Shown in pieces: positions 1 to 52,670 of a DNA stretch of 52,670 bases. Below the pieces are notes generated by a model. That model was not told the DNA's origin. It saw only the letters and a program-made list of their open reading frames with translations, and made no database searches. How positions within the stretch are numbered: position 1 is the first letter of the stretch; each line of letters opens with the position of its first letter. This DNA comes from Thermoplasmata archaeon (lineage in GTDB: Archaea; Thermoplasmatota; SW-10-69-26; JACQPN01; JAJPHT01). Where the stretch lies: the NCBI GenBank assembly GCA_034667685.1, contig JAXDQU010000085.1, positions 1-52,670 on the forward strand, read 5' to 3'. The position numbers and the translations under genes were made by a program.

Positions 1-51
1 GCCTTCGTGTTCTGGTCGGCCGACTCAACACGAAGGCACGAAGCCACGAAG
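1..51. repeat. Tandem-inverted REP-like element (CACGAAG units), cut by window start
   Basis: GCCTTCGTGTT (1-11) pairs with AACACGAAGGC (27-37), followed by more CACGAAG units at 8-bp period; same unit as 16203-16278. Confidence 0.75.
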
Positions 52-61
52 AGGATGGTTC

Positions 62-1513
62 TCAGCCCAGGTTCACCATCACGCTCTTCGTGCGCGTGTA
101 GAAGTTGAACACGCCCGAGCCCTGCTCGTGGCCGATGCCGCTCATCTTGAATCCGCCGAAGGGCGTCTGCGGGAACGTCACGGGGTACTCGTTGATGGCG
201 ACCTGGCCCGATTCGAGCTCGGCGGCGAACCGGTGGGCGCGCTGCAGGTTGCTCGTCCAGACGCCCGCGTAGAGGCCGAAGTCGACCGCGTTGGCCAGGC
301 GCAGCGCCTCGTCGTCGTTGCCGAACTTGCTGACGCTGAGCACGGGGCCGAAGATCTCCTCGCGGAAGATCGTCATCTTGGGATCGACGTCGGTGAAGAT
401 GGTGGGCGTCAGGAAGTTGCCGTGCGCGAGCGCGGGCTCCGCGGGGCGCGCGCCGCCCAGGACGAGCTTCGCGCCCTCGGCCTTGCCCTTCTCGACGTAG
501 GAGGAGACGGTCTTGTGGTGTCCCTGCGAGACGAGGGGACCGATGCGCGTGTCCTTCTCGAGGCCGCTGCCGGCCTTCCACGTCCGGGCGAAGTCGGCGA
601 GCTTGCCCACGAACTCGTCGTGGATGCTCTCGTGGACCAGGAGCCGCGAGCCGGCCCAGCACATCTGGCCGGCGTTCATGAAGATGCCAAACGCGGCGCC
701 CTTGACGGCCTTGTCCAGGTTGGCGTCGGGGAAGACGATGTTGGGCGACTTGCCGCCCAGCTCCAGCGTGACGGGGACGATCTTGCGCGCCGCTTCCTTG
801 AGAAGCTCCTGGCCGGTGGGCACGCTGCCGGTGAGGACGACGCCCGCGGTCTCCTTGGCGCTGACGAGCACGGGGCCGATCTTGGCGCCGCTGCCGGTGA
901 CGACGTTGAACACGCCCTTGGGGAGCCCGGCGTCCTCCATGATCTTCGCGAGCTTGAGGAAGGAGAGCGGCGTCTCGCTGGCGGGCTTCGCGACCACCGT
1001 GTTCCCCGCGGCGAGGGCGGGCGCGACGCTGCGGCAGCCCAGCTGGAACGGGTAGTTCCACGGGATGATGTGGACGGTGACGCCCAGGGGCTCGCGGCGC
1101 GTGTAGTTGAAGCGCGGGCCCGGGACGGGGATGACCTGCCCCTCGATCTTGTCGGCCCAGCCGGCATAATACTCGAACGTCTGGGCGGCGAAGAGGACGT
1201 CGCCCTTGGCCTCGCGCAGGGGCTTGCCGTTGTCGAGCGTCTCGGTCTTGGCGAGGTCGTCGGCGCGCTCGTAGATCAGCGCGGCGACCTTGCGCAGCAG
1301 GCGCCCGCGCTCGGCGGGGTCCATCTTGGCCCACGCGGGGTCGTGGAACGCCTTGCTCGCGGCGGCGATGGCGGCGCGCGCGTCGTCCTCCGTCGCGGCC
1401 GGGATTTCCGCGAGGACGCTCTGGTCGAAGGGGTTGAGGGTGGGGCGGACGGAGCCGTCGGACGACTCGATCCACTGGCCGCCGATGAACATCTTCTCGC
1501 GCGTGGCGCTCAT
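62..1513 (-). CDS. NAD(P)-dependent aldehyde dehydrogenase
   Basis: IIPWNYP, KPASETP, LELGGKSP, NAGQMCWAG (catalytic Cys), EEIFGPV, PFGGFKMSG; ATG at 1513 (MSATREK). Confidence 0.95.
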   Translation of the reverse strand: MSATREKMFIGGQWIESSDGSVRPTLNPFDQSVLAEIPAATEDDARAAIAAASKAFHDPAWAKMDPAERGRLLRKVAALIYERADDLAKTETLDNGKPLREAKGDVLFAAQTFEYYAGWADKIEGQVIPVPGPRFNYTRREPLGVTVHIIPWNYPFQLGCRSVAPALAAGNTVVAKPASETPLSFLKLAKIMEDAGLPKGVFNVVTGSGAKIGPVLVSAKETAGVVLTGSVPTGQELLKEAARKIVPVTLELGGKSPNIVFPDANLDKAVKGAAFGIFMNAGQMCWAGSRLLVHESIHDEFVGKLADFARTWKAGSGLEKDTRIGPLVSQGHHKTVSSYVEKGKAEGAKLVLGGARPAEPALAHGNFLTPTIFTDVDPKMTIFREEIFGPVLSVSKFGNDDEALRLANAVDFGLYAGVWTSNLQRAHRFAAELESGQVAINEYPVTFPQTPFGGFKMSGIGHEQGSGVFNFYTRTKSVMVNLG

Positions 1514-1559
1514 GCGGCGCGCATCCCGGCGCCTGACCATGAAGCTGCCTGCGCTTCGG

Positions 1560-1640
1560 CTCCAGCCACAGAGGACACAGAGGTCACAGAGGCGGCTTTT
1601 CTCGTCCCTCTGTGCTCCTCTGTGTCCTCTGTGGCTGGAG
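1560..1640. repeat. Tandem-inverted REP-like hairpin (9-bp CACAGAGGN units)
   Basis: CTCCAGCCACAGAGGACACAGAGGTCACAGAGG (1560-1592) and near-perfect reverse complement at 1607-1640. Confidence 0.9.
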
Positions 1641-1654
1641 ATAGGAAGCCAGAA

Positions 1655-2530
1655 TCAGAGACGCCCGGCCTTCTGCAAGGCCATGAGGTCCTCGGTGGAG
1701 AGCTTCTCGCCCTTGCGGAACTTGTCGAAGATCTCGTCGGCCTCCGCGCGCGCGGACTGCGAGACGGTGGGCTGCCCCTGCGCGTCGAGCCTCAGGGCGC
1801 CCAGCACGCGCTCCAGGTCGCGCACGCTGCCCACCATGCCGATGTAGTGGCGGTGGACCTTGTCGGCCTCGACCTTGCTCTTGACGAACTCCGCCTGCGC
1901 GGCGTCGGCCTCCTTGCGGATCGCGTCGGCCTGCGCGAAGAGCCCTGCCATCGCCTCGTGCGCGGCCTGCGCCTCGTTGGCGAGGTGCGTGACGTGCGCG
2001 TGCTGGGCCTCGGCGGCCTCCTTGGCGACGCGCGCGGCGTCGGAGACGCCCTGCATCTCCGCGTCGACGTGGTCCTCGCCCTCGCGCGCCTTGAGCTCCT
2101 TGAGCTTCGCGCCGATGAGCTCGATGAGCGCCTTCTCCTTCTGCGGTGATAGCACGGTGGTCTGCTGCTGGTACTCCAGCTGCCGGATCTCGGCCTTCAG
2201 CTTCGCGGCGGAGACGCCGGCGCCCTCGTGGCCCCGGCCGCGGCGCAGCGCGTGGAGCGCCTCGGCCTTGGCGTGCGCCTCGTGGTTGAGCTCGTCGCGC
2301 TTGACCTTGGCCTCGCGCACCTGCTGGTTGAGCGCGTCGCGCCGGGCGCGGTGGCCGTTGGCCTGCTCGACGAGCCCGCGGACCTGAGCGTTCAGCTCGT
2401 CGCGGCGCTGCGCGTGCGCCTTGGTCCCGTCGTTGAGCCGGTCGCGCGTCTCGCGCTGACGGCGTGCCTGCTCGTTGAGCCGCTCCCGCTTCTGGGAGAA
2501 TGCGTCCACGAGCCGATCGCGGTCGTCCAC
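1655..2530 (-). CDS. Archaeal long coiled-coil protein (COG1340-like)
   Basis: Heptad-rich, RDELNA repeats, EYQQQTTVLSPQKEKALIE, C-terminal IFDKFRKGEKLSTEDL; CTTATA box about 26 nt upstream of GTG. Confidence 0.85.
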   Translation of the reverse strand: MDDRDRLVDAFSQKRERLNEQARRQRETRDRLNDGTKAHAQRRDELNAQVRGLVEQANGHRARRDALNQQVREAKVKRDELNHEAHAKAEALHALRRGRGHEGAGVSAAKLKAEIRQLEYQQQTTVLSPQKEKALIELIGAKLKELKAREGEDHVDAEMQGVSDAARVAKEAAEAQHAHVTHLANEAQAAHEAMAGLFAQADAIRKEADAAQAEFVKSKVEADKVHRHYIGMVGSVRDLERVLGALRLDAQGQPTVSQSARAEADEIFDKFRKGEKLSTEDLMALQKAGRL

Positions 2531-2580
2531 CAGTTCGGATAGAGATTGGGAAGCGTATAAGAACGTGACGACAAGCCGGC

Positions 2581-2982
2581 TCAGGCGCGCGCGATCCGCT
2601 CGGCCCAGCCGCGCACGCAGTCGCGCAACGCGTCCGCGTAGGCCTTGGCGTCGAGCGGCTTCGTCATGAAGCCGGAGGCGCCCAGCGCGCGCGCCCGCTC
2701 GACGTCGGCGCCCGCCTCGCTGCTGGTGAACATGACGATCGGCAGCTTCGCGGTGCGCGGGTCGCGGCGGGCAGCTTCGAGCACGTCGAAGCCGGACACG
2801 CGCGGCATCTTGATGTCGAGCAGCACGAGGTCGGGCGTCTCGCGCGCGAGGCGGGCCAGCGCGTCGTCGCCGTCCTGCGCGAACGCCACGTCGAGCGGAA
2901 GCTCGGCCGCGAGCCCCTTGAGCACGCGCGACGCGAGGAAGCGGTGGTCTGCGTTGTCGTCCACGACAAGGACCCGGAGCAT
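2581..2982 (-). CDS. Single-domain response regulator (CheY-like receiver)
   Basis: VLVVDD, DLVLLDIKMP (phospho-Asp), MFTSS, FMTKP. Confidence 0.95.
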   Translation of the reverse strand: MLRVLVVDDNADHRFLASRVLKGLAAELPLDVAFAQDGDDALARLARETPDLVLLDIKMPRVSGFDVLEAARRDPRTAKLPIVMFTSSEAGADVERARALGASGFMTKPLDAKAYADALRDCVRGWAERIARA

Positions 2983-3056
2983 CAGCGACCTCCCTTGTCG
3001 TGGACGCGACGACCCGCAGGTCGGCGCAGGTCCACGACGAGCACGCGCAGCGTCAC
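2982..3056 (-). pseudogene. 24-codon mini-ORF, probable remnant of a receiver-domain gene
   Basis: VTLRVLVVDLRRPAGRRVHDKGGR*; GTG overlaps the kinase TGA and its TGA overlaps the RR ATG; N-terminus matches the RR start LRVLVVD. Confidence 0.5.
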
Positions 3057-5737
3057 GTCCGCGCCTCCTTCGCGCCGGGCCGGAGGTCGACGCGGCGTGC
3101 CGCGCCCACGGCGGGGAGCGTCACGTGGAACGTCGTGCCCGCGCCCTCCTGGCTCTCGACGCGGATGGCGCCGCCGTGCGTGTCGACGATGCGCTTCACG
3201 ATCGCGAGCCCCACGCCGCTGCCGCCCGGGTCCTCCATGCCCGGCGCCGGCGCCCGCTGGAAGAGCGCGAAGACGCTCTCGCGGTGCCTCTCGGGGATGC
3301 CGCGCCCGTTGTCCTTCACGTGGAACGTCGCGCGGCCGCCTGCGACGTCGGCGCCCACCTCGATGCGCGGCGCGCGGTCCGGGTGGCGGTACTTGATGGC
3401 GTTGTCGAGGAGGTTCGTGAAGAGCTGCGCCATGCGCTTGCGCTCGCCGCGCACGCGGGGCAGGTCCGGCGCGACGTGGATCGCGGCGCCGGTGGCTGCG
3501 CTGCGGTCCCCGAGCGACGCGACGACCTCGGCGAGCACGGCGTCCATGTCCACCTCCTCGACGTCCTCGCGCACGCGGCCGATGCGCGACAATTCCAGGA
3601 TGTCGAGGATCAGCCCCTCCATCGTGCTGGCGTTCTTGCGGATGCGCTCCAGCCAGTGCGCCCCCTCGCCCGCGAGCGCCGCGGCGTACTCCTCCTCCAG
3701 CCCCTGCGCGTAGCCCTGGATGCTGATCAGGGGCGCCTTGAGGTCGTGCGAGACGCTGTAGAGGAACGACTCGATCTCGCGGCTCTTCTCGGTCAGCTCC
3801 GCGGTGCGCTCCGCGACGCGCGCCTCCAGCTGCGCCGCGTACTCGCGCAGCCGCTCCTCGAAGAGCGAGCGCCGGATGCCCACCGCGAGCTGCGCGCCCA
3901 ACGCTGATAGCACGTCGCGCGTGGGCTCCTCGTCGAGGCGGCGCGGCTCGCCCACGAGGACCAGCGCGCCCATCGCCTCGTTCTGCTCGACGAGCGGGAT
4001 CGCCAAGGCGCGCTCGCCCGCGAGCTCCCGCCCGCGCGTGGCCCGCGCCCCCATCGCTTCGCGCGCGAGCTGCGCCAGCGTCCGGCGCGCGTCCAACGTC
4101 AGCGAGCCCTCCAGCGCCGCCTCGCGCAGCGTCGTGCCATCTGCGCCCGCGATGAAGACCGCGCCCTTGCGGACGGGCACGAGCGAGGCGACCAGCGAGA
4201 GGCCGCTGGCGGCGAGCGCCGAGAGCGCGCGCTCCTCCGAGACGAGCCGCGCCATCTGGAAGCTCTTCTCGCGGATCAGCTCCTCGCGCCGCTCGCGCGT
4301 GACGTCGTGCGCGACGCCGAGCACGCGGACGGGCTTCGTGCCCCCCTCGAAGACGGCCGAGAGGTTCGCCACCACGGCCACGTCGCTCCCCTCGCGCCCC
4401 ACGAGGCGGAAGGGGACCGATAGCACCGGCGCGCCCTTCTCGAGCACGCCCTCGACGGCGCGCTGCAGCGTCGCGCGGTCGCCCTCCACGACGAGGTCGT
4501 ACGCGCTCCTGCCCACGAGGTCGCGCGGCGCGAGGCCCAGGAGCGGCTCGCAGAGCGGGCTGATGAACGACAGCTCGCCGTCGGGCTGCACGGTGAAGAT
4601 GAGGTCGTTGGCGCTCTCGACAAGGTTGCGGTAGCGCGCCTCGCTGGCGCGAAGGCCGTCCAGGCTCTCGTTGATGCGCGTCGCCATGTCGTTGAAAGTA
4701 TGGCCAAGCTCGGCGATCTCGTCGCTCCCCTCCGTGCGGATGCGCGAGGCGAGCCGGCCCGCGGAGAGCGCGCGCGCCGCCTCGGTGAGGTCGGTCACGG
4801 GGCGCACGATGCGCCGCGCGATGAGCACGCTCGCGAGCAGGATCGCGCCCGCGAGGATGCCGCTGAAGACGATGAGCACCGCCGAGAGGCGCGTGAGGCC
4901 CGCGTACGCCGTCGCGATGGACACCGTGTCCACGACGACCCAGCCGAGGTCGCGTACCGGCGCCCCCGCGCCCAGCGACGCCTCGCCCGTGGCCGGATCG
5001 GCGTACTCGACCCACGAATCGCCCGCGGTGGGATGAAGCGAGCGCGCGACGGGCGGCACGGCGCTCCAGTCGGGGCGCTCCGCGGCGAGCGTCTGGTTGG
5101 GGTGCGCGAGCAGCGCGCCCGTCGCGTCCACGAGGAAGACGCTCTGCCCGCCGCCAGGCGCGAAGGCCTGGAGCGCGTCGCCCAGCGTCGCGATGCGCAG
5201 GCTCCCCACGAGCACGCCGACGAACGCCCCCTGCACCGAGATGGGCGTCGCGAGCGGAAGCAGCGGCGCGCCGCCGGTCGTCACCGGGAGCACGGTGGCC
5301 GCGTTGCGGAAGCGCGTCACCACGAAGTCGTAGCCGGAGGCGTGGTCGTCGCCGATCGCCGCGCTCGCCTCGGGCCACGCCGCGACGACCTTCCCCGTGT
5401 CGTTGAGCACGTACGCCGACGCGAAGACCGGCCCGCCCCCCTGCGCGTTGCCCTCGACGAGCGACTGGAGCGCCAGCACGAGGCTCGCGCGGTCCGGCGC
5501 CGCCATCGCGGCGCGCATCGCAGCGCCGTTGGCCTGCGCGTCGAGCAGCACGCGCCCGTTCTGCACGTAGAGCGACGCGTAGCCCGCCGCCGCCTGCGCC
5601 GCCGCCTCGTGCGCGCTCCCCGCCTCGTTCGCCACCGCGCCGCGCGTCTCCGTGAGCGCGAGATAGCTCATCGCCATGAGCGGCAACGTGGCGATGAGGG
5701 CGAAGACGAGGAACATCTTCGCCTGGAGCGAGCGCAC
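3053..5737 (-). CDS. Membrane sensor histidine kinase (Cache-HAMP-PAS-GAF-HisKA-HATPase)
   Basis: Two TM segments flanking an extracellular domain, HAMP (DEIAELGHTFNDM), PAS, H-box SVSHDLKAPL, NLLDNAIKY, DNGRGI, GSGVGLAIV; GTG at 5737 after a TTCATAA TATA-like box. Confidence 0.93.
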   Translation of the reverse strand: MRSLQAKMFLVFALIATLPLMAMSYLALTETRGAVANEAGSAHEAAAQAAAGYASLYVQNGRVLLDAQANGAAMRAAMAAPDRASLVLALQSLVEGNAQGGGPVFASAYVLNDTGKVVAAWPEASAAIGDDHASGYDFVVTRFRNAATVLPVTTGGAPLLPLATPISVQGAFVGVLVGSLRIATLGDALQAFAPGGGQSVFLVDATGALLAHPNQTLAAERPDWSAVPPVARSLHPTAGDSWVEYADPATGEASLGAGAPVRDLGWVVVDTVSIATAYAGLTRLSAVLIVFSGILAGAILLASVLIARRIVRPVTDLTEAARALSAGRLASRIRTEGSDEIAELGHTFNDMATRINESLDGLRASEARYRNLVESANDLIFTVQPDGELSFISPLCEPLLGLAPRDLVGRSAYDLVVEGDRATLQRAVEGVLEKGAPVLSVPFRLVGREGSDVAVVANLSAVFEGGTKPVRVLGVAHDVTRERREELIREKSFQMARLVSEERALSALAASGLSLVASLVPVRKGAVFIAGADGTTLREAALEGSLTLDARRTLAQLAREAMGARATRGRELAGERALAIPLVEQNEAMGALVLVGEPRRLDEEPTRDVLSALGAQLAVGIRRSLFEERLREYAAQLEARVAERTAELTEKSREIESFLYSVSHDLKAPLISIQGYAQGLEEEYAAALAGEGAHWLERIRKNASTMEGLILDILELSRIGRVREDVEEVDMDAVLAEVVASLGDRSAATGAAIHVAPDLPRVRGERKRMAQLFTNLLDNAIKYRHPDRAPRIEVGADVAGGRATFHVKDNGRGIPERHRESVFALFQRAPAPGMEDPGGSGVGLAIVKRIVDTHGGAIRVESQEGAGTTFHVTLPAVGAARRVDLRPGAKEART

Positions 5738-5858
5738 ATCATACCAGGAAGAAAGCGGGCTTATGAAGACGCCGGAAACCGCAGGGTCTGGCGAGCGGCT
5801 CCGCGCGAGTCGAAGCCGTTCGGCGTCGGCCTCAACGTGCGGACGACCTTCTCCTCTC

Positions 5859-6429
5859 GTGCGCGGCGCGTCCGTCCTCGTCTGGTGGCTCCCGCGGGGT
5901 GCGGGCGGCTGGTTCGTGCGCGCCAACGGCCGCGTGTACGAGCGCGCCTGCGCGTGGCGCGACGGGCGCGCGCCGCGGCCGCTCTTCCACGCCGCGCTGG
6001 AGATGCGCGTGCCGGCGGGGCGCTTCATCGTGGAGAACGCCTGGCCGATCCCGAACGGGGAGCGCGAGGCGCGCGGCGTCGTGGTCGAGGGCCCGGTGTT
6101 CGCGCCGGCGTTCGGCCGGTGGCGCGCGCTGCGCTACGAGGTCCGCCGGTGGCGCGACGGCGTGATCGACGACGCCGCGTGGGCGGTGGAGAGCCCGCAG
6201 GTGGTAACGTCGGACGCGGGCGTCGCGCGGCGCGTGCTCGACCTCGTGCCCGACGTGCCCCCGCCCGTCTGAGGCCCCGACACGGAACGCACGGGCGAGA
6301 TGTGGAACTCGAACTCCATGGTCGCGTGGCTCCTCGCGAGCGCGGGCGTGCCGCTGGAGAACGTGCGCCCTTCCCGAAGGCGGGCGCGCGCCGGGCTGGA
6401 AGGCGGGGCTCGTCGTGGCGCGGCGCTAG
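5859..6429 (+). pseudogene. Conserved hypothetical protein interrupted by an in-frame TGA and a +1 frameshift
   Basis: WWLPRGAGG...RYEVRRWRDGV...VPPPV then TGA (6270-6272), in-frame GPDTERTGEMWNSNSMVAWLL, then an extra base near 6372 before PEGGRAPGWKAGLVVARR* (TAG 6427-6429). Confidence 0.7.
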
Positions 6430-6462
6430 GCCGAATTCCACAGTCTGCTCCGTCGCCTTGCG

Positions 6463-6543
6463 GCGCTTCGCTTGCCGCCAACACGCCAAGACGCCAACAC
6501 GCCGCGTGTGGGCGTCTTGGCGTGTTGGCGGCAAGCGAAGCGC
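6463..6543. repeat. Perfect 33-bp inverted repeat of 8-bp ACGCCAA[CG] units between convergent genes
   Basis: 6463-6495 is the exact reverse complement of 6511-6543. Confidence 0.92.
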
Positions 6544-6589
6544 GGCCCAAGGGTCCTTTTTCGTCGTCGACAGAGGTACGAAACAGCCC

Positions 6590-7894
6590 CTATGATAGCT
6601 TCCAGAACTTGTACGCCGGCGTCCCGTCCTGATAGCAATAGTGGACGCCCTGGAACCGGGCGCGGAACGCGGCGACGCGCTCGGCGACCTTGGCGGGCGC
6701 CTCCTTCTTGACGACGGCGTCGACGAGGAACTGCGCGACCTCGGCCATGTCGGCCTCCTTCATGCCGATGCGCGTCATCTCTTGCGAGCCCAGGCGCAGG
6801 CCGCTGGGGTTCAACGCGCTGGTGTCGCCCGGCAGCATGTTCATGTTGGTGATGAGGCCGGCGTCCTCGAGCGCCTTGGCGGCCCACGCGCCGCCGCCGT
6901 GCGCCTTCACGTCGACGACGACCTGGTGGCTCATGGTGAAGCCGCGCTTCTCGCCGAGGACCTTCACGCCTCGGGTGTGAAGCTCCTGGGCGAGGGCCTT
7001 GGCGTTCCGGATCACCTGGTCGGCGTACGCCTCGCCGAAGTCGAGCGCCTCGGCGAGCGCGACGGTCTTCGCCGCGAGGTGGTGCAGGTGGTGCGACGAG
7101 ACGGTGCCGGGGAAGACGGCGCGGTCGAGCTTGCGCGCGAGCGTGCCCTGCTGCTCCTCCGCGCCCTCGGGGAAGCTGCCCAGGATCAGCGCGCCCTGGG
7201 GACCGGGGAGCGTCTTGTGCGTGGAGCCGGTGACGAAGTCCGCGCCCTCGCGCAGCGGGTCCTGGAACTTCCTGCCGGCGATGAGGCCCATGACGTGCGC
7301 GCCGTCGTACATGACCGACGCGCCGACCTCCTTGGCCGCCGCGGCGACCTCCTTCATCGGCGTGGGGAAGAGGAACATGCTCTGGCCGAACATGACGAGC
7401 TTGGGCTTCGCCTCGCGCACGAGCTTGACCGACTTCTCCACGTCGAGCGTCTGCTTGTCCTCGTCCCAGGGATAGGTGAGGATGTTGAGGCCGTGCAGCC
7501 CCGCGCCGCCGAACTTGGCGTGGCTGATGTGGCCGCCGTCCGCCGTGCCCACCGCGGTGATCGTGTCGCCCGCCTTCGTCGTGGCGGCGAACGCCGCGAT
7601 GTTCGCCTCGGTGCCCGAGACGCAGCGCACGTCCGCCCACGAGCAGCGGAACAGCTCCAGCGCCAGGCGCTTGCACTCGCGCTCCACCTCGTCGATGTAG
7701 ATCAGGCCCTGGTAGTAGCGCTTGCCGGGGTGCCCTTCCGCGTAGCGGTCGTGGAAGTCGGACGCGAGGAGCCGGCGCGCCGTGGGCGAGATGAGGTTCT
7801 CGCTGGCGATCATCGGGATGCAGCGGTTGAACCACTGCGTGTGGCGCTCCACCTGGTCGAGGACGTGGGCCGCCGCCTTCTCGTGTCCGGACAT
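6590..7894 (-). CDS. glyA: Serine hydroxymethyltransferase
   Basis: IASEN, RYAEG..RYYQG, GGHISH, YDGAH, GSTHKT (PLP Lys), SGLRLG. Confidence 0.97.
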   Translation of the reverse strand: MSGHEKAAAHVLDQVERHTQWFNRCIPMIASENLISPTARRLLASDFHDRYAEGHPGKRYYQGLIYIDEVERECKRLALELFRCSWADVRCVSGTEANIAAFAATTKAGDTITAVGTADGGHISHAKFGGAGLHGLNILTYPWDEDKQTLDVEKSVKLVREAKPKLVMFGQSMFLFPTPMKEVAAAAKEVGASVMYDGAHVMGLIAGRKFQDPLREGADFVTGSTHKTLPGPQGALILGSFPEGAEEQQGTLARKLDRAVFPGTVSSHHLHHLAAKTVALAEALDFGEAYADQVIRNAKALAQELHTRGVKVLGEKRGFTMSHQVVVDVKAHGGGAWAAKALEDAGLITNMNMLPGDTSALNPSGLRLGSQEMTRIGMKEADMAEVAQFLVDAVVKKEAPAKVAERVAAFRARFQGVHYCYQDGTPAYKFWKLS

Positions 7895-7959
7895 GGGGGC
7901 GCGATTCCCCGGCGGCTGAAAAAGGGATCGGCCTGCGATGGGCGACCTTGGGCCTTCCG

Positions 7960-8053
7960 GCGCTCCGCATGCGGAGACGCGGTGATCGCGGAGGCCGCGG
8001 AGTCTCAGGGCACCGCGATCCCCGCGCCCTCCGCGTCTCCGCATGCGGAGCGC
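7960..8053. repeat. Tandem-inverted element with CTCCGCATGCGGAG termini
   Basis: 23-bp arms 7960-7982 and 8031-8053; second copy at 20356-20450. Confidence 0.85.
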
Positions 8054-8184
8054 GCGAAGCGCCCAGGCCCGCTTCCGGTTTCAGTTTCGGCGCAACGACG
8101 CGCCCCGCCCCTGGGGAGAGGCGTCCGCGCATTCGCCCACCTCCGGGACGCAACGCCATCCGCGCGGCCCGCATCGTGCGGCCC

Positions 8185-8349
8185 ATGAGCCACGTCCTGC
8201 TCAACAAGGGTCTCCTCGCCCGCACGAACGCCGCCTGCCCCGTCTGCGGGAACGCCGTCGAGATGACGCACGCCTTCAACGGCGCCCGGCTGCGCGAGTC
8301 CTACGGCTGCTATCGCTGCGGCCCGACGGTCTACACGGTGCGCGTCTAG
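8185..8349 (+). CDS. Small CPxCG zinc-ribbon protein (54 aa)
   Basis: MSHVLL...CPVCG...CYRCG; host-like codon usage. Confidence 0.75.
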   Translation: MSHVLLNKGLLARTNAACPVCGNAVEMTHAFNGARLRESYGCYRCGPTVYTVRV

Positions 8350-9662
8350 GAGTCCACCGACTTCACGGTCATCTCGAAGAGCCGGAAGTAGCCGTCCTTG
8401 TACCCCTCGTCGGAGGTGAGGCGCACGGTGCGCGTCTCGCCCGCGTGGAGGCCGACGATGCCGCTCGCGAAGCCGGGGATCACGGGCGTGTAGCCGCTCA
8501 TGGGGCTGCCGGCGCCGACCCAGACCTTGAGCGCCTGGGGGTGCTGCTGGAAGCCCGCGGGCATGGGGAAGCCCTGCCCCTGGAGGTTCGTCATGGTGGT
8601 GTCGAACGTGACGCCGTTGTCGAAGAGGCCCAGGTAGTAGGTCTGCACGGCGCCGTGGTCCGGACCCGAGGCGTTGCCGGTGACGTTGAGCGGCTTGAGC
8701 TCGAGGTGCACGGTGGCGTTGCCGCCGGGCCCCGTGGCCGTGACGTCGAGGCCGCCGCCGGTGTATCCGTCGGGCGTCTTGACGTGGAGGATCGCGACGC
8801 CGGCCTGTCCGCTGGAGAGGAGGCCGGGCACGCGCGGGAAGTCGACGGTCGCGCCGTTCTCGGCGGAGCCCACGAGGCTGACGTTGAGGCGGTCGCCGCC
8901 CGCGTTGCGCACGAAGAGCGGCGTGCTGGCCTCGCCGCCGGGCGCCACGTCGAGCGTCGCGTGGTACGCCTTCAGCTCGGGCTTCGCGGGCGCGGGGGCG
9001 ACGGCGACGCGCACGCTCTGGATCACGACGTCGGTGGTGGGCACGCTCTGGTACTGGCCCTTCGTCGCGACGGTGACGTTCTCGATCGCGTGGACGACGT
9101 CGAGGCCGCTCGTCACGTTGCCGAAGACGGTGTAGCCGCTGTCGAGCGCGCGGCCGTTGTCCGCCGTGTTGACGAACCACTGGTTGGTGCCGCTGTTGGG
9201 GTCCTGCGTGCGCGCCATGCCCAGCGTGCCCTCGGCGTGGTGGTTGCCGCTCCAGATCTCGGTGGGGATGGGGCCGTCGCTCTGCGTGCGCGGCCTGGCG
9301 CTGGCGTTGAAGGGCGCCGCGAAGCCGCCGCCCTGGATGACGAAGCCCTTCACGACGCGGTGGAAGACGGTGTTGTCGTAGAGCCCGTCCTGCGCGTCCT
9401 GGAGGAAGTTGGCGACCGAGAGGGGCGCCTTGTCCGCGTAGAGCGTCGCGGTGAAGTTGCCCAGGCTCGTCGTGAACGTCGCGCAGGGCGCCTGGGGCTG
9501 GGGCGCGCAGTCCGCCGGCGGCGTGGACGTCGGAGAGGTCGGCGTCGTCACCGTGGGCGTCGTGGTCGTGCCAGAGGGCGTCGAGGTGGTGGCGTTGTTG
9601 TTGCCGGGCGAGGCGCAGCCGGCGGCGAGCGCGAGGAGGACGATGAGGAGAAGGGCGCGCAT
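8346..9662 (-). CDS. Lipoprotein PPIase: cyclophilin + beta-sandwich + FKBP-type domain
   Basis: Lipobox LAAGC; FHRVVKGFVIQGGG, GTLGMART, QWFVN, YTVFG; C-terminal YYLGLFDNGVTFDT...VIPGFASGIVGL..GETRTV..EGY..LFEMTV. Confidence 0.88.
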   Translation of the reverse strand: MRALLLIVLLALAAGCASPGNNNATTSTPSGTTTTPTVTTPTSPTSTPPADCAPQPQAPCATFTTSLGNFTATLYADKAPLSVANFLQDAQDGLYDNTVFHRVVKGFVIQGGGFAAPFNASARPRTQSDGPIPTEIWSGNHHAEGTLGMARTQDPNSGTNQWFVNTADNGRALDSGYTVFGNVTSGLDVVHAIENVTVATKGQYQSVPTTDVVIQSVRVAVAPAPAKPELKAYHATLDVAPGGEASTPLFVRNAGGDRLNVSLVGSAENGATVDFPRVPGLLSSGQAGVAILHVKTPDGYTGGGLDVTATGPGGNATVHLELKPLNVTGNASGPDHGAVQTYYLGLFDNGVTFDTTMTNLQGQGFPMPAGFQQHPQALKVWVGAGSPMSGYTPVIPGFASGIVGLHAGETRTVRLTSDEGYKDGYFRLFEMTVKSVDS

Positions 9663-9667
9663 GGGTT

Positions 9668-10405
9668 CTAGCTCCACTGGATCGTGGCCTTGGTGATGGT
9701 GACGAGCGTGTCGGTGCGGGAGTTGGGGTCCTGGCAGGGCTGGCCGCCGCAGGGCAGGTTGTTGATCTTCACGACGACGGCGGTGGAGTCCGCGTCGGCC
9801 GTGTGGCCGAAGACGGTGTAGCGCCCATCGAGGAAGCTGGCCGCCGCGGCGGTGAGGAAGAACTGGCTGCCGCTGCTGTGCGGCGCCGCGGTGCGCGCCA
9901 TCGAGAAGACGCCCGGGCCGTCGTGCTTGAGGCCGAGGCCGCCGTGCGCGTCGCATTGCGTGGGCTGCTGGTCCGGCGCGGGCGTGTCCTGCGAGACGGC
10001 GCCGTCCTTGCAGGCGTACTCCTCGGGGATCGTGTCGGGCGAGACGCCGCAGTTGGCGGGGCCGCCGGTGCCCCACTGCGCGGCTTTGCTATCGTCCTTC
10101 GAGAGCGGGTCGCCGCCCTGGTCCATGAAGCCGCGCACGACGCGGTGGATGCGCGTGCCATCCCAGCAGCCGGACTCGACGAGCTTCACGATCTGCTGCG
10201 CGGTGACGGGCGTCTTGTCGCAGTAGAGCGTGGCGCGGATCGTGCCCTGCGTGGTGTTGAGGACGACGAGGGGCTCCGCCGCGGTGGCGTTGCCGCCCGG
10301 AAGCGTCGTCTTGCACGTCTTGCCGGCCGCGGACGTCGTGGGTCCGTTCGACGCGCAGCCGGCCGCGAGGACCGTCACCAGGAGCAGGGCCGCCAGGAGC
10401 CTCAT
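9668..10405 (-). CDS. Lipoprotein cyclophilin-type PPIase
   Basis: Lipobox LAAGC; IHRVVRGFMDQGGD, GVFSMART, GSQFFLT, LDGRYTVFG. Confidence 0.93.
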   Translation of the reverse strand: MRLLAALLLVTVLAAGCASNGPTTSAAGKTCKTTLPGGNATAAEPLVVLNTTQGTIRATLYCDKTPVTAQQIVKLVESGCWDGTRIHRVVRGFMDQGGDPLSKDDSKAAQWGTGGPANCGVSPDTIPEEYACKDGAVSQDTPAPDQQPTQCDAHGGLGLKHDGPGVFSMARTAAPHSSGSQFFLTAAAASFLDGRYTVFGHTADADSTAVVVKINNLPCGGQPCQDPNSRTDTLVTITKATIQWS

Positions 10406-10455
10406 CGGGCCGCGCACGAGGCCGCAACGCATCAAGCTGACCATCGGCGCGTCCT

Positions 10456-10520
10456 GGGGCTCGGGGCTCTGGACTCAGGACTCGGGGCTCCGGAGCCTTG
10501 AGCCCGGAGTCCTGAGCCCA
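10456..10520. repeat. Tandem-inverted element of 7-bp NGG[GA]CTC units
   Basis: Five NGGRCTC units then four GAGYCNN units; same family as 46933-47020. Confidence 0.85.
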
Positions 10521-10530
10521 AAGCCTTTCC

Positions 10531-10594
10531 AGAAACGTACACAAATGGCCAACAAGGTCTAAAGTAGTCCAACAACCACTCACTTGTGTCCATC
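10531..10594 (+). promoter_or_regulatory. AT-rich trp promoter region with 10-bp-periodic TGTACA-like hexamers
   Basis: CGTACA 10536, TGGCCA 10546, GGTCTA 10556, AGTCCA 10566, TGTCCA 10587; TATA-like TCTAAA at 10558. Confidence 0.45.
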
Positions 10595-11929
10595 ATGCTG
10601 CTTCGGGAGCTGGCCATCCCGTTCGCCCCCGCCGAGACCTTCGCGCGCCTCTTCGCCGCGCACGAGGACGGCTTCCTCCTGGAGTCCGCAGAGGGTCCTG
10701 AGCGCCTGGCGCGCTACAGCATCCTGGGCCTCGACCCGGTGGGCAAGGTCGCGCTGGTGGACGGCGCGCTGCGCGTCAGCGGCGACCTCCCGGCGCCGCG
10801 CCAGGACGAGGCGCCCCTGGCGTACCTCCAACGCCTGCTCGCGCAGCACCCCACGACCGACCAGGGCTATCGTTACCTCGGTGGTCTCGTCGGACACGTC
10901 GGCTACGAGTTCACGCAGCGCCTCGAAAAGCTATCACCGCGCGCCAGCGGCCCCTTCCCGGAGATGGAGTTCGGGCTCTACCTGGACGGCCTCGTCTTCG
11001 ACCACCTCACCCGGCGCACGGTCTACTTCAGCCACGGGGCCGACCGCGGCGCCGAGCTCGAAGCCATCGCCAAGCGCCCGCACGCGCCCGCGCCGCCGCG
11101 CTTCGGCCCCGCGCGCGCGAGCGTCGACCAGCCGCGCTTCGAGAAGATGGTCGAGCAGGCCAAGCGCCACATCCACGAGGGCGACGTCTTCCAGGTCGTG
11201 CTATCACGGCGCTTCGACCTCGACGTCGAGGGCGACCTGCTCCCCTACTACGAGGCGCTGAAGAAGGCGAACCCGTCGCCCTACATGTATTACCTCAAGA
11301 GCGGCGAGCGCCGCCTCGTCGGCGCCAGCCCCGAGATGCTTGTCCGGGTCGACGGCGGCCGCGTCGAGACGTTCCCCATCGCCGGCACGCGCCCCATGGG
11401 CCGCAACCCGACCGAGACCGAACGCCTCGCCGCCGAGCTGCTCGCCGACCCGAAGGAGGCCGCCGAGCACGCGATGCTCGTGGACCTCGCGAGGAACGAC
11501 GTCGGGCGCGTCGCGGAGTTCGGCACCGTCAAGGTCAGCGAGTCGCGGCGCATCGAGCGCTTCAGCCACGTCCAGCACATCGTGAGCAAGGTCGAGGGGC
11601 GCCTGCGCCCGGGCAAGAACGCGCTCGACGCCTTCGCCGCGCTCTTCCCCGCCGGCACCGTCAGCGGCGCCCCCAAGGTGCGCGCGATGGAGATCATCCG
11701 CGACCTCGAAGCCGACGCGCGCGGCCCCTACGCGGGCGCGGTGGGCTACTTCTCCTTCAACGGCAACGCCGACGCCGCCATCTGCATCAGGACCCTCGCG
11801 GCGCACGGCCGGAAGGCCTCGGTGCAGGCCGGCGCCGGCATCGTCCACGATAGCATTCCCGAGGCCGAGGCGCGCGAGACCGAGGCGAAGGCGCGCGGCC
11901 TCCTCTCCGTCGCGGAGGGATTCCAGTGA
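10595..11929 (+). CDS. trpE: Anthranilate synthase component I
   Basis: FLLES, GDVFQVVLS, NPSPYMY, SPEMLV, PIAGTR, EHAMLVDLARND, FPAGTVSGAPK, QAGAGIV. Confidence 0.97.
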   Translation: MLLRELAIPFAPAETFARLFAAHEDGFLLESAEGPERLARYSILGLDPVGKVALVDGALRVSGDLPAPRQDEAPLAYLQRLLAQHPTTDQGYRYLGGLVGHVGYEFTQRLEKLSPRASGPFPEMEFGLYLDGLVFDHLTRRTVYFSHGADRGAELEAIAKRPHAPAPPRFGPARASVDQPRFEKMVEQAKRHIHEGDVFQVVLSRRFDLDVEGDLLPYYEALKKANPSPYMYYLKSGERRLVGASPEMLVRVDGGRVETFPIAGTRPMGRNPTETERLAAELLADPKEAAEHAMLVDLARNDVGRVAEFGTVKVSESRRIERFSHVQHIVSKVEGRLRPGKNALDAFAALFPAGTVSGAPKVRAMEIIRDLEADARGPYAGAVGYFSFNGNADAAICIRTLAAHGRKASVQAGAGIVHDSIPEAEARETEAKARGLLSVAEGFQ

Positions 11930-12009
11930 CCCACGCCACCCCGCCCAGCGAATTGCCCGTGAAGAAGACCGTGAAGATCGAGGACGTCACGCCCACCCTG
12001 GGATGCTGA
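11926..12009 (+). CDS. 27-aa mini-ORF between trpE and trpG
   Basis: GTG overlaps the trpE stop; VTHATPPSELPVKKTVKIEDVTPTLGC*; ends 1 nt before the trpG ATG; GC3-rich. Confidence 0.45.
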   Translation: MTHATPPSELPVKKTVKIEDVTPTLGC

Positions 12010-12010
12010 G

Positions 12011-12595
12011 ATGCGCACGCTCGTCATCGACAACTTTGACAGCTTCACCTACAACCTCGTCCAGTACCTGGGCGAGCTGGGCGCCGGCCCCGAGGTCCAC
12101 CGGAACGACGCGATCAGCGCCAAGGAGGCCGAGGCGATGCAGCCCGACGCGATCGTCATCTCGCCCGGGCCGGGCAACCCCGCCGACCCCCGGTATTTCG
12201 GCGTCTGCGCCGACCTGCTGACGGGGCTCTCGCGCACGACACCCACGCTGGGCGTCTGCCTGGGCCTCCAGGGCTTCGCGCACGTCTACGGCGGCAAGGT
12301 CGTGCACGCGCCGCGCGTCGTCCACGGCAAGTCGAGCCTCGTGGAGCACGACGGCAAGGGCGTGCTGGCCGGCGTGCCAAGCCCCTTCCGCGCCGCGCGC
12401 TATCATTCGCTCGTGGTCGACCGCGCGAGCCTTCCGCGCGAGATCGAGGTCTCCGCGTGGACGCAGGAGGGGGAGGTCATGGGCGCGCGGCACACGCGCT
12501 ACCCCATCGAGGGCGTGCAGTTCCACCCCGAGAGCATCCTCACCGACCACGGCATGCAGATCGTGCGCAACTTCGTCCAGGGGGCGCGCCGGTGA
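12011..12595 (+). CDS. trpG: Anthranilate synthase component II
   Basis: IDNFDSFTYNL, SPGPG, GVCLG, RYHSL, QFHPES. Confidence 0.97.
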   Translation: MRTLVIDNFDSFTYNLVQYLGELGAGPEVHRNDAISAKEAEAMQPDAIVISPGPGNPADPRYFGVCADLLTGLSRTTPTLGVCLGLQGFAHVYGGKVVHAPRVVHGKSSLVEHDGKGVLAGVPSPFRAARYHSLVVDRASLPREIEVSAWTQEGEVMGARHTRYPIEGVQFHPESILTDHGMQIVRNFVQGARR

Positions 12596-13620
12596 AGGAC
12601 TACATCGCGGCCGCCGTCGACGGCCGGAGCCTCTCGGAGGATGACGCGTACGCCGCGATGGCCGCGATCATGGACGGCCAGGCGACGCCCGCGCAGCTCG
12701 CGGGATTCGTCGTGGCGATGCGCATGAAGGGCGAGACCGTCGAGGAATTGACGGGCTTCGCACGCGCCATGCGCGAGCGCTGCGCGCTGATCAAGCCCCA
12801 GGTCAGCGGGCGCCTCACGGACACGTGCGGCACGGGCGGCGCGCCGATCAAGACGTTCAACGTCAGCACGCTGTCCGCGTTCGTCGCCGCGGGCGCCGGA
12901 GTGCCGATCGCGAAGCACGGCAACCGCGCCGTGACCAGCAAGTGCGGCAGCGCCGACGTGCTCGAAGCGCTGGGCGCCAACCTCGCGCTGGAGCCCGCGA
13001 AGGTGCAGCGCGTCATCGAGGAGGTGGGCGTCGGCTTCCTCTTCGCGCCCAACTTCCACCCCGCGATGCGCCACGCCATCGGCCCGCGCCGCGAGCTTGG
13101 CGTGCGCACCGTGTTCAACCTGCTCGGGCCGCTCACGAACCCCGCCGGCGCGCAGGGGCAGGTGCTCGGCGTCTACCACCCCAGCCTCGTCACGAAGCTC
13201 ACGCCCGTGCTGCGCAACCTCGGCGTGCCCAACGCGATGGTCGTGCACGGCGAGGGCGGGCTCGACGAGATCAGCCCCTTCGGTCCCACGCGCGTGGGCC
13301 GCGTCAGGGACGGGAACGTCGAGTACTTCACGGTCAACCCCGAGGAGCTCGGCTTCACGCGCGTCTCGCCCGACGACGTGACCGGCGGCGATCCGCAGCA
13401 GAGCGCGCGCATCTTCCTCGAGGTGCTATCAGGCAAGGAGGGCGCGCGCGCCAACACGGTGCTCATGAACGCCGCCGCGGCCGCGGTCGTGGGCGGGCGC
13501 GCGAAGGACCTCAAGGAGGGCGTGATGGCCGCGCGCGAGAGCGTCGCTTCGGGCCGCGCGATGGAGAAGCTCTCGCGCTTCGTGGCGCAGACGGGCGGCC
13601 AACTCATCGGAGCATCGTAG
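12592..13620 (+). CDS. trpD: Anthranilate phosphoribosyltransferase
   Basis: DTCGTGG, FNVST, KHGNR, GSADVLE, RTVFNLLGPL, GLDE; GTG overlaps trpG stop. Confidence 0.97.
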   Translation: MKDYIAAAVDGRSLSEDDAYAAMAAIMDGQATPAQLAGFVVAMRMKGETVEELTGFARAMRERCALIKPQVSGRLTDTCGTGGAPIKTFNVSTLSAFVAAGAGVPIAKHGNRAVTSKCGSADVLEALGANLALEPAKVQRVIEEVGVGFLFAPNFHPAMRHAIGPRRELGVRTVFNLLGPLTNPAGAQGQVLGVYHPSLVTKLTPVLRNLGVPNAMVVHGEGGLDEISPFGPTRVGRVRDGNVEYFTVNPEELGFTRVSPDDVTGGDPQQSARIFLEVLSGKEGARANTVLMNAAAAAVVGGRAKDLKEGVMAARESVASGRAMEKLSRFVAQTGGQLIGAS

Positions 13621-14382
13621 ATGGCCACGCTCGTGGATTTCGCCGAGGCCGCGCGCCGCCGCGTCGCCGCGGGCTACTATGATCTGAAGCGCGTGCCCGA
13701 CTTCTGCCCGCCGCGCTCGCCTCCCTCGCTCAGGGCCGCCCTGCTGGCGCGCCCGGGCGTCGTGGCGGAGATCAAGCCCGCGAGCCCCACCCAGGGCAGC
13801 ATGCGCGCGGACGTCGACGCCGGCGCGTTGGCGCGCGCGTTCGTCGCGGCCGGCGCGCGGGGTGTGAGCGCGCTCGCGGTGGACGAGGGCTTCGGCGGCT
13901 CGCTGGCGAACGTGATCGCGGCGAGCGGGGCCGGCGCGCCCGTGCTGTTCAAGGACTTCGTCGTGGACGAGGCGCAGGTCAAGGCGGCGCGGCGCTGCGG
14001 CGCGAGCGCCATCCTCCTCATCGAGGGCGTCTCGCCCCACGCGCTCGTGGACCGCGCGCACGCGCTGGGCCTCGAGGTGCTGCTTGAAGTGTACGACGCG
14101 GAAGGATATCGCCGCGCGGCCTCGACGAAGGCGGACCTCGTGGGCGTCAACAACCGCGACCTGCGCCGCGAGGGGCTGCCGGTCGACGCCTCGCGCGCGG
14201 CGCAGGTGCTATCAGCCTGCGGCGCGATGAAGCCCACGATGGCGCTCTCCGGCGTCGAGACGCCCGCGGACGTCGCGCGGCAATTGCGCGCCGGCGCGCG
14301 CGGCGTGCTCGTGGGCAGCTCGCTCATGCGCGCGAAGGACCCCGCGGCCGCGATGCGCGCGCTCGCCGAGGTGGTGGCGTGA
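13621..14382 (+). CDS. trpC: Indole-3-glycerol phosphate synthase
   Basis: [35 protein letters not shown]. Confidence 0.95.
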
Positions 14383-14984
14383 CGTTCGTGAAGATCTGCG
14401 GCCTGAAGACCGCGGAGCAGGCGCGCGTCGCGCGCGAGGCGGACGCCGTGGGCTTCGTCGTCTCCTCGCCGCTCTCGCCGCGCAATCTGCCCAACGGATC
14501 GGCCGCGACGCTCGCGCGCAAGGTCGCGCCGGGCCAGCTCGCCGTCGCCGTCACGGCCTCGCGCGACGCGGGCGCGCTCCTGCGCATCGCGCGCGAGGTG
14601 CAGCCGCACGCGATCCAGGCGCCGCGCGACGCGCCCTTCCTCGCGCTCCAGGAACGATATCCCGCTCTCCAGCTCTGGGCCGCGTGCCGTCCCGCGGAGG
14701 TTGGCGCCGCGCCCGCGGAGGCGGACATGCTCGTGCTCGACGCGTCCACGCCCGAGGGCTATGGGGGCACGGGGCGCAGGCTCGACGCGCAGGCCGCCGC
14801 GAGCGCGGTGCGCGAGGCGAAGAAGCCGGTCCTTCTGGCTGGGGGCCTGACGCCGCAGAACGTCGCCGAGGCGATCCGCGACGTGAAGCCGTTCGGCGTC
14901 GACGTCAGCAGCGGCGTCGAGACCGACCAGCGCAAGGACCCGCACAAGATCGTCGCGTTCATCCAGGAGGCGAAGCGCGCTTGA
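14379..14984 (+). CDS. trpF: Phosphoribosylanthranilate isomerase
   Basis: [31 protein letters not shown]. Confidence 0.96.
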
Positions 14985-16162
14985 CCACCGGAAGGTTTGG
15001 AGAGTTCGGCGGGCGCTTCGTGCCCGAGACGCTGATGCCGGCGCTCGACGAGCTGGAGCGGGCCTACGCCAAGATCGGGCAGGACCCCGGCTTCGCGAAG
15101 GACCTCGCCGAGACGTTCTCGGAATACGGCGGCCGTCCCACGCCGCTCACCCGCGCGCCGCGCCTGACCGAGCACGCCGGCGGCGCGCGCATCTGGCTGA
15201 AGCGCGAGGACCTCATGCACGGGGGCGCGCACAAGTTCAACAACGCGATGGGGCAGGCGCTCCTCGCGAAGCGCATGGGCAAGACGCGCATCATCGCGGA
15301 GACGGGCGCGGGCCAGCACGGCATCGCCACCGCCATCGCCTGCGCGCGCCTCGGCCTGCCGTGCGAGGTCTACATGGGCGCGGTCGACGTCGAGCGCCAG
15401 AGCCTCAACGTCTTCCGCATGAAGCTCATGGGCGCCAAGGTCCACCCCGTCGAAAGCGGCTCGAAGACGCTCAAGGACGCCGTGAACGCCGCGCTTCGCG
15501 ACTGGGTCGCCAACGTGCGCGACACGCACTACGTCATCGGCAGCGTCGTGGGCCCGCACCCCTTCCCGACGATCGTCCGCGACTTCCAGAAGGTCATCGG
15601 GGAAGAGATCAAGCGTGATAGCATGGCGAAGTTCGGCCGTCTGCCCGACGCGCTCGTCGCGTGCGTGGGCGGCGGGAGCAACGCCATGGGCACGTTCTAC
15701 CCGTTCATCCAGGACAAGGGCGTGCGGCTCGTGGGCGCCGAGGCCGCGGGCGAAGGCGTCAGCACCGGCAAGCACAGCGCGACGTTGGGCGCCGGCAGCA
15801 AGGGCGTCCTCCACGGCGCGCACTCCTACATGCTCCAGGACGCCGACGGCCAGGTCATGGAGACGCACAGCATCAGCGCCGGGCTCGACTATCCGGGCGT
15901 CGGACCGGAGCACGCCTGGCTCAAGGACACCGGGCGCGCGGAGTACGTCGGCGTCACCGATCAGCAGGCGCTCCAGGGCATCAAGCTCCTCTGCCGCCTC
16001 GAAGGCATCCTCCCCGCGCTGGAGAGCGCCCACGCCGTCTGGCAAGGCGTCGAGGTCGCGCGCCAGATGCGCAAGGACCAGCACGTCGTCATCACGATCT
16101 CGGGCCGCGGGGACAAAGACATCAACACGCTTCGGGAGCGCTTCGCGGAGGGATTCGCGTGA
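14981..16162 (+). CDS. trpB: Tryptophan synthase beta chain (TrpB1 type)
   Basis: [68 protein letters not shown] start overlaps trpF stop. Confidence 0.98.
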
Positions 16163-16175
16163 TGCTGGCTCGCAC

Positions 16176-16278
16176 CTGGGGGGTCCGCCCCCAGACCCCC
16201 GGAACACGAAGGCACGAAGACACGAAGACACGAAACCTCGGACGCTTCGTGTCCTCGTGCCTTCGTGCTCTTCGTGTT
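16176..16278. repeat. REP-like insert: GC hairpin plus CACGAAG tandem-inverted element
   Basis: CTGGGGGGTCCGCCCCCAGACCCCC, then four CACGAA units (16205-16234) and four YTCGTG units (16246-16276); flanked by GATGCTG at 16161 and 16304. Confidence 0.85.
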
Positions 16279-16310
16279 GAGCGGGCGGACGTTGCTGGGG
16301 GGCGATGCTG

Positions 16311-17063
16311 ATGTCGCGCCTCCGGGCCGCATTTCCCAAGGATCGCCCCGGCGTGATCGCCTACGCGATGGCGGGCGACGCGACCGAGGCGCACATGCTC
16401 GCGATCCTGCGCGAGGCCGACGCGCTGGAGATCGGCGTCCCCTACAGCGACCCCGTCGCCGACGGCCCCGTCATCGAGCGCGCGGGCGTGCGCGCGTTGG
16501 CCAAGGGCGTCACGCTGCGGGACTGCCTCGCGCTGGCGAAGAGGCTGCGCGCCGCGAGCGGCAAGCCGATCCTCCTGATGACGTACTACAATCCGGTGCT
16601 CCAGCGCGGCCTCGCGCGGTTCGCCGCGGAGGCGCGCGACGCGGGCGTGGACGGCGTGATCCTGCCGGACGCTCCGCTGGAGGAAAGCGGGCCCGCCGGT
16701 GACGCGCTCGCGGCGGAGGGCATCGACCTCGTGCAGCTCGCGAGCCCCGCCTCGCCCCCCGATCGTCTCGCGCGCCTGGCCTGCGCCACGCACGGCTTCC
16801 TCTACGTCGTGAGCAGCTTCGGCGTCACCGGCGCGCGCCAGGACCTCGCGCCCGAGACGGGCGACCTGGTCAAGCGCGTCGCGGCGCTGGGCGTCCCGTT
16901 CGCGGTGGGCTTCGGCGTCTCCGAGCCGCGCCACGTGAAGGCGCTCGCGGCGGCCGGCGCGCCCGCGGTCGTGGTCGGGTCCGCCATCGTCGGACGGATC
17001 GAGCGCGGCGAGACGCCCGAGCAGGTCGCGGCGTACGTGCGCAGCCTGCGCGTAGAGGATTGA
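16311..17063 (+). CDS. trpA: Tryptophan synthase alpha chain
   Basis: LEIGVPYSDPVADGPVI, LMTYYN, GFLYVVS.GVTG, VGFGVS, VVGSA; alternative ATG at 16305. Confidence 0.97.
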   Translation: MSRLRAAFPKDRPGVIAYAMAGDATEAHMLAILREADALEIGVPYSDPVADGPVIERAGVRALAKGVTLRDCLALAKRLRAASGKPILLMTYYNPVLQRGLARFAAEARDAGVDGVILPDAPLEESGPAGDALAAEGIDLVQLASPASPPDRLARLACATHGFLYVVSSFGVTGARQDLAPETGDLVKRVAALGVPFAVGFGVSEPRHVKALAAAGAPAVVVGSAIVGRIERGETPEQVAAYVRSLRVED

Positions 17064-17074
17064 CAGCAATCCTC
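17055..17074. promoter_or_regulatory. Palindrome GAGGATTG-N4-CAATCCTC, copy 1
   Basis: Perfect 8-4-8 dyad overlapping the trpA stop; identical arms at 19039-19058. Confidence 0.65.
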
Positions 17075-17125
17075 GCCAACGGTCAAGCAGGCGGGGGGCG
17101 CCTTGCCGATCCGGTTGTGCGAACC

Positions 17126-17395
17126 ATGAAACTGCTTGCCATCGCCCTCGTCCTGCTTTCCTCGGCCTGCTTCCTCGCGACGCCCGGCGCCTCGGCGTGC
17201 GGCGTGAGCATCAGCGGCACGCCCCACGACACGACGATCCAGCACACGGTCAGCTTCGACAGCACCAGCGTGACGTTCGGCGTCGTCATCACGCAGGAGC
17301 AGCACAGCAGCACCGGCGGCGAGCCGTGCACGACGCTCGCGGCCGTGGAGTCGCTGCCGCCCACGGCCGTGAAGCCGATCCTCGTGCTCTCCTAG
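17126..17395 (+). CDS. Small secreted protein (89 aa)
   Basis: MKLLAIALVLLSSACFLATPGASA signal peptide; two Cys in the Thr/Ser-rich mature part. Confidence 0.7.
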   Translation: MKLLAIALVLLSSACFLATPGASACGVSISGTPHDTTIQHTVSFDSTSVTFGVVITQEQHSSTGGEPCTTLAAVESLPPTAVKPILVLS

Positions 17396-18966
17396 GCTCC
17401 GCGCGTGGCGCTCGCGTGGAGCGCCGCGGCGATCAGCGCCTGCCCCAATGCGCGCGTAAGGTCGGGCGCCGGATCGACCGCGCCCGTGACGCGGGCCGGA
17501 AGGCTGGGCGTGCCGCCGTGCACGCTCGTCGCCGCGCCGGCGTCATCGGGCGCCGGGTCGCCGGATCCGATCAACGACGAGGCAAAGCCGCCGCGCCGCA
17601 CGCCCCCCTCGTCGCCCAGCGCGGGAAGCCCGCCGAGCGCGAACGTGCCGCCGCTCAACGCCGTGACGCCCGCCGCGACGCCAGGCCCGCCGGGGAGGAT
17701 CGTGCGTCCGGTCGCGCCGCCGTCGTTGCCGCCCGCGTCGTCGGGGCCGGGCATGCCGCCGTCGCCCTCGGGGTTGGGATAGCTGCCGCCCGGCTCGATG
17801 CAGACGGGGCCGTCGCCCGACGGCGTGTAGTTGATATCACCCTCGCCTGAGCCCCCGCTGCCGTTGTCGCCGCCGCCCGTGCCGCCGTCGGTCCCGCCGC
17901 CCCCGGTGCCGCCCGGGCTTCCTCCATCGTTGTGCGGATCGGTGCCGCCGTCCAGGCCACCGCCCGATCCGGGGGGCGCGGTCGCGTCGTCGCCCTCCGC
18001 GGAGGACGCGCTCCGGTCGACGACCGCCTCGACGCCCGCGACGAGAAGCGCCGCGCCGCAGATCGTGCCGCCCACGCCCGCCCCCACGCCCGCGCCTGCG
18101 CCGGCTCCCGGGGGGCCTCCTGAGAAGAGGCCGATGGCGGCGCCGATGCCGGTGCCGATCGTGATCGCGGCCTGGCACACGCCCACGGCGTCCATGCCGT
18201 CGGCGGCCTCCGCGCCGGCGCCGGGACCCCAGCGCATGCCCGCGCCGCCCGGACCGCCCGCGCCGGGGAGCGCCGGACCGCCGCCGAAGATCCCGCCCAG
18301 CCCGGTGAGCCCCTCCTCGTCCGTGCCCGCGCCCAGCGATGCGATCTGGCCGCCGGTGGCGAAGGCGACCTGCCCCGTCGCGGGGTCGAGGACGAGGCTG
18401 GTGCGGGCGCCTCCGCCCAGCGCCGTCGGGGCGCCAGCCGCATTCCACGCGGCGCGGCCCAGCGCGAGCCCCTCCCTGTCGCCGGCGTGCTGCGCGGCGC
18501 GCATCGCGGAGACGAAGATCCCCTCGACGCCCGCGAGGGAGCGGTGGAGCGTGACGTGATCCACGAGCGAGCGGAGCATCCGCGCGCGGGCCCCGGGCCC
18601 CACGACGGCGAGCTGCATGAGCGCGGAGAGCGAGGCGTTGCTGTACGCGCGGAACGCCTGCCGGGGCGTGAGGGTGGCGGCGGACGCCGTCGCGAAAGGC
18701 CCCTTGTGCCCGAGGGCGCGCGCATGCAGCTCGGAGATGCGCAGCCACGCCGCCGCGGGAGGAAGCGCCCGGACGCGCGCCGGGACCGCATAGACGGGAC
18801 CGGTCGCCGTCACGGCGATCACCTGCAGGCGGCTCGGGTGCGCAAGCACGCGGCGGAGGTTCGCCGCGAGGGCCGGCGTCGGGCGCCGGGCGTGGTCGAT
18901 GCGGACCCTCTGGGCCGATCGCGTGAGCGTCTCGTGCGTGTCGTGGGCGGCGTGTCGGGTCGTCAT
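17392..18966 (-). CDS. Gly-rich hypothetical protein with Cys-flanked glycine zipper
   Basis: GVCQAAITIGTGIGAAIGLFSGGPPGAGAGAGVGAGVGGTICG followed by Gly/Asp low-complexity tract; start uncertain. Confidence 0.65.
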   Translation of the reverse strand: MTTRHAAHDTHETLTRSAQRVRIDHARRPTPALAANLRRVLAHPSRLQVIAVTATGPVYAVPARVRALPPAAAWLRISELHARALGHKGPFATASAATLTPRQAFRAYSNASLSALMQLAVVGPGARARMLRSLVDHVTLHRSLAGVEGIFVSAMRAAQHAGDREGLALGRAAWNAAGAPTALGGGARTSLVLDPATGQVAFATGGQIASLGAGTDEEGLTGLGGIFGGGPALPGAGGPGGAGMRWGPGAGAEAADGMDAVGVCQAAITIGTGIGAAIGLFSGGPPGAGAGAGVGAGVGGTICGAALLVAGVEAVVDRSASSAEGDDATAPPGSGGGLDGGTDPHNDGGSPGGTGGGGTDGGTGGGDNGSGGSGEGDINYTPSGDGPVCIEPGGSYPNPEGDGGMPGPDDAGGNDGGATGRTILPGGPGVAAGVTALSGGTFALGGLPALGDEGGVRRGGFASSLIGSGDPAPDDAGAATSVHGGTPSLPARVTGAVDPAPDLTRALGQALIAAALHASATRGA

Positions 18967-19038
18967 GGCCCCCGGCCAAGCGGGCAGGTAACCAAGGACG
19001 TTACGATGGCCTCTCGGGAGGCTGGTGAAAGAATTGTG

Positions 19039-19058
19039 GAGGATTGCGATCAATCCTC
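19039..19058. promoter_or_regulatory. Palindrome GAGGATTG-N4-CAATCCTC, copy 2
   Basis: GAGGATTG CGAT CAATCCTC in an AT-rich intergenic stretch. Confidence 0.65.
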
Positions 19059-19086
19059 GCGGGGGGCAACGCGGGCGTTGCCTACC

Positions 19087-20307
19087 TCAGCTCGTGCGCG
19101 CGTAGTCGACCTCGGTGTACGGCGTCGGGCTCTGGCCCACGGGCAGGAGCTTCGTGCCGGTCTGCTTGACCCACGTCGCGTGGAGGTCGCCGGCCGGGCC
19201 GAACGCGAGGCCGATGAAGTCGCCGGCGAAACGGTTGTCGCCCAGGCACGTCACCGCGCGGCACATGGCGCCCGTGTGCACCGGGTCCGCGGTGAGCGTG
19301 TCGGTGCGCCACGTCGCGCCGTCCGTCGTGTGCGCGACCACGAAGCGCCACTGCGCGCCCGCGTCGTCCGCCGAGGTGGCGTTGGTCTCGTACCAGCCCA
19401 TGGCGACCTGGCTCGCGTTGCCCGCGGCGACGAAGGGCATGATGATCGTCTTGCCGTGGAACTCGAAGCGGTGGATCGTCCAGCGCTTCCCCTGGTCGGA
19501 CGAGGAGGCGACGGCGGGGATGCACGTGTCATTCACCGCGCTGTCGCACGTGGCCGCCCACCAGACGCCCGCGGCGTCGACGGCCATGCTCGCGGTGCCT
19601 GGCGCGCGCAGGTCGACGGGCGCGAAGCCCTTGTAGACGCCCTCGGGCGTGATCGTGCGCACGCCCCAGCCCGCGCCGCTGGGGTTGTCCGCGGCCTCGA
19701 CGATAACATGCTGCACGGGGTCCCACTGGAGGTCCTCGCCCTGGACCTCCTCGGTCCAGTCCATGCTCGTGATGCTCCACGACTGGCCCGCGTCGTGCGT
19801 CGCGGCGAACGTCGGGCGGTCGAGCTGCTCGCCGGTGACGAGGTACGCGTCCTTCGCGGTCGGGGCGACGAGCCACATGCGGTCGGTCGCGCCGGGCACG
19901 ACGATCGGGCTGCAATGCCACGAGGCGCCCTTGTCGGCGCTGTCGCACACGGCCGTCTCGCCCGCGTAGGGCCAGTCGAACGCGACGTACGCGCGCCCGT
20001 CGGGCGCCACCGCGAGCGCGCTGTCGGAAGCGTAGATCGGAAGCCCGCCGAACGCCGGGACCTCCTTGAACGTCGTGCCGTTGTCCGTGGACACGTAGAC
20101 GTGCTGGAGCGCCGCGATGTAGACGGTGCCGTCGGGCGCCACGCGGATCACGGGCTCGTTGCCGCTCTGGCCCGCCTTCACGACCTTGCCGAACTGCGGC
20201 GCGACCTTCCCGAGGTCGGGCAGCGAGGCGGTGGAGACGTCCTTGGCGGCGGGCGCGAGGCACCCCACGAGGAGGACGAGCAGGAGGGCAGCGGCGAGCG
20301 CTCTCAT
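19087..20307 (-). CDS. Lipoprotein, BNR/Asp-box (sialidase-like) beta-propeller
   Basis: Lipobox LVGC; STDNGTTF, SADKGASW, THDAGQSW, SSDQGKRW, TTDGATW. Confidence 0.88.
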   Translation of the reverse strand: MRALAAALLLVLLVGCLAPAAKDVSTASLPDLGKVAPQFGKVVKAGQSGNEPVIRVAPDGTVYIAALQHVYVSTDNGTTFKEVPAFGGLPIYASDSALAVAPDGRAYVAFDWPYAGETAVCDSADKGASWHCSPIVVPGATDRMWLVAPTAKDAYLVTGEQLDRPTFAATHDAGQSWSITSMDWTEEVQGEDLQWDPVQHVIVEAADNPSGAGWGVRTITPEGVYKGFAPVDLRAPGTASMAVDAAGVWWAATCDSAVNDTCIPAVASSSDQGKRWTIHRFEFHGKTIIMPFVAAGNASQVAMGWYETNATSADDAGAQWRFVVAHTTDGATWRTDTLTADPVHTGAMCRAVTCLGDNRFAGDFIGLAFGPAGDLHATWVKQTGTKLLPVGQSPTPYTEVDYARTS

Positions 20308-20355
20308 CCCCCGCGCAGCCCGGGGAAGGCAAGATAAGTCTTGTTGCGCTCCCCT

Positions 20356-20450
20356 GGCTCCGCATGCGGAGCGCGCGGCGAGCGCGGAGGCCGCGGCGGT
20401 GAGCAGAGCCTCGCAATCACCGCGTCCTCCGCGTCTCCGCATGCGGAGCC
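20356..20450. repeat. Tandem-inverted element with CTCCGCATGCGGAG termini (copy 2)
   Basis: GGCTCCGCATGCGGAG ... CTCCGCATGCGGAGCC with CGCGG units between; homologous to 7960-8053. Confidence 0.8.
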
Positions 20451-20495
20451 CGGGAGGCCCCAAAGGATTTCCCACGGCGAGCGGCTGCGCGCGCG

Positions 20496-21245
20496 ATGTT
20501 CCACGTCGAGCCCCGCGGCGAGCGCGTCGCGATCCTGCGCATGGACGACGGCAAGGTCAACGCGATGGGGCCGGCGTTCGTCGAGCGCTTCCCCGCCGCG
20601 TGGGCGGAGGCCGCGCAGGGAGGGCGCGCGATCGTGCTCGCGGGCAACGCGAAGGCGTTCTGCGCGGGGCTCGACCTCAAGGTGCTGCCCACGCTCGAAG
20701 GCGCGCAGATCGGCCGGTTCGCGCGCGCGTTCATGGGCGTCTTCCACCAGATCCTGGAGCACCCGCGCCCGGTCGTGTGCGCGTGGGACGGCCCCGCGAT
20801 GGCGGGCGGCGCGGTGCTGGGCCTCTGCAGCGACCTGCGCGTCGCCACGCCGCGCGCCCGCGTCGGGCTCACCGAGATGCCCGTGGGCATCCCGTTCCCC
20901 GAGCCGGTGATCGACCTCGCGATGGCGACGCTTCCCGCGCACGAGCACGGCCCCGCGATCCTGCAAGGCATCGTGCGCGAGGGCGCCGCGCTGGCGGCCC
21001 GCGGCTGGGCGCACGAGGTCGTGCCCGGCGACCAGCTCCTCCACGAGGCGGCGCGGCTCGCCGACGAGCTGGCCTCCTTCAACCCGGCCGCGTACCGCGA
21101 GGGCAAGCTGCACCTGCGCGCGGCGCCGCTGGCCAGCTTCGAGCGCTTCGCGAAGGACGGCCCCGAGCGCTGGGCGGCGCGCATGGGCGAGCCCGCGACG
21201 CGCGAGGCGATCGTTTCGTACTTCGCGCGCGTAACAAGGAAATAA
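20496..21245 (+). CDS. Enoyl-CoA hydratase/isomerase family protein
   Basis: KVNAM, AFCAGLDL, PRPVVCA.DGPAMAGG, DLRVA, GLTE..VG. Confidence 0.92.
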   Translation: MFHVEPRGERVAILRMDDGKVNAMGPAFVERFPAAWAEAAQGGRAIVLAGNAKAFCAGLDLKVLPTLEGAQIGRFARAFMGVFHQILEHPRPVVCAWDGPAMAGGAVLGLCSDLRVATPRARVGLTEMPVGIPFPEPVIDLAMATLPAHEHGPAILQGIVREGAALAARGWAHEVVPGDQLLHEAARLADELASFNPAAYREGKLHLRAAPLASFERFAKDGPERWAARMGEPATREAIVSYFARVTRK

Positions 21246-21328
21246 CTAGACGAACTTCGTGAAACCTCGCGCCGCCACGGGAACTGTTATCGCCAGGCTC
21301 GATGGTGCCTGCCTTGCGAGGAGTCCTC

Positions 21329-22369
21329 ATGACGCATTCCCCACGCTTGTCGTTCCATCTCTTTGTGGCCCTGACGCTGGCGCTCGTCCCGCTTTCGGTC
21401 GTCCCCACCGCCGCCGCCTCGTCGCCTTCGTCCTGCAGCTTCAGCGGCGACTACGGTTCCTGCGCGTTCTCGTGCACGCCCGGCTCGGTCATCGTCGTGA
21501 CCGCCTTCGACCCCCAGGCTGGGCACTTCCCGCGCACGCACGCCACGTGCGGCGGTGTCAGCTTCTACTGCCAGGCGTCCGAGGCGTGCGCGGGCGAGGG
21601 TGGCCCCACGCCCGGCGGCGGCGAGGGCCTCTGTTACTCGGAGACGATCTCCAACAGGGGCTCATGCGCCACGCTGCCGCCGGATGCGGGCGCGCCTCCG
21701 CACCTCCCGGGCACCGACGTCGACCAGACCGTCCCCGCGCAGGGCGTCTCGCGCAGCGTCGGCCCCCTCAGCACGCCCACGGTGCCCTCCGAGTCGGTCC
21801 CCGTCCCCGCCGTCGATGCGCCCGCCACCTGCACCGTGTCGGTCTGCACCGCCGCGACGTCGATCCCCTCCGAGAACCTCGGCAGCACGCCCGACGTCCC
21901 CGCGCAGTCGACGCCCAACGTCTCGCAGTGCGACCCGACGCACACCCTGTGCGCGATCCAGGGACCGATCCCGCTCACGCCGGAGGTGCCCCCGCAGGGC
22001 CCCATCACGACGCCCGGCGAGACCGTGCCCGCGCTCTGCGCCACGCCCGCGGCGGCCGCGTGCCTCCCCGCGCAGGAGATCCTCCCCGCGCGGACCGTGA
22101 CGACCCCCGGTCTCGGGCCGATCGTCCTTGTCCCCGCGACGAGCGTGGACGTCTCGACGAGCGACGTGGACGTGGCGTTCCACTCCAACCTCGACCAGAC
22201 GCAGACGCTCCCGCCCACCGACGTCGGCCCGGTCCACCTGTGCGACGCGCCCCCCTCGGGCGTCTGCCAGGCCGTGCCCACCCTCCCTGAAGCGGGCGCG
22301 GATGGCAGCCTCACCGTGGGCGCGGCCGTCGGCAGCACCACCGTCGGGCACACGTTCGTGCTCCCGTAG
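21329..22369 (+). CDS. Secreted Cys- and Pro/Thr-rich hypothetical protein
   Basis: Signal peptide ending PTAAA; many paired Cys; TP.VP repeats. Confidence 0.75.
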   Translation: MTHSPRLSFHLFVALTLALVPLSVVPTAAASSPSSCSFSGDYGSCAFSCTPGSVIVVTAFDPQAGHFPRTHATCGGVSFYCQASEACAGEGGPTPGGGEGLCYSETISNRGSCATLPPDAGAPPHLPGTDVDQTVPAQGVSRSVGPLSTPTVPSESVPVPAVDAPATCTVSVCTAATSIPSENLGSTPDVPAQSTPNVSQCDPTHTLCAIQGPIPLTPEVPPQGPITTPGETVPALCATPAAAACLPAQEILPARTVTTPGLGPIVLVPATSVDVSTSDVDVAFHSNLDQTQTLPPTDVGPVHLCDAPPSGVCQAVPTLPEAGADGSLTVGAAVGSTTVGHTFVLP

Positions 22370-22413
22370 GTGGCGCCGCGAAGCTCAAGCCACGCGCGTG
22401 GGTTCCTGCGCGC

Positions 22414-22875
22414 GTGGCCACCCTTTCCGCATTCCTCAACGTGACCAACATCAAGCAGAGCCTCGGCTTCTACCAGGCGCTCGGCTTCACGCCCACGTAC
22501 GTGCGCCAGCGCGACGGCGTGGACGCCTACGCCGGGGTCGAGCACGACGGCGCCGAGATCGAGCTGGGCTGGATCGGCAGCAACGACGACCGCGAGTACC
22601 AGAGCTGGGTCTCGACGCCCCTGGGCGCGGGCGTCGTGCTCTACCTCTCCGTGCGCGACGTCGACGCGGTGGCGAAGAAGGCGAAGGACATCGGCGCGAC
22701 GATCGAGTACGGCCCCGAGGACCGCAGCTACGGGCGCGTGCTGGGCCTGAACGACCCCGACGGCTACGTGCTCACGTTCATCGCGGAGCCGAAGCCCAGG
22801 AAGAAGGCCGCCGCGAAGAAGAGCGCCAGAAAGAAGGCGGCGAAGAAGGCCACGAAGAAGGCGCGCCGGCGCTGA
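22414..22875 (+). CDS. VOC/glyoxalase family protein with Lys/Ala-rich tail
   Basis: SLGFYQALGF, LYLSVRDVDAV, GPEDRSYGR, DPDGY; tail KKAAAKKSARKKAAKKATKKARRR. Confidence 0.9.
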   Translation: MATLSAFLNVTNIKQSLGFYQALGFTPTYVRQRDGVDAYAGVEHDGAEIELGWIGSNDDREYQSWVSTPLGAGVVLYLSVRDVDAVAKKAKDIGATIEYGPEDRSYGRVLGLNDPDGYVLTFIAEPKPRKKAAAKKSARKKAAKKATKKARRR

Positions 22876-22924
22876 GGGAGCCTTCCACGCAGCCCAGAAA
22901 CAGGATGCTTGGGGTGGCGCGCGC

Positions 22925-23950
22925 ATGCTGGAAAGGGAGACTTGGCCGGCGCTCTCGCTGGCGGCGGGCATCGTCGCGGGCGTGACGCTCCTGGGCGCGC
23001 TCACCGACGCCGCGGTGGGCAACGGCTCGCTGCTCGTCGTGATGCTGCCCGTCTCGATCCTGGCCTCCGGCGTCGCGCTGGCGCTGGGCGCGGGCGTCAT
23101 GCGCGACCCGCAGGCGCGCGCGGGCGTGCTCATGGGCCTGGCGGTGGGCGCGGGCGGCCTCGTCATGGCCGTCGTGTACGTCGCGCTCGTGCTCGTGCTG
23201 CCCATCCTCGTGCTGCTGCTCTTCCTCCTCTTCTTCCCCTGGGCGTGCAGCAGCGGCACCTGCACGTGGACCTGCTCGTCGCCCCAGCACCCGCAGCCGT
23301 GCCTGCCCTGCTTGCCGTGCATCGGGGGCGGCTCGTCGTCGAGCACGTCGTCGGGCGGCGGATGCTGCGGCGGCGGAGGCGGCTCCGGAAGCGCGCCCGC
23401 GACGCCCAGCGTCACCACGCCGCACGTCGGGAGCGGCGGCGGATGCTGCGGCGCGGCGGCGGGCGACCGGTGGGCGCACCACCCGGACCTGCCGGCGTAC
23501 GAGGCGCACGTCTGGCGCGTGGCCGGCGCGCGGCTCTGCGTGGGCTGCTCGACGACGCTGCCCGTCTTCCTGCTCGCCGCCGCGGCGCTGCTCCTCGCGC
23601 GTCCCGGCCCGTGGTGGGCGCTCGCGTGCGCGGGCGTCGCGCTTGGGTCCTCGCAGGCGCTCTCCGCGGCCGGCCTCGCGCGCCGGCGCTGGCAGAAGGC
23701 GCTCGTGAAGGGCGCCCTGGGCGCGGGCCTCGCGATGCTCGTCGTGGGCGTGCGCCTGGCGCCCTGGCCCGCGCTCGCGAAGTGGGGCGCGCTCTGCGCG
23801 GCGCTGGGCCTGGCGCTCGCGAGCGCGCTTCCCCGCGCGGCGCGCATGCGCAAGGCATCGAGGGAAGGGCCAGAATCGCTGAGGCCCGGCGCGCGGAGCG
23901 TCGCGTGTGCCGCGGACGACGGAAGGCACGCGGGCCCCGCACCGCCGTAG
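22925..23950 (+). CDS. Membrane protein with Cys/Gly-rich linker and DUF2085-like C-terminus
   Basis: Four N-terminal hydrophobic segments, Cys-rich linker, HHPD...RLCVGC, further TM segments. Confidence 0.7.
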   Translation: MLERETWPALSLAAGIVAGVTLLGALTDAAVGNGSLLVVMLPVSILASGVALALGAGVMRDPQARAGVLMGLAVGAGGLVMAVVYVALVLVLPILVLLLFLLFFPWACSSGTCTWTCSSPQHPQPCLPCLPCIGGGSSSSTSSGGGCCGGGGGSGSAPATPSVTTPHVGSGGGCCGAAAGDRWAHHPDLPAYEAHVWRVAGARLCVGCSTTLPVFLLAAAALLLARPGPWWALACAGVALGSSQALSAAGLARRRWQKALVKGALGAGLAMLVVGVRLAPWPALAKWGALCAALGLALASALPRAARMRKASREGPESLRPGARSVACAADDGRHAGPAPP

Positions 23951-24392
23951 CCCGTTCGACGAGGACCACGGGCGCGTCCGCCGCTTGGGCAACGACGCGC
24001 TCCGCTTCGCGCGCTGGTTCTTCCGCAGCAAGTACGCGCTGATGGCCGGCTTCCTGGGCGAGCTGGAGCAAACGCCCGAGGCGCGCGACGAGCGCGACCT
24101 GCGCCAGCGTTACTGCCGCGCGCTCCGGCACGCCATGCGCGTGCAGCGGGCGCGCGCCGTCGTGACGGTCCTCCTGGCGATGGGCGTGCTGACGGCCTCG
24201 TCGGCGGCCGTGCTCGACGCGCTGGCCGGCCCCGAGGGGCGCGCCCTCGTCCAGGACGTCGCGGCGTGGAGCGCGTCGATCAGCGTGCTGCTCGTGGGCC
24301 TGCGCCTCGCGTTCGACCGCTACCTGGGCCTCGTGGACGTCAGCGCGACGTTCCTCGCCATGCAGCTTGCGACCGCTCGTCCTCGAGCCTGA
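23907..24392 (+). CDS. Hypothetical two-TM membrane protein
   Basis: GC3-rich ORF with two hydrophobic helices; start uncertain. Confidence 0.6.
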   Translation: MPRTTEGTRAPHRRSPFDEDHGRVRRLGNDALRFARWFFRSKYALMAGFLGELEQTPEARDERDLRQRYCRALRHAMRVQRARAVVTVLLAMGVLTASSAAVLDALAGPEGRALVQDVAAWSASISVLLVGLRLAFDRYLGLVDVSATFLAMQLATARPRA

Positions 24393-26769
24393 GCGGGACC
24401 TCGGCGCCGAGGCGCTGCACGTGCGCGACGATCTCGATCGGATCGCGGCGCACCATCGAGAGCGTCGTGCGGGCCCGGACGACCTGGCCGTCCGCCGCGC
24501 GATATCGTTTCTCGATCTCCGCGCGCTCCTCGCCGGCCATGAGGCGCGCGACGGCCTCGCGGCTCGCGGGCAGGTCGTCCTCGTGGGTGACGTCCTCGAA
24601 GGTGAGCGCGCGCATCTCCTCCTCCGAGCGCCCCACCATGCGGCAGAAGGCGCGGTTCGCCGAGAGGAAGCGCAGCTCGGGCCCCACGATCACCACGCCC
24701 ACCGGCGCGTCGGCGAAGGCCCGCTCGAGGCGCGCCTGCGTCTCGCGCAGCGTCTCCTCGGCGCGCTTGCGCTGCGTGACGTCGCGGTAGTAGACGGAGA
24801 GGCCCTCCTCCGAGGGGTAGGCCTTGGCCTCGAACCACATGCCCATGCGCGGGTAGAACTCCTCGACGGAGACGACGACGTTGTCGCGCATCGCGCGGTG
24901 GTACTCGCGGTCGAAGCTCGTGCCCTTGAGGTCGGGGAACGCCTCCCAGAGCGAGAGGCCCACGGCGTCGCGCCCCGACTGGCGCATGCGCTGCGCGACC
25001 GGGTTCATGTAGATCAGGCGCCACTCGCGGTCGAGCGCGAAGAACGCCTCGCCCATCGACTCGTAGATGCGCAGGATGCGCTCGCGGGAGCGCCGGTCGG
25101 CCTCCTCCGCCGCGCGCCGCGCGGTGACGTCGCGCAGCACCGCGACGAGGTGCGGCCGCTCGCCGGCGCCTTGCAGCGGGCGCGCCATGATCTCGACGTC
25201 GAGCGGCGCGCCGTCCTTGCGCCTCGCGCGCGCGTGCGCCAGGCGGTCGGGCCCGTGCTCGCGCCGGCGCGCCTCGATCCAGCCCAGCGCGCGCTCGCGG
25301 TCCTCGTCGGCCAGGAGCGCCTGCAGGTCCATCGCGAGCGCCTCGCGCACGTCGTAGCCGAAGATCTCGCGCGCGGCCGGATTCCACAGGACGATGCGTC
25401 CGTCCGGGTCCGCGACCACGACCGCGTCGCCCAGGAGGTTGAACAGCGCGCCGATGCCCAGGTCGCCCGGCTGCAGGCGCGGGAAGAGATCGAGCTCGCT
25501 GCGGCGCAGGGGGAGAGGGGTGCCCAAGGCCCACGCGGCGTCGAAGGAGGCGCGCAGCGAGCGCAGCGCGGAGGGGTCGGTGGTGTGGACGACGATCTCG
25601 CTCTCGCCAGGGCGCGCGGCCAGCGCGAAGAAGCCCTCGCGCTCGTCGAGGAGCCAGTAGCGCGCCGCGAGCTGCGGCGTGAAGTGGCGCACCTCGATGC
25701 CCTCGGTGGCGCGCGCGAGGTCGTCGTAGGCGTCGACCGACGCGACGCGGTCGAAGTTGAGCAGCGCCGTGGCCTTGCCGCCGCGCTCGCGCAGGATGGC
25801 GGAGACGTCGTGGGCGTCCGCGCTGGGGAGCGAGACGGGGTTGCTATCCAGGAAGCGCAGCTCGCGGCCGCCGCGGGCCAGCGCCTCGCGGAACGCGCTC
25901 CACGCCTCCTGCGAGCTGGCGTACGTCTTCGTGAACGAGGGGAGCCGTCCCGCTTCGATCTCCTCGCGGCGCGCCTCGTAGGTGGGCGCGCGCTCCCAGA
26001 GGGGATCGAGGATCGCGCGGATGGCGGCGACCATCGCCTCCTGGTCGGTGAGGACGCCCGCGTCCTTCCCGCTCGCGAGGCTGGCGTCGTCCGGGACGAA
26101 GTGCGCGATGAAGGCGCGCGCGCCGTCGGCGACGAGGATGGCGACGTTGGCGCTCTGGTCCTCGTGCAGCTCGCGGCCCCGCACGCGCGCGACCTCGGCG
26201 AAGCGCGCCAGCGCGGGAAGCATCGCGGCCTCGATGGGGGCGAGCACGCGCGTCTCCACGCCGCGGGCCTTGGCGGCCGCGAGGGCGGGAAGGAGCGCCT
26301 CGGCGCGCGCGAGCGTGCCCGCGGTGGCAAGAAGGAGCAGGCTCTTCTGCGCGGAGTCGACGACGTCGATCTTCTTCGCCAGGACGTTGCGCCGGCCGCG
26401 CAGCACGGTGAAGGAGCCGCGCTCGCCCGCGTCGGCGTCTCCCACCACGCGGAAGAGGGCGGCCAGCTCCTCCCGCTCGCGCGCGATCGCATCCGCGGCC
26501 CGCGTGTGCTCCTCGTGGAGCCGCTGCAGGTGCTCCTCGAAGGGCACCGGCGCGAACTTCTTGGGGAACTCGGGCAGCACGACGACGAGCCCCTTCTCGT
26601 GGAGCTGCTCGAGGACGGCGTAGATCTTCGCCTGCGGGACCTTGGAGAGGCTGGAGACGTCGCGCGCCTCCGCGACGCCCAGGTCGAGGAGCGCGAGGTA
26701 CGCGCGCGCCGCGTACTCGGAAAGGCCGAACTCGCGCAGGCGCGCCGTGCGGTCGGGCGTGATCGGCGT
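24340..26769 (-). CDS. TrmB-family regulator with three C-terminal PAS domains; no canonical start codon
   Basis: Frame is open upstream of the tracked GTG (26580) through LREFGLSEYAARAYLALL...SKVPQAKIYAVLEQLHEKGLV (TrmB wHTH); PAS motifs WNPAAREIFGY, YMNPVA, ANRAFCRMVG; in-frame TGA at 26790-26788; ACG at 26769 proposed as start. Confidence 0.85.
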   Translation of the reverse strand, partial: TPITPDRTARLREFGLSEYAARAYLALLDLGVAEARDVSSLSKVPQAKIYAVLEQLHEKGLVVVLPEFPKKFAPVPFEEHLQRLHEEHTRAADAIAREREELAALFRVVGDADAGERGSFTVLRGRRNVLAKKIDVVDSAQKSLLLLATAGTLARAEALLPALAAAKARGVETRVLAPIEAAMLPALARFAEVARVRGRELHEDQSANVAILVADGARAFIAHFVPDDASLASGKDAGVLTDQEAMVAAIRAILDPLWERAPTYEARREEIEAGRLPSFTKTYASSQEAWSAFREALARGGRELRFLDSNPVSLPSADAHDVSAILRERGGKATALLNFDRVASVDAYDDLARATEGIEVRHFTPQLAARYWLLDEREGFFALAARPGESEIVVHTTDPSALRSLRASFDAAWALGTPLPLRRSELDLFPRLQPGDLGIGALFNLLGDAVVVADPDGRIVLWNPAAREIFGYDVREALAMDLQALLADEDRERALGWIEARRREHGPDRLAHARARRKDGAPLDVEIMARPLQGAGERPHLVAVLRDVTARRAAEEADRRSRERILRIYESMGEAFFALDREWRLIYMNPVAQRMRQSGRDAVGLSLWEAFPDLKGTSFDREYHRAMRDNVVVSVEEFYPRMGMWFEAKAYPSEEGLSVYYRDVTQRKRAEETLRETQARLERAFADAPVGVVIVGPELRFLSANRAFCRMVGRSEEEMRALTFEDVTHEDDLPASREAVARLMAGEERAEIEKRYRAADGQVVRARTTLSMVRRDPIEIVAHVQRLGAEVPLRLEDERSQAAWRGTSR

Positions 26770-26826
26770 GTGAAGCCCCCGGAAGGATCAACGCGCGAGG
26801 GGCAGATAGCCTTGGTGGCGCACGCC

Positions 26827-28926
26827 TTACCTCAGGACCTTGGCCAGCTCTTCGGCGAAGACGCGCGCGGTGGCGACGCGCTCGTTGGGCCGCTCCGCGA
26901 GCGCGCGGGCCAGGAGCGCGGTGAGCGCGGGCGGCACGTCGCTGCGCAGGATCACCGGCGCGTGGGCGCCCGGCGGCGCGCCGTAGAGGCACTCGTGGAG
27001 CACGGCCGCGCACGCGTACACGTCGGCGCGGCGGTCGCCCTGCGAGAGGCCCGCGCGGACCTCCGGCGCCATGTAGAAGAGCGTCCCGGCGCGCGCGGTG
27101 GAGCCCACGTCGAGCACGGTGCGCGTGGAGAGCGTGGGCAGCGCGATGCCGAAGTCCGCGACCTTCGGGACGCCCTCGCCATTGAGCAGGATGTTGCTGG
27201 GCTTGATGTCACGGTGGACGATGCCCGCGCCGTGCACGGCCTCGACGCCGCGCAGCACGTCGACCACGAGCGGCACGGCCTCGCGCCAGGGGAGCGTGCC
27301 CTTCGCGCGCAGGTGGTCGGAGAGGCTGCCGCCCTCCAGGTACTCCATCACGATGATCGGAGAGCCCTTGCCTTCGACCACTTCCTCGACGGCGACGACG
27401 TTGGGGTGGCGCACCTTCGCCGCGAGCCTGGCCTCGCGCAGCACGGCCTCGCGCGTCTGCGGGTCCTGCTGCCACTGCTGGAGCGGCTCCTTGAGCACGA
27501 CCAGGCGGTCGCGCTGCCGGTCGCGCGCGAGCCACGTGCGCCCGCCGCCGCCTTCCCCGAGCAGACGCAGCCGCTCGAACGCCTCGTGCGCCTTGCGGTC
27601 GCGGGCGACCACGACGCTGCTCTTCGCGTAGTGGCGCAGCACGCGGTCCTCCGCCTCGCTGATGCCGAAGCGCTCGCGCAGCGCGGCGAGGAACTCCGCG
27701 TCCTCCTCCAGCGACTCGCGCGCGAAGGAGGCCTCCAGCGCGGCGCGGTACGCGTCGATGCGCTGGCCGTAGACGGCGTCGTCGTCCGTGCGCGCGGGCT
27801 CGCCGCTCGGGACGCCGAAGAGCCGGCGCGTGAGGCGGATGCTGGGAAGGATCGAGACGCCGAGGACCGTGAGGGCCGCGAGGACGGGGAGGGTGGGCGT
27901 CTCGGACACGAGCGTCCCCGCGCCGAAGACCGCCGCGCCCCCGGCCGTCGCGACCACGGCGCCGCCGGCGTTGGCCGCCCAGCGCGTCGCGCGTTGGCGG
28001 AAGTCGTAGTAACGCCACTGGGCGAGGCCGACCGCGATGACGCCCACCGCCGCCAGCCGCCAGAGGCCGACCGTGAAAAGGTCCTGGCTGACGGTCACGT
28101 TGATCGCGCCCTCGACCAGGCCGAGCGCGCCGGGGAGCAGCATCCAGCGGCTCACGCTCCGAAGCGTCTGCCCCTTCGCGGGGTCGGTGGTGTGCCGGCC
28201 GTCGCGCAGCGAGGTGAAGCCGGCCCAGCCCACCACGCCCAGGAGGGCGACGAACATCGTGCAGTAGAGCCACGTCGTGGGAGAGCCCGCGCCCTCGACG
28301 ATGGCGCCCCCGTAGAAGATCGCATACTTGCCCGTCAGCGGCGCGAGGAAGAGGCTCAGGCCGATGAGGAGGATCTTGTCGCGCGAGCGCGTGCGGGGCG
28401 TCGGCGAGGCGCGCAGGCTCACGACGAGCGCGACGAACGTCAGGCCGAACGCCGCGTAGATGGGCAGCACGATCAGGGGCGCGTAGAGCGGGCCGGGCGT
28501 GAAGACCAGGATGCCGTTGTCCGGCGAGACGTGGATGTCCGCAAGGTAGGCGGACGAGTCGAGCAGGACGAACAGCGCGTTGAGGAGCGCGATGCCCGCC
28601 GCGAGGTTACGCACCCCCGACCATCGGCCGTGGCGCTCGCCCTCCGCCTGGCTCGCGGCGAACGCGAGGAGCAGGTACGGAAGCGGGATCTGGAACGCGA
28701 GGAAGAGCCCGTAGAGCCAGCGCGCCGAGGCGGTGGACGTCGCGAAGCTGGTGCTGTTCCCGAAGGTGATCTGGAGACCCCAGACGAGGCCGAAGAGGCC
28801 GAAGGCGAGCGCGCCGCGTGGACGAGAACGCCCGCCGACCAGACAGAGCATGCCGACGACGGCGACCGCGATCCCGCTCGCCATCGCCCAAAGGCTTCCC
28901 GCCGTGAGGATTCCCGTGCCAGCCAC
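26827..28926 (-). CDS. Multi-TM Hanks-type Ser/Thr protein kinase
   Basis: About 9-10 hydrophobic segments, then LGEGGGG, VVLKE, HPNVV, HRDIKPSN, DFG, GTLFYMAPE, DVY; GGAGG RBS before GTG. Confidence 0.95.
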   Translation of the reverse strand: MAGTGILTAGSLWAMASGIAVAVVGMLCLVGGRSRPRGALAFGLFGLVWGLQITFGNSTSFATSTASARWLYGLFLAFQIPLPYLLLAFAASQAEGERHGRWSGVRNLAAGIALLNALFVLLDSSAYLADIHVSPDNGILVFTPGPLYAPLIVLPIYAAFGLTFVALVVSLRASPTPRTRSRDKILLIGLSLFLAPLTGKYAIFYGGAIVEGAGSPTTWLYCTMFVALLGVVGWAGFTSLRDGRHTTDPAKGQTLRSVSRWMLLPGALGLVEGAINVTVSQDLFTVGLWRLAAVGVIAVGLAQWRYYDFRQRATRWAANAGGAVVATAGGAAVFGAGTLVSETPTLPVLAALTVLGVSILPSIRLTRRLFGVPSGEPARTDDDAVYGQRIDAYRAALEASFARESLEEDAEFLAALRERFGISEAEDRVLRHYAKSSVVVARDRKAHEAFERLRLLGEGGGGRTWLARDRQRDRLVVLKEPLQQWQQDPQTREAVLREARLAAKVRHPNVVAVEEVVEGKGSPIIVMEYLEGGSLSDHLRAKGTLPWREAVPLVVDVLRGVEAVHGAGIVHRDIKPSNILLNGEGVPKVADFGIALPTLSTRTVLDVGSTARAGTLFYMAPEVRAGLSQGDRRADVYACAAVLHECLYGAPPGAHAPVILRSDVPPALTALLARALAERPNERVATARVFAEELAKVLR

Positions 28927-29017
28927 CGCGACGCCTCCCTCGCTACGTCCCCAGGGACTTGATGATCATGACAAAATGGGATGTTAAGCATTCCCGAACG
29001 GCAGCCCCGCCGTTGCG

Positions 29018-29227
29018 TCAGCTTCCCAGACAGGTGGGCGCGCAGCCGGGGCCGCCCCAACTGGCAGAAGGAGTCGAGTTCGTCGAGGTCGTGGATGGGC
29101 TCGCGCTCGTGGTGGTCGTCGTGCTCGACGACGTCGTTTCCGAAGGATCGGCCGACGCCGTCGGGAGTCCGGCCACGACCAAGCCGACGAGCACCACGAG
29201 GATGCCAATCTGTTTGGCTCGGTTCAT
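29018..29227 (-). CDS. Small secreted peptide (69 aa) ending WGGPGCAPTCLGS
   Basis: Signal peptide MNRAKQIGILVVLVGLVVAGLPTASA, Ser/Thr spacer, Cys-pair motif; own BRE/TATA-like element upstream. Confidence 0.8.
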   Translation of the reverse strand: MNRAKQIGILVVLVGLVVAGLPTASADPSETTSSSTTTTTSASPSTTSTNSTPSASWGGPGCAPTCLGS

Positions 29228-29263
29228 CGAACAGCCTCACGAATCGATCTGTTCGCCCTCGGC

Positions 29264-29277
29264 CTATACTTTTCGCG
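29264..29277 (-). promoter_or_regulatory. BRE/TATA-like promoter of the small peptide gene
   Basis: Minus strand CGCGAAAAGTATAG about 37 nt upstream of ATG 29227. Confidence 0.55.
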
Positions 29278-29293
29278 CGTGCAGCAGAAAGGC

Positions 29294-30133
29294 TTAGCAG
29301 GTGGGGGCGCAGCCCGGACCGCCAAGGACGCCGATGAGATAGCCCACGTCGCCGGCCGCGCCCGGCGCGCGCGAGGCGCTCACGGTGTACGTGCCCGTGC
29401 TGGGAAGGTTGAACGTGACGAGCTGGCCGGGCTGGATCGTGCCCAGGATGCTGCCATCGGGCGCGAACAGGGTGAGCTGGACGGGCGAGGCGGTGCTCGC
29501 GAGGCTCAGCGTCAGGGCGCTGCCCGCGGCGTCGGAGCCCAGCGAGTAGTAGTCCGCGAGATCGGGAAGTCCGTTGCCCAGGCTGCCCACGTGGCCACCG
29601 ATGCAGGCGAGACCCTGGGCCGGCGTGGCGTGCGCGAGGTCATTGCCCCCGTCGGCGCCGGTGCCGGCGTCGCCCGCGCCGGCGTCGGGGATGCCGGTCG
29701 CGCCCACGGAGAATCCGTAACGGTTCCAGGCGCCGGCCGCGGTGCTCTGCGCGCCGAGCTGGACGCCCTGCAGGTCGGGAACGGCCAGGCCGCCCGAGGC
29801 CGAGCCGCCGTCCACCGAGCGCATCGTCGCGCCGGACGTGCCGGCCGAGGAGAGGGCGTTGAGCGTGATCGCGCTCGCGTAGGCGCCCGCGTAGGCCGCG
29901 CTCACGCACTGGGGCGTGGCGACGCTCGCGGAGACGGCGTACCAGTCGACGTCGCCGGAGTAGAGAGAACCCGTGTACGCGCCGAAGCCCGGGAGCAACA
30001 GCGCGCTGCCCACCGTGTTCCCGGCATCGCGACCCGTGCTCGCATCGCCGCGGTCATTGTCCGCCACCGCGTCCGCCACGACGCAGAGCGACACCCCGAG
30101 GACCAGGATCGTCAAGATCGAGCGCTGGCTCAT
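29294..30133 (-). CDS. Secreted protein with two PPC-like repeats, ending GGPGCAPTC
   Basis: Signal peptide; DASTGRDAGN...DVDWY and DAGTGADGGN...DLADYY; GTYTVS; terminal VLGGPGCAPTC*. Confidence 0.85.
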   Translation of the reverse strand: MSQRSILTILVLGVSLCVVADAVADNDRGDASTGRDAGNTVGSALLLPGFGAYTGSLYSGDVDWYAVSASVATPQCVSAAYAGAYASAITLNALSSAGTSGATMRSVDGGSASGGLAVPDLQGVQLGAQSTAAGAWNRYGFSVGATGIPDAGAGDAGTGADGGNDLAHATPAQGLACIGGHVGSLGNGLPDLADYYSLGSDAAGSALTLSLASTASPVQLTLFAPDGSILGTIQPGQLVTFNLPSTGTYTVSASRAPGAAGDVGYLIGVLGGPGCAPTC

Positions 30134-30489
30134 GGCCTCCACCGGCTGCCGCATCCTCCTTGCCCGGTATCTGTAGTTTGCGCCTGGATCGTAGTCGCTT
30201 CAAGCGGCAGCCCCCGCCGACCCGACTAGGACGTCCGCCCAAAGGTTGAAATTCCAGAGGCAGGTCCCGCCCCGGCCATGCGAGTCCTGCCGCGCCTCCC
30301 CCGGCGCTCGGCCCTCCACATGGCCCACGAGCGCAAGACGCTCCGCGCGTGATCCCCATGGCCCGCCACGTCCTCCGCATGTGCCACGAGCAGCCCACCC
30401 GACGCGGGCTGCTGTCCCGCCTGCGGCGAAAGGCTCGCTGAAGCGCACGTTCCGCTCCTCGGCGATCCTGCTCGGGCCGAGAGGGCGGC

Positions 30490-30590
30490 GCAGGTCAGGT
30501 GACTAGACACCTTCTCGGGCGACGGCAGGTCAGGTGACCAGACACCTTGCGGCGCGCTGCGGCTCACCTGTCTAGTCACCTCACCTGACC
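30490..30590. repeat. REP/BIME-like cluster: two 24-bp direct repeats plus inverted partial copies
   Basis: GCAGGTCAGGTGACYAGACACCTT at 30490 and 30525; TGTCTAGTCACCT and TCACCTGACC at 30569-30590. Confidence 0.8.
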
Positions 30591-31361
30591 CGCGGCCAAG
30601 CCCCGGCGCCCCGAAGGCCAGAATGCCCCGCCACGAGGCCCCTCGCGGGATGAATGCCCCTGGGGGCGCTTTCGCTCTCTTCCCGTTGCGCCATCGGCTT
30701 AAGCCCCGACGCGCAGCCTTGGCCGGAGACTGGTATCGAATGCCCAGCCCGTGCCAGCACGGGCCAGGCCACGCGCGTGGAACGCGCGTCAGCCTGCGCC
30801 CCGCGCCGACGGCCCGCGGGCACCCCGTGACAGCGGGGTGCGCCGATGGCCGCTGAGATCCGCCCCGCCCCACGCAGCGGCCGCAAGCACAAGGCGCTCA
30901 AGATGACCGCCCTGGAAGCCCGCCATGGCCCCGCGCGCCCCATCGTGCGCCGCTGGCTCGCAAGCTTCCTGATCGAGATGGTCCTGCGCTGAACGGCACC
31001 GCCGCGCCGCCGCTTCGCCCCTTCGCCGCCCACGCGCGCTTGATATCGGCCCCGCGCCCAGCTCGGGCCGATGCACGCTCTCCTCCCGCTCCAAGCCGAC
31101 CGCCCGCGCCGCCCCGCGCCGCGCCGCGGACCCGAGGGGCCCTGGTGGCCGCGCCGCTGAGCCCGCGCCCGGCGCCGCCTCGGTGCACCCGGCCACGCCT
31201 TGCGCCACCAGGCGCCGGGTGGCCACGCGCGGCCCCACCTTGCCCAGCTTCGCTCTAGAGTGCTGCACCAGGAAGCGCTTCTTCTCGGCCGGCGCCTCGT
31301 GGATAGGGACGTCGCCGCGTGCGGGCCAATACCTATAAGCGAAGCGCCCTCTGCGCGCCTC

Positions 31362-32726
31362 ATGCCCGCGTCCGCGCCGATGACGCTCCCCGAGAAGATC
31401 CTTGCCCTGAAGGCGAAGAAGGCCCACGTCCGCCCGGGCGAGATCGTGGAGGTTCCCGTGGACGTGGCGATGGCGCATGAGGCGTGCGAGCAGCTCATCC
31501 GTCCGTTTGAGCAGATGGGCGCGACCGAGGTGTGGGACCGGAACAAGATCGTGATCCCGATCGATCATTGGGTCCCGGCGTCGTCCGAGTCTTCGGCGCG
31601 CATGCACAACAACATCCGGAAGTTCGTGCAGAAGCACGACCTGCCTCACTTCTACGACGTGGGCCGTCAGGGCATTTGCCACCAGATTCTCGTGGAGGAG
31701 GGCTTCGTGCTGCCGGGCGACCTCGTGACGGGCACCGACTCGCATACCAACATGGCGGGGGCGCTGGGCGCGTTCGCGTGCGGCATCGGTCCCACCGAGC
31801 AGGCCGCGGTGTTCGCGACGGGCGAGGTGTGGCTCAAGGTCCCCGAGACGATCCGCGTGGACGTCACAGGCAACCTCACGTTCCCCGTGAGCGGCAAGGA
31901 CATCATCCTCGATGCGCTCCGCCAGCTCACGACCGAGGGTGGCGCGTACAAGGCGATCGAGTTCGGCGGGAGCGCGATCGAGAACCTGGAGATGTACCAG
32001 CGGCTCACGCTCTCCAACATGACGACGGAGCTCGGCGCGAAGGCGGGCATCATCGCGCCCGACGCCGAGACGTTCCGCTACCTGGCGGCGCTTCCGGAGA
32101 TCAAGAACGGCCGCGCGGCGCACGTGCGCGACCATGCCGACCTGCGCCCGGACGCGGGCGCGCGCTACGAGCGCACCATCACGATCGACGGCGACCGGCT
32201 GGAGCCTCTCGTGGCGGCGCCGCAGAGCCCCGACAACGTCCACAAGGTCAAGGACACCGACTCGGGCCACGTGGACCAGGTGTTCATCGGCTCGTGCACG
32301 AACGCGCGCCTGGAGGACCTGCGCGTGGCGGCCTCGATCCTCAAGGGGCACAAGGTCCACAAGGGGACGCGCCTCGTGGTGTTCCCTGCGAGCACGCGCA
32401 TCTACCTGGCCGCGCTGCGCGAGGGCATCGTCGAGACGATCACGATGGCGGGCGGCTCGTTCAACACGTCGTCCTGCGGCGCGTGCTTCGGCGGGATGGG
32501 CGGCGTGCTCGACGCGGGCGAGGTCTGCGTCTCGACGAGCAACCGCAACTTCCCGGGCCGCATGGGCCACATCAAGAGCAAGAGCTACCTCGTGAGCCCG
32601 GCCACCGCGGCGGCCACGGCGATCCAGGGCAAGCTCACCGACCCGCGCACGCTCGTCTCCGAGACCGACGCTCGCAAGCTCGCGGCCGAGGCGCGCAAGC
32701 CCTTCGTGCTGCCTGCCCTTCCGTAG
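31362..32726 (+). CDS. leuC: 3-isopropylmalate dehydratase / homoaconitase large subunit
   Basis: MTLPEKIL, DH, GICHQ, GTDSHT, IGSCTNAR, CGACFG, STSNRNFPGRMG; CCTATAAG about 23 nt upstream. Substrate not resolvable. Confidence 0.88.
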   Translation: MPASAPMTLPEKILALKAKKAHVRPGEIVEVPVDVAMAHEACEQLIRPFEQMGATEVWDRNKIVIPIDHWVPASSESSARMHNNIRKFVQKHDLPHFYDVGRQGICHQILVEEGFVLPGDLVTGTDSHTNMAGALGAFACGIGPTEQAAVFATGEVWLKVPETIRVDVTGNLTFPVSGKDIILDALRQLTTEGGAYKAIEFGGSAIENLEMYQRLTLSNMTTELGAKAGIIAPDAETFRYLAALPEIKNGRAAHVRDHADLRPDAGARYERTITIDGDRLEPLVAAPQSPDNVHKVKDTDSGHVDQVFIGSCTNARLEDLRVAASILKGHKVHKGTRLVVFPASTRIYLAALREGIVETITMAGGSFNTSSCGACFGGMGGVLDAGEVCVSTSNRNFPGRMGHIKSKSYLVSPATAAATAIQGKLTDPRTLVSETDARKLAAEARKPFVLPALP

Positions 32727-32763
32727 CGACATCGCCAAACCTTCGCAGCGCCAAGCTGGGACC

Positions 32764-33015
32764 ATGCACCCGCCCGGGGTCTCCCCCTTTGCGCCCGATG
32801 AGCTGCTGGAGAAGCGCGTCTTCGACGTGAACGGCCGAGCGGTCGGCCGCGTGCGCGCCGTCGAGCCCGCGGAGGGGCTCGCGCACGCGATCAACGTCGG
32901 GCTCGCGGACGACAAGGACGTCTGGCTGAGCGCTGCGTCGATCGTCAGCGCGGAGGAGGACGTCGTGCTCAACGACGAAGCAGAGGTCCTCCTGAGGCGC
33001 GACGCATCGCGCTAA
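32764..33015 (+). CDS. PRC-barrel domain protein
   Basis: ELLEKRVFDVNGRAVGRV...SIVSAEEDVVL. Confidence 0.75.
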   Translation: MHPPGVSPFAPDELLEKRVFDVNGRAVGRVRAVEPAEGLAHAINVGLADDKDVWLSAASIVSAEEDVVLNDEAEVLLRRDASR

Positions 33016-33060
33016 GCCGTCGCAAGAAGCGCTAAAGCCCCGCTCCGGGCTCGCGGCTGC

Positions 33061-34425
33061 GTGCGCGTCCTCGCCGTCGCCCTGCTGATCCTCGTTGCCG
33101 GCTGCGCGGCGCCCGCCGCGACCGTGCCCACGCCCGCGCCCACCGTGACGAAGGCGTCGGACCCGTTCCATCCGGCGAACGGCAGCGCGGTGGCGGACCT
33201 CGCGGCGCCCAGGCCCGCGCCCGACGTGCTGGTGGCGACGCCCGGCTTCGCGGAGCCCAACGTCGCCGCGGCGTACGATGGCAGGACGCTCTACGTGGGC
33301 AACCCGGGCGGCGTGTGGCGCAGCGACGACGCGGGCAAGACGTGGGCCGCGCCGAAGAACGCCAACCTCGAAGGGGGCGGCGATGGCGATATCGCGGTCG
33401 ACGCCAACGGCACCGTCTACTACCTCGGCCTGCTTGGCAAGGAGGGGCGCACGATCCCGTTCATGCGCAGCGCCGACCAGGGCGACACGTGGACCGACAT
33501 CAAGGACGTCGCCGCGGGGAGCGGCAGCGACCGCGAGTGGATCGACAGCACGCCCGATGGCCACCTCGCGGCGACGTGGCGCGGCAAGACCGGCATCGAG
33601 TTCAACGCCTCGCAGGACGGCGGCGTGACGTGGCTTCCGAGCGTCGTGACCGTGGGTCCGGATGGCGACGGCGGCCCCGTCGTGCACGATCCGGTCACCG
33701 GCGCGCTCGCCATCAGCGTCATCGACCAGGCCGCGGCGGCCGGCACGGACGCGCCCGTCGTGCACGTCTACGTCTCGCGGGACGGCGGGCGGACGTGGAC
33801 GGGCCACGACACGGCGAAGCTGGGCCGCACGAGCCCGGTCGAGCCCAACGGCTACGCCTCCGACTTCCCCGTGCTATCATTCGACGGCGCGGGCACGCTC
33901 TACCTGGTCTATTCGGGGGACGCGAGCGCGCTGCCCGGGGGCGCCACGCCGCCCGAGGAGGCCGGGCGCTACGGCGTCTTCCTCCAGGCCAGCAAGGACC
34001 TGGGCGCGACGTGGAGCGCGCCCAAGCTCGTCTCCGACCCGACGAAGGACGCGCGCTTCCCGTGGATCGCCGCGGGCGCGCCGGGCCGCCTCGCCGTCGT
34101 GTGGTACGAGAACGTCCGCGGCACGCCCGGCGAGGCCGTGCCCGACGAGTGGAACGTCAGGATGTGGGAGTCGATCGACGGGGGCGCGAAGTCCATCGTC
34201 GCGACGCTCACCGCCTCGCCCAACCACACGGGCTCGCTCTGCACGAGCGGCACGGGCTGCCTCGCGGCGGACCGCAGCCTGCTGGATTTCTTCGAGGTCG
34301 CCGTCGGCCTCGACGGGCAGCCGGTCGTCGCCTTCGCGCAGAGCACGCTCGGGACGGGCCTCGGCGTCGCGGTCAAGCCCACCGAGATCCACTTCGTCAC
34401 CGTGGCTGGGACCAGCCTCCTCTGA
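33061..34425 (+). CDS. Lipoprotein, BNR/Asp-box (sialidase-like) beta-propeller
   Basis: Lipobox VAGC; SDDAGKTW, SADQGDTW, SQDGGVTW, SRDGGRTW, SKDLGATW; paralog of 19087-20307. Confidence 0.9.
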   Translation: MRVLAVALLILVAGCAAPAATVPTPAPTVTKASDPFHPANGSAVADLAAPRPAPDVLVATPGFAEPNVAAAYDGRTLYVGNPGGVWRSDDAGKTWAAPKNANLEGGGDGDIAVDANGTVYYLGLLGKEGRTIPFMRSADQGDTWTDIKDVAAGSGSDREWIDSTPDGHLAATWRGKTGIEFNASQDGGVTWLPSVVTVGPDGDGGPVVHDPVTGALAISVIDQAAAAGTDAPVVHVYVSRDGGRTWTGHDTAKLGRTSPVEPNGYASDFPVLSFDGAGTLYLVYSGDASALPGGATPPEEAGRYGVFLQASKDLGATWSAPKLVSDPTKDARFPWIAAGAPGRLAVVWYENVRGTPGEAVPDEWNVRMWESIDGGAKSIVATLTASPNHTGSLCTSGTGCLAADRSLLDFFEVAVGLDGQPVVAFAQSTLGTGLGVAVKPTEIHFVTVAGTSLL

Positions 34426-34468
34426 GGCGGCCACCAGGCATTCCCACGCGGCGGGCCGAGCCGCGCGC

Positions 34469-34624
34469 ATGCGAGACGACGACCTCGTGGACCGGCCCGT
34501 CTTCGACGTGAACGGCCTGGAGCTGGGCCGCGTGCGCGAGGCGGGCGAGGAATTGACCGGCATGCGCCGCCAGGACGAGACGGACAAGGTGGGCGCGAAG
34601 GAGCTGCCGCGGAAAGCGCGCTGA
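34469..34624 (+). pseudogene. Truncated PRC-barrel-like ORF (51 aa)
   Basis: MRDDDLVDRPVFDVNGLELGRVRE matches the start of 32764-33015; rest of barrel absent. Confidence 0.5.
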
Positions 34625-34819
34625 TCAGGCCCCGCGCGGCGCGCGCCACGCATACGCGAGCAGCCCGAGCCCCACGATCGACATGGGCACGTCCATCCAC
34701 AGCAGCATGCCGCGCAGGCTCAGCATGACATCGAGAAGGAGCATGAACGCGGCGAAGCCCAGGACGAGCCCGCCGACGTTCCGGAGAAAGCCGCGTGTCT
34801 CGTCGGTGAGCGCCCTCAC
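34625..34819 (-). CDS. Small two-TM protein, possible oxidase accessory subunit (64 aa)
   Basis: GTG overlaps the subunit I stop (GTGA); two hydrophobic helices. Confidence 0.65.
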   Translation of the reverse strand: MRALTDETRGFLRNVGGLVLGFAAFMLLLDVMLSLRGMLLWMDVPMSIVGLGLLAYAWRAPRGA

Positions 34820-36546
34820 TTCTTCAGGACTCCCGTCACGAGCGAGCCCGTGGCCGCGTCCGCCTCGCGGCGCTCCAGCGTGTACGGGTGCTCGGCGAGC
34901 ACGGGCGTCACGGTGAAGTTCTCCGGCGGGGGCGGGCTGCTGATCGTCCACTCCAACTCGTTGCCGCCCCACGGGTCGGGGCCGGCGGCCTCGCCCGTCC
35001 AGAGGCTCACGATGAAGTTGACGAGCATGAGGATCACGCCCAGCCCGAAGGTGAACGCGCCCACGGTCGCGACGCTGTTGAGCAGCGAGAGCGAGCCGGG
35101 CATGCCGAGGCCGTGCGCGACGTTGTCCAGCCACGGGTAGCCGCCGGCGTAGGTCGCGTACTCGTCGTACGTGAAGATGCGGCGCGGCATCTTGCCGTAG
35201 AAGAACATGCTCAGGAAGAGCAGGTTGAACCCGACGAACGCGCTCCAGAAGTGGACGATGCCCCACTTGCGGCTGAACATCTTGCCGGTGATCTTCGGGT
35301 ACCAGTAGTAGAGGCCCGCGAGGACGCCCCAGACGCCGCCGCCGAGCACCGCGTAGTGGAAGTGCGCGACGACCCAGTAGCTACCCTGCATGCCGTAGTC
35401 GATGGCGACCGACGAGAGGAACACGCCGGTCAATCCTCCGACGAGGAAGAGCGTGATGAAGCCCAGCGAGAAGAGCATGGGCACCTCGAAGCGGATGCGC
35501 CCGCCCCACATGGTGCCGATCATGCAGAGGTAGATCACGCCGAACGGGATCGAGATCATCTCGGTCGTGATGACCATGACCTCGCGCAGCTGCGGGTTGA
35601 TGCCCGTCGTGAACATGTGGTGGATGTACACGACGAACGAGAGCGCGGTCGCGATGCCCAGCGCCCAGACGACGGTGCGCTTGCCGTAGAGCGGGCGCTC
35701 GCTGAAGGTCGGGATGATGTCGAGCACGGCGCCCAGGCCGGGCAGGAGCAGGATGTAGACCTCGGGGTGGCCGAAGAACCAGAAGAGGTGCGCCCAGAGG
35801 AGCGCGCCGCCGTTGGCGATGTCGAAGAAGTGGAAGCCCACCTGCCGGTCCATGACCAGCATCAGGCCCGCCGCGCCCAGCGCGGGGAACGCGAAGAGCA
35901 TGATCACGACGGTCCAGAAGATGGCCCACGAGAACGCGGGCATGTGCATCATCTTCAGGCCCGGCGCGCGCAGCAGGAAGAACGTCGCCAGGAAGTTGAT
36001 CGTGGAGACGGTGACGCCGATGACGAAGAGCACGATGCCGATCGCGACGAGGTCGATGCCCACGCGCGGCATGAAATGATAGCTGGAGAGCGGCGTGTAG
36101 ATCGTCCAGCCGCCCGCCGCCGCGCCGCCCGTGAAGAAGCCGCTGATGGCCGTGAGACCGCCGGCGAGGTACATCCAGTACGAGAGCGCGTTGAGGCGCG
36201 GGAAGATCAGGTCCGAGGCGCCCACCTGGATGGGCATGATGTAGTTGCCGAAGCTGAAGGCGAAGGGGGAGAGGAAGAAGATGATCATCACGATGCCGTG
36301 CATCGTCACGAACTGGTTGTAGGTCTCCCCGGTGAGGAACGTGTTGTCCGCCGAGAAGAGCTGCGTGCGCATGATCAGCGCGAACGTGCCGCCCAGCACG
36401 AAGAAGGCGAGCGACGTGATCAGGTAGAGGATGCCGACCTCCTTGTGGTTGGTCGTGGTCAGCCAGTGCTTCCAGCCCTGGCCGTAGGCGGGGCGGGGCG
36501 CCGGCCCGGAGTACGTGTGCGGGTGGAAGGTGCTCGTGTCGCTCAT
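34816..36546 (-). CDS. coxA: Heme-copper oxidase subunit I (A1-type motif)
   Basis: NHKEVGILY, TMHG, FPRLN, GWTIYTPL, WFFGHPEVY, HHMF, VAHFHY, MPRR. Confidence 0.96.
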   Translation of the reverse strand: MSDTSTFHPHTYSGPAPRPAYGQGWKHWLTTTNHKEVGILYLITSLAFFVLGGTFALIMRTQLFSADNTFLTGETYNQFVTMHGIVMIIFFLSPFAFSFGNYIMPIQVGASDLIFPRLNALSYWMYLAGGLTAISGFFTGGAAAGGWTIYTPLSSYHFMPRVGIDLVAIGIVLFVIGVTVSTINFLATFFLLRAPGLKMMHMPAFSWAIFWTVVIMLFAFPALGAAGLMLVMDRQVGFHFFDIANGGALLWAHLFWFFGHPEVYILLLPGLGAVLDIIPTFSERPLYGKRTVVWALGIATALSFVVYIHHMFTTGINPQLREVMVITTEMISIPFGVIYLCMIGTMWGGRIRFEVPMLFSLGFITLFLVGGLTGVFLSSVAIDYGMQGSYWVVAHFHYAVLGGGVWGVLAGLYYWYPKITGKMFSRKWGIVHFWSAFVGFNLLFLSMFFYGKMPRRIFTYDEYATYAGGYPWLDNVAHGLGMPGSLSLLNSVATVGAFTFGLGVILMLVNFIVSLWTGEAAGPDPWGGNELEWTISSPPPPENFTVTPVLAEHPYTLERREADAATGSLVTGVLKK

Positions 36547-36547
36547 C

Positions 36548-37480
36548 TCAGCTCACGCTCCCGGTGGCGCCGTTGGGACCCACCAGCGTCTCGGTGCCGC
36601 TCCCGGCGGGGACGTACAGGAAGGCGCTGCCGCCCGCGGGGACGGTGACCGTCGCGGTGGAGCCCTGCAGGTGGAAGTCGGCGGGCTGGCTGCCCGTGTT
36701 GGTGAGGTTGAGCGCGCTCGCCTTGCCGGCAGCGTGGCCCACGATCGTGAGCGCGGCGCCGTCCCACGTGGCGTTGACGAGGCTCTTGTGCGAGAGCGAC
36801 GTGTACGCGTCCTGCGAATTCTGGTGCAGGTACGTGGCGAAGTCGGCCGCGGGCACGACGTGCAGCACGGAGTGCATGGTCGCGTGGCCCGCGCCGCAGA
36901 TCTGCACGCAGGCATTGCGGTCGTCGCCCAGCGTGGTCGCCCGGTACCACAGGTGGTTGGTCTCGCCCGGGATCGCGTCCACGCGGATGCGGCCGTTGGG
37001 GAAGGCGAAGTTGTGCCAGACGTCCTGGCTGCGCACGTCGATCGTGACGACCTCGTTGATCGGGATCGTCCACTCGCCGATCGTCTGGAAGGGGATGCCG
37101 CCCTCGCCCGTGTAGTTGTACTTCCAGCCGAACTGGAAGCCCGTCACGTCCACGTGGATCGAAGGCTCGTTGGGCGGCGGGTTCTCGATCGCGTCCACCG
37201 CGTGGATGGTGGAGAACGCGAGGCCGAACATGATCGCCGCGATGGTGAGCGCGATGATCCAGCTGAAGAGCACGGTGCCGCGCTCGGGCTGAAGGAAGCC
37301 GGGGATCGGCGCGTCCTTGGGGCGCGGGGCGCCTGGGCGCGCGCGGAAGCGGACGATGGAGAGCAGCGTCCAGCCGATGACCAGCGCGCCCACGAGGAGC
37401 GCGATCGTCATGTAGAGGTAGAAGAGGCCGTTCCAGCGCGTCTCGCTCTCGGAGGCGACGTCCGCCAGGACATGCAGCAT
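36548..37480 (-). CDS. coxB: Heme-copper oxidase subunit II (CuA)
   Basis: Two TM, GFQFGWKYNY, DVWH, DAIPG, CVQICGAGHATM. Confidence 0.95.
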   Translation of the reverse strand: MLHVLADVASESETRWNGLFYLYMTIALLVGALVIGWTLLSIVRFRARPGAPRPKDAPIPGFLQPERGTVLFSWIIALTIAAIMFGLAFSTIHAVDAIENPPPNEPSIHVDVTGFQFGWKYNYTGEGGIPFQTIGEWTIPINEVVTIDVRSQDVWHNFAFPNGRIRVDAIPGETNHLWYRATTLGDDRNACVQICGAGHATMHSVLHVVPAADFATYLHQNSQDAYTSLSHKSLVNATWDGAALTIVGHAAGKASALNLTNTGSQPADFHLQGSTATVTVPAGGSAFLYVPAGSGTETLVGPNGATGSVS

Positions 37481-37481
37481 C

Positions 37482-38270
37482 TCAGATCACCTTCAGGTAG
37501 ACGATGGAGAAGACGAGGATCCAGATCGCGTCGACGAAGTGCCAATAGATGAACACGCCTTCGACGCCGCTCGCGCGCTCCTTCCGGATGAAGCCGGTGA
37601 ACGAGAGGCCGAAGATCGTCGAGAGCGCCACGAGGCCCGCGATGACGTGCAGGCCGTGCACGCCCGTGAGCGAGAAGAACGAGGTGCCGAAGACCGACGC
37701 GCGCGGCGTGAGGCCGTCGCCGACCAGCTCGCGGTACTCGCGGATCTGGCCCAGGATGAACACCGCGCCCAGGAGGATCGTCGCGCCCAGCCAGATGCGG
37801 AAGCGCTTCATCGCGTCCTTCTTGAGCGCGAGCTGCGCCATGTGGACCGTGCCGCCCGAGCTGAGGAGCACGACCGTGTTGAAGATGATCGGCTGCAGCC
37901 CCGCACCGTGCGGGAACGCCTCGGGGTAGAACTCCCCGGAGGCGTGCGCGCGGCTCCAGAAGAAGAACGTGAAGAGCACGCCGAAGATGATGACCTCGGA
38001 AAGGATCAGGATGATCGTGCCCACGAGGTAGTCGGAGATGCCCTCCTGGAACGGCTTGTGGGAAAGCTCGTCCACGTCCTCGCGGACCCAGCCGGCCACG
38101 GCGGCCGCCATGATCAGGAAGCCCGGGATGAGCAGCGCATGCGCGACCGCTCCCAGAAGGAAGAGCGTCGTGCCGAGGGTGAGCACCAGCGGCATCCAGC
38201 TGCCGTGGTGCGCGTCCGCGTGCGCGTGCTCGTGCCCATGCTCGGTCGCCGGCGATGCAGGATGCGCCAC
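37482..38270 (-). CDS. coxC: Heme-copper oxidase subunit III
   Basis: ILSEVIIF, NTVVLLSSG, GQIREY, FFSLTGVHGLHV, YWHFVDAIW. Confidence 0.95.
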   Translation of the reverse strand: MAHPASPATEHGHEHAHADAHHGSWMPLVLTLGTTLFLLGAVAHALLIPGFLIMAAAVAGWVREDVDELSHKPFQEGISDYLVGTIILILSEVIIFGVLFTFFFWSRAHASGEFYPEAFPHGAGLQPIIFNTVVLLSSGGTVHMAQLALKKDAMKRFRIWLGATILLGAVFILGQIREYRELVGDGLTPRASVFGTSFFSLTGVHGLHVIAGLVALSTIFGLSFTGFIRKERASGVEGVFIYWHFVDAIWILVFSIVYLKVI

Positions 38271-38430
38271 GCTTGCCCCTCCGGAATTGCTGCGCGCGCA
38301 ACCAGGCAGGCAGTCTTAAACCCTGTGTCCTTTCGAGACCGCCTCCACCCGTGAGGCAAGCAAGGGTCTCGCCGCTTGTGACACTCCCGCTCCCTTCATG
38401 TCATGGAGGCGCAACGCGAGGCCGACCATC

Positions 38431-39924
38431 ATGGAAACCCACACCACCCTCGAACCGCCCACGCTGGGCGCGCGCCGCTACCCCGCCTTCGTCGACGGCA
38501 AGTGGGTCCCCAGCCGCGACGGCGCCTGGATCGAAGTCACCAACCCCGCGGACCGCACCATCGTCGGGCACGTCCCCGCGCTGACCGCCGCCGACGTCGA
38601 AGCCGCCATCGACGCCGCCTTCCGCGCCCGCCGCAAGATCCGCGAGGTCCCCGCCATCGCGCGCATCGAGATCCTGGAGCGCGCCGCCCACATCCTCGAA
38701 GCCCACCGCAGCCTCCTCATCGACCTCGTCGTCGCCGAGAGCGGCAAGCCCGTCGCCGTCGCCAAGGGCGAGGTCAAGAGCACGCTCGAACGCCTCCGCC
38801 TCACCGCCCAAGAAGCGCGCAGCATGCACGGCGAGTACATCCCCGGCGACTGGGTCGAAGACACCAAGAACAAGATGGCGATCGTGCGCCGCCAGCCGCG
38901 CGGCGTCGTCGCCGCCATCACGCCGTTCAACTACCCCCTCTTCATCGCCGCCGCCAAGGTCGCCCCCGCCCTCGTGGCCGGCAACACCGTGATCGTCAAG
39001 CCCAGCACCGAGACGCCGCTCTCCATGCTCTTCTTCGCCAAGGCGATGGAAGAAGCCGGCCTCCCCGCGGGCGCCCTCAACATCGTCACCGGCCGCGGCC
39101 GCGAGATCGGCGACATCCTCGCCAAAAGCCCCAAGATCGACATGATCAGCTTCACCGGCAGCACGCACGTGGGCGAGCGCATCGCCGGCCTGGCGGGCAT
39201 GAAGCACCTCGCGCTGGAGCTGGGCGGCAAGGGCGCCGCGCTCGTCCTGGAAGACGCGAACCTCGACCTTGCAGCCAAGGAGATCGCCCGCGGCGGGCTG
39301 CGCTTCCAAGGCCAACGCTGCGACGCCGTGAGCCGCATCCTCGTCGACGCGCGCGTCGCCGACGCCTTCCTCGCCAAGCTCCTCGCCGAGGTCGCCAAGT
39401 ACCCGATGGGCGACACGCGCGACGAGAAGACCGCCATCGGCCCGCTCATCACCGCCAAGGCCGTCGCCTACGCGCAGGAGCTGGTCCTCGACGCCACGAG
39501 CAAAGGCGCCAAGCTCCTCGCCGGCGGCGGCTTCGTGGACAACTACCACGAGCCCACCGTCCTCGACCACGTCACCCCCGACATGCGCATCGCATGGGAA
39601 GAGCAGTTCGCGCCCATCCTCCCCCTGATCCGCGTCCACGGCGTCGAAGAGATGCTGGACCTCGCCAACCGCAGCGAATACGGCCTCGACAGCAGCGTCT
39701 TCACCAACGACGTGAACAAGGCCTGGGGCATCGCCAAGCGCCTCGAAGACGGCGCCGTCACCATCAACGGCTACCCCGCCCACGGCGTCGGACACTTCCC
39801 CTTCGGCGGCAACAAGAAAAGCGGCATGGGACGCGAAGGCATCGGCAGCTCCATCGAGGAGATGACGCGCGTGCAGACCATCGTCCTCAACATGCCGCCC
39901 GCCGAGAAGCCGTTCGACTGGTGA
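38431..39924 (+). CDS. gapN: Non-phosphorylating glyceraldehyde-3-phosphate dehydrogenase (ALDH family)
   Basis: GEYIPGDW, ITPFNYPL, LELGGK, GQRCDA, IAWEEQFAP, HGVGHFPFGG resemble archaeal GAPN. Confidence 0.8.
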   Translation: METHTTLEPPTLGARRYPAFVDGKWVPSRDGAWIEVTNPADRTIVGHVPALTAADVEAAIDAAFRARRKIREVPAIARIEILERAAHILEAHRSLLIDLVVAESGKPVAVAKGEVKSTLERLRLTAQEARSMHGEYIPGDWVEDTKNKMAIVRRQPRGVVAAITPFNYPLFIAAAKVAPALVAGNTVIVKPSTETPLSMLFFAKAMEEAGLPAGALNIVTGRGREIGDILAKSPKIDMISFTGSTHVGERIAGLAGMKHLALELGGKGAALVLEDANLDLAAKEIARGGLRFQGQRCDAVSRILVDARVADAFLAKLLAEVAKYPMGDTRDEKTAIGPLITAKAVAYAQELVLDATSKGAKLLAGGGFVDNYHEPTVLDHVTPDMRIAWEEQFAPILPLIRVHGVEEMLDLANRSEYGLDSSVFTNDVNKAWGIAKRLEDGAVTINGYPAHGVGHFPFGGNKKSGMGREGIGSSIEEMTRVQTIVLNMPPAEKPFDW

Positions 39925-40141
39925 GCAATCCGCATTCGGCGCCTTGTCAACCCACCCGGCGCCATACCCTACCCGGCCTCGCGTGCGGACGAAGGCCAGC
40001 TACCGGCGTAAGGGCACTGCGTCGCAACATCTGACCGACGCCCGCAGCCACGTTGCCCGACCCGGAAGGAGAAATGGATGATGGTGAAACTGGTTTTCAG
40101 AAATCGCTCCTCCCCTCGGGCAAGATGGACTCACGTGTAGG

Positions 40142-40915
40142 TCAGCGGCAGGCGGATGGATCTTCCGGGCACCCAGGGGAAGGCGCAGAGGAATCAGATG
40201 TGTCACGCTGCTGGACCTCGAATTGCCACTCCGAGGAAACTTCCCAACCAGTCCTGTCCGTGAGGACGAGGCGAACGTCGTGAATTCCACTCTCGATAGG
40301 TAAGGAGGGGATTCCCGTCAGCATGATTCCGGTACCCGAGCCAAGTGTAGCCGGGATGCCGTCAACCAAAAGACGCAGTGTGGATATATTCGCGCCGGGG
40401 TGGATGTGGTAGTTCAGCGAAACCAAGGATGGAGCTGCAGCAAGAATAGCTCCCGGGCTCGGGATTCGATCGTATACGATGGGATCAACGATGATTCTGT
40501 CGAGGATCCTGTTCGCGTCATCGATGTACTGGTCAGCGGCCGAATAGTCGCCATGGGCGATGTTCGTCCCCGCAATCTCGCGTTCGCCATTTGCGATGGA
40601 AATGTTCTGGACCTGCTGCGTCACGTCTTCGCCATTCGCCCTGTGGGCCTCGACCCAATCCGACGCTTCCCCAATCTTTGCCTTGAGCGCGTCGAGCTTC
40701 TTCATCCCCATTGCATATCGCGGGTCCGCGTGCGGGGCGAAGAAGTGATCGTGGACCTGGAAGTAGGCGGTGACGCACGCGGCTCCTGCCGTAACGAGTA
40801 GCGTGCAGAGGCCCAAGACTACGAAGGGGCTGGACCAGGGCGACCGTCTCCTTTTGTTGCCTCCGCCCTCTCCGTGAGCAAACTTCACCTGCACGGTTTC
40901 GCGGCGCTTGGCCAT
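40142..40915 (-). CDS. Membrane-anchored hypothetical protein, lower GC
   Basis: One TM, helical region, Ig-like C-terminus; visibly more AT-rich codons; alternative ATG at 40966. Confidence 0.7.
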   Translation of the reverse strand: MAKRRETVQVKFAHGEGGGNKRRRSPWSSPFVVLGLCTLLVTAGAACVTAYFQVHDHFFAPHADPRYAMGMKKLDALKAKIGEASDWVEAHRANGEDVTQQVQNISIANGEREIAGTNIAHGDYSAADQYIDDANRILDRIIVDPIVYDRIPSPGAILAAAPSLVSLNYHIHPGANISTLRLLVDGIPATLGSGTGIMLTGIPSLPIESGIHDVRLVLTDRTGWEVSSEWQFEVQQRDTSDSSAPSPGCPEDPSACR

Positions 40916-40991
40916 TGTTCCTGTCGGCGGAGTAACGCTATGGGACTTAATCTCTGGGCTCAACATCGGGCAGACGCTGAGGTTGCGGTCT

Positions 40992-42077
40992 TCACCGGAT
41001 CACCGGGTGAGAATGATCGGCGCGGATCGCGCCGTCGGGGAGCCGCACGTCGTATTGGTGGTAGGCCATGCCCATCGTGTAGGTGGCGCCGGCGCCGCCC
41101 ACGACGTCTTCGAGCGTCCAGATGCCGCCGGGGCTCGGGGCTTCGTAGAAGCGGACGGTGAGGCCGCGCGTGGCGGTGGATTCGGTGACGTACTCGGTGC
41201 CGTTGGGCGAGACGTCGCGGATGTGGTAGGCGCCGGGCGCCATCGCGGCGACGACCTGGAGGATCGTCATGCGGTTGTAGCCGGCGGGGATCGCGACGTT
41301 GCGCGTGACGACGGGCGCGCCTGGGGTGGCGGGGAGGAACTGGCCGTAGTCGATGGCGGTGCGCTCGGCGCGCGGGACGGTGGTCCAGCCCGTGAAGTTG
41401 TAGCCGTGGGCCACGATGTCCCAGGTGCCGAAGGGCGCCTCGAAGTGGACGACCTCGTGCTGGCGCGCGTCGTAGGTCATGCGCATCGCGCCGCTGGTGG
41501 GCAGGGGGCTCAGGAGCGCGATGAGGGGGTCGGTGGGCTGCGCGTCGGAGGCGGGCGGGTCGTAGCGGATGGTGGCCGTGGCGTTGTCCGCGCGCTCGAC
41601 GGTGGCGGTGTAGTTCGCGCCGCCGAAGGGCGTGACCCACGATTCTCCGGTGGCGAGGGGGAAGCGGAGCGGCTCGAAGCGGGCGTTGTGCACGTTGTAG
41701 GAGAGGTCGCGGGCGACGTCGCCGAAGGCGGGGGCGTGGAAGACGATGGCTTCCTTGAACCATCCTTCGTGCGGCATGCCCATGACGTAGCCGTCGGGTC
41801 CCGCCTCGGCGACGACGCGCACGACGTCGGGCACGTCGAGGTCGGCGAAGATGCCGGACTTGAACTGGATGCGCCACCATTCGCCCGTCACGAGGCGCGG
41901 CGCTTGCGCGGTGGTCGCGGCGAGGTCGGGGCCTGCGGCGGGTCCGGTGGCGACGGCGCCGAAGGAGACCTCGGGGCGGTCGGCGGTGAGGGTCACGTTC
42001 GCGCGCGTCTGGGGCGCCGCGGGGTGCACGCAGCCTGCGACGAGGAGCAGCGCGGCGAGGAGCAGCACGACGCGCAT
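40992..42077 (-). CDS. Hypothetical lipoprotein
   Basis: MRVVLLLAALLLVAGC lipobox; third gene of the PadR operon. Confidence 0.8.
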   Translation of the reverse strand: MRVVLLLAALLLVAGCVHPAAPQTRANVTLTADRPEVSFGAVATGPAAGPDLAATTAQAPRLVTGEWWRIQFKSGIFADLDVPDVVRVVAEAGPDGYVMGMPHEGWFKEAIVFHAPAFGDVARDLSYNVHNARFEPLRFPLATGESWVTPFGGANYTATVERADNATATIRYDPPASDAQPTDPLIALLSPLPTSGAMRMTYDARQHEVVHFEAPFGTWDIVAHGYNFTGWTTVPRAERTAIDYGQFLPATPGAPVVTRNVAIPAGYNRMTILQVVAAMAPGAYHIRDVSPNGTEYVTESTATRGLTVRFYEAPSPGGIWTLEDVVGGAGATYTMGMAYHQYDVRLPDGAIRADHSHPVIR

Positions 42078-42081
42078 CGGC

Positions 42082-42825
42082 TCACGCCCTCACGACGATG
42101 GTGTCGGCGATGCGGTCGCTCACGCGTTGCTTCTCCTTGGGGAAGGCGAGCACCATGATGATGACGTCCAGGATCAGGACGAAGGGCTGGAGCTTGGCGA
42201 GGTTGCGCACGAGGGCGTCGCGCGGGGTCATGGGTTGGCCGTCGGCGCGCATGACGCGGATGGCGAGCGCGCGCTTGCCCAGCGTGCGGCCGTCGTGCGC
42301 CTCCGTGAGGGTGAAGTAGCCCAGCACCGCGACGCCGCTGGCGACCGCGATGACGAGCTGCACGGCGAGGGGCCATTGCGTGCCGTGGAAGCCCCACGGG
42401 AAGAGGCCCCAGAGCCCCTCGGCGTCCGGCGTCGGGACGCCCACCCATCCGGGGTAGAACGTCATGAGGACCTTCTCGAGGAAGGTGTGGAGGAATGATA
42501 GCGCGATGCCCAGCACGAGCACGTCGAGGGCGAAGGCGCCCGCGCGCCGCCAGAAGAGGACGCGCTCCACGGGCTTGGCGAGCGGCTGCACGAAGGCGAC
42601 GGCGAGCTTCTCCTCGCCGCCCGCCTCGGCGAGCGCGGCCTCCAGGTCCTCGCGCGTGACCTCGGGGCGGCCCGCGGCGGTGGCGCGCGCCTCGCCGGCG
42701 GCGTGGAGGTGGCTCATCAGCTCGTAGGTGATGCCCGCGCGCTCGGCGTCCCCGAGGGCGTGGCGGGCGAGGATCCGGCGCACCATGGCGTCGAGCCAGG
42801 CGCGCGCTTCGATCGTCATCTGCAT
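42082..42825 (-). CDS. RDD-family membrane protein with N-terminal HAAS-like domain
   Basis: ELMSHL helical N-terminus; RRAGAFALD, GRTLGKRALAIRV, QRVSDRIADTIVV. Confidence 0.9.
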   Translation of the reverse strand: MQMTIEARAWLDAMVRRILARHALGDAERAGITYELMSHLHAAGEARATAAGRPEVTREDLEAALAEAGGEEKLAVAFVQPLAKPVERVLFWRRAGAFALDVLVLGIALSFLHTFLEKVLMTFYPGWVGVPTPDAEGLWGLFPWGFHGTQWPLAVQLVIAVASGVAVLGYFTLTEAHDGRTLGKRALAIRVMRADGQPMTPRDALVRNLAKLQPFVLILDVIIMVLAFPKEKQRVSDRIADTIVVRA

Positions 42826-42829
42826 GCGG

Positions 42830-43177
42830 TCATTCTCCTTCCAAGAGCCGCGCGATCGCGGCGGCGAACTCCTTCCATTCCTTCGCGAGCGTGGCGCGGT
42901 GCGCGCGGCCGGCGGGCGTGATCCGGTAGTACTTGCGCGGCGGGACGCCGGGCTCGACCTCGCGCCAGGTGCTCGTGATGTGGCCCTCGGCCTCCAGCGC
43001 GTGGAGCGCGGGGTAGACGTTCCCCTCCGCGACCTCCAGCACGCCCCCGGTCCGCTCGCGGATCGAGGTCACGATCTCGTACCCGTAGCGCTCGCGCTCG
43101 CTGACGAGCTGGAGGATCGCCAGGCGCGTGCTCCCCTTGCGGATCTGCTGCGTCCATCGGGTCACGTCCTCTGCCAC
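42830..43177 (-). CDS. PadR-family transcriptional regulator
   Basis: RKGSTRLAIL, RYGYEI, EGNVYPALHALE, RKYYRITPAG. Confidence 0.95.
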   Translation of the reverse strand: MAEDVTRWTQQIRKGSTRLAILQLVSERERYGYEIVTSIRERTGGVLEVAEGNVYPALHALEAEGHITSTWREVEPGVPPRKYYRITPAGRAHRATLAKEWKEFAAAIARLLEGE

Positions 43178-43181
43178 GGAG

Positions 43182-43217
43182 GTACCTACGCTCCATAGGT
43201 ACATCGGGACGATAAGA
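43182..43217 (-). promoter_or_regulatory. TATA-like box and 7-7-7 palindromic operator of the PadR operon
   Basis: GTACCTA-N7-TAGGTAC (43182-43202) between minus-strand CTTATC (43217-43212) and GTG 43177. Confidence 0.7.
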
Positions 43218-43289
43218 CTTCCGCCGTTCGGCGCGTGACGCTCATGGCGCGTTCGCGTTCGTCCCGCTGGCCGCGGCTCCAGCACGCTC

Positions 43290-43448
43290 GTGGGCTGCGT
43301 CGAGAAGCTCATCACCGTCTCGATCCAGAAGCCCGCGATCTGCGACGAGCTGAAGGACCAGGACTGCAACGGCGACCTCGTCTGCGTGAGCGAGGGCACC
43401 CTGCGCGTGTGCGCGTCGGACCCTTGCTACACGACGGCGTGCTTCTAG
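43290..43448 (+). pseudogene. Cys-rich small protein, apparently frameshifted from its signal peptide
   Basis: GCVEKLITVSIQKPAICDELKDQDCNGDLVCVSEGTLRVCASDPCYTTACF* (7 Cys, GC3-rich); AFAFVPLAAA lies upstream in another frame. Confidence 0.5.
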
Positions 43449-44152
43449 GATCGGCGCCACGTCGGCCGACCGGACCGCGCCGCGCGTCGGAGCGCCCGCG
43501 GCGGGATGCGGCGAACCGTGGACGCGGCCACCGAGCCCGCCAGCACGCTGAGCGCGACGAGGCTGACCGCCTTCACGGGATCATTCTCGAACGACGTCCG
43601 CTGCAAGGAGGAGACGATGAGGATCGCCGGCTCGAGAACGATCCGGAAGAAGAAGCCCGACCAGTCGAAATCGGCGTGATCCAATCCTGGGGCGACCAAG
43701 CCCCCGTCCATCAAGACGCCAGCCACCAAGAGAGACGTGCCCGCGTCGTGCCAGATCGTGATGACGCATCCGTCCTTGCGCCCTAGGAAATCGAAGGTGA
43801 TCTGAGCGGTGGCTGCGTCCGGCTCGACGACCTGAACGTTGCACCACGGTCGTGTGACGGCCGTGATCCGCTTCGCCTTGATCTCGCCCCCGTCGACAGA
43901 CACGGTAAGCGGCGCCAACGGGGCGAAATCGGAGGCGCGGAGCGTCGTCGAGCCGCCATTCCAAAGGAGGATGCGCGTCACGCGATCGCCCCCCGGCTCC
44001 TTCCAGAGCTGGACCTTCGACCACCGGATGCGCGAGCGCCGTCGGGCGAGCAGCAAGCCCACGACGCCGATCGCAAAGGCCGTGACGTTGAGGGCGACTG
44101 CAAGGATGATCGCGACGGGATCGCGCGTCAGCCAGTTCGAGATCGTCTCCAA
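43445..44152 (-). CDS. Hypothetical membrane protein, atypical codon usage
   Basis: N-terminal TM, beta-rich core (LWNGGSTTLRASDF...FDFL), two C-terminal TM; TTG start. Confidence 0.65.
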   Translation of the reverse strand: METISNWLTRDPVAIILAVALNVTAFAIGVVGLLLARRRSRIRWSKVQLWKEPGGDRVTRILLWNGGSTTLRASDFAPLAPLTVSVDGGEIKAKRITAVTRPWCNVQVVEPDAATAQITFDFLGRKDGCVITIWHDAGTSLLVAGVLMDGGLVAPGLDHADFDWSGFFFRIVLEPAILIVSSLQRTSFENDPVKAVSLVALSVLAGSVAASTVRRIPPRALRRAARSGRPTWRRS

Positions 44153-44215
44153 TGGCCCGATGCCGACCCGCTCCGTCGCTCTGCGAGGGCACGCGCCCCC
44201 TTGAACTTGACCTTG

Positions 44216-46858
44216 TTATCTCGGCACTTGCGCGCGGACCAGCTCCTCTTCCTCGATCTCCGTCACCACGACGTGGCTGCCCTGCCGGCGCGAGGCGCCC
44301 GGGTAGAAGAGCGGCACGAGGAGCGTCGTGGCCACGAAGATGCAGCCGATGGCGAGCGCGGCGGCCAGCGCGCCTTGGCTTGATAGCACGAGCTGCATGG
44401 GCACGAAGAGCAGGAACGCGACGATGGTGGCGATGACGACGTAGAGGTTGGCCTTGCCCGTCGTGCGGTAGACCTCCTCCATGTCGCCCAGCTCGCGGTG
44501 GTTCCAGACGTACTGGATCGCGTAGTCGGAGCCCACGCTGATGAGCATGACCGTGGGCAGCATCAGCGTCATGGATTTCTGGATGCCGAACAGGGGAAGC
44601 AGGCCCAGCCACCAGATGCCCGCGACGACCATCGGCACCATCACCGCGAGCACGTCGCGCGGCTTGCGCAGCACCGCGAGCGCGATGAGGAACGTGAGGC
44701 CGGCCGCGACGTAGCTGACGTAGTCGAGCCACGGGAGGCCGTACTTCACGAAGAGGTAGAACGTGTCCTGCGTGCCCACGAGGTTGACGCCCTTCACGGT
44801 GGCGGGGCGCGTGGGCGCGCCGCCCGTGGGGCACCCGCTGCTGGATTGCTCCTTGTTGCCCACGTCGCAGTTGAGCGCGTCCCAGTCGCCCTGGAGGCCG
44901 GCGTAGTCTTCCTTGTCGATGTGGTAGAAGAAGTGCGTGACCGCGTAGTCGGCGTCGGGCGAGACGAAGAGCGAGACGAGCGGCGACCAGATGGTGCTGT
45001 TGTACATCACCTGGATGTCGTGCTGCACCGCGGCCTTGTCGTGCGGGACGTTGAAGTTCGGGTCGCTCTTGGCTTTCTCGGCGAGGATGCTCGGATTGGT
45101 CAGGCCGTTGCGCAGGTCGTAGTAGGTGCGCAGGCCCAGCATCAGCGAGGCGACGTTGCTCGCCTTCGGCACGTGGACCTTGTCCTTGATGATGTTGTTG
45201 TCCAGGTCCGAGAGATACTGGAGCGTGCTCCAGTCGGCGATGTCGCCCTTGATCACGACGAGCTCCGTGCCCGAGCCGCCCAGCGCGTTGTTGTAGAACT
45301 GATAGCTTTCCTCCAGGTAGTCGCCCTTGCGGAATCCGCCCGAGATGCCGAAGTACTCCTCGAGCTTCGTGCTCTCGTAGAGGAGGGCGCCCGTGAGCGC
45401 GACCGTGACGACGATGACCGCCACGCGGTTGCGGCTGATGCCCCGCGCGACGGCGCCCATGAGGAGGCTGGGCTTGAACGGCTTGGGCTTGACGTTCTTC
45501 CGGCGAAGGCTCTGCGCGGCCGGGATGAACATGATCGAGAGGAAGAAGAGCGCGCCGAAGGCGAACACGCAGAGGAACGCCAGGTCGCGCATGATGTGGA
45601 AGCCCGCGAGGAACATCGCCAGCAGGCCCGCGATCGACGTCACGCTCGCGATGGCGAGGGCGGCGCCGGCGCGGCGGCCCACCATCTTCCACACCTCGTC
45701 CTTGGAGCGCCCGCTCGCGACGTACTCCATGTACTGGTTCGTGACGTAGATGGCGTACTCCTTGCCCACGCCCATCGTGATGGGCACGATGAGCAGGCCG
45801 AAGAACGTCAGCGGGATGTGCATGTACCCCATCAGGCCGTAGGTCCAGACGAGGCCCATGCAGAAGGAGACGAACGCGATGAACATCGAGGTGACGTCGG
45901 TGAACGCGACGACGAGGACGAAGAACGTCGCGACGAACACGATGGGCCCGAACGTCTGGAAGTCGCTCTGCGCCAGCTCCGTGAGGTGGCCGTTGATGGA
46001 CTGGCCCAGGATGTAGGTCTTCGAGCAGTCGAACGCGGGCCCGTTGTTGTTGAGGTTCTTCTGCGCCATGTTGGGGCAGCCGATCGTGCGCCACTCCTCG
46101 GCGGCGTGGACGAAGCGCCCCGCGACGGGCACGACCTTCTCGGGGCCGGCCCTCGTGAGGTTCACGTCGTAGATGAAGACGATGATCGCGCCCGTGAAGT
46201 TCTCGTTGGTCTGCGCGGCGATGACGTCGGGCGCGGCGGCTTCGAGGATGGCGAGGTCCTTGTTGAGCGTCGCGTCGTCGCCGGGCATCGCATAGGCCGA
46301 TTCCTCGGGGGGCTTCACGGGCGGCGCGCTGGGGTTGCAGCCTGCGGGGGCGGGCGCGCCGGGGAGAGGGACCGGAAGCGCGTTGGGCGCGCTGCACGCG
46401 ACCGCGTTGGCCGGGTCGGGCTGGCCCGACTGCGTGTAGTTGATGAGCTTGACGAGGTAGGGCAGGTCGATGACGTAGTGCAGCTCCGGCACGCGCGCCT
46501 GGACGAACTTCGCCGCCTCCTCCGCGGCGCGCACCGAGTTGCCCGACGTGATGTTGTCGCGATGACAGCTCTGGCCTTGCGGCGTCTGGTCGCACACCTT
46601 GGCCTGCGAGACCTCGATCCACATCGTGTCCGCGTTGCGGAAGCCGGGGATCTTGGTGATGGCCTCGCCGTTCGCCACCGCCGAGGGGTGCGAGTCGGGC
46701 ATCAGGTCGTAGTCGGTGGAGCGCACCTGGATCTCGGTGAGGCCGAAGGCGAACGCCAGCGTGATGACCAGGAACACGGCGACGACGGCCTTCGCGTGGC
46801 GGACGCTCCACGTGAAGATGCGCGAGACGCCCTTGCCGATCGCGTGGTCGACGTCCAT
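44216..46858 (-). CDS. MMPL/RND-family transporter
   Basis: Duplicated 1+5 TM layout with two large loops; GVGKEYAIY and VGSDYAIQ; TTTAAG TATA upstream. Confidence 0.92.
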   Translation of the reverse strand: MDVDHAIGKGVSRIFTWSVRHAKAVVAVFLVITLAFAFGLTEIQVRSTDYDLMPDSHPSAVANGEAITKIPGFRNADTMWIEVSQAKVCDQTPQGQSCHRDNITSGNSVRAAEEAAKFVQARVPELHYVIDLPYLVKLINYTQSGQPDPANAVACSAPNALPVPLPGAPAPAGCNPSAPPVKPPEESAYAMPGDDATLNKDLAILEAAAPDVIAAQTNENFTGAIIVFIYDVNLTRAGPEKVVPVAGRFVHAAEEWRTIGCPNMAQKNLNNNGPAFDCSKTYILGQSINGHLTELAQSDFQTFGPIVFVATFFVLVVAFTDVTSMFIAFVSFCMGLVWTYGLMGYMHIPLTFFGLLIVPITMGVGKEYAIYVTNQYMEYVASGRSKDEVWKMVGRRAGAALAIASVTSIAGLLAMFLAGFHIMRDLAFLCVFAFGALFFLSIMFIPAAQSLRRKNVKPKPFKPSLLMGAVARGISRNRVAVIVVTVALTGALLYESTKLEEYFGISGGFRKGDYLEESYQFYNNALGGSGTELVVIKGDIADWSTLQYLSDLDNNIIKDKVHVPKASNVASLMLGLRTYYDLRNGLTNPSILAEKAKSDPNFNVPHDKAAVQHDIQVMYNSTIWSPLVSLFVSPDADYAVTHFFYHIDKEDYAGLQGDWDALNCDVGNKEQSSSGCPTGGAPTRPATVKGVNLVGTQDTFYLFVKYGLPWLDYVSYVAAGLTFLIALAVLRKPRDVLAVMVPMVVAGIWWLGLLPLFGIQKSMTLMLPTVMLISVGSDYAIQYVWNHRELGDMEEVYRTTGKANLYVVIATIVAFLLFVPMQLVLSSQGALAAALAIGCIFVATTLLVPLFYPGASRRQGSHVVVTEIEEEELVRAQVPR

Positions 46859-46932
46859 GCTCCCGCCCACCGCCGACGAGCGCCAGGTGCCTTAAAGGTA
46901 GATGGGCGCGCGGGGCGGCGGCGCGACGTCGC

Positions 46933-47020
46933 GGGGCTCAGGGCTCTGGACTCCGGGCTCGGGGCTCTGGATTCGGTCCTAGGGGGAGCCCTGAGTCCCG
47001 AGTCCAGAGCCGTGAGCCCC
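46933..47020. repeat. Tandem-inverted element of 7-bp NGG[GA]CTC units (copy 2)
   Basis: Six forward units 46933-46974 and five reverse units 46986-47020; right arm lies inside the Nudix 3' end. Confidence 0.85.
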
Positions 47021-47470
47021 GAACACCGCGCGCAGGCTCGCCCGATCGCTCTCCCACGTCAGCGTCGCGAGCGCCGTCGCCGCATCGGCCCAGCGCCCCT
47101 CCTCGTGCTCGGGCGTGTGGAGCGGCGGCGCCGCGTCGGCGTACCGCGCCGCGAACGCGCGCTGGCGGTACGTCACCCCGTCGTAGCCCACGAAGCTCGA
47201 CTCCGCCCCGAGGTCGCGCAGCTCGGCCGGAAGCCCCAGCCCCGTCTCCTCGTGGATCTCGCGCAGGCACGCGCGCGCCAGCGTGGGGATCTCCGGCGTG
47301 GCAGGGGCGCCCACGAGGCACGCGGGGAAAGGCCCCTCGGCGTCCGACGGCTCGACGCGCCCCGTGACAGACTGCCAGCCCGCGGCGCGGGAGGCGGGGC
47401 GGCGCAGCAGCAGGACGCGCGCCGGGTCCGCGCACCAGACCAGGCAACTGACCAACCGCCGCTCGGGCAC
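46979..47470 (-). CDS. Nudix hydrolase (NudB-like)
   Basis: VLLLRR, WQSVTG, LREIHEETGL, EH..GRW, WES. Confidence 0.85.
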   Translation of the reverse strand: MPERRLVSCLVWCADPARVLLLRRPASRAAGWQSVTGRVEPSDAEGPFPACLVGAPATPEIPTLARACLREIHEETGLGLPAELRDLGAESSFVGYDGVTYRQRAFAARYADAAPPLHTPEHEEGRWADAATALATLTWESDRASLRAVFGAHGSGLGTQGSP

Positions 47471-47524
47471 GCGCTGCGGATCGTTTGCAAACGGTTAAGG
47501 CCGCCGCGCCGGGATGGAGCGCGC

Positions 47525-49021
47525 ATGCCCTGGAGCCTCCTGGCCGGCACGTCGCGCCTTCACCGCGCGCCCGCCCGGCCCGGAGGGCTCGCGGACGAAA
47601 GCGGCCCAGGCCTCACGCGCCGCGCGCGCGCCCTCGCGTGGGTCGGCGGCGCCGCGACGGTCTGGGCGCTCGCCGCGCTCCTCGCCCACGCGCCCCCGCT
47701 CCCCTGGCTCTCGTTCCCGCTGGGCGCCGTCGCGCTCGCGCTGGGCGTGCTGGGCCATGGCCGCGTGACGCTCACGCTCGCCGGCGTCGCCGCCACCGCC
47801 GCGCTCGCCTTCGCGCTCGCGCCGCTCCCGCTGGCGCCCGCGGGCTGGGCCGGCTGGGCCCTCCCGATCGCCGTCGCAATGCTATCACCCCTCGTCGCAG
47901 GCCTGCGCCTGGCCGCGCTGGAGCGCGCCTTCGACGCCAGCGGCCGCCGCGCCTCGTGGAGCACCGTCGCGCGCCTCGCGCTCGCCTGGAAGCGCCTCCC
48001 CCTCGCCTTCGCGCGCGGCCTCTCGCTGGCCGGCGTCGCGCTCCTCGACCTCGCCACGGCCCCGCTCGCGCCGCGCGACCGCCTCCACGCCGAAGCGGAC
48101 CTCGACGCGCTGGCCGCCGCCCTCGCGCAGGCCGGCGCCACCACCGAGCCGATGGGCCGCGGGCTCCTCGTGCGGCTCGACGCCGCCGCGCCCTCGGTCC
48201 GGCTGCGCCCGCGCCGCGCGCCCTTCCCCTTCCTCGCGCGCGATTCGCACCTGGAGATCCGCGGCGACGCGACCCAGGCCCGCAAGCTCCGCGCGCTCCT
48301 CGAAGGCCCCTGCTGCCACGCGGTCGTCTTCGCGTGGTCCGACGCGGGCGTGCGGCTGGAGCGCCGCCTCAACGCGATGCTCCGCGAGGCGCAGGTCGCC
48401 CAGACGCTGGAGGAGCGCAGCCTGCTCATGGAGGAGGCCAACCGCCTCGCCCACGCGCTCGTGGAGCGCGACCTGAACGCCGAGGAGCACACGATCCTCG
48501 CCACCATGAAGGGACAGCGCGTGCGCGGCCTCCTCGCCACCAAGATGCTATCAGAGCCCCCCGGCTCGCGCGTCGAGGGGCGCGTCGTCGCCCCCGCCGC
48601 CGCGATGGCCCCGCCGCTGGCGCGCGTCCTCGACGCCGGCGGCCTCGCCGCGGTGCGGCGCCTCGTCTTCGTCCCGCACTGGGTCGTCCCGCTCGCGACG
48701 CCCTGGGGCGAGTCGGAGGTCCTCGTCAACGCGCTCACCGGCAAGGCCGAGCCCGACGGCGACGCGCTCCTCGCCGCCATGCGCCGCCGCGCCCCCTCGC
48801 ACTTCCTCGACGCCGGCAGCAACGCGCAGTTCCTCCCCGCGCCCGCCCCCACCGCCGCGCTCCTGCGCGAGCTGCGCGGCCGCGGCGCGCTGGAGATGAC
48901 GCCCGCCGCGCTCGAATTGGTCTACGTGCCCTTCGTCGGCTCGAACGAAGGCTACGTCAACGCCGTCACGGGCGGCGCCGCGCCGGACCTCGGCCCCGCG
49001 CTCGCGGCGCCCGCCGCTTGA
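47525..49021 (+). CDS. Hypothetical membrane protein
   Basis: Four N-terminal TM; two repeats of a (Y/F)VP(H/F)..VNA(L/V)TG motif; GTTAAG TATA upstream. Confidence 0.75.
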   Translation: MPWSLLAGTSRLHRAPARPGGLADESGPGLTRRARALAWVGGAATVWALAALLAHAPPLPWLSFPLGAVALALGVLGHGRVTLTLAGVAATAALAFALAPLPLAPAGWAGWALPIAVAMLSPLVAGLRLAALERAFDASGRRASWSTVARLALAWKRLPLAFARGLSLAGVALLDLATAPLAPRDRLHAEADLDALAAALAQAGATTEPMGRGLLVRLDAAAPSVRLRPRRAPFPFLARDSHLEIRGDATQARKLRALLEGPCCHAVVFAWSDAGVRLERRLNAMLREAQVAQTLEERSLLMEEANRLAHALVERDLNAEEHTILATMKGQRVRGLLATKMLSEPPGSRVEGRVVAPAAAMAPPLARVLDAGGLAAVRRLVFVPHWVVPLATPWGESEVLVNALTGKAEPDGDALLAAMRRRAPSHFLDAGSNAQFLPAPAPTAALLRELRGRGALEMTPAALELVYVPFVGSNEGYVNAVTGGAAPDLGPALAAPAA

Positions 49022-49022
49022 G

Positions 49023-49214
49023 ACGTTCGCTGGACGTGCAACGTGCGCCGTGAACGTGCGACGTGAACGTTGAACGTGAGTCGTGAACGAGAACGTGAAC
49101 GACCGCCTTGGCTAGATCTGGCCAGATCTAGCTGAGGCGCGCCGGCGTCCGGCCGTTCACGTTCTCGTTCACGTTCACGGCGTTCGTTCCGCGTTCACGT
49201 TACACGTTACACGT
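49023..49214. repeat. Tandem-inverted element of 6-bp GTGAAC units around a perfect 22-bp palindrome
   Basis: GTGAACGAGAACGTGAACG (49083-49101) pairs with 49154-49172; GCTAGATCTGGCCAGATCTAGC at 49111-49132. Confidence 0.88.
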
Positions 49215-49368
49215 CGCGCGGCGCTCGCGCTGCCGTCGGGCCCCAAGTTCCCCTGGGCCTCGGCCCTGCGAATCTTAGCGTTGGCTCGCCCAAGCTCGCT
49301 TCGCAGCCGCGTGTCCTCGCTCGCGCTGCCAATCGATGCGCAGAAAGCCAATCCGGCCGGGTGTTCGC

Positions 49369-51291
49369 TCATCCGGCCGGGTGGCTCGCGATCCAGGCCT
49401 GGAGCCGCTCGACGAGCAGCGCGGAGAGCTCCTGGCCGCTCACCTTGCCCTTGTGGCGCGCCATGATCGGGCCCATCAGCGGGCCTTGCGCGCGCAGCCC
49501 CTGCTTCGCGACGAGCGCGGCATTCTTGGCGATCTCCCCGTCGATCTCGTGGCGCAGCGCGTCCTTGTCGAGCCCGCCCAGGCCCAGCGCCTGCGCGGCC
49601 TGCTGCGCGCCGATCTCCTGGCGCGCCATGGCCTCGACCACCGCGGGCAGCGCCTCCTTGGCGAACGCCCCTTCCTTGAGGCGCAGCATCGCGTCGAGCA
49701 GGCGCTCCTGCGTGAGGCGCGCCTCGGGCACTCCCTTGGCGAGAAGCTCGGGGAGGGTTGATAGCAAAAGGCGCGCGGCCTCCTTCTGCAGGCCCGTGGC
49801 CTTGACGAGCGCCTCGAACTCGCGGTCCATCTCGCCGCGCACGAGCTGGCCGATCTGCTCCTGGGAAAGCTCGGCGTAGGTCTTCGGGAAGCGCGCGAGC
49901 TTCTGGTCCATCGTCTCGGGCATGTGCGCCCGGATGCGGGCCACGGTCTTCGCGTCGATGCGCAGGGGCGGCACGTCCGTCTCGGGGTACATGCGCGCGC
50001 CGCCGGGGAGCGGGCGCAGGTAGCGCGAGGTGCCGTCGGGGTTGAGGTCGCGCGTCTCCTCGGGGACGCCTTCGAGCAGCGCGGCGGCGCGGGCGAGCAC
50101 GGCGTCGAGCGCGGCGCGCGCCACGTCGCGCTTCTCCACCACGAGCGCGAAGGCGTCCTTCGGCCCGCAGCCGAGGCGTTGGCGCGCGGCGTCGGCCTCG
50201 ACCTGCGCGATGCCGTAGGCGGGAAGCTCGTCGCTGTGGAAGATGCCCTTGACGCCGGCCTTCGTCTTGGCGTAGTCGGCCAATTCGCGGCCCACGCGCG
50301 GCGGAGGCATCGGCGCGTCCGTCTTCTTCCCGAGCAGGCCCGCGAGGAAGGGGAGCCGGACGCCGTGGACGCCGCCGCCGGAGGCGATGGCGCTCGCGAT
50401 CGTCTTGGCGCCGCTCGCGCGGAAGTCCTCGGTGAGGTCGACGACGGGCTGCTGATAGCTTTCAGGCGCCGCTCCCAGGGCGCGAAGCGACTCGCGCATC
50501 TCCACCAGGTGAGCCTGTCTCGCCACTTCCCACTCGATGGCGGGCTCGATGAGGCGAAGCTCCTGGACGCCCTTGATCTCGACGCGGGCGCCCTCGCGGA
50601 TGCTGACGTTGACGTCCTGGCGGATCGTGCCGATGCCGCGCTTCGCCTTGCCCGTGGCGCGCAGGGCGCTGCCGATGGCGAGGGCGACCTCGCGGGCGTG
50701 GCTCGGAGATTTGATATCAGGCTCGGTGGCGATCTCCACGAGGGGGATGCCGAGGCGGTCGAGGCGGTAGCGCTGGAGGTTGCCCACGCGGTCGAGCCGG
50801 CGCGCGCTGTCCTCCTCCAGGCAGAAGGTGGCCATGCGGACCGCGCCCTCCTTCGCGTCGACGTGCCCGCGTGTGGCGAGGAGGCTCGTGCGCTGGAAGC
50901 CCGACGTGTTGCTGCCGTCCACGACGATCTTGCGCATGATGTGCACCTCGTCGACCGGCGTCGCGTGGAGCAGGAGCGCCATCTGGAGCGCGGCCTCCAG
51001 CGCCTCGGGCGTCATGGCGTGCGGGGGCTCCTCGTCCATCTCGACGAGGCACGCGCTCGCGCGGTCGCCCAGGTACTCGAAGCGCAGCGACTTGCGCGCC
51101 TCCTCCAGCGCGGCGCGGTCGACCTCGCCCAGCTCGCTCGCGGTGGGGTGGAGCAGCCGGCGGAACGTGACGTCGGCGTGCTCCGCATCGTCGAGGCGCG
51201 AGGGGCAGCAGCAGAAGAGCTTGGGCGTGTCGAGCTGCTGGTGGATCTCCAGCCCGGCCTTGAAGCCCAACGCGGCGTAGTCGAGCGTCAC
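49369..51291 (-). CDS. gatE: Glu-tRNA(Gln) amidotransferase subunit E
   Basis: GLEIHQQL, DEEPPH, MRKIVVDGSNTSGFQRT, LEEDSAR, LDRLGIPLVEI, GTIRQDVNVSI, HSDELPAYG, ARMYPETD. Confidence 0.98.
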   Translation of the reverse strand: MTLDYAALGFKAGLEIHQQLDTPKLFCCCPSRLDDAEHADVTFRRLLHPTASELGEVDRAALEEARKSLRFEYLGDRASACLVEMDEEPPHAMTPEALEAALQMALLLHATPVDEVHIMRKIVVDGSNTSGFQRTSLLATRGHVDAKEGAVRMATFCLEEDSARRLDRVGNLQRYRLDRLGIPLVEIATEPDIKSPSHAREVALAIGSALRATGKAKRGIGTIRQDVNVSIREGARVEIKGVQELRLIEPAIEWEVARQAHLVEMRESLRALGAAPESYQQPVVDLTEDFRASGAKTIASAIASGGGVHGVRLPFLAGLLGKKTDAPMPPPRVGRELADYAKTKAGVKGIFHSDELPAYGIAQVEADAARQRLGCGPKDAFALVVEKRDVARAALDAVLARAAALLEGVPEETRDLNPDGTSRYLRPLPGGARMYPETDVPPLRIDAKTVARIRAHMPETMDQKLARFPKTYAELSQEQIGQLVRGEMDREFEALVKATGLQKEAARLLLSTLPELLAKGVPEARLTQERLLDAMLRLKEGAFAKEALPAVVEAMARQEIGAQQAAQALGLGGLDKDALRHEIDGEIAKNAALVAKQGLRAQGPLMGPIMARHKGKVSGQELSALLVERLQAWIASHPAG

Positions 51292-52607
51292 GGCGCGTCG
51301 CCTCCGAACTCGTTCACGTCGGAGCGCGGCTCGATCTCGCCCGCCAGCGGCGTCAGGAAGAGCCGCTCCGCCTCCTCGCGCGTCTTGGCGTGGGCGAGCA
51401 CCCACATCGCCTTGACGTACGCGACCTCGGGCAGCATGTCCTCGCACGGGATCGCGCCGAGGCGCTGAAGGTCGCGGCCCGTGGCGTACACGTTCATGTT
51501 GACGCGGCCGTGCAGGCATTGGCTCGCCATGACGACGAACTTGCCCTCGCGACGCAGCTTCTCCAGCGCCGGGAAGGTGCGCTTCGCCACGTGGCCCAGG
51601 CCCGTGCCCACGAGCACGACGCCGTCGAGGACGACGCTCTCGATGTGCTCCGGCCAAAGGCCCGGGTAGCTCTGGATCATGGCGACGCGCTCGTTCATCG
51701 CGTCGTCGACCTTGACGCCGCCCGGCGTGGCCTTCCGGTGCGGCTCGGGGAGCGAGACCTTGGGCGCGTTGCCCTCGAAGTCGACGCGCCCCAGGGGAAG
51801 CGCGTTGATCGACTCGAACGCGTCGCGGCGGCTGGTGTGCATCTTGCGGACGCGCGTGCCGCGGTGGACGAGGCAGTGGTCGTCGTCCGTCGCGCCGTGC
51901 ATCACCACGACGACCTCGCCCAGGTCGGTCTGCGCGGCGACCGCGACGGCGGCGTGCAGGTTCATGCTGGCGTCGGAGGAGGGGCGGTCGCTGCTGCGCT
52001 GCGCGCCCACGAGGACGACGGGGCCGGGCAGGTCGCGCAGGAAGAAGGCGAGCGCGGCCGCGGTGAACTGCATGGTGTCGGTGCCGTGCGTCACGACGAC
52101 GCCGTGCGCGCCCGCGTCGAACTCGGCCTTGACCTCGCGCGCGATGCGCTGCCAGTGCTCGGGCTGCAGGTCCTCCGAGAACATGCTGAACACGATGCGC
52201 GTGCGGAGGCTCGCGGTCTTCGCCAGCTCCGGCACCGCGCCGGCCAATTCCTCGGGGCTCGTGACCGGATGCACGGCGCCCGTGCGGTAGTCGACGTAGC
52301 TCGCGATCGTGCCGCCCGTCGCCAGGATGCTGACCTTCGGCAACGCGTTCGAGGCGTGCGGGGCCCTGGGCGCCTTCTGGCGGGCCGGCACCTTCCGCGC
52401 GAGCGCAATGCTGGCGCCTTCGACCGCGACGCCCACGTTGTAGCCGCTGCCGAGCTTGAGCGTCAGCACGCCCTCGCCGCTGAAGGCGTGGTGCTCCATG
52501 ACCAGCCCCTTCCAGACGCGCCCGTCCGTGGCGCGCACCTCGACCTCGTCGCCAAGCTCGGCGCCGGCCTGCCGAAGGAGCTTCGCCACGGGCTCCGGAT
52601 ACTCCAT
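51288..52607 (-). CDS. gatD: Glu-tRNA(Gln) amidotransferase subunit D
   Basis: KLGSGYNVG, TGGTIASYVDYRTGAV, HGTDTM, GAQRSSDRPSSD, KMHTSRRDAF, GTGLGH. Confidence 0.98.
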   Translation of the reverse strand: MEYPEPVAKLLRQAGAELGDEVEVRATDGRVWKGLVMEHHAFSGEGVLTLKLGSGYNVGVAVEGASIALARKVPARQKAPRAPHASNALPKVSILATGGTIASYVDYRTGAVHPVTSPEELAGAVPELAKTASLRTRIVFSMFSEDLQPEHWQRIAREVKAEFDAGAHGVVVTHGTDTMQFTAAALAFFLRDLPGPVVLVGAQRSSDRPSSDASMNLHAAVAVAAQTDLGEVVVVMHGATDDDHCLVHRGTRVRKMHTSRRDAFESINALPLGRVDFEGNAPKVSLPEPHRKATPGGVKVDDAMNERVAMIQSYPGLWPEHIESVVLDGVVLVGTGLGHVAKRTFPALEKLRREGKFVVMASQCLHGRVNMNVYATGRDLQRLGAIPCEDMLPEVAYVKAMWVLAHAKTREEAERLFLTPLAGEIEPRSDVNEFGGDAP

Positions 52608-52670
52608 GCTGGCGCGCACGCCGGGGTGCGGGAAAAAGGTTCGGGGGCGCAACCCCAAGGGAAGCGAGGG

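Follow-up and report, generated by a model that had tools for sequence, protein, structure and literature searches.

The word GCTATC(A), which a sequence-only reading had proposed as a dispersed, frame-independent motif WGCTATC(A), forms one arm of a family of 8-bp boxes, TG[A/C]TA[T/G]CA (TGMTAKCA), whose members are the palindrome TGATATCA and the one-step variant TGCTATCA/TGATAGCA. The proposed word is real, but its unit was misjudged: it is the 8-bp box, with TGATATCA as the commonest member. Hyperabundance of the box is limited to a single genus of uncultured soil Thermoplasmatota with a GC content of about 71%. The best explanation as a whole, to which we give somewhat less than even weight, is an 8-bp DNA word with a ribbon-helix-helix (RHH) protein as candidate reader, spread by a fixation bias.

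In the window, the whole stretch of 52,670 nucleotides that was analysed, a recount returned the 29 GCTATC/GATAGC sites claimed earlier, with every coordinate exact; 19 extend to GCTATCA, as had been counted, and 12 carry the full TGCTATCA. The base 5' of the motif is T at 17 sites, A at 7, G at 3 and C at 2, in agreement with the A or T described before most sites. Dinucleotide-preserving shuffles of the window gave a mean of 9.92 (sd 2.63, maximum 17), and none of 100 reached 29. When synonymous codons were permuted inside each of the 44 window genes, 5.01 ± 1.89 genic sites (maximum 12) were expected against the 28 observed, a number reached by none of 1000 shuffles. The gene calls are our own; of 39 genes from the window run against Pfam, 31 had matches. 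The sister words, put at about one to three copies each, are as rare as stated for ACTATC (1) and TCTATC (1) but not for CCTATC (4). The three readings described for the motif were found as reported: Leu-Ser (xxG CTA TCx) at 14 of the 29 sites, x-Tyr-x (xGC TAT Cxx) at 10 and antisense Asp-Ser (GAT AGC) at four, the remaining site being intergenic. No significance attaches to the site-free stretch at 17.8-25.8 kb, since a largest gap of at least 8,065 bp arises in 23% of uniform placements. Contigs from soil metagenome runs X1 and X2 show 0 differing letters over the matched pieces, which span the sites at 2148-5662, 8309-10088 and 13425-14208; X1 or X2 is possibly the source sample. Only two window sites carry TGATATCA, which is why the palindrome was missed. 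The sites are as follows.

2147..2154, minus: perfect box TGCTATCA, xxG CTA TCA in DUF7121 gene 1655-2530(-)
3905..3912, minus: perfect box TGCTATCA, histidine kinase gene 3053-5737(-)
4418..4425, minus: 7-of-8 box TGCTATCG, histidine kinase gene 3053-5737(-)
5661..5668, minus: core GCTATC (AGCTATCT), frame xGC TAT C, histidine kinase gene 3053-5737(-)
6593..6600, minus: 7-of-8 box AGCTATCA, 3' end of SHMT (glyA) gene 6590-7894(-)
6630..6637, minus: perfect box TGCTATCA, SHMT (glyA) gene 6590-7894(-)
8308..8315, plus: 7-of-8 box TGCTATCG, conserved in L003 and L005; L001 has TGCTACCG
10087..10094, plus: 7-of-8 box TGCTATCG, antisense (GAT AGC) in cyclophilin-type gene 9668-10444(-), conserved in L005
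10865..10872, plus: core GCTATC then GTT (minor flank form TATCGTT), trpE, conserved in L001 and L005
10929..10936, plus: 7-of-8 box AGCTATCA, trpE, not in L001
11199..11206, plus: perfect box TGCTATCA, trpE; relatives have TGCTGTCG, TGCTCTCG and TGCTTTCG
11848..11855, minus: 7-of-8 box TGCTATCG, antisense in trpE; GACAGC in L001
12398..12405, plus: 7-of-8 box CGCTATCA, CGC TAT CAT in trpG
13424..13431, plus: perfect box TGCTATCA, trpD, missing from all five relatives compared
14104..14111, no strand: core GATATC (GGATATCG), trpC
14207..14214, plus: perfect box TGCTATCA, trpC, conserved in L001
14655..14662, no strand: core GATATC (CGATATCC), trpF
15616..15623, minus: perfect box TGCTATCA, antisense in trpB
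17777..17784, minus: core GCTATC (AGCTATCC), gene 17392-18966(-)
17832..17839, no strand: perfect palindromic box TGATATCA, gene 17392-18966(-)
24500..24507, no strand: core GATATC (CGATATCG), PAS-domain gene 24340-26580(-)
25842..25849, plus: 7-of-8 box TGCTATCC, antisense in PAS-domain gene 24340-26580(-)
26804..26811, minus: core GCTATC (GGCTATCT), intergenic
29337..29344, minus: core GCTATC (GGCTATCT), gene 29294-30142(-)
31041..31048, no strand: 7-of-8 box TGATATCG, in no gene called by our caller
33387..33394, no strand: core GATATC (CGATATCG), BNR-repeat gene 33061-34425(+)
33872..33879, plus: perfect box TGCTATCA, BNR-repeat gene 33061-34425(+)
36077..36084, minus: 7-of-8 box AGCTATCA, cytochrome oxidase subunit I gene 34816-36546(-)
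42496..42503, minus: 7-of-8 box CGCTATCA, RDD-family gene 42082-42825(-)
44381..44388, minus: perfect box TGCTATCA, MMPL-family gene 44216-46858(-)
45300..45307, minus: 7-of-8 box AGCTATCA, MMPL-family gene 44216-46858(-)
47880..47887, plus: perfect box TGCTATCA, gene 47525-49021(+)
48546..48553, plus: perfect box TGCTATCA, gene 47525-49021(+)
49759..49766, minus: perfect box TGCTATCA, gatE 49369-51291(-)
50453..50460, minus: 7-of-8 box AGCTATCA, gatE 49369-51291(-)
50712..50719, no strand: perfect palindromic box TGATATCA, gatE 49369-51291(-)

At the trpG site (12398..12405) L001 has CGATATCA, read CGA TAT CAT, a synonymous exchange of two core forms.

The 3.48 Mb of genome G000 contain 707 perfect TGMTAKCA sites, 378 of TGATATCA and 329 of TGCTATCA/TGATAGCA. 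Against 40 codon-preserving shuffles, TGATATCA (303 versus 5.0 expected) ranks first of 65,536 8-mers, TGCTATCA in the sense direction (233 versus 7.6, 31-fold) second, and its complement TGATAGCA (67 versus 0.7, 96-fold) fifth. The bias of TGCTATCA to the sense strand mostly reflects coding constraint. In non-genic DNA, both-strand counts of TGATATCA are 66 versus 3.2 expected from an order-3 Markov model. G[AC]TATC, on one strand or the other, is part of every top 9-mer and of all 45 top 10-mers listed except CGCGCTGCGC. By comparison, TGCTAGCA occurs 3 times, TGGTATCA 6 times and TGTTATCA 9 times; a minor form with the flank TATC-GTT is present, and the CTAG-centred form is missing. GCTATC itself occurs 1181 times genome-wide versus 138 for ACTATC, 215 for CCTATC and 197 for TCTATC. 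The zero-order estimate used earlier is a poor yardstick: genome-wide it predicts 944 copies. The excess is visible only under Markov and codon-aware nulls.

Relative to the codon-preserving null the word is enriched in the three sense frames, and likewise in antisense orientation and outside coding DNA, which supports the earlier suggestion in so far as a force acts on DNA rather than on a codon pair. Genome-wide, the box is read as xxT GAT ATC A 294 times, xTG CTA TCA 199 times and TGC TAT CA 31 times, and it is present in coding and non-coding DNA despite a GC3 of about 96%, contrary to the codon preferences of the genome. The word holds most of the CTA codons of the genome (358/591), nearly half of its TCA (260/562) and 626 of 1752 TAT. 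The box occupies 294/627 x-D-I-(A..), 199/709 xTG-L-S and 326/432 xG[CA]-Y-CA contexts in G000, and 16/50, 10/57 and 20/29, respectively, in G003 of the same genus, whereas G007, which has the same GC but represents a sister genus, gives 0/31, 0/27 and 1/15. Overall, about half to three quarters of the synonymous box-capable positions are filled. The odds of TAT are 272:103 in the GC_CA context versus about 1:20 elsewhere, and the tripeptides D-I-[ITKN] are enriched about twofold or more (DII 130 versus 44.9, DIT 222 versus 100.6, DIK 92 versus 42.6).

Among the five genomes of the genus, TGATATCA numbers 378, 210, 141, 111 and 53; outside it, four sister genera have 2-5 copies and genomes of the same order and class 0-9. 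The distribution of TGCTATCA runs parallel. Where low-GC families reach high raw counts, base composition accounts for them.

Box arrays also precede a conserved RHH gene, even in genera otherwise nearly box-free, an observation that is new. Four boxes lie inside the 55 bp immediately upstream of this gene (C17:50655-50813), and the 260 bp upstream of its orthologue carry boxes in 7 of 7 family genomes found to have the gene. Among these, G007, G005 and G008, all motif-poor, have 1, 4 and 2 such boxes (joint Poisson P about 3e-10 at the non-genic density of G007); in G005 they include the sole TGCTATCA and one of the two TGATATCA of the genome. We consider the chances about even that the reader of the box is a homodimer of this conserved 52-aa RHH (CopG/Arc/MetJ-type) regulator, a link drawn from the promoter position and from the tendency of RHH proteins to control their own genes. 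All orthologues have the same ribbon, KQVLFR; among 73 homologues, 7 bear the name CopG/Arc/MetJ regulator and one has PF01402. The AF2 monomer runs from an extended segment into two successive helices, and its top Foldseek matches are all RHH proteins, though weak (E 0.66-2). The homodimer model scores 0.43 versus 0.00 for the best of three controls, with at least 94% contact agreement between runs, a partner pLDDT of at least 73 and its closest pairs in an antiparallel 4-10/4-10 ribbon. Of 30 proteins whose solved structure is a pair of one chain, 20 reached the mark, as did 1 of 23 solved as single chains; these counts hold only roughly because our own alignment was used, and the pass may reflect likeness, as RHH dimers are among the structures already solved. 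A genus-specific intergenic array contains three abutting 8-mers, TGATATCA-TGATATCA-AGCTATCA. However, RHH proteins usually require at least two adjacent boxes, contrary to the solitary boxes found genome-wide. The gene is single-copy and common to motif-poor genera too, so that alone it cannot explain amplification in one genus. It was not found in G001 (86% complete), where it is missing from its conserved place beside aIF5B; nevertheless, G001 has 111 TGATATCA and 72 TGCTATCA boxes and a six-box array.

For the abundance itself our preferred explanation is molecular drive, a directional bias in fixation, rather than an adaptive role of each site. Box-creating changes from GC to AT would be favoured wherever a position is tolerant; all box-creating steps from preferred codons are of this kind. 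The hypothetical engine that seems most probable to us depends on occupancy by the candidate reader: bound and nearly cognate sites would escape the force, GC-biased repair or gene conversion, that keeps third positions at G/C, and the word would therefore act as an attractor. We know of no precedent in prokaryotes for such occupancy-dependent escape from GC-biased repair. Poisson spacing (CV 0.98 versus 1.01 for random placement), fast turnover and creating steps solely from GC to AT are bias-like and favour drive.

An alternative explanation is that a protein, RHH or other, reads the box and that every copy is selected for a chromosome-wide function such as nucleoid organisation, self-marking against a nuclease or defence system, or occlusion-type positioning. 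This has a precedent in the occlusion-type proposal for HIP1 by Xu et al. (PMC5861425), who interpret conservation of HIP1 sites as selection. Box density, about 2 per 10 kb, is even across the contigs, lower on the low-GC C118 (0.86) and C42 (0.48), and about equal in genic and non-genic DNA, and pairs less than 100 bp apart are depleted (0.6% versus 1.9% at random). Retention between G000 and G003 exceeds that of other words with rare third letters (8/18 versus 89/831; 8/44 versus 109/1351), which is compatible with purifying selection as much as with recurrent drive. However, turnover is fast: over 246 kb aligned, 10 sites are common to both genomes, 37 are private to G000 and 12 to G003, so that just 10 of 47 G000 sites are shared. 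Box number also varies sixfold inside the genus, and spacing is otherwise Poisson. Near-saturated permissible contexts and rewritten tripeptides imply a per-site effect too large for some 700-1900 redundant copies. We regard selection of every copy, the suggested functions included, as unlikely.

Less probable still is a HIP1-like marking of G[A/C]TATC by an orphan methyltransferase, with the word ratcheted up either by methyl-directed repair, as in Elhai's model, or by DNA acquisition that depends on methylation. The box is a palindromic octamer, 31-61-fold over the codon null in all frames, and its one-letter deviations are commonest at the first or last letter (CGATATCA 164 versus at most 56 for other inner changes, setting aside the position-3 A-to-C change that defines the second family member, 329). 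[quoted passage not shown] G000 has an orphan C5 DNA methyltransferase (C63:5378-6319) and an orphan SPPY N4/N6 DNA methyltransferase (C106:108905-109960), both in housekeeping neighbourhoods. However, both have orthologues at 57-68% identity in the motif-poor sister genera G006-G008, which leaves the earlier suggestion of a methylase site unsupported so far; the C5 enzyme has no genus-specific variable region, and a third methyltransferase, on C97, is confined to G000. The remaining four genomes of the genus yielded no Dam/D12-class enzyme, and G000 has a borderline match (21.8 bits, 22.1 with neighbours; cut-off 22) on low-GC contig C118. Vsr, MutH and canonical MutS were not found, nor, in a search without a positive control, was an EcoRV-type nuclease. 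None of methylase, Vsr, MutH, MutS, DprA and ComEC tracks box abundance.

A USS/DUS-like or Chi-like drive is similarly improbable: box-bearing fragments would enter cells preferentially or escape degradation, then recombine, and the word would spread through the gene pool of the genus. The word is genus-wide and missing from neighbours, boxes sit at protein-tolerant positions, their amino-acid identity being indistinguishable from background, and the proteome is reshaped; uptake sequences (USS) of Pasteurellaceae also encode preferred tripeptides. Density is lower on the low-GC, probably acquired contigs and in the lowest codon-bias quintile, the latter a relative measure only, as a 7-mer pattern was used and palindromes were counted twice. 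However, nothing ties a receptor or nuclease to the box, an 8-bp palindrome differs from the uptake signals known so far and from Chi, we know of no archaeal uptake signal, and DprA and ComEC were not found in the 99% complete G000, so that a bacterial-type uptake signal is unsupported so far, as is a Chi-like one, the palindrome being without polarity.

A reading without any DNA-level signal, in which amino-acid or dipeptide usage, codon-pair bias, repeats or assembly error produces the excess, fits the nearness of the zero-order expectation to the GCTATC count but has a negligible chance of being right and was rejected on testing, since observed counts are 30-60-fold above codon-preserving shuffles, the excess spans three frames, antisense and non-coding DNA, flank conservation ends by about 10 bp with AT3 back at baseline within 6 nt, the same contexts in the equal-GC sister genus carry the box 0-1 times, all five genomes of the genus share the excess, and independent metagenome contigs, one run possibly being the source sample, agree with the window.

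Returning to the 8-bp word with an RHH candidate reader and a fixation bias, the box is in kind, as the sequence-only reading surmised, like HIP1, USS or the sites of chromatin proteins. MetJ binds tandem 8-bp palindromic boxes (PMC3413123), and an RHH gene with box arrays in its own promoter resembles MetJ and its met-boxes.

All 29 positions at which the sequence-only reading had counted GCTATC or its complement GATAGC were matched exactly in the window, against 9.9 ± 2.6 occurrences in dinucleotide shuffles (maximum 17; 0 of 100 reach 29). Its further counts held as well: 19 of the 29 sites extend to GCTATCA, 24 are preceded by A or T (T in 17, A in 7), and with our own gene calls the sites are read as xxG CTA TCx (14), xGC TAT Cxx (10) and antisense GAT AGC (4), with one site intergenic. 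When synonymous codons were permuted inside each window gene, 5.0 ± 1.9 genic sites were expected, and 0 of 1000 permutations reached the 28 observed. The site-free gap from 17.8 to 25.8 kb, which had also been pointed out, is not significant (P = 0.23). The delimitation of the word was partly right: GCTATC(A) is real, but the true unit is the 8-bp family TG[A/C]TA[T/G]CA, hereafter the box, which comprises the palindrome TGATATCA and the one-step non-palindromic variant TGCTATCA (complement TGATAGCA). The shorter word was seen because the window holds 12 variant boxes, complete TGCTATCA being present at 12 of the 29 sites, and only 2 palindromic ones. The orthologous site at window position 12399 reads CGC TAT CAT in the source genome and at two loci in relatives (L002, L005), and CGA TAT CAT at a third (L001); given this synonymous swap in the core, GCTATC and GATATC form one evolutionary class. 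Contigs from soil metagenome runs match the window letter for letter over pieces with several sites; one of these runs may be the source sample. The sequencing runs listed as containing the sequence are soil metagenomes, with no RNA run among them. Pfam matches were obtained for 31 of 39 submitted window genes, including trpEGDCFBA, SHMT, cytochrome oxidase and GatD/GatE. Two neighbouring genes of one type, one of them with a long extra region (438 aa), adjoin the trp operon:

8346-9662, minus strand: cyclophilin-type peptidyl-prolyl isomerase
9668-10444, minus strand: cyclophilin-type peptidyl-prolyl isomerase
10586-17063: trp operon

The genome-wide analysis used the source assembly (3.48 Mb in 124 contigs, 71.1% GC, 99% complete; the window is contig C85), in which our own codon log-odds model called 3,362 genes covering 84% of the genome. 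Against 40 codon-preserving shuffles that keep the amino-acid sequence and codon usage of each gene, the check that the sequence-only reading had proposed comes out in favour of the box, whose words rank 1, 2 and 5 of 65,536 8-mers in genes: TGATATCA is found 303 times with 5.0 expected (61x), TGCTATCA 233 times with 7.6 expected (31x), and TGATAGCA 67 times with 0.7 expected (96x). TGATATCA is also the top palindromic 8-mer, and G[AC]TATC or its complement lies inside all top 9-mers and 44 of the 45 top 10-mers listed, the exception being CGCGCTGCGC. Non-genic DNA is enriched too (both strands: TGATATCA 66 versus 3.2 expected, TGCTATCA 46 versus 6.6). Genome-wide, 378 copies of TGATATCA and 329 of TGCTATCA/TGATAGCA make 707 perfect boxes, approximately one per 4.9 kb, and the core is present in approximately 1,900 copies, one per 1.8 kb. 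Three related forms are nearly absent (TGCTAGCA 3, TGGTATCA 6, TGTTATCA 9 copies); the word is therefore TG[A/C]TA[T/G]CA without a CTAG centre. GCTAGC, which contains CTAG, is depleted (13 versus 83.7 expected). Tandem short repeats are also very abundant, mostly in stretches called non-genic; they include (GGCTGA)n words such as CTGAGGCT (approximately 270-680 counts), AGTCCTGAGCCC-type units and CACAGAGG (254). Low-complexity linkers rich in P, Q, E and S are their probable products; the proteome is also enriched in the tripeptides PQP and PPP.

A longer repeat or a mobile element was ruled out as the carrier of the box: flank conservation stops at the box, and third-position A/T is at its baseline of 2-3% beyond 6 nt. 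A minor flank form, TATCGTT, is the top 7-mer, with 141 copies versus 17 under a Markov model. Glutamate before CGA TAT C is encoded by GAA 30 times and by GAG twice, whereas before CGN TAC C the counts are 1 and 19; this flank is a choice at the DNA level. Despite the 141 copies of TATCGTT, the extended 12-bp palindrome AACGATATCGTT does not occur in the genome.

The force on the DNA can be read from the codons that the box takes up. The main frame of the palindrome is xxT GAT ATC A (294), and the variant is read as xTG CTA TCA (199) and TGC TAT CA (31); the Ala-Ile frame GCT ATC is scarcely used (8 of 1181 sites). Both orientations of the variant are enriched, so the bias towards one sense strand comes from coding constraint and not from an RNA signal. 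Because the word is AT-rich and third positions are approximately 96% GC, each copy shows up as rare codons, and codon tables reveal how strong the force is: the word accounts for 358 of 591 CTA, 260 of 562 TCA and 626 of 1752 TAT codons. The share of permissive contexts that carry a box is high in the source genome and close to nil in G007, a motif-poor sister-genus genome of similar composition (71.5% GC over its first 84 kb).

Permissive contexts that carry a box. Columns: context; source genome; G003 (same genus); G007 (sister genus).
x-Asp-Ile-(A..); 294/627; 16/50; 0/31
xTG-Leu-Ser; 199/709; 10/57; 0/27
xG[CA]-Tyr-CA; 326/432; 20/29; 1/15

Per synonymous site the odds shift approximately 60-fold (272:103 versus about 1:20), and 72-90% of the letters at the box's synonymous positions are A or T. 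The effect extends to peptides. From the saturation counts, permissive contexts per codon are 2-3 times commoner in the source genome than in G007, and the tripeptides DII, DIT, DIK and DIN lie 1.9-2.9-fold above a dipeptide-Markov expectation, ranking right under the N-x-T sequons. These sequons are the most over-represented tripeptides by the same model in the whole proteome from our own gene calls (NAT 542 versus 213, NGT 397 versus 165, NLT 324 versus 126, NVT 377 versus 164), which suggests heavy N-glycosylation or proteome-wide sequon selection. Excess amino-acid divergence at box sites was looked for and rejected: identical windows number 4 of 33 with G007 and 17 of 52 with G003, near the expectation from 55% and 72% protein identity, respectively. 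Box sites are thus positions of ordinary amino-acid conservation.

The amplification is confined to one genus. In the sister genera of the same family and in more distant relatives, counts are small, and in a sample of G003 the palindrome is again the top 8-mer (25 sites versus 0.36 expected).

Copies of the box words per genome. Columns: genomes; TGATATCA; TGCTATCA, both strands.
Five genomes of the genus; 378, 210, 141, 111, 53; 329, 151, 229, 72, 63
Four sister genera of the family; 2-5; 1-10
Twelve genomes of the same order and class; 0-9

Among 301 genomes of the phylum, raw counts of TGATATCA reach 430 in other families, and low GC together with common GAT ATC codons explains these high counts, so that wider occurrence was rejected. 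In samples of two such genomes (G074, GC 0.47, 14 versus 4.3 on both strands; G254, GC 0.39, 18 versus 6.1) the word is only approximately 3-fold above a zero-order expectation and lies outside the top palindromes. The box is a genus-specific, DNA-level, near-saturating 8-bp word family, and a sharp binning and taxonomic marker for the genus in soil metagenomes.

Turnover is rapid. The source genome and G003 share approximately 77% DNA and 72% protein identity, and an alignment of 246 kb contains 10 shared boxes, 37 private to the source genome and 12 private to G003. Boxes private to the source genome often stand opposite D-V (GAC GTC) or preferred-codon L-S in G003, and every box-creating step is GC to AT. 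Perfect boxes are spaced as in a Poisson process (CV 0.98 versus 1.01 for random), with a mild shortage of close pairs, a short-range measure in a 124-contig draft; neither regular short-range spacing nor tandem phasing was found genome-wide. Density stands at approximately 2 per 10 kb for most contigs, with lower values on those of low GC. It is also lower in the weakest and strongest codon-bias quintiles, although this is a relative measure, since the 7-mer pattern counts palindromes twice.

Two explanations of the spread have to be weighed here. The boxes may be adaptive dispersed binding sites, each kept for its own benefit. The check on site conservation points this way: the retention of boxes exceeds that of other genic 8-mers with at least two A/T third letters (8 of 18 versus 89 of 831, and 8 of 44 versus 109 of 1351; small numbers). 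However, recurrent drive would yield the same result. The Poisson spacing, the saturation of every tolerant context and the rapid turnover, together with the sixfold variation in copy number among genomes of the genus and the approximately 60-fold odds effect per synonymous site, lead us to infer that the box spread through a directional fixation bias and not through a benefit at each site. The engine that we favour for such a bias would be an escape, in which occupied or nearly cognate sites elude a bias that enforces GC. It would fit the uniform GC-to-AT direction of the box-creating steps and the A/T share at the box's synonymous positions.

A candidate for the protein that occupies the box emerged from a search for intergenic box clusters. 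Four boxes lie inside 55 bp directly upstream of a gene for a 52-aa protein, which we refer to as the RHH (ribbon-helix-helix) gene. A second array occupies the short spacer that precedes a gene for an MTS-domain methyltransferase in the exosome/rpoL neighbourhood:

C17:50655-50813: RHH gene, with the four-box array directly upstream
C17, approximately 50880-50945 (L172), and the corresponding place in G003 (contig C14, L173): long G-run/C-run inverted repeats (GGGGGC...GCCCCC hairpins) directly past the box array
G000:C106:96007-96089 (source genome; with its relatives, L179-L183): second box array

Of the 73 homologues of the 52-aa protein, JGI labels seven as CopG/Arc/MetJ regulators, and PF01402 is present in one; a Pfam search of the protein itself gave no match at E <= 0.01. 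In the predicted monomer, two helices come after an extended strand, and the best Foldseek matches are all RHH proteins (NikR, Arc, MazE, CopG) but weak (E 0.66-2). A homodimer model scores 0.43 versus 0.00 for the best of three controls; 20 of 30 solved same-chain pairs and 1 of 23 single chains reach this mark, counts that are approximate because our own alignment was used. At least 94% of contacts recur between runs, with pLDDT of at least 73, and the interface is an antiparallel ribbon formed by residues 4-10. The models thus predict an RHH fold with an N-terminal-ribbon dimer, although the dimer score may reflect likeness to solved RHH dimers. The gene is single-copy, with no paralogues found in the source genome and 48-87% identity across the family, and the ribbon KQVLFR is invariant. 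Within the genus the protein has Lys at position 13 and a tail rich in Lys.

The strongest link between this protein and the box comes from genera in which the box was never amplified. The 260 bp upstream of the RHH orthologue contain boxes in 7 of 7 genomes, and these include three motif-poor ones: G007 has one box (13 nt before the ATG), G005 four and G008 two. The joint chance is approximately 3e-10 at the non-genic box density of G007 (3.0 per 10 kb). The G005 assembly contains a single TGCTATCA and two TGATATCA, and the region upstream of the RHH gene accounts for that TGCTATCA and for one of the TGATATCA (chance approximately 3.5e-8). Both family members, the A/C degeneracy included, therefore form an operator-like array in never-amplified genera. 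The box that precedes ribosomal protein L2 in G007 was rejected as an operator, because it forms a stop-start junction, and a partner gene beside the RHH gene was likewise rejected, the divergent neighbour in G003 being a beta-eliminating lyase. The second array is specific to the genus (4-6 boxes in four genomes, one in G002, none in G005, G006 and G007) and includes three abutting 8-mers in G001. Within the genus, the preceding gene has its stop codon inside a box (ATG TGA TAGC or TGATATC), and in G003, G001 and G004 the methyltransferase start codon directly follows one (TGATAGC ATG); boxes thus bracket this spacer exactly.

We consider the chances about even that the box is the recognition box of the RHH dimer. 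Against this reading, the protein also occurs outside the genus, the majority of boxes in the genome stand alone, and in G001 (86% complete), which has boxes, no RHH gene was detected, even at the conserved position next to aIF5B; the gene was also not found in the motif-poor G006. At the usual place of the RHH gene in G001, downstream of aIF5B (contig C18, approximately 3230-3480; L189), a small Cys-rich ORF occurs together with repeat copies of the palindromic form GAAATTTTTCTGCGGAAAAATTTC. The repeat may be a hairpin repeat or a MITE-like insertion that replaced the RHH locus. If the RHH dimer does read the box, a further step suggests itself, which we regard as rather improbable: the 8-bp operator of the repressor would have "gone viral", reaching approximately 700 perfect and 1,900 core copies because occupied or nearly occupied sites escape GC-enforcing repair or gene conversion. 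The footprint of the protein would then be a mutational attractor with enough pull to alter both codon choice and peptide composition. If true, this would be a mechanism of drive distinct from uptake bias, as for the USS, and from methyl-directed repair, as in the HIP1 model.

A methylation-linked ratchet of the HIP1 type would instead tie the word to a DNA methyltransferase, a link that the sequence-only reading had suggested. The source genome does encode orphan DNA methyltransferases in housekeeping contexts, namely a C5 enzyme beside the primase gene and an SPPY N4/N6 enzyme related to PDB 2ZIE. Both have orthologues in motif-poor genera, however, and the variable region of the C5 enzyme does not separate the genus from the outgroup. 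In this co-occurrence test no methyltransferase accompanies high box abundance. Other methyltransferase genes of the source genome are:

C97:3226-4446: SPPY enzyme with no orthologue in the other 8 genomes of the family
C103:7434-8375: strain-specific or partial C5 enzyme gene at the contig end beside hypothetical genes; it may belong to a mobile element
C22:3771-4613: strain-specific or partial DNA methyltransferase gene

For a D12-class enzyme, the four remaining genomes of the genus gave no match, and the source genome gave one borderline match, on the low-GC contig C118 (21.8 bits, or 22.1 with its neighbours; cut-off 22). Searches of the source genome for Vsr, MutH and canonical MutS found none of them (the best MutS match, 27.6 bits, lies below the cut-off), nor was an EcoRV-type nuclease found, a search in which the controls also gave no match. 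NucS/EndoMS is present, with no evident link to the word.

A drive of the uptake or Chi type is a further rival. DprA (PF02481) and ComEC (PF03772) have no match in the 99% complete source genome; this search covered bacterial-type competence genes and found them in 11 and 10 of 14 control genomes, respectively. We know of no uptake system for this lineage. The suggested likeness to Chi does not hold, as the main member is a palindrome and the asymmetric member is enriched in both orientations. As a restriction-modification target the word would be avoided or neutral, and it is enriched instead. Several 6-bp palindromes, GCTAGC among them, are strongly avoided against the codon-preserving null (CTCGAG 852 versus 2653, GAGCTC 1104 versus 2376, CAGCTG 275 versus 1019, CCCGGG 1221 versus 2223, TGGCCA 411 versus 973, CTGCAG 446 versus 916); this is the classic signature of restriction avoidance, opposite in sign to the box.

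The origin of hyperabundant short words is still debated after 30 years. HIP1 and the USS/DUS are among the clearest cases of a DNA-level force overriding coding constraint, and in kind the box belongs with them. We found no report of this word in the open literature, supplementary files aside, and to our knowledge it would be the first of these hyperabundant words known from Archaea. Because the phenomenon is young and bounded, with a sixfold range within the genus and sister genera of equal GC that lack it, gain and loss can be polarised. The 52-aa RHH protein is a concrete and cheaply testable candidate reader, with the same box in its promoter in never-amplified genera; if the link holds, it asks what makes an ordinary operator a genome-wide attractor.

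Chi, KOPS, matS and the SlmA and Noc sites are short words that are spread over the chromosome and read by a protein; the box is spread likewise and has a candidate reader. The density of Chi in E. coli is similar to that of perfect boxes, but Chi and KOPS, unlike the box, are asymmetric and strand-skewed. The palindromic matS, SBS and NBS number tens of sites, not hundreds, and do not distort codon usage. MetJ is the archetypal RHH protein. The box resembles the met-boxes and the operators of Arc, CopG and ParG in that its unit is an 8-bp palindrome that forms abutting tandem copies and arrays upstream of an RHH gene. RHH operators number a handful per genome, as in the sister genera, whereas the source genome has 707 perfect boxes, mostly solitary and inside genes. 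As described in PMC3413123, MetJ binds tandemly repeated 8-bp palindromes.

The DUS of Neisseria and the USS of Pasteurellaceae are dense in core genes, lie where the protein tolerates them, bias peptides and are thought to spread by drive and not through a benefit at each site. The box shares these traits and is likewise a genus- or family-specific word that biases peptide usage. Unlike them, it is palindromic, only 8 bp long and present once per approximately 4.9 kb instead of about once per kb, in a genome where DprA and ComEC were not found. HIP1 and the alternate HIPs of cyanobacteria come closer. Like the box, they are palindromic octamers tens of times over expectation, genic and intergenic and in all frames, lineage-restricted, with deviants at the outer letters and a function that is unsettled; the box, too, lies within and between ORFs independently of frame and is conserved above control. 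One account puts the abundance of HIP1 (GCGATCGC) at 15-300-fold over expectation (PMC5861425), and another describes its one-letter deviants as concentrated at the outer letters (PMC4390886). Unlike HIP1, which is spread over a phylum, the box is limited to a genus of archaea, no methyltransferase tracks it, its short-range spacing is Poisson, its non-palindromic member TGCTATCA comes close to the palindrome in number, and, because it is AT-rich in a 71% GC genome, it costs rare codons that can be read off codon tables. From HIP1 and the USS/DUS alike it is set apart, without a co-varying methyltransferase or known competence genes, as an archaeal, genus-limited word that is AT-rich against an extreme GC3 and coincides with an RHH operator.

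Follow-up and report, generated by a model that had tools for sequence, protein, structure and literature searches.

Secreted proteins sharing a Cys-x-Pro-x-Cys tail beside a membrane-sensor Ser/Thr kinase in Thermoplasmatota: a candidate transmembrane signalling module

The window analysed here, the whole stretch of 52,670 nucleotides of contig JAXDQU010000085.1 from a Thermoplasmata archaeon, carries on its minus strand two secreted proteins with a common C-terminal tail, a kinase with a membrane sensor and a regulator:

29294..30133, minus strand: secreted protein of 279 aa with a pair of PPC-like domains and the C-terminus GGPGCAPTC
29297..29323, minus strand: the nine tail codons of the long protein (GGPGCAPTC)
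29264..29273, minus strand: TATA-like AT-rich element AAAAGTATAG, 37-46 nt 5' of the ATG of the small ORF
29018..29227, minus strand: 69-aa tail-only mini-protein in which a signal peptide and a Ser/Thr-rich spacer precede WGGPGCAPTCLGS
29030..29056, minus strand: the nine tail codons of the mini-protein, with 4 synonymous differences from the long-protein copy
26827-28926, minus strand: kinase of 699 aa (Pkinase E=2.3e-43)
27832..28926, minus strand: kinase residues 1-365, sensor domain of ~11 TM helices whose N-terminus lies outside and whose outer loops are short
27592..27831, minus strand: kinase residues 366-445, helical juxtamembrane linker on the cytoplasmic side, conserved (YRAALEA... 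motif)
26827..27591, minus strand: kinase residues 446-699, Hanks-type Ser/Thr kinase domain, catalytic motifs complete
24340..26580, minus strand: regulator of 746 aa, three PAS domains and a TrmB-like N-terminus below cut-off

The two tail-bearing frames are as the sequence-only reading had described them, 279 and 69 aa long with a common GGPGCAPTC end whose copies differ at four of nine codons (GGT/GGC, CCG/CCC, GCC/GCG and TGC/TGT), all synonymously. The long protein ends in VLGGPGCAPTC directly before the stop, and an upstream ATG at 30154 is possible, which would give 286 aa. Its earlier label of PPC-like appears supported only below curated thresholds: Pfam PPC matches it with E=0.002 and 19.4 bits (cut-off 25.9), profile comparison matches domain 2 to 5iku, a collagen-binding domain of collagenase (E=2.8e-5), and the ESM features give PPC at 0.93. 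It shares with PPC (PF04151) and the clostridial collagenase collagen-binding domain a tandem domain pair with a D-x-D-W-Y type motif; unlike them, it scores under the Pfam cut-off, has no attached protease, adds a DAG-x-G-x-DA motif and carries one invariant Cys per domain in addition to the CxPxC tail. Cys76, Cys177, Cys275 and Cys279 are invariant across the PPC-like family, and because long proteins carry the two further Cys (C76 and C177), other disulfide patterns would be possible in them. The N-terminus of the mini-protein, MNRAKQIGILVVLVGLVVAGLPTASA, is signal-peptide-like, and its mature part comprises 43 aa, of which 24 are Ser or Thr, with the stop directly after WGGPGCAPTCLGS. A GAGG (SD-like) lies 11 nt 5' of its ATG, and AAAAGTATAG is possibly the small ORF's own candidate promoter; the pattern, picked post hoc, has one match in the window, and AT-rich elements with equal spacing in genomes G001 and G003 bring the number to three of seven small ORFs.

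The kinase satisfies Hanks-type Ser/Thr kinase assignment (Pkinase 148.9 bits, cut-off 31.7) and has the catalytic motifs GEGGGG (457-462), VVLKE (K479), HRDIKPSN (571-578), DFG (591-593) and APE (620-622). A hydropathy scan gives ~11 hydrophobic segments, with all outside loops at or below ~20 aa, in agreement with its earlier description as a multi-TM kinase with intact motifs and no large ectodomain. Sensor residues G287, W289 and R290 are kept in 24-25 of 25 kinases, and no obvious complementarity was seen between the short outside loops and the tails. The sensor domain is perhaps distantly HisKA_7TM-like, as suggested by ESM features (0.94). PF16927 searched against ten TM domains of the family gave 27.7 and 23 bits as its best two scores, under the gathering cut-off of 28.6; the window domain had no Pfam match even at E up to 10, and a PF16927 search of its own genome did not match the window kinase. 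HisKA_7TM is listed among the sensor domains of archaeal histidine kinases in the part of PMC5847659 available. Both would be N-terminal polytopic sensor modules, and one relative of the window domain (L044 in G014, E=5e-9) is fused to PAS-HisKA-HATPase_c as a histidine kinase, the remaining members being attached to a Hanks kinase or standing alone; unlike HisKA_7TM, the window sensor has ~4 more TM helices and is fused to a Hanks kinase. In the excerpts of the literature on HisKA_7TM available, no ligand or partner protein was found described. Class III/IV lanthipeptide synthetases (LanKC/LanL) likewise have a kinase domain next to the gene of a small precursor peptide rich in Ser, Thr and Cys; unlike in those systems, the peptide here has a Sec signal peptide, and the spacers of G011 and G012 are not rich in Ser/Thr. 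The NCBIfam synthetase models match the kinase domain only, with 69 bits against a cut-off of 650 and 42.2 against 575, and there is no lyase or cyclase domain.

On the output side, the earlier assignment of a TrmB-PAS regulator stands for its PAS part, with three matches, and falls short for Regulator_TrmB (17.9 bits, cut-off 22.2). Such a regulator adjoins the kinase in G001 and G005 too, and in relatives an ArsR-HTH+FHA gene comes after the kinase (E=3e-16 to FhaB). The window has no adjacent HTH-FHA gene; the best ortholog lies on contig C17 and is 67% identical to the post-kinase HTH-FHA gene of G005. The output of the kinase would be HTH-FHA or TrmB-PAS regulators. The mycobacterial PknH-EmbR pair is a Hanks kinase with an FHA DNA-binding partner. 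The S. tokodaii kinase STK_15650 with the FHA DNA-binding STK_00829 is another such pair, according to the part of PMC5007285 available, and the HTH-FHA gene after the kinase in relatives resembles this arrangement. Unlike in these pairs, where the input of TM sensor and tail proteins has no counterpart, the adjacent regulator of the window is TrmB-PAS and its closest HTH-FHA ortholog is on another contig. Heme-copper oxidase genes also lie near the locus in this genus, a genus-level synteny absent from the loci of other families.

The tail itself is rare. GGPGC..[ST]C is confined to these two ORFs when all 3,481,428 bases of the genome are translated in six frames; C.P.C occurs 19 times in 1,159,880 residues (4704 coding-like ORFs) and falls within the last 35 residues in one of the 2484 ORFs that reach 100 aa, which is the long-protein gene itself, the background of CxxxC tails in this genome being 12 of 2484. 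When the pattern G-P-[DE]-P-x-x-C-x-P-x-C was searched in the DNA of five other genomes, all eight matches were tails of these proteins, and the reversed-pattern control gave none, so that the tail is not found scattered over unrelated proteins. Tails sharing a locus are identical across 8-16 residues with synonymous differences only in eight genomes (codons differing 9/11 in G001, 8/12 in G005 and 8/16 in G017), and this identity despite many synonymous differences places the tail under protein-level selection, as had been argued from the window's two copies. From genome to genome, including within one genus, the tail sequences vary.

The linkage of tail and kinase was surveyed in 23 Thermoplasmatota genomes with 50 sensor-domain genes, 46 of them with upstream sequence, an upstream partner being an ORF of the same strand whose final 35 aa include CxxxC and which ends at most 1300 nt upstream. 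Such a partner precedes 39 of the 46 sensor genes, bearing out the expected adjacency to a TM-kinase; the gap is mostly below 70 nt, and the motif is CxPxC in 34 of the 39. At L024 and L055b the tail protein lies directly downstream of the sensor gene instead, and four of the 46 (L023, L040, L044 and L052) have none on either side. Even divergent kinase paralogs, with 25-30% TM identity, have homologous partners, which align with domain 2 and the tail, CxPxC included (hhalign 97.3%, E=2.4e-11). These comparisons point to a tail-kinase linkage that is tight and ancient. The hosts of the module are a group of soil archaea.

Tail-only ORFs with a signal peptide are found in seven genomes of three families (the window genome and six others), so that the small ORF proved to be conserved. 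For example, the locus of G002 holds a 69-aa tail peptide and the kinase only, a minimal pair, and a query with the PPC protein gave no match in this genome, which is 88% complete. G008 encodes a 180-aa protein with four tails. None of the observations named beforehand as speaking against the sequence-only reading (a tail missing from homologous loci or found on many proteins unlinked to TM receptors, a small ORF not conserved or expressed) was made.

A further feature of the locus is its uneven divergence, seen when the window genome (G000) is compared with G003 of the same genus; G018 and G020 provide a second pair.

28250..30133, minus strand: hypervariable cassette relative to G003, DNA homology limited to a 222-nt stretch of 67% identity

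The flanks are colinear DNA of 76-83% identity, and the DNA boundary of the cassette is the start codon of the PPC gene. Between G000 and G003, identity is 86% for aconitase, 88.5% for CoxI, 90.6% for the catalytic and 89.6% for the juxtamembrane part of the kinase, against 43.6% for the TM sensor and 30% for the PPC protein; within the kinase it rises stepwise near residue ~370. Because the flanking genes and the cytoplasmic part span 75-91% whereas the sensor falls to 44% and the PPC protein to 30%, this stretch is a hypervariable cassette. Between G018 and G020 the flanks are 80-87%, the cytoplasmic part 83% and the TM domain 48% identical, and 10 of 12 tail residues are the same although the TM domains have diverged this far, which indicates that the tail need not drive fast TM evolution. 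Tail similarity follows TM similarity when the catalytic domain is controlled for (partial Mantel r=0.39, p=0.004; 16 kinase-tail pairs, among which related genomes are not independent) and the converse test gives r=0.05 (p=0.36). The partial Mantel signal could stem from the tail gene being physically linked to the TM-coding end of the kinase gene. Tail proteins and the TM half of the kinase form one hypervariable block, as a co-evolving ligand/receptor pair would give.

Secreted tail proteins encoded beside a kinase, with tail and sensor evolving together very fast, look like a ligand-receptor signalling pair of an undescribed kind, and no prior description of such a tail/kinase system was found in the literature. 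We put at roughly 0.5 the probability that secreted partners dock, by way of the tail, onto the membrane sensor of the kinase. The ligand/receptor interpretation put forward earlier is therein supported in part, by the linkage, the selection on the tail and the hypervariable block. A close likeness is to staphylococcal agr, in which, according to the portion of PMC10482373 available, a hypervariable region that takes in the peptide gene and the sensor-coding half of the receptor gene defines allelic specificity groups, much as the block described here spans the tail-protein genes into the kinase TM half. Alike are also a small secreted peptide (AgrD/AIP) with a five-residue ring as its active end, the ring being predicted here, and a polytopic membrane sensor (AgrC) without a large ectodomain. 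In contrast to agr, the proposed receptor belongs to the Hanks Ser/Thr kinases rather than the histidine kinases, a disulfide instead of an AgrB-made thiolactone would close the ring, the peptide has a Sec signal peptide and its tail recurs on a folded PPC protein, and the hosts are archaea, with no sequence relationship. Pfam scans of the four core and seven neighbouring genes gave no AgrB, so that both receptor and processing gene set the locus apart from agr-type cyclic-peptide quorum sensing.

The tail might instead serve as a dedicated C-terminal tag for sorting or anchoring, cleaved, for instance, or joined to a lipid through Cys, which fixes the proteins at the surface, with the kinase co-regulated or its TM domain acting as processing or anchoring partner. 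Signal peptide, Ser/Thr-rich stalk and C-terminal motif do resemble the stalk-and-anchor regions known from archaeal surface proteins, and the tails of one locus are uniform, as substrates of one enzyme would be. According to the available part of the preprint by Haft (10.1101/2023.06.07.544157), some sorting signals of secreted proteins contain an invariant Cys, share one signature throughout a genome and are often encoded next to a dedicated membrane partner, and known tags are tripartite, with motif, TM helix and Arg cluster. The tails described here end 0-8 residues past the last Cys with no hydrophobic segment or Arg cluster following, unlike PGF-CTERM, MYXO-CTERM, CGP-CTERM and similar signals as presented in that part. 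A general tag would be expected on many proteins, whereas carriers number just 2-5 per genome, all adjoining the kinase, and close relatives have different tails. The aligned kinases conserve neither Cys, His nor an EE motif in the TM domain, and this neighbouring membrane domain shows no CPBP/Rce1-like or archaeosortase-like signature, so that a cognate sortase, exosortase or CPBP-type enzyme is not seen in it. This alternative, raised already in the sequence-only reading, is weakened to the point of being unlikely.

Slightly more doubtful is a redox or metal (e.g. copper) site, by which the proteins would report extracellular redox or metal state to the kinase, or a disulfide that merely stabilises. 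CxxxC is the sole invariant Cys pair in the single-domain partner family, and tail-only and multi-tail proteins have no Cys beyond those of CxPxC, which makes the pair a self-contained unit; the nearby oxidase genes and the PAS-rich regulator after the kinase would also fit. The oxidase genes are, however, confined to synteny within the genus, and such a site explains neither why the 3-11 residues before the Cys pair are the same throughout a locus but differ from one close relative to the next nor why the sensor half diversifies along with them.

There is also a slim chance that the Gly/Pro-rich tail is a ligand of PPC domains, building a surface matrix by chaining or cross-linking, with small and multi-tail proteins as caps or hubs and the kinase monitoring envelope state. 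PPC domains are related to collagen-binding domains, binders of polyproline-II-like peptides, and domain 2 has the profile match given above; tails such as GPPGQG, GPEPPP and GPDRPGP, the four-tail protein of G008 and the place of the PPC protein within the hypervariable block would suit this idea. Against it, the minimal pair of G002 does without a PPC protein by the query described above, and in ancient single-domain partners CxPxC comes right after the last strand, without a Pro-rich linker.

Very improbable is a virus-related module with a defence kinase, its exposed proteins and sensor loops diversifying under viral pressure: the exposed parts are hypervariable and the kinase domain matches the PADLOC PD-T4-6 and mad6 models (E down to 7e-60) and NCBIfam MADS6, but these matches are limited to the generic catalytic domain (residues 441-698; 128.9 bits, NCBIfam cut-off 460), PADLOC matches neither PPC protein, small peptide nor TrmB-PAS regulator, the matched tails are left unexplained and the output genes are transcription regulators. 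Just as improbable is that a duplicated PPC gene has decayed into the small ORF, leaving a signal peptide fused to a tail and no function, with the long protein alone mattering; it is absent as a predicted protein from a set of 5.8 billion proteins, its spacers are of low complexity and not conserved in sequence, and family f6 genomes lack it, but signal peptide and tail are intact in all seven genomes, the tail stays identical to that of the long protein through up to 8 synonymous changes, the peptide is the sole partner in G002, and equally spaced TATA-like and SD-like elements recur in three of the seven.

For docking of the tail onto the sensor, the steps may be pictured as follows. The tail, a Gly/Pro-rich stretch followed by Cys-x-Pro-x-Cys, is borne by a two-PPC-domain protein and, in many genomes, by a mini-protein that has nothing but a signal peptide, a spacer and the tail. 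Once Sec has exported these proteins, a disulfide between the two Cys would close a five-residue ring, and the outer face of the TM sensor would receive the tail; G-x-W-R, conserved at the end of TM9 that faces outside, is a candidate contact. A docked tail would hold the PPC 'antenna', which has no anchor of its own, at the kinase, and the tail-only peptide would take the same site as agonist, competitor or diffusible signal. Occupancy of this site would alter kinase activity, and the signal would pass to phospho-Thr-reading ArsR-HTH+FHA regulators and/or the TrmB-PAS regulator; binding, disulfide, direction of signalling and a physiological cue are what we infer here. There is about an even chance, judged from sequence comparison, that these loci encode a lineage-restricted archaeal transmembrane signalling module in which the tail proteins would be the cognate extracellular partners of a sensor-Hanks kinase.

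The locus consists of four genes on the minus strand of the window, in the following order of transcription:

29294-30133 (-): long protein of 279 aa, secreted, with two PPC-like domains and the end VLGGPGCAPTC
29018-29227 (-): small ORF of 69 aa, a signal peptide plus a 43-aa Ser/Thr-rich mature part with the end WGGPGCAPTCLGS, 66 nt past the long-protein gene
26827-28926 (-): kinase of 699 aa, 91 nt past the small ORF
24340-26580 (-): TrmB-like regulator with three PAS domains, 246 nt past the kinase

The assignment of the kinase as a Ser/Thr kinase with intact catalytic motifs, made in the sequence-only reading, is borne out: toward the C-terminus lies a Hanks kinase in which every catalytic motif is present; residues 1 to ~365 carry about 11 hydrophobic segments joined by short outside loops. 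The genome (3.48-Mb assembly, 71% GC) has DNA occurring in soil metagenome runs, and Candidatus Thermoplasmatota archaeon is among the names of its relatives (4 of 47 named). No Rfam family was found in 24000-32000. A TATA-like element at 29264-29273, unique in the window, lies near the small ORF, and two relatives (G001 and the same-genus G003) have AT-rich elements at equal spacing, which hints at a putative promoter of the small ORF, the pattern having been chosen post hoc. Around the locus, a 48-aa Arg/Lys-rich ORF at 30846-30992(+), upstream of an aconitase-family gene and found at the same position in three related loci (L009, L014, and L021), may encode a leader peptide or some small protein. 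On either side of the region lie secreted BNR/sortilin-like repeat proteins, paralogs of each other, at 19087-20475(-) and 33061-34425(+), the latter with a lipobox-like LVAGC near its N-terminus.

The tail shared by the long protein and the small ORF is rare. In a six-frame translation of the whole genome, GGPGC..[ST]C occurs in these two ORFs only; the simpler C.P.C has 19 occurrences among 1.16 million residues, and of the 2484 ORFs that are 100 aa or longer, just one carries it near the C-terminus, the long-protein gene. A 5.8-billion-protein set contains three long-protein homologs, all of which end in C-x-P-x-C. Matches were present in 19 of 41 related genomes at E <=0.01 (10 of those 19 at E <1e-10), and the sole invariant cysteines of a 17-member alignment are C76, C177, and the tail pair C275/C279. 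Conservation of the small ORF, on which the original proposal depended, is supported by tail-only ORFs (signal peptide, spacer, and tail) in 7 genomes and 3 families, where they follow or replace the long gene (G000, the genome of the window, and G001, G002, G003, G005, G011, and G012). Their spacers are Ser/Thr-rich in five genomes, but those of G012 and G011 are Pro/Glu-rich or mixed, so that conservation does not extend to the spacer. Other architectures include tail proteins of 135 and 148 aa in G017 and a 180-aa secreted protein of G008 (L015:6593-7135(-)), with neither a PPC domain nor a family match, in which each of four repeats ends in a Gly/Pro-rich stretch plus CxPxC. A G-P-[DE]-P-x-x-C-x-P-x-C pattern searched in the DNA of five other genomes gave 8 matches, all 8 being tails of these proteins, and its reversed control gave 0 matches in the same genomes. 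NCBIfam and PADLOC returned nothing for the long PPC protein or the small peptide; New_glue and LpqN matches of the latter, under cut-offs, were rejected as low-complexity Ser/Thr artefacts. Elsewhere in the genome, a 68-aa ORF (C112:8496-8699(-)) with a signal-peptide-like N-terminus and a Cys/Pro-rich C-terminal half (7 Cys) is a further candidate secreted peptide, small and Cys-rich, with no relationship to the tail family.

As to the protein parts, the long protein is PPC-like by ESM features (0.93), its Pfam score being under the cut-off, and has a profile match to the collagenase collagen-binding domain (E=2.8e-5). Among 1.84 billion proteins, 83 represent the transmembrane (TM) domain of the kinase; nearly all are ~700 aa long, and about ten of the 83 are stand-alone proteins of around 425 aa. 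The copy in the window has no Pfam match; ESM features point to HisKA_7TM, and two of ten family members score 27.7 and 23 bits against this profile (cut-off 28.6). In a G014 relative (L044:973-3072(+)), the same domain is fused to PAS, HisKA, and HATPase_c, thus forming a histidine kinase and not a Ser/Thr kinase, with no tail protein within the 972 nt upstream. On these sequence comparisons, we read the domain as a divergent, portable sensor of putative HisKA_7TM type, HisKA_7TM being listed as an archaeal sensor domain in the available text of PMC5847659. The genome's only PF16927 (HisKA_7TM) match (20.4 bits) is a stand-alone 397-aa membrane protein outside the window (C106:146582-147772(+)), which terminates with the juxtamembrane helix motif found in the kinase but has neither a kinase domain nor a tail protein upstream; its contig runs out in a dinucleotide repeat. 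Downstream of the kinase, most other families have an ArsR-HTH+FHA gene, of which the genome holds 11 paralogs on 11 contigs (closest, C17:34848-35531). Eleven such predicted regulators in one 3.5-Mb archaeal genome suggest extensive phospho-Thr-dependent transcription control. Pairing of a kinase with an FHA regulator is documented for Sulfolobus in the available text of PMC5007285.

The adjacency of tail proteins to TM kinases extends well beyond the window. The sensor domain is present in 19 of the 21 genomes searched of the class and in 23 genomes of a 401-genome phylum sample (four of the 23 outside the class), often as 2-4 paralogs per genome. Essentially all matches gave 50 sensor-domain genes, of which four lack upstream sequence; in 39 of the remaining 46, as the sequence-only reading would predict, a same-strand ORF with CxxxC within its last 35 residues ends just upstream, and 34 of these 39 are of the CxPxC type, against a background for CxxxC near the C-terminus of 12 in 2484 ORFs, the counts coming from related genomes, so that events are not independent. 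At L024 and L055b the tail protein lies directly downstream of the sensor gene, L041b shares a tail-protein gene located between two kinases, and L023, L040, L044, and L052 have one on neither side. A kinase-alignment search of genome contigs for related loci confirmed none, and the PPC alignment contains no stretch of sufficient conservation for such a search. Divergent kinase paralogs have single-domain partners whose homology to the long protein covers its domain 2 and tail (hhalign 97.3%, E=2.4e-11), with the CxPxC columns coinciding, and therefore the tail-kinase pairing is ancestral and not convergent. Because the G002 locus consists of peptide and kinase alone, tail plus kinase constitutes the minimal pair. 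One locus, L055 (G246:C10, 1713-10999), carries three modules in tandem. The first combines two CxPxC proteins with a stand-alone TM protein of 431 aa, the second has a kinase followed by a CxPxC protein, together with an HTH-FHA gene, and the third is a further CxPxC protein with a kinase.

Comparison with the same-genus G003 reveals a hypervariable cassette within an otherwise colinear locus. The neighbors are 75-88% identical and the catalytic and juxtamembrane parts of the kinase 90.6% and 89.6%, whereas identity is 43.6% in the TM domain and 30% in the PPC protein; along the kinase it steps up from 26-66% to 80-100% around residue 370. DNA homology ends at 28250 and restarts at 30134, one base past the PPC start codon, the sole homology in this gap being 222 nt with 67% identity. 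The pattern recurs in a further same-genus pair, G018 and G020 (flanks 80-87%, cytoplasmic part 83%, TM 48%, PPC proteins 62-63%), and here 10 of 12 tail residues agree despite the 48% TM identity. Foreign origin of the cassette was rejected, its GC of 0.67-0.75 being ordinary beside a genome value of 0.71. In a comparison of 16 kinase/tail pairs, the similarity of tails tracks TM similarity with the catalytic domain controlled (partial Mantel r=0.39, p=0.004), and the converse test gave no association (r=0.05, p=0.36); physical linkage could be an alternative source of this signal.

Tails vary between genomes, even inside one genus (GGPGCAPTC, GPPGQGCRPAC, PPGSPCRPGC, SPGCKPAC). Within one locus, they are identical over 8-16 residues with synonymous codon differences only, the exception being a Ser/Ala difference inside the ring in the second long protein of G005.

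Identical tail codons compared, and number that differ (all differences synonymous)
G000, long protein and small ORF: 9 compared, 4 differ
G001, three pairs: 11 compared, 9, 7, and 4 differ
G005: 12 compared, 8 differ
G017, across two contigs: 16 compared, 8 differ
G003: 8 compared, 3 differ
G012: 8 compared, 3 differ
G018: 14 compared, 3 differ
G011: 9 compared, 1 differs

In an 81%-identical homolog, 4 of the 10 last aligned columns differ, numbers too small for testing. Four DNA runs that were examined gave contigs only; those of two other soil runs match the small ORF identically or nearly so, and no variants of the tail codons were found.

The linkage, exclusivity, and antiquity of the pairing, the matched tails, and the co-diversifying sensor half are shown by the sequence comparisons. 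To explain them, we favor, at about even odds, a model in which the tail, probably closed by a disulfide into a ring of five residues, would dock with the TM sensor at its outer face, so that the anchorless PPC protein would be held there, the tail-only peptide would occupy the same site, and the kinase would signal onward to its FHA and TrmB-PAS regulators. Two observations make the ring the likely form: tail-only and multi-tail proteins carry no Cys besides this pair, and in the single-domain family no other Cys pair is invariant. Across 25 kinases, G287, W289, and R290 are conserved at the outer end of TM9, and the TM domain has no conserved Cys or His; in the absence of such a Cys, an intermolecular disulfide between tail and kinase was rejected. 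Charge complementarity between acidic linkers and outside loops was looked for and not seen, and a lanthipeptide was rejected from an NCBIfam scan of the kinase and comparison of the tail proteins. Less likely rivals to tail docking include a dedicated sorting tag, but known Cys-bearing C-terminal sorting signals are tripartite in the sources available, unlike these tails; the others are a redox or metal site, a matrix of tails and PPC proteins, a surface system driven by viruses, and a small ORF that is merely a remnant. The closest working analogy to tail docking is staphylococcal agr, with its five-residue ring peptide, polytopic sensor, and hypervariable region spanning the peptide gene and sensor half (available text of PMC10482373), but no parts are homologous. 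An archaeal agr analogue built from unrelated parts, in which the tail-only peptide with its disulfide-closed C-terminal ring, diffusible or displayed on the surface, is read by the 7TM-like Ser/Thr kinase sensor as private pherotype-like signaling or kin recognition, the cassette setting mutually incompatible specificity groups among close relatives with several orthogonal pairs per genome, appears unlikely.

Our literature search, supplementary material aside, found no earlier description of the tail-kinase module, nor, in the texts available, of a ligand for the HisKA_7TM sensor domain. The small peptide has no match in the 5.8-billion-protein set; such ORFs are absent from public protein predictions, and this gene class is therefore currently invisible to annotation. 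To our knowledge, no archaeal Ser/Thr kinase has a described extracellular ligand, whether protein or peptide. For Hanks-kinase signaling in archaea, the module thus far provides a concrete candidate input that can be tested, with a synthesisable 10-residue tail, natural cognate and non-cognate variants in close relatives, and a defined output via HTH-FHA and TrmB-PAS regulators. If the match between tail and sensor is real, it would be a first archaeal example of specificity groups in which ligand and receptor diversify together, and would show how anchorless secreted proteins can be retained at the surface of such cells.
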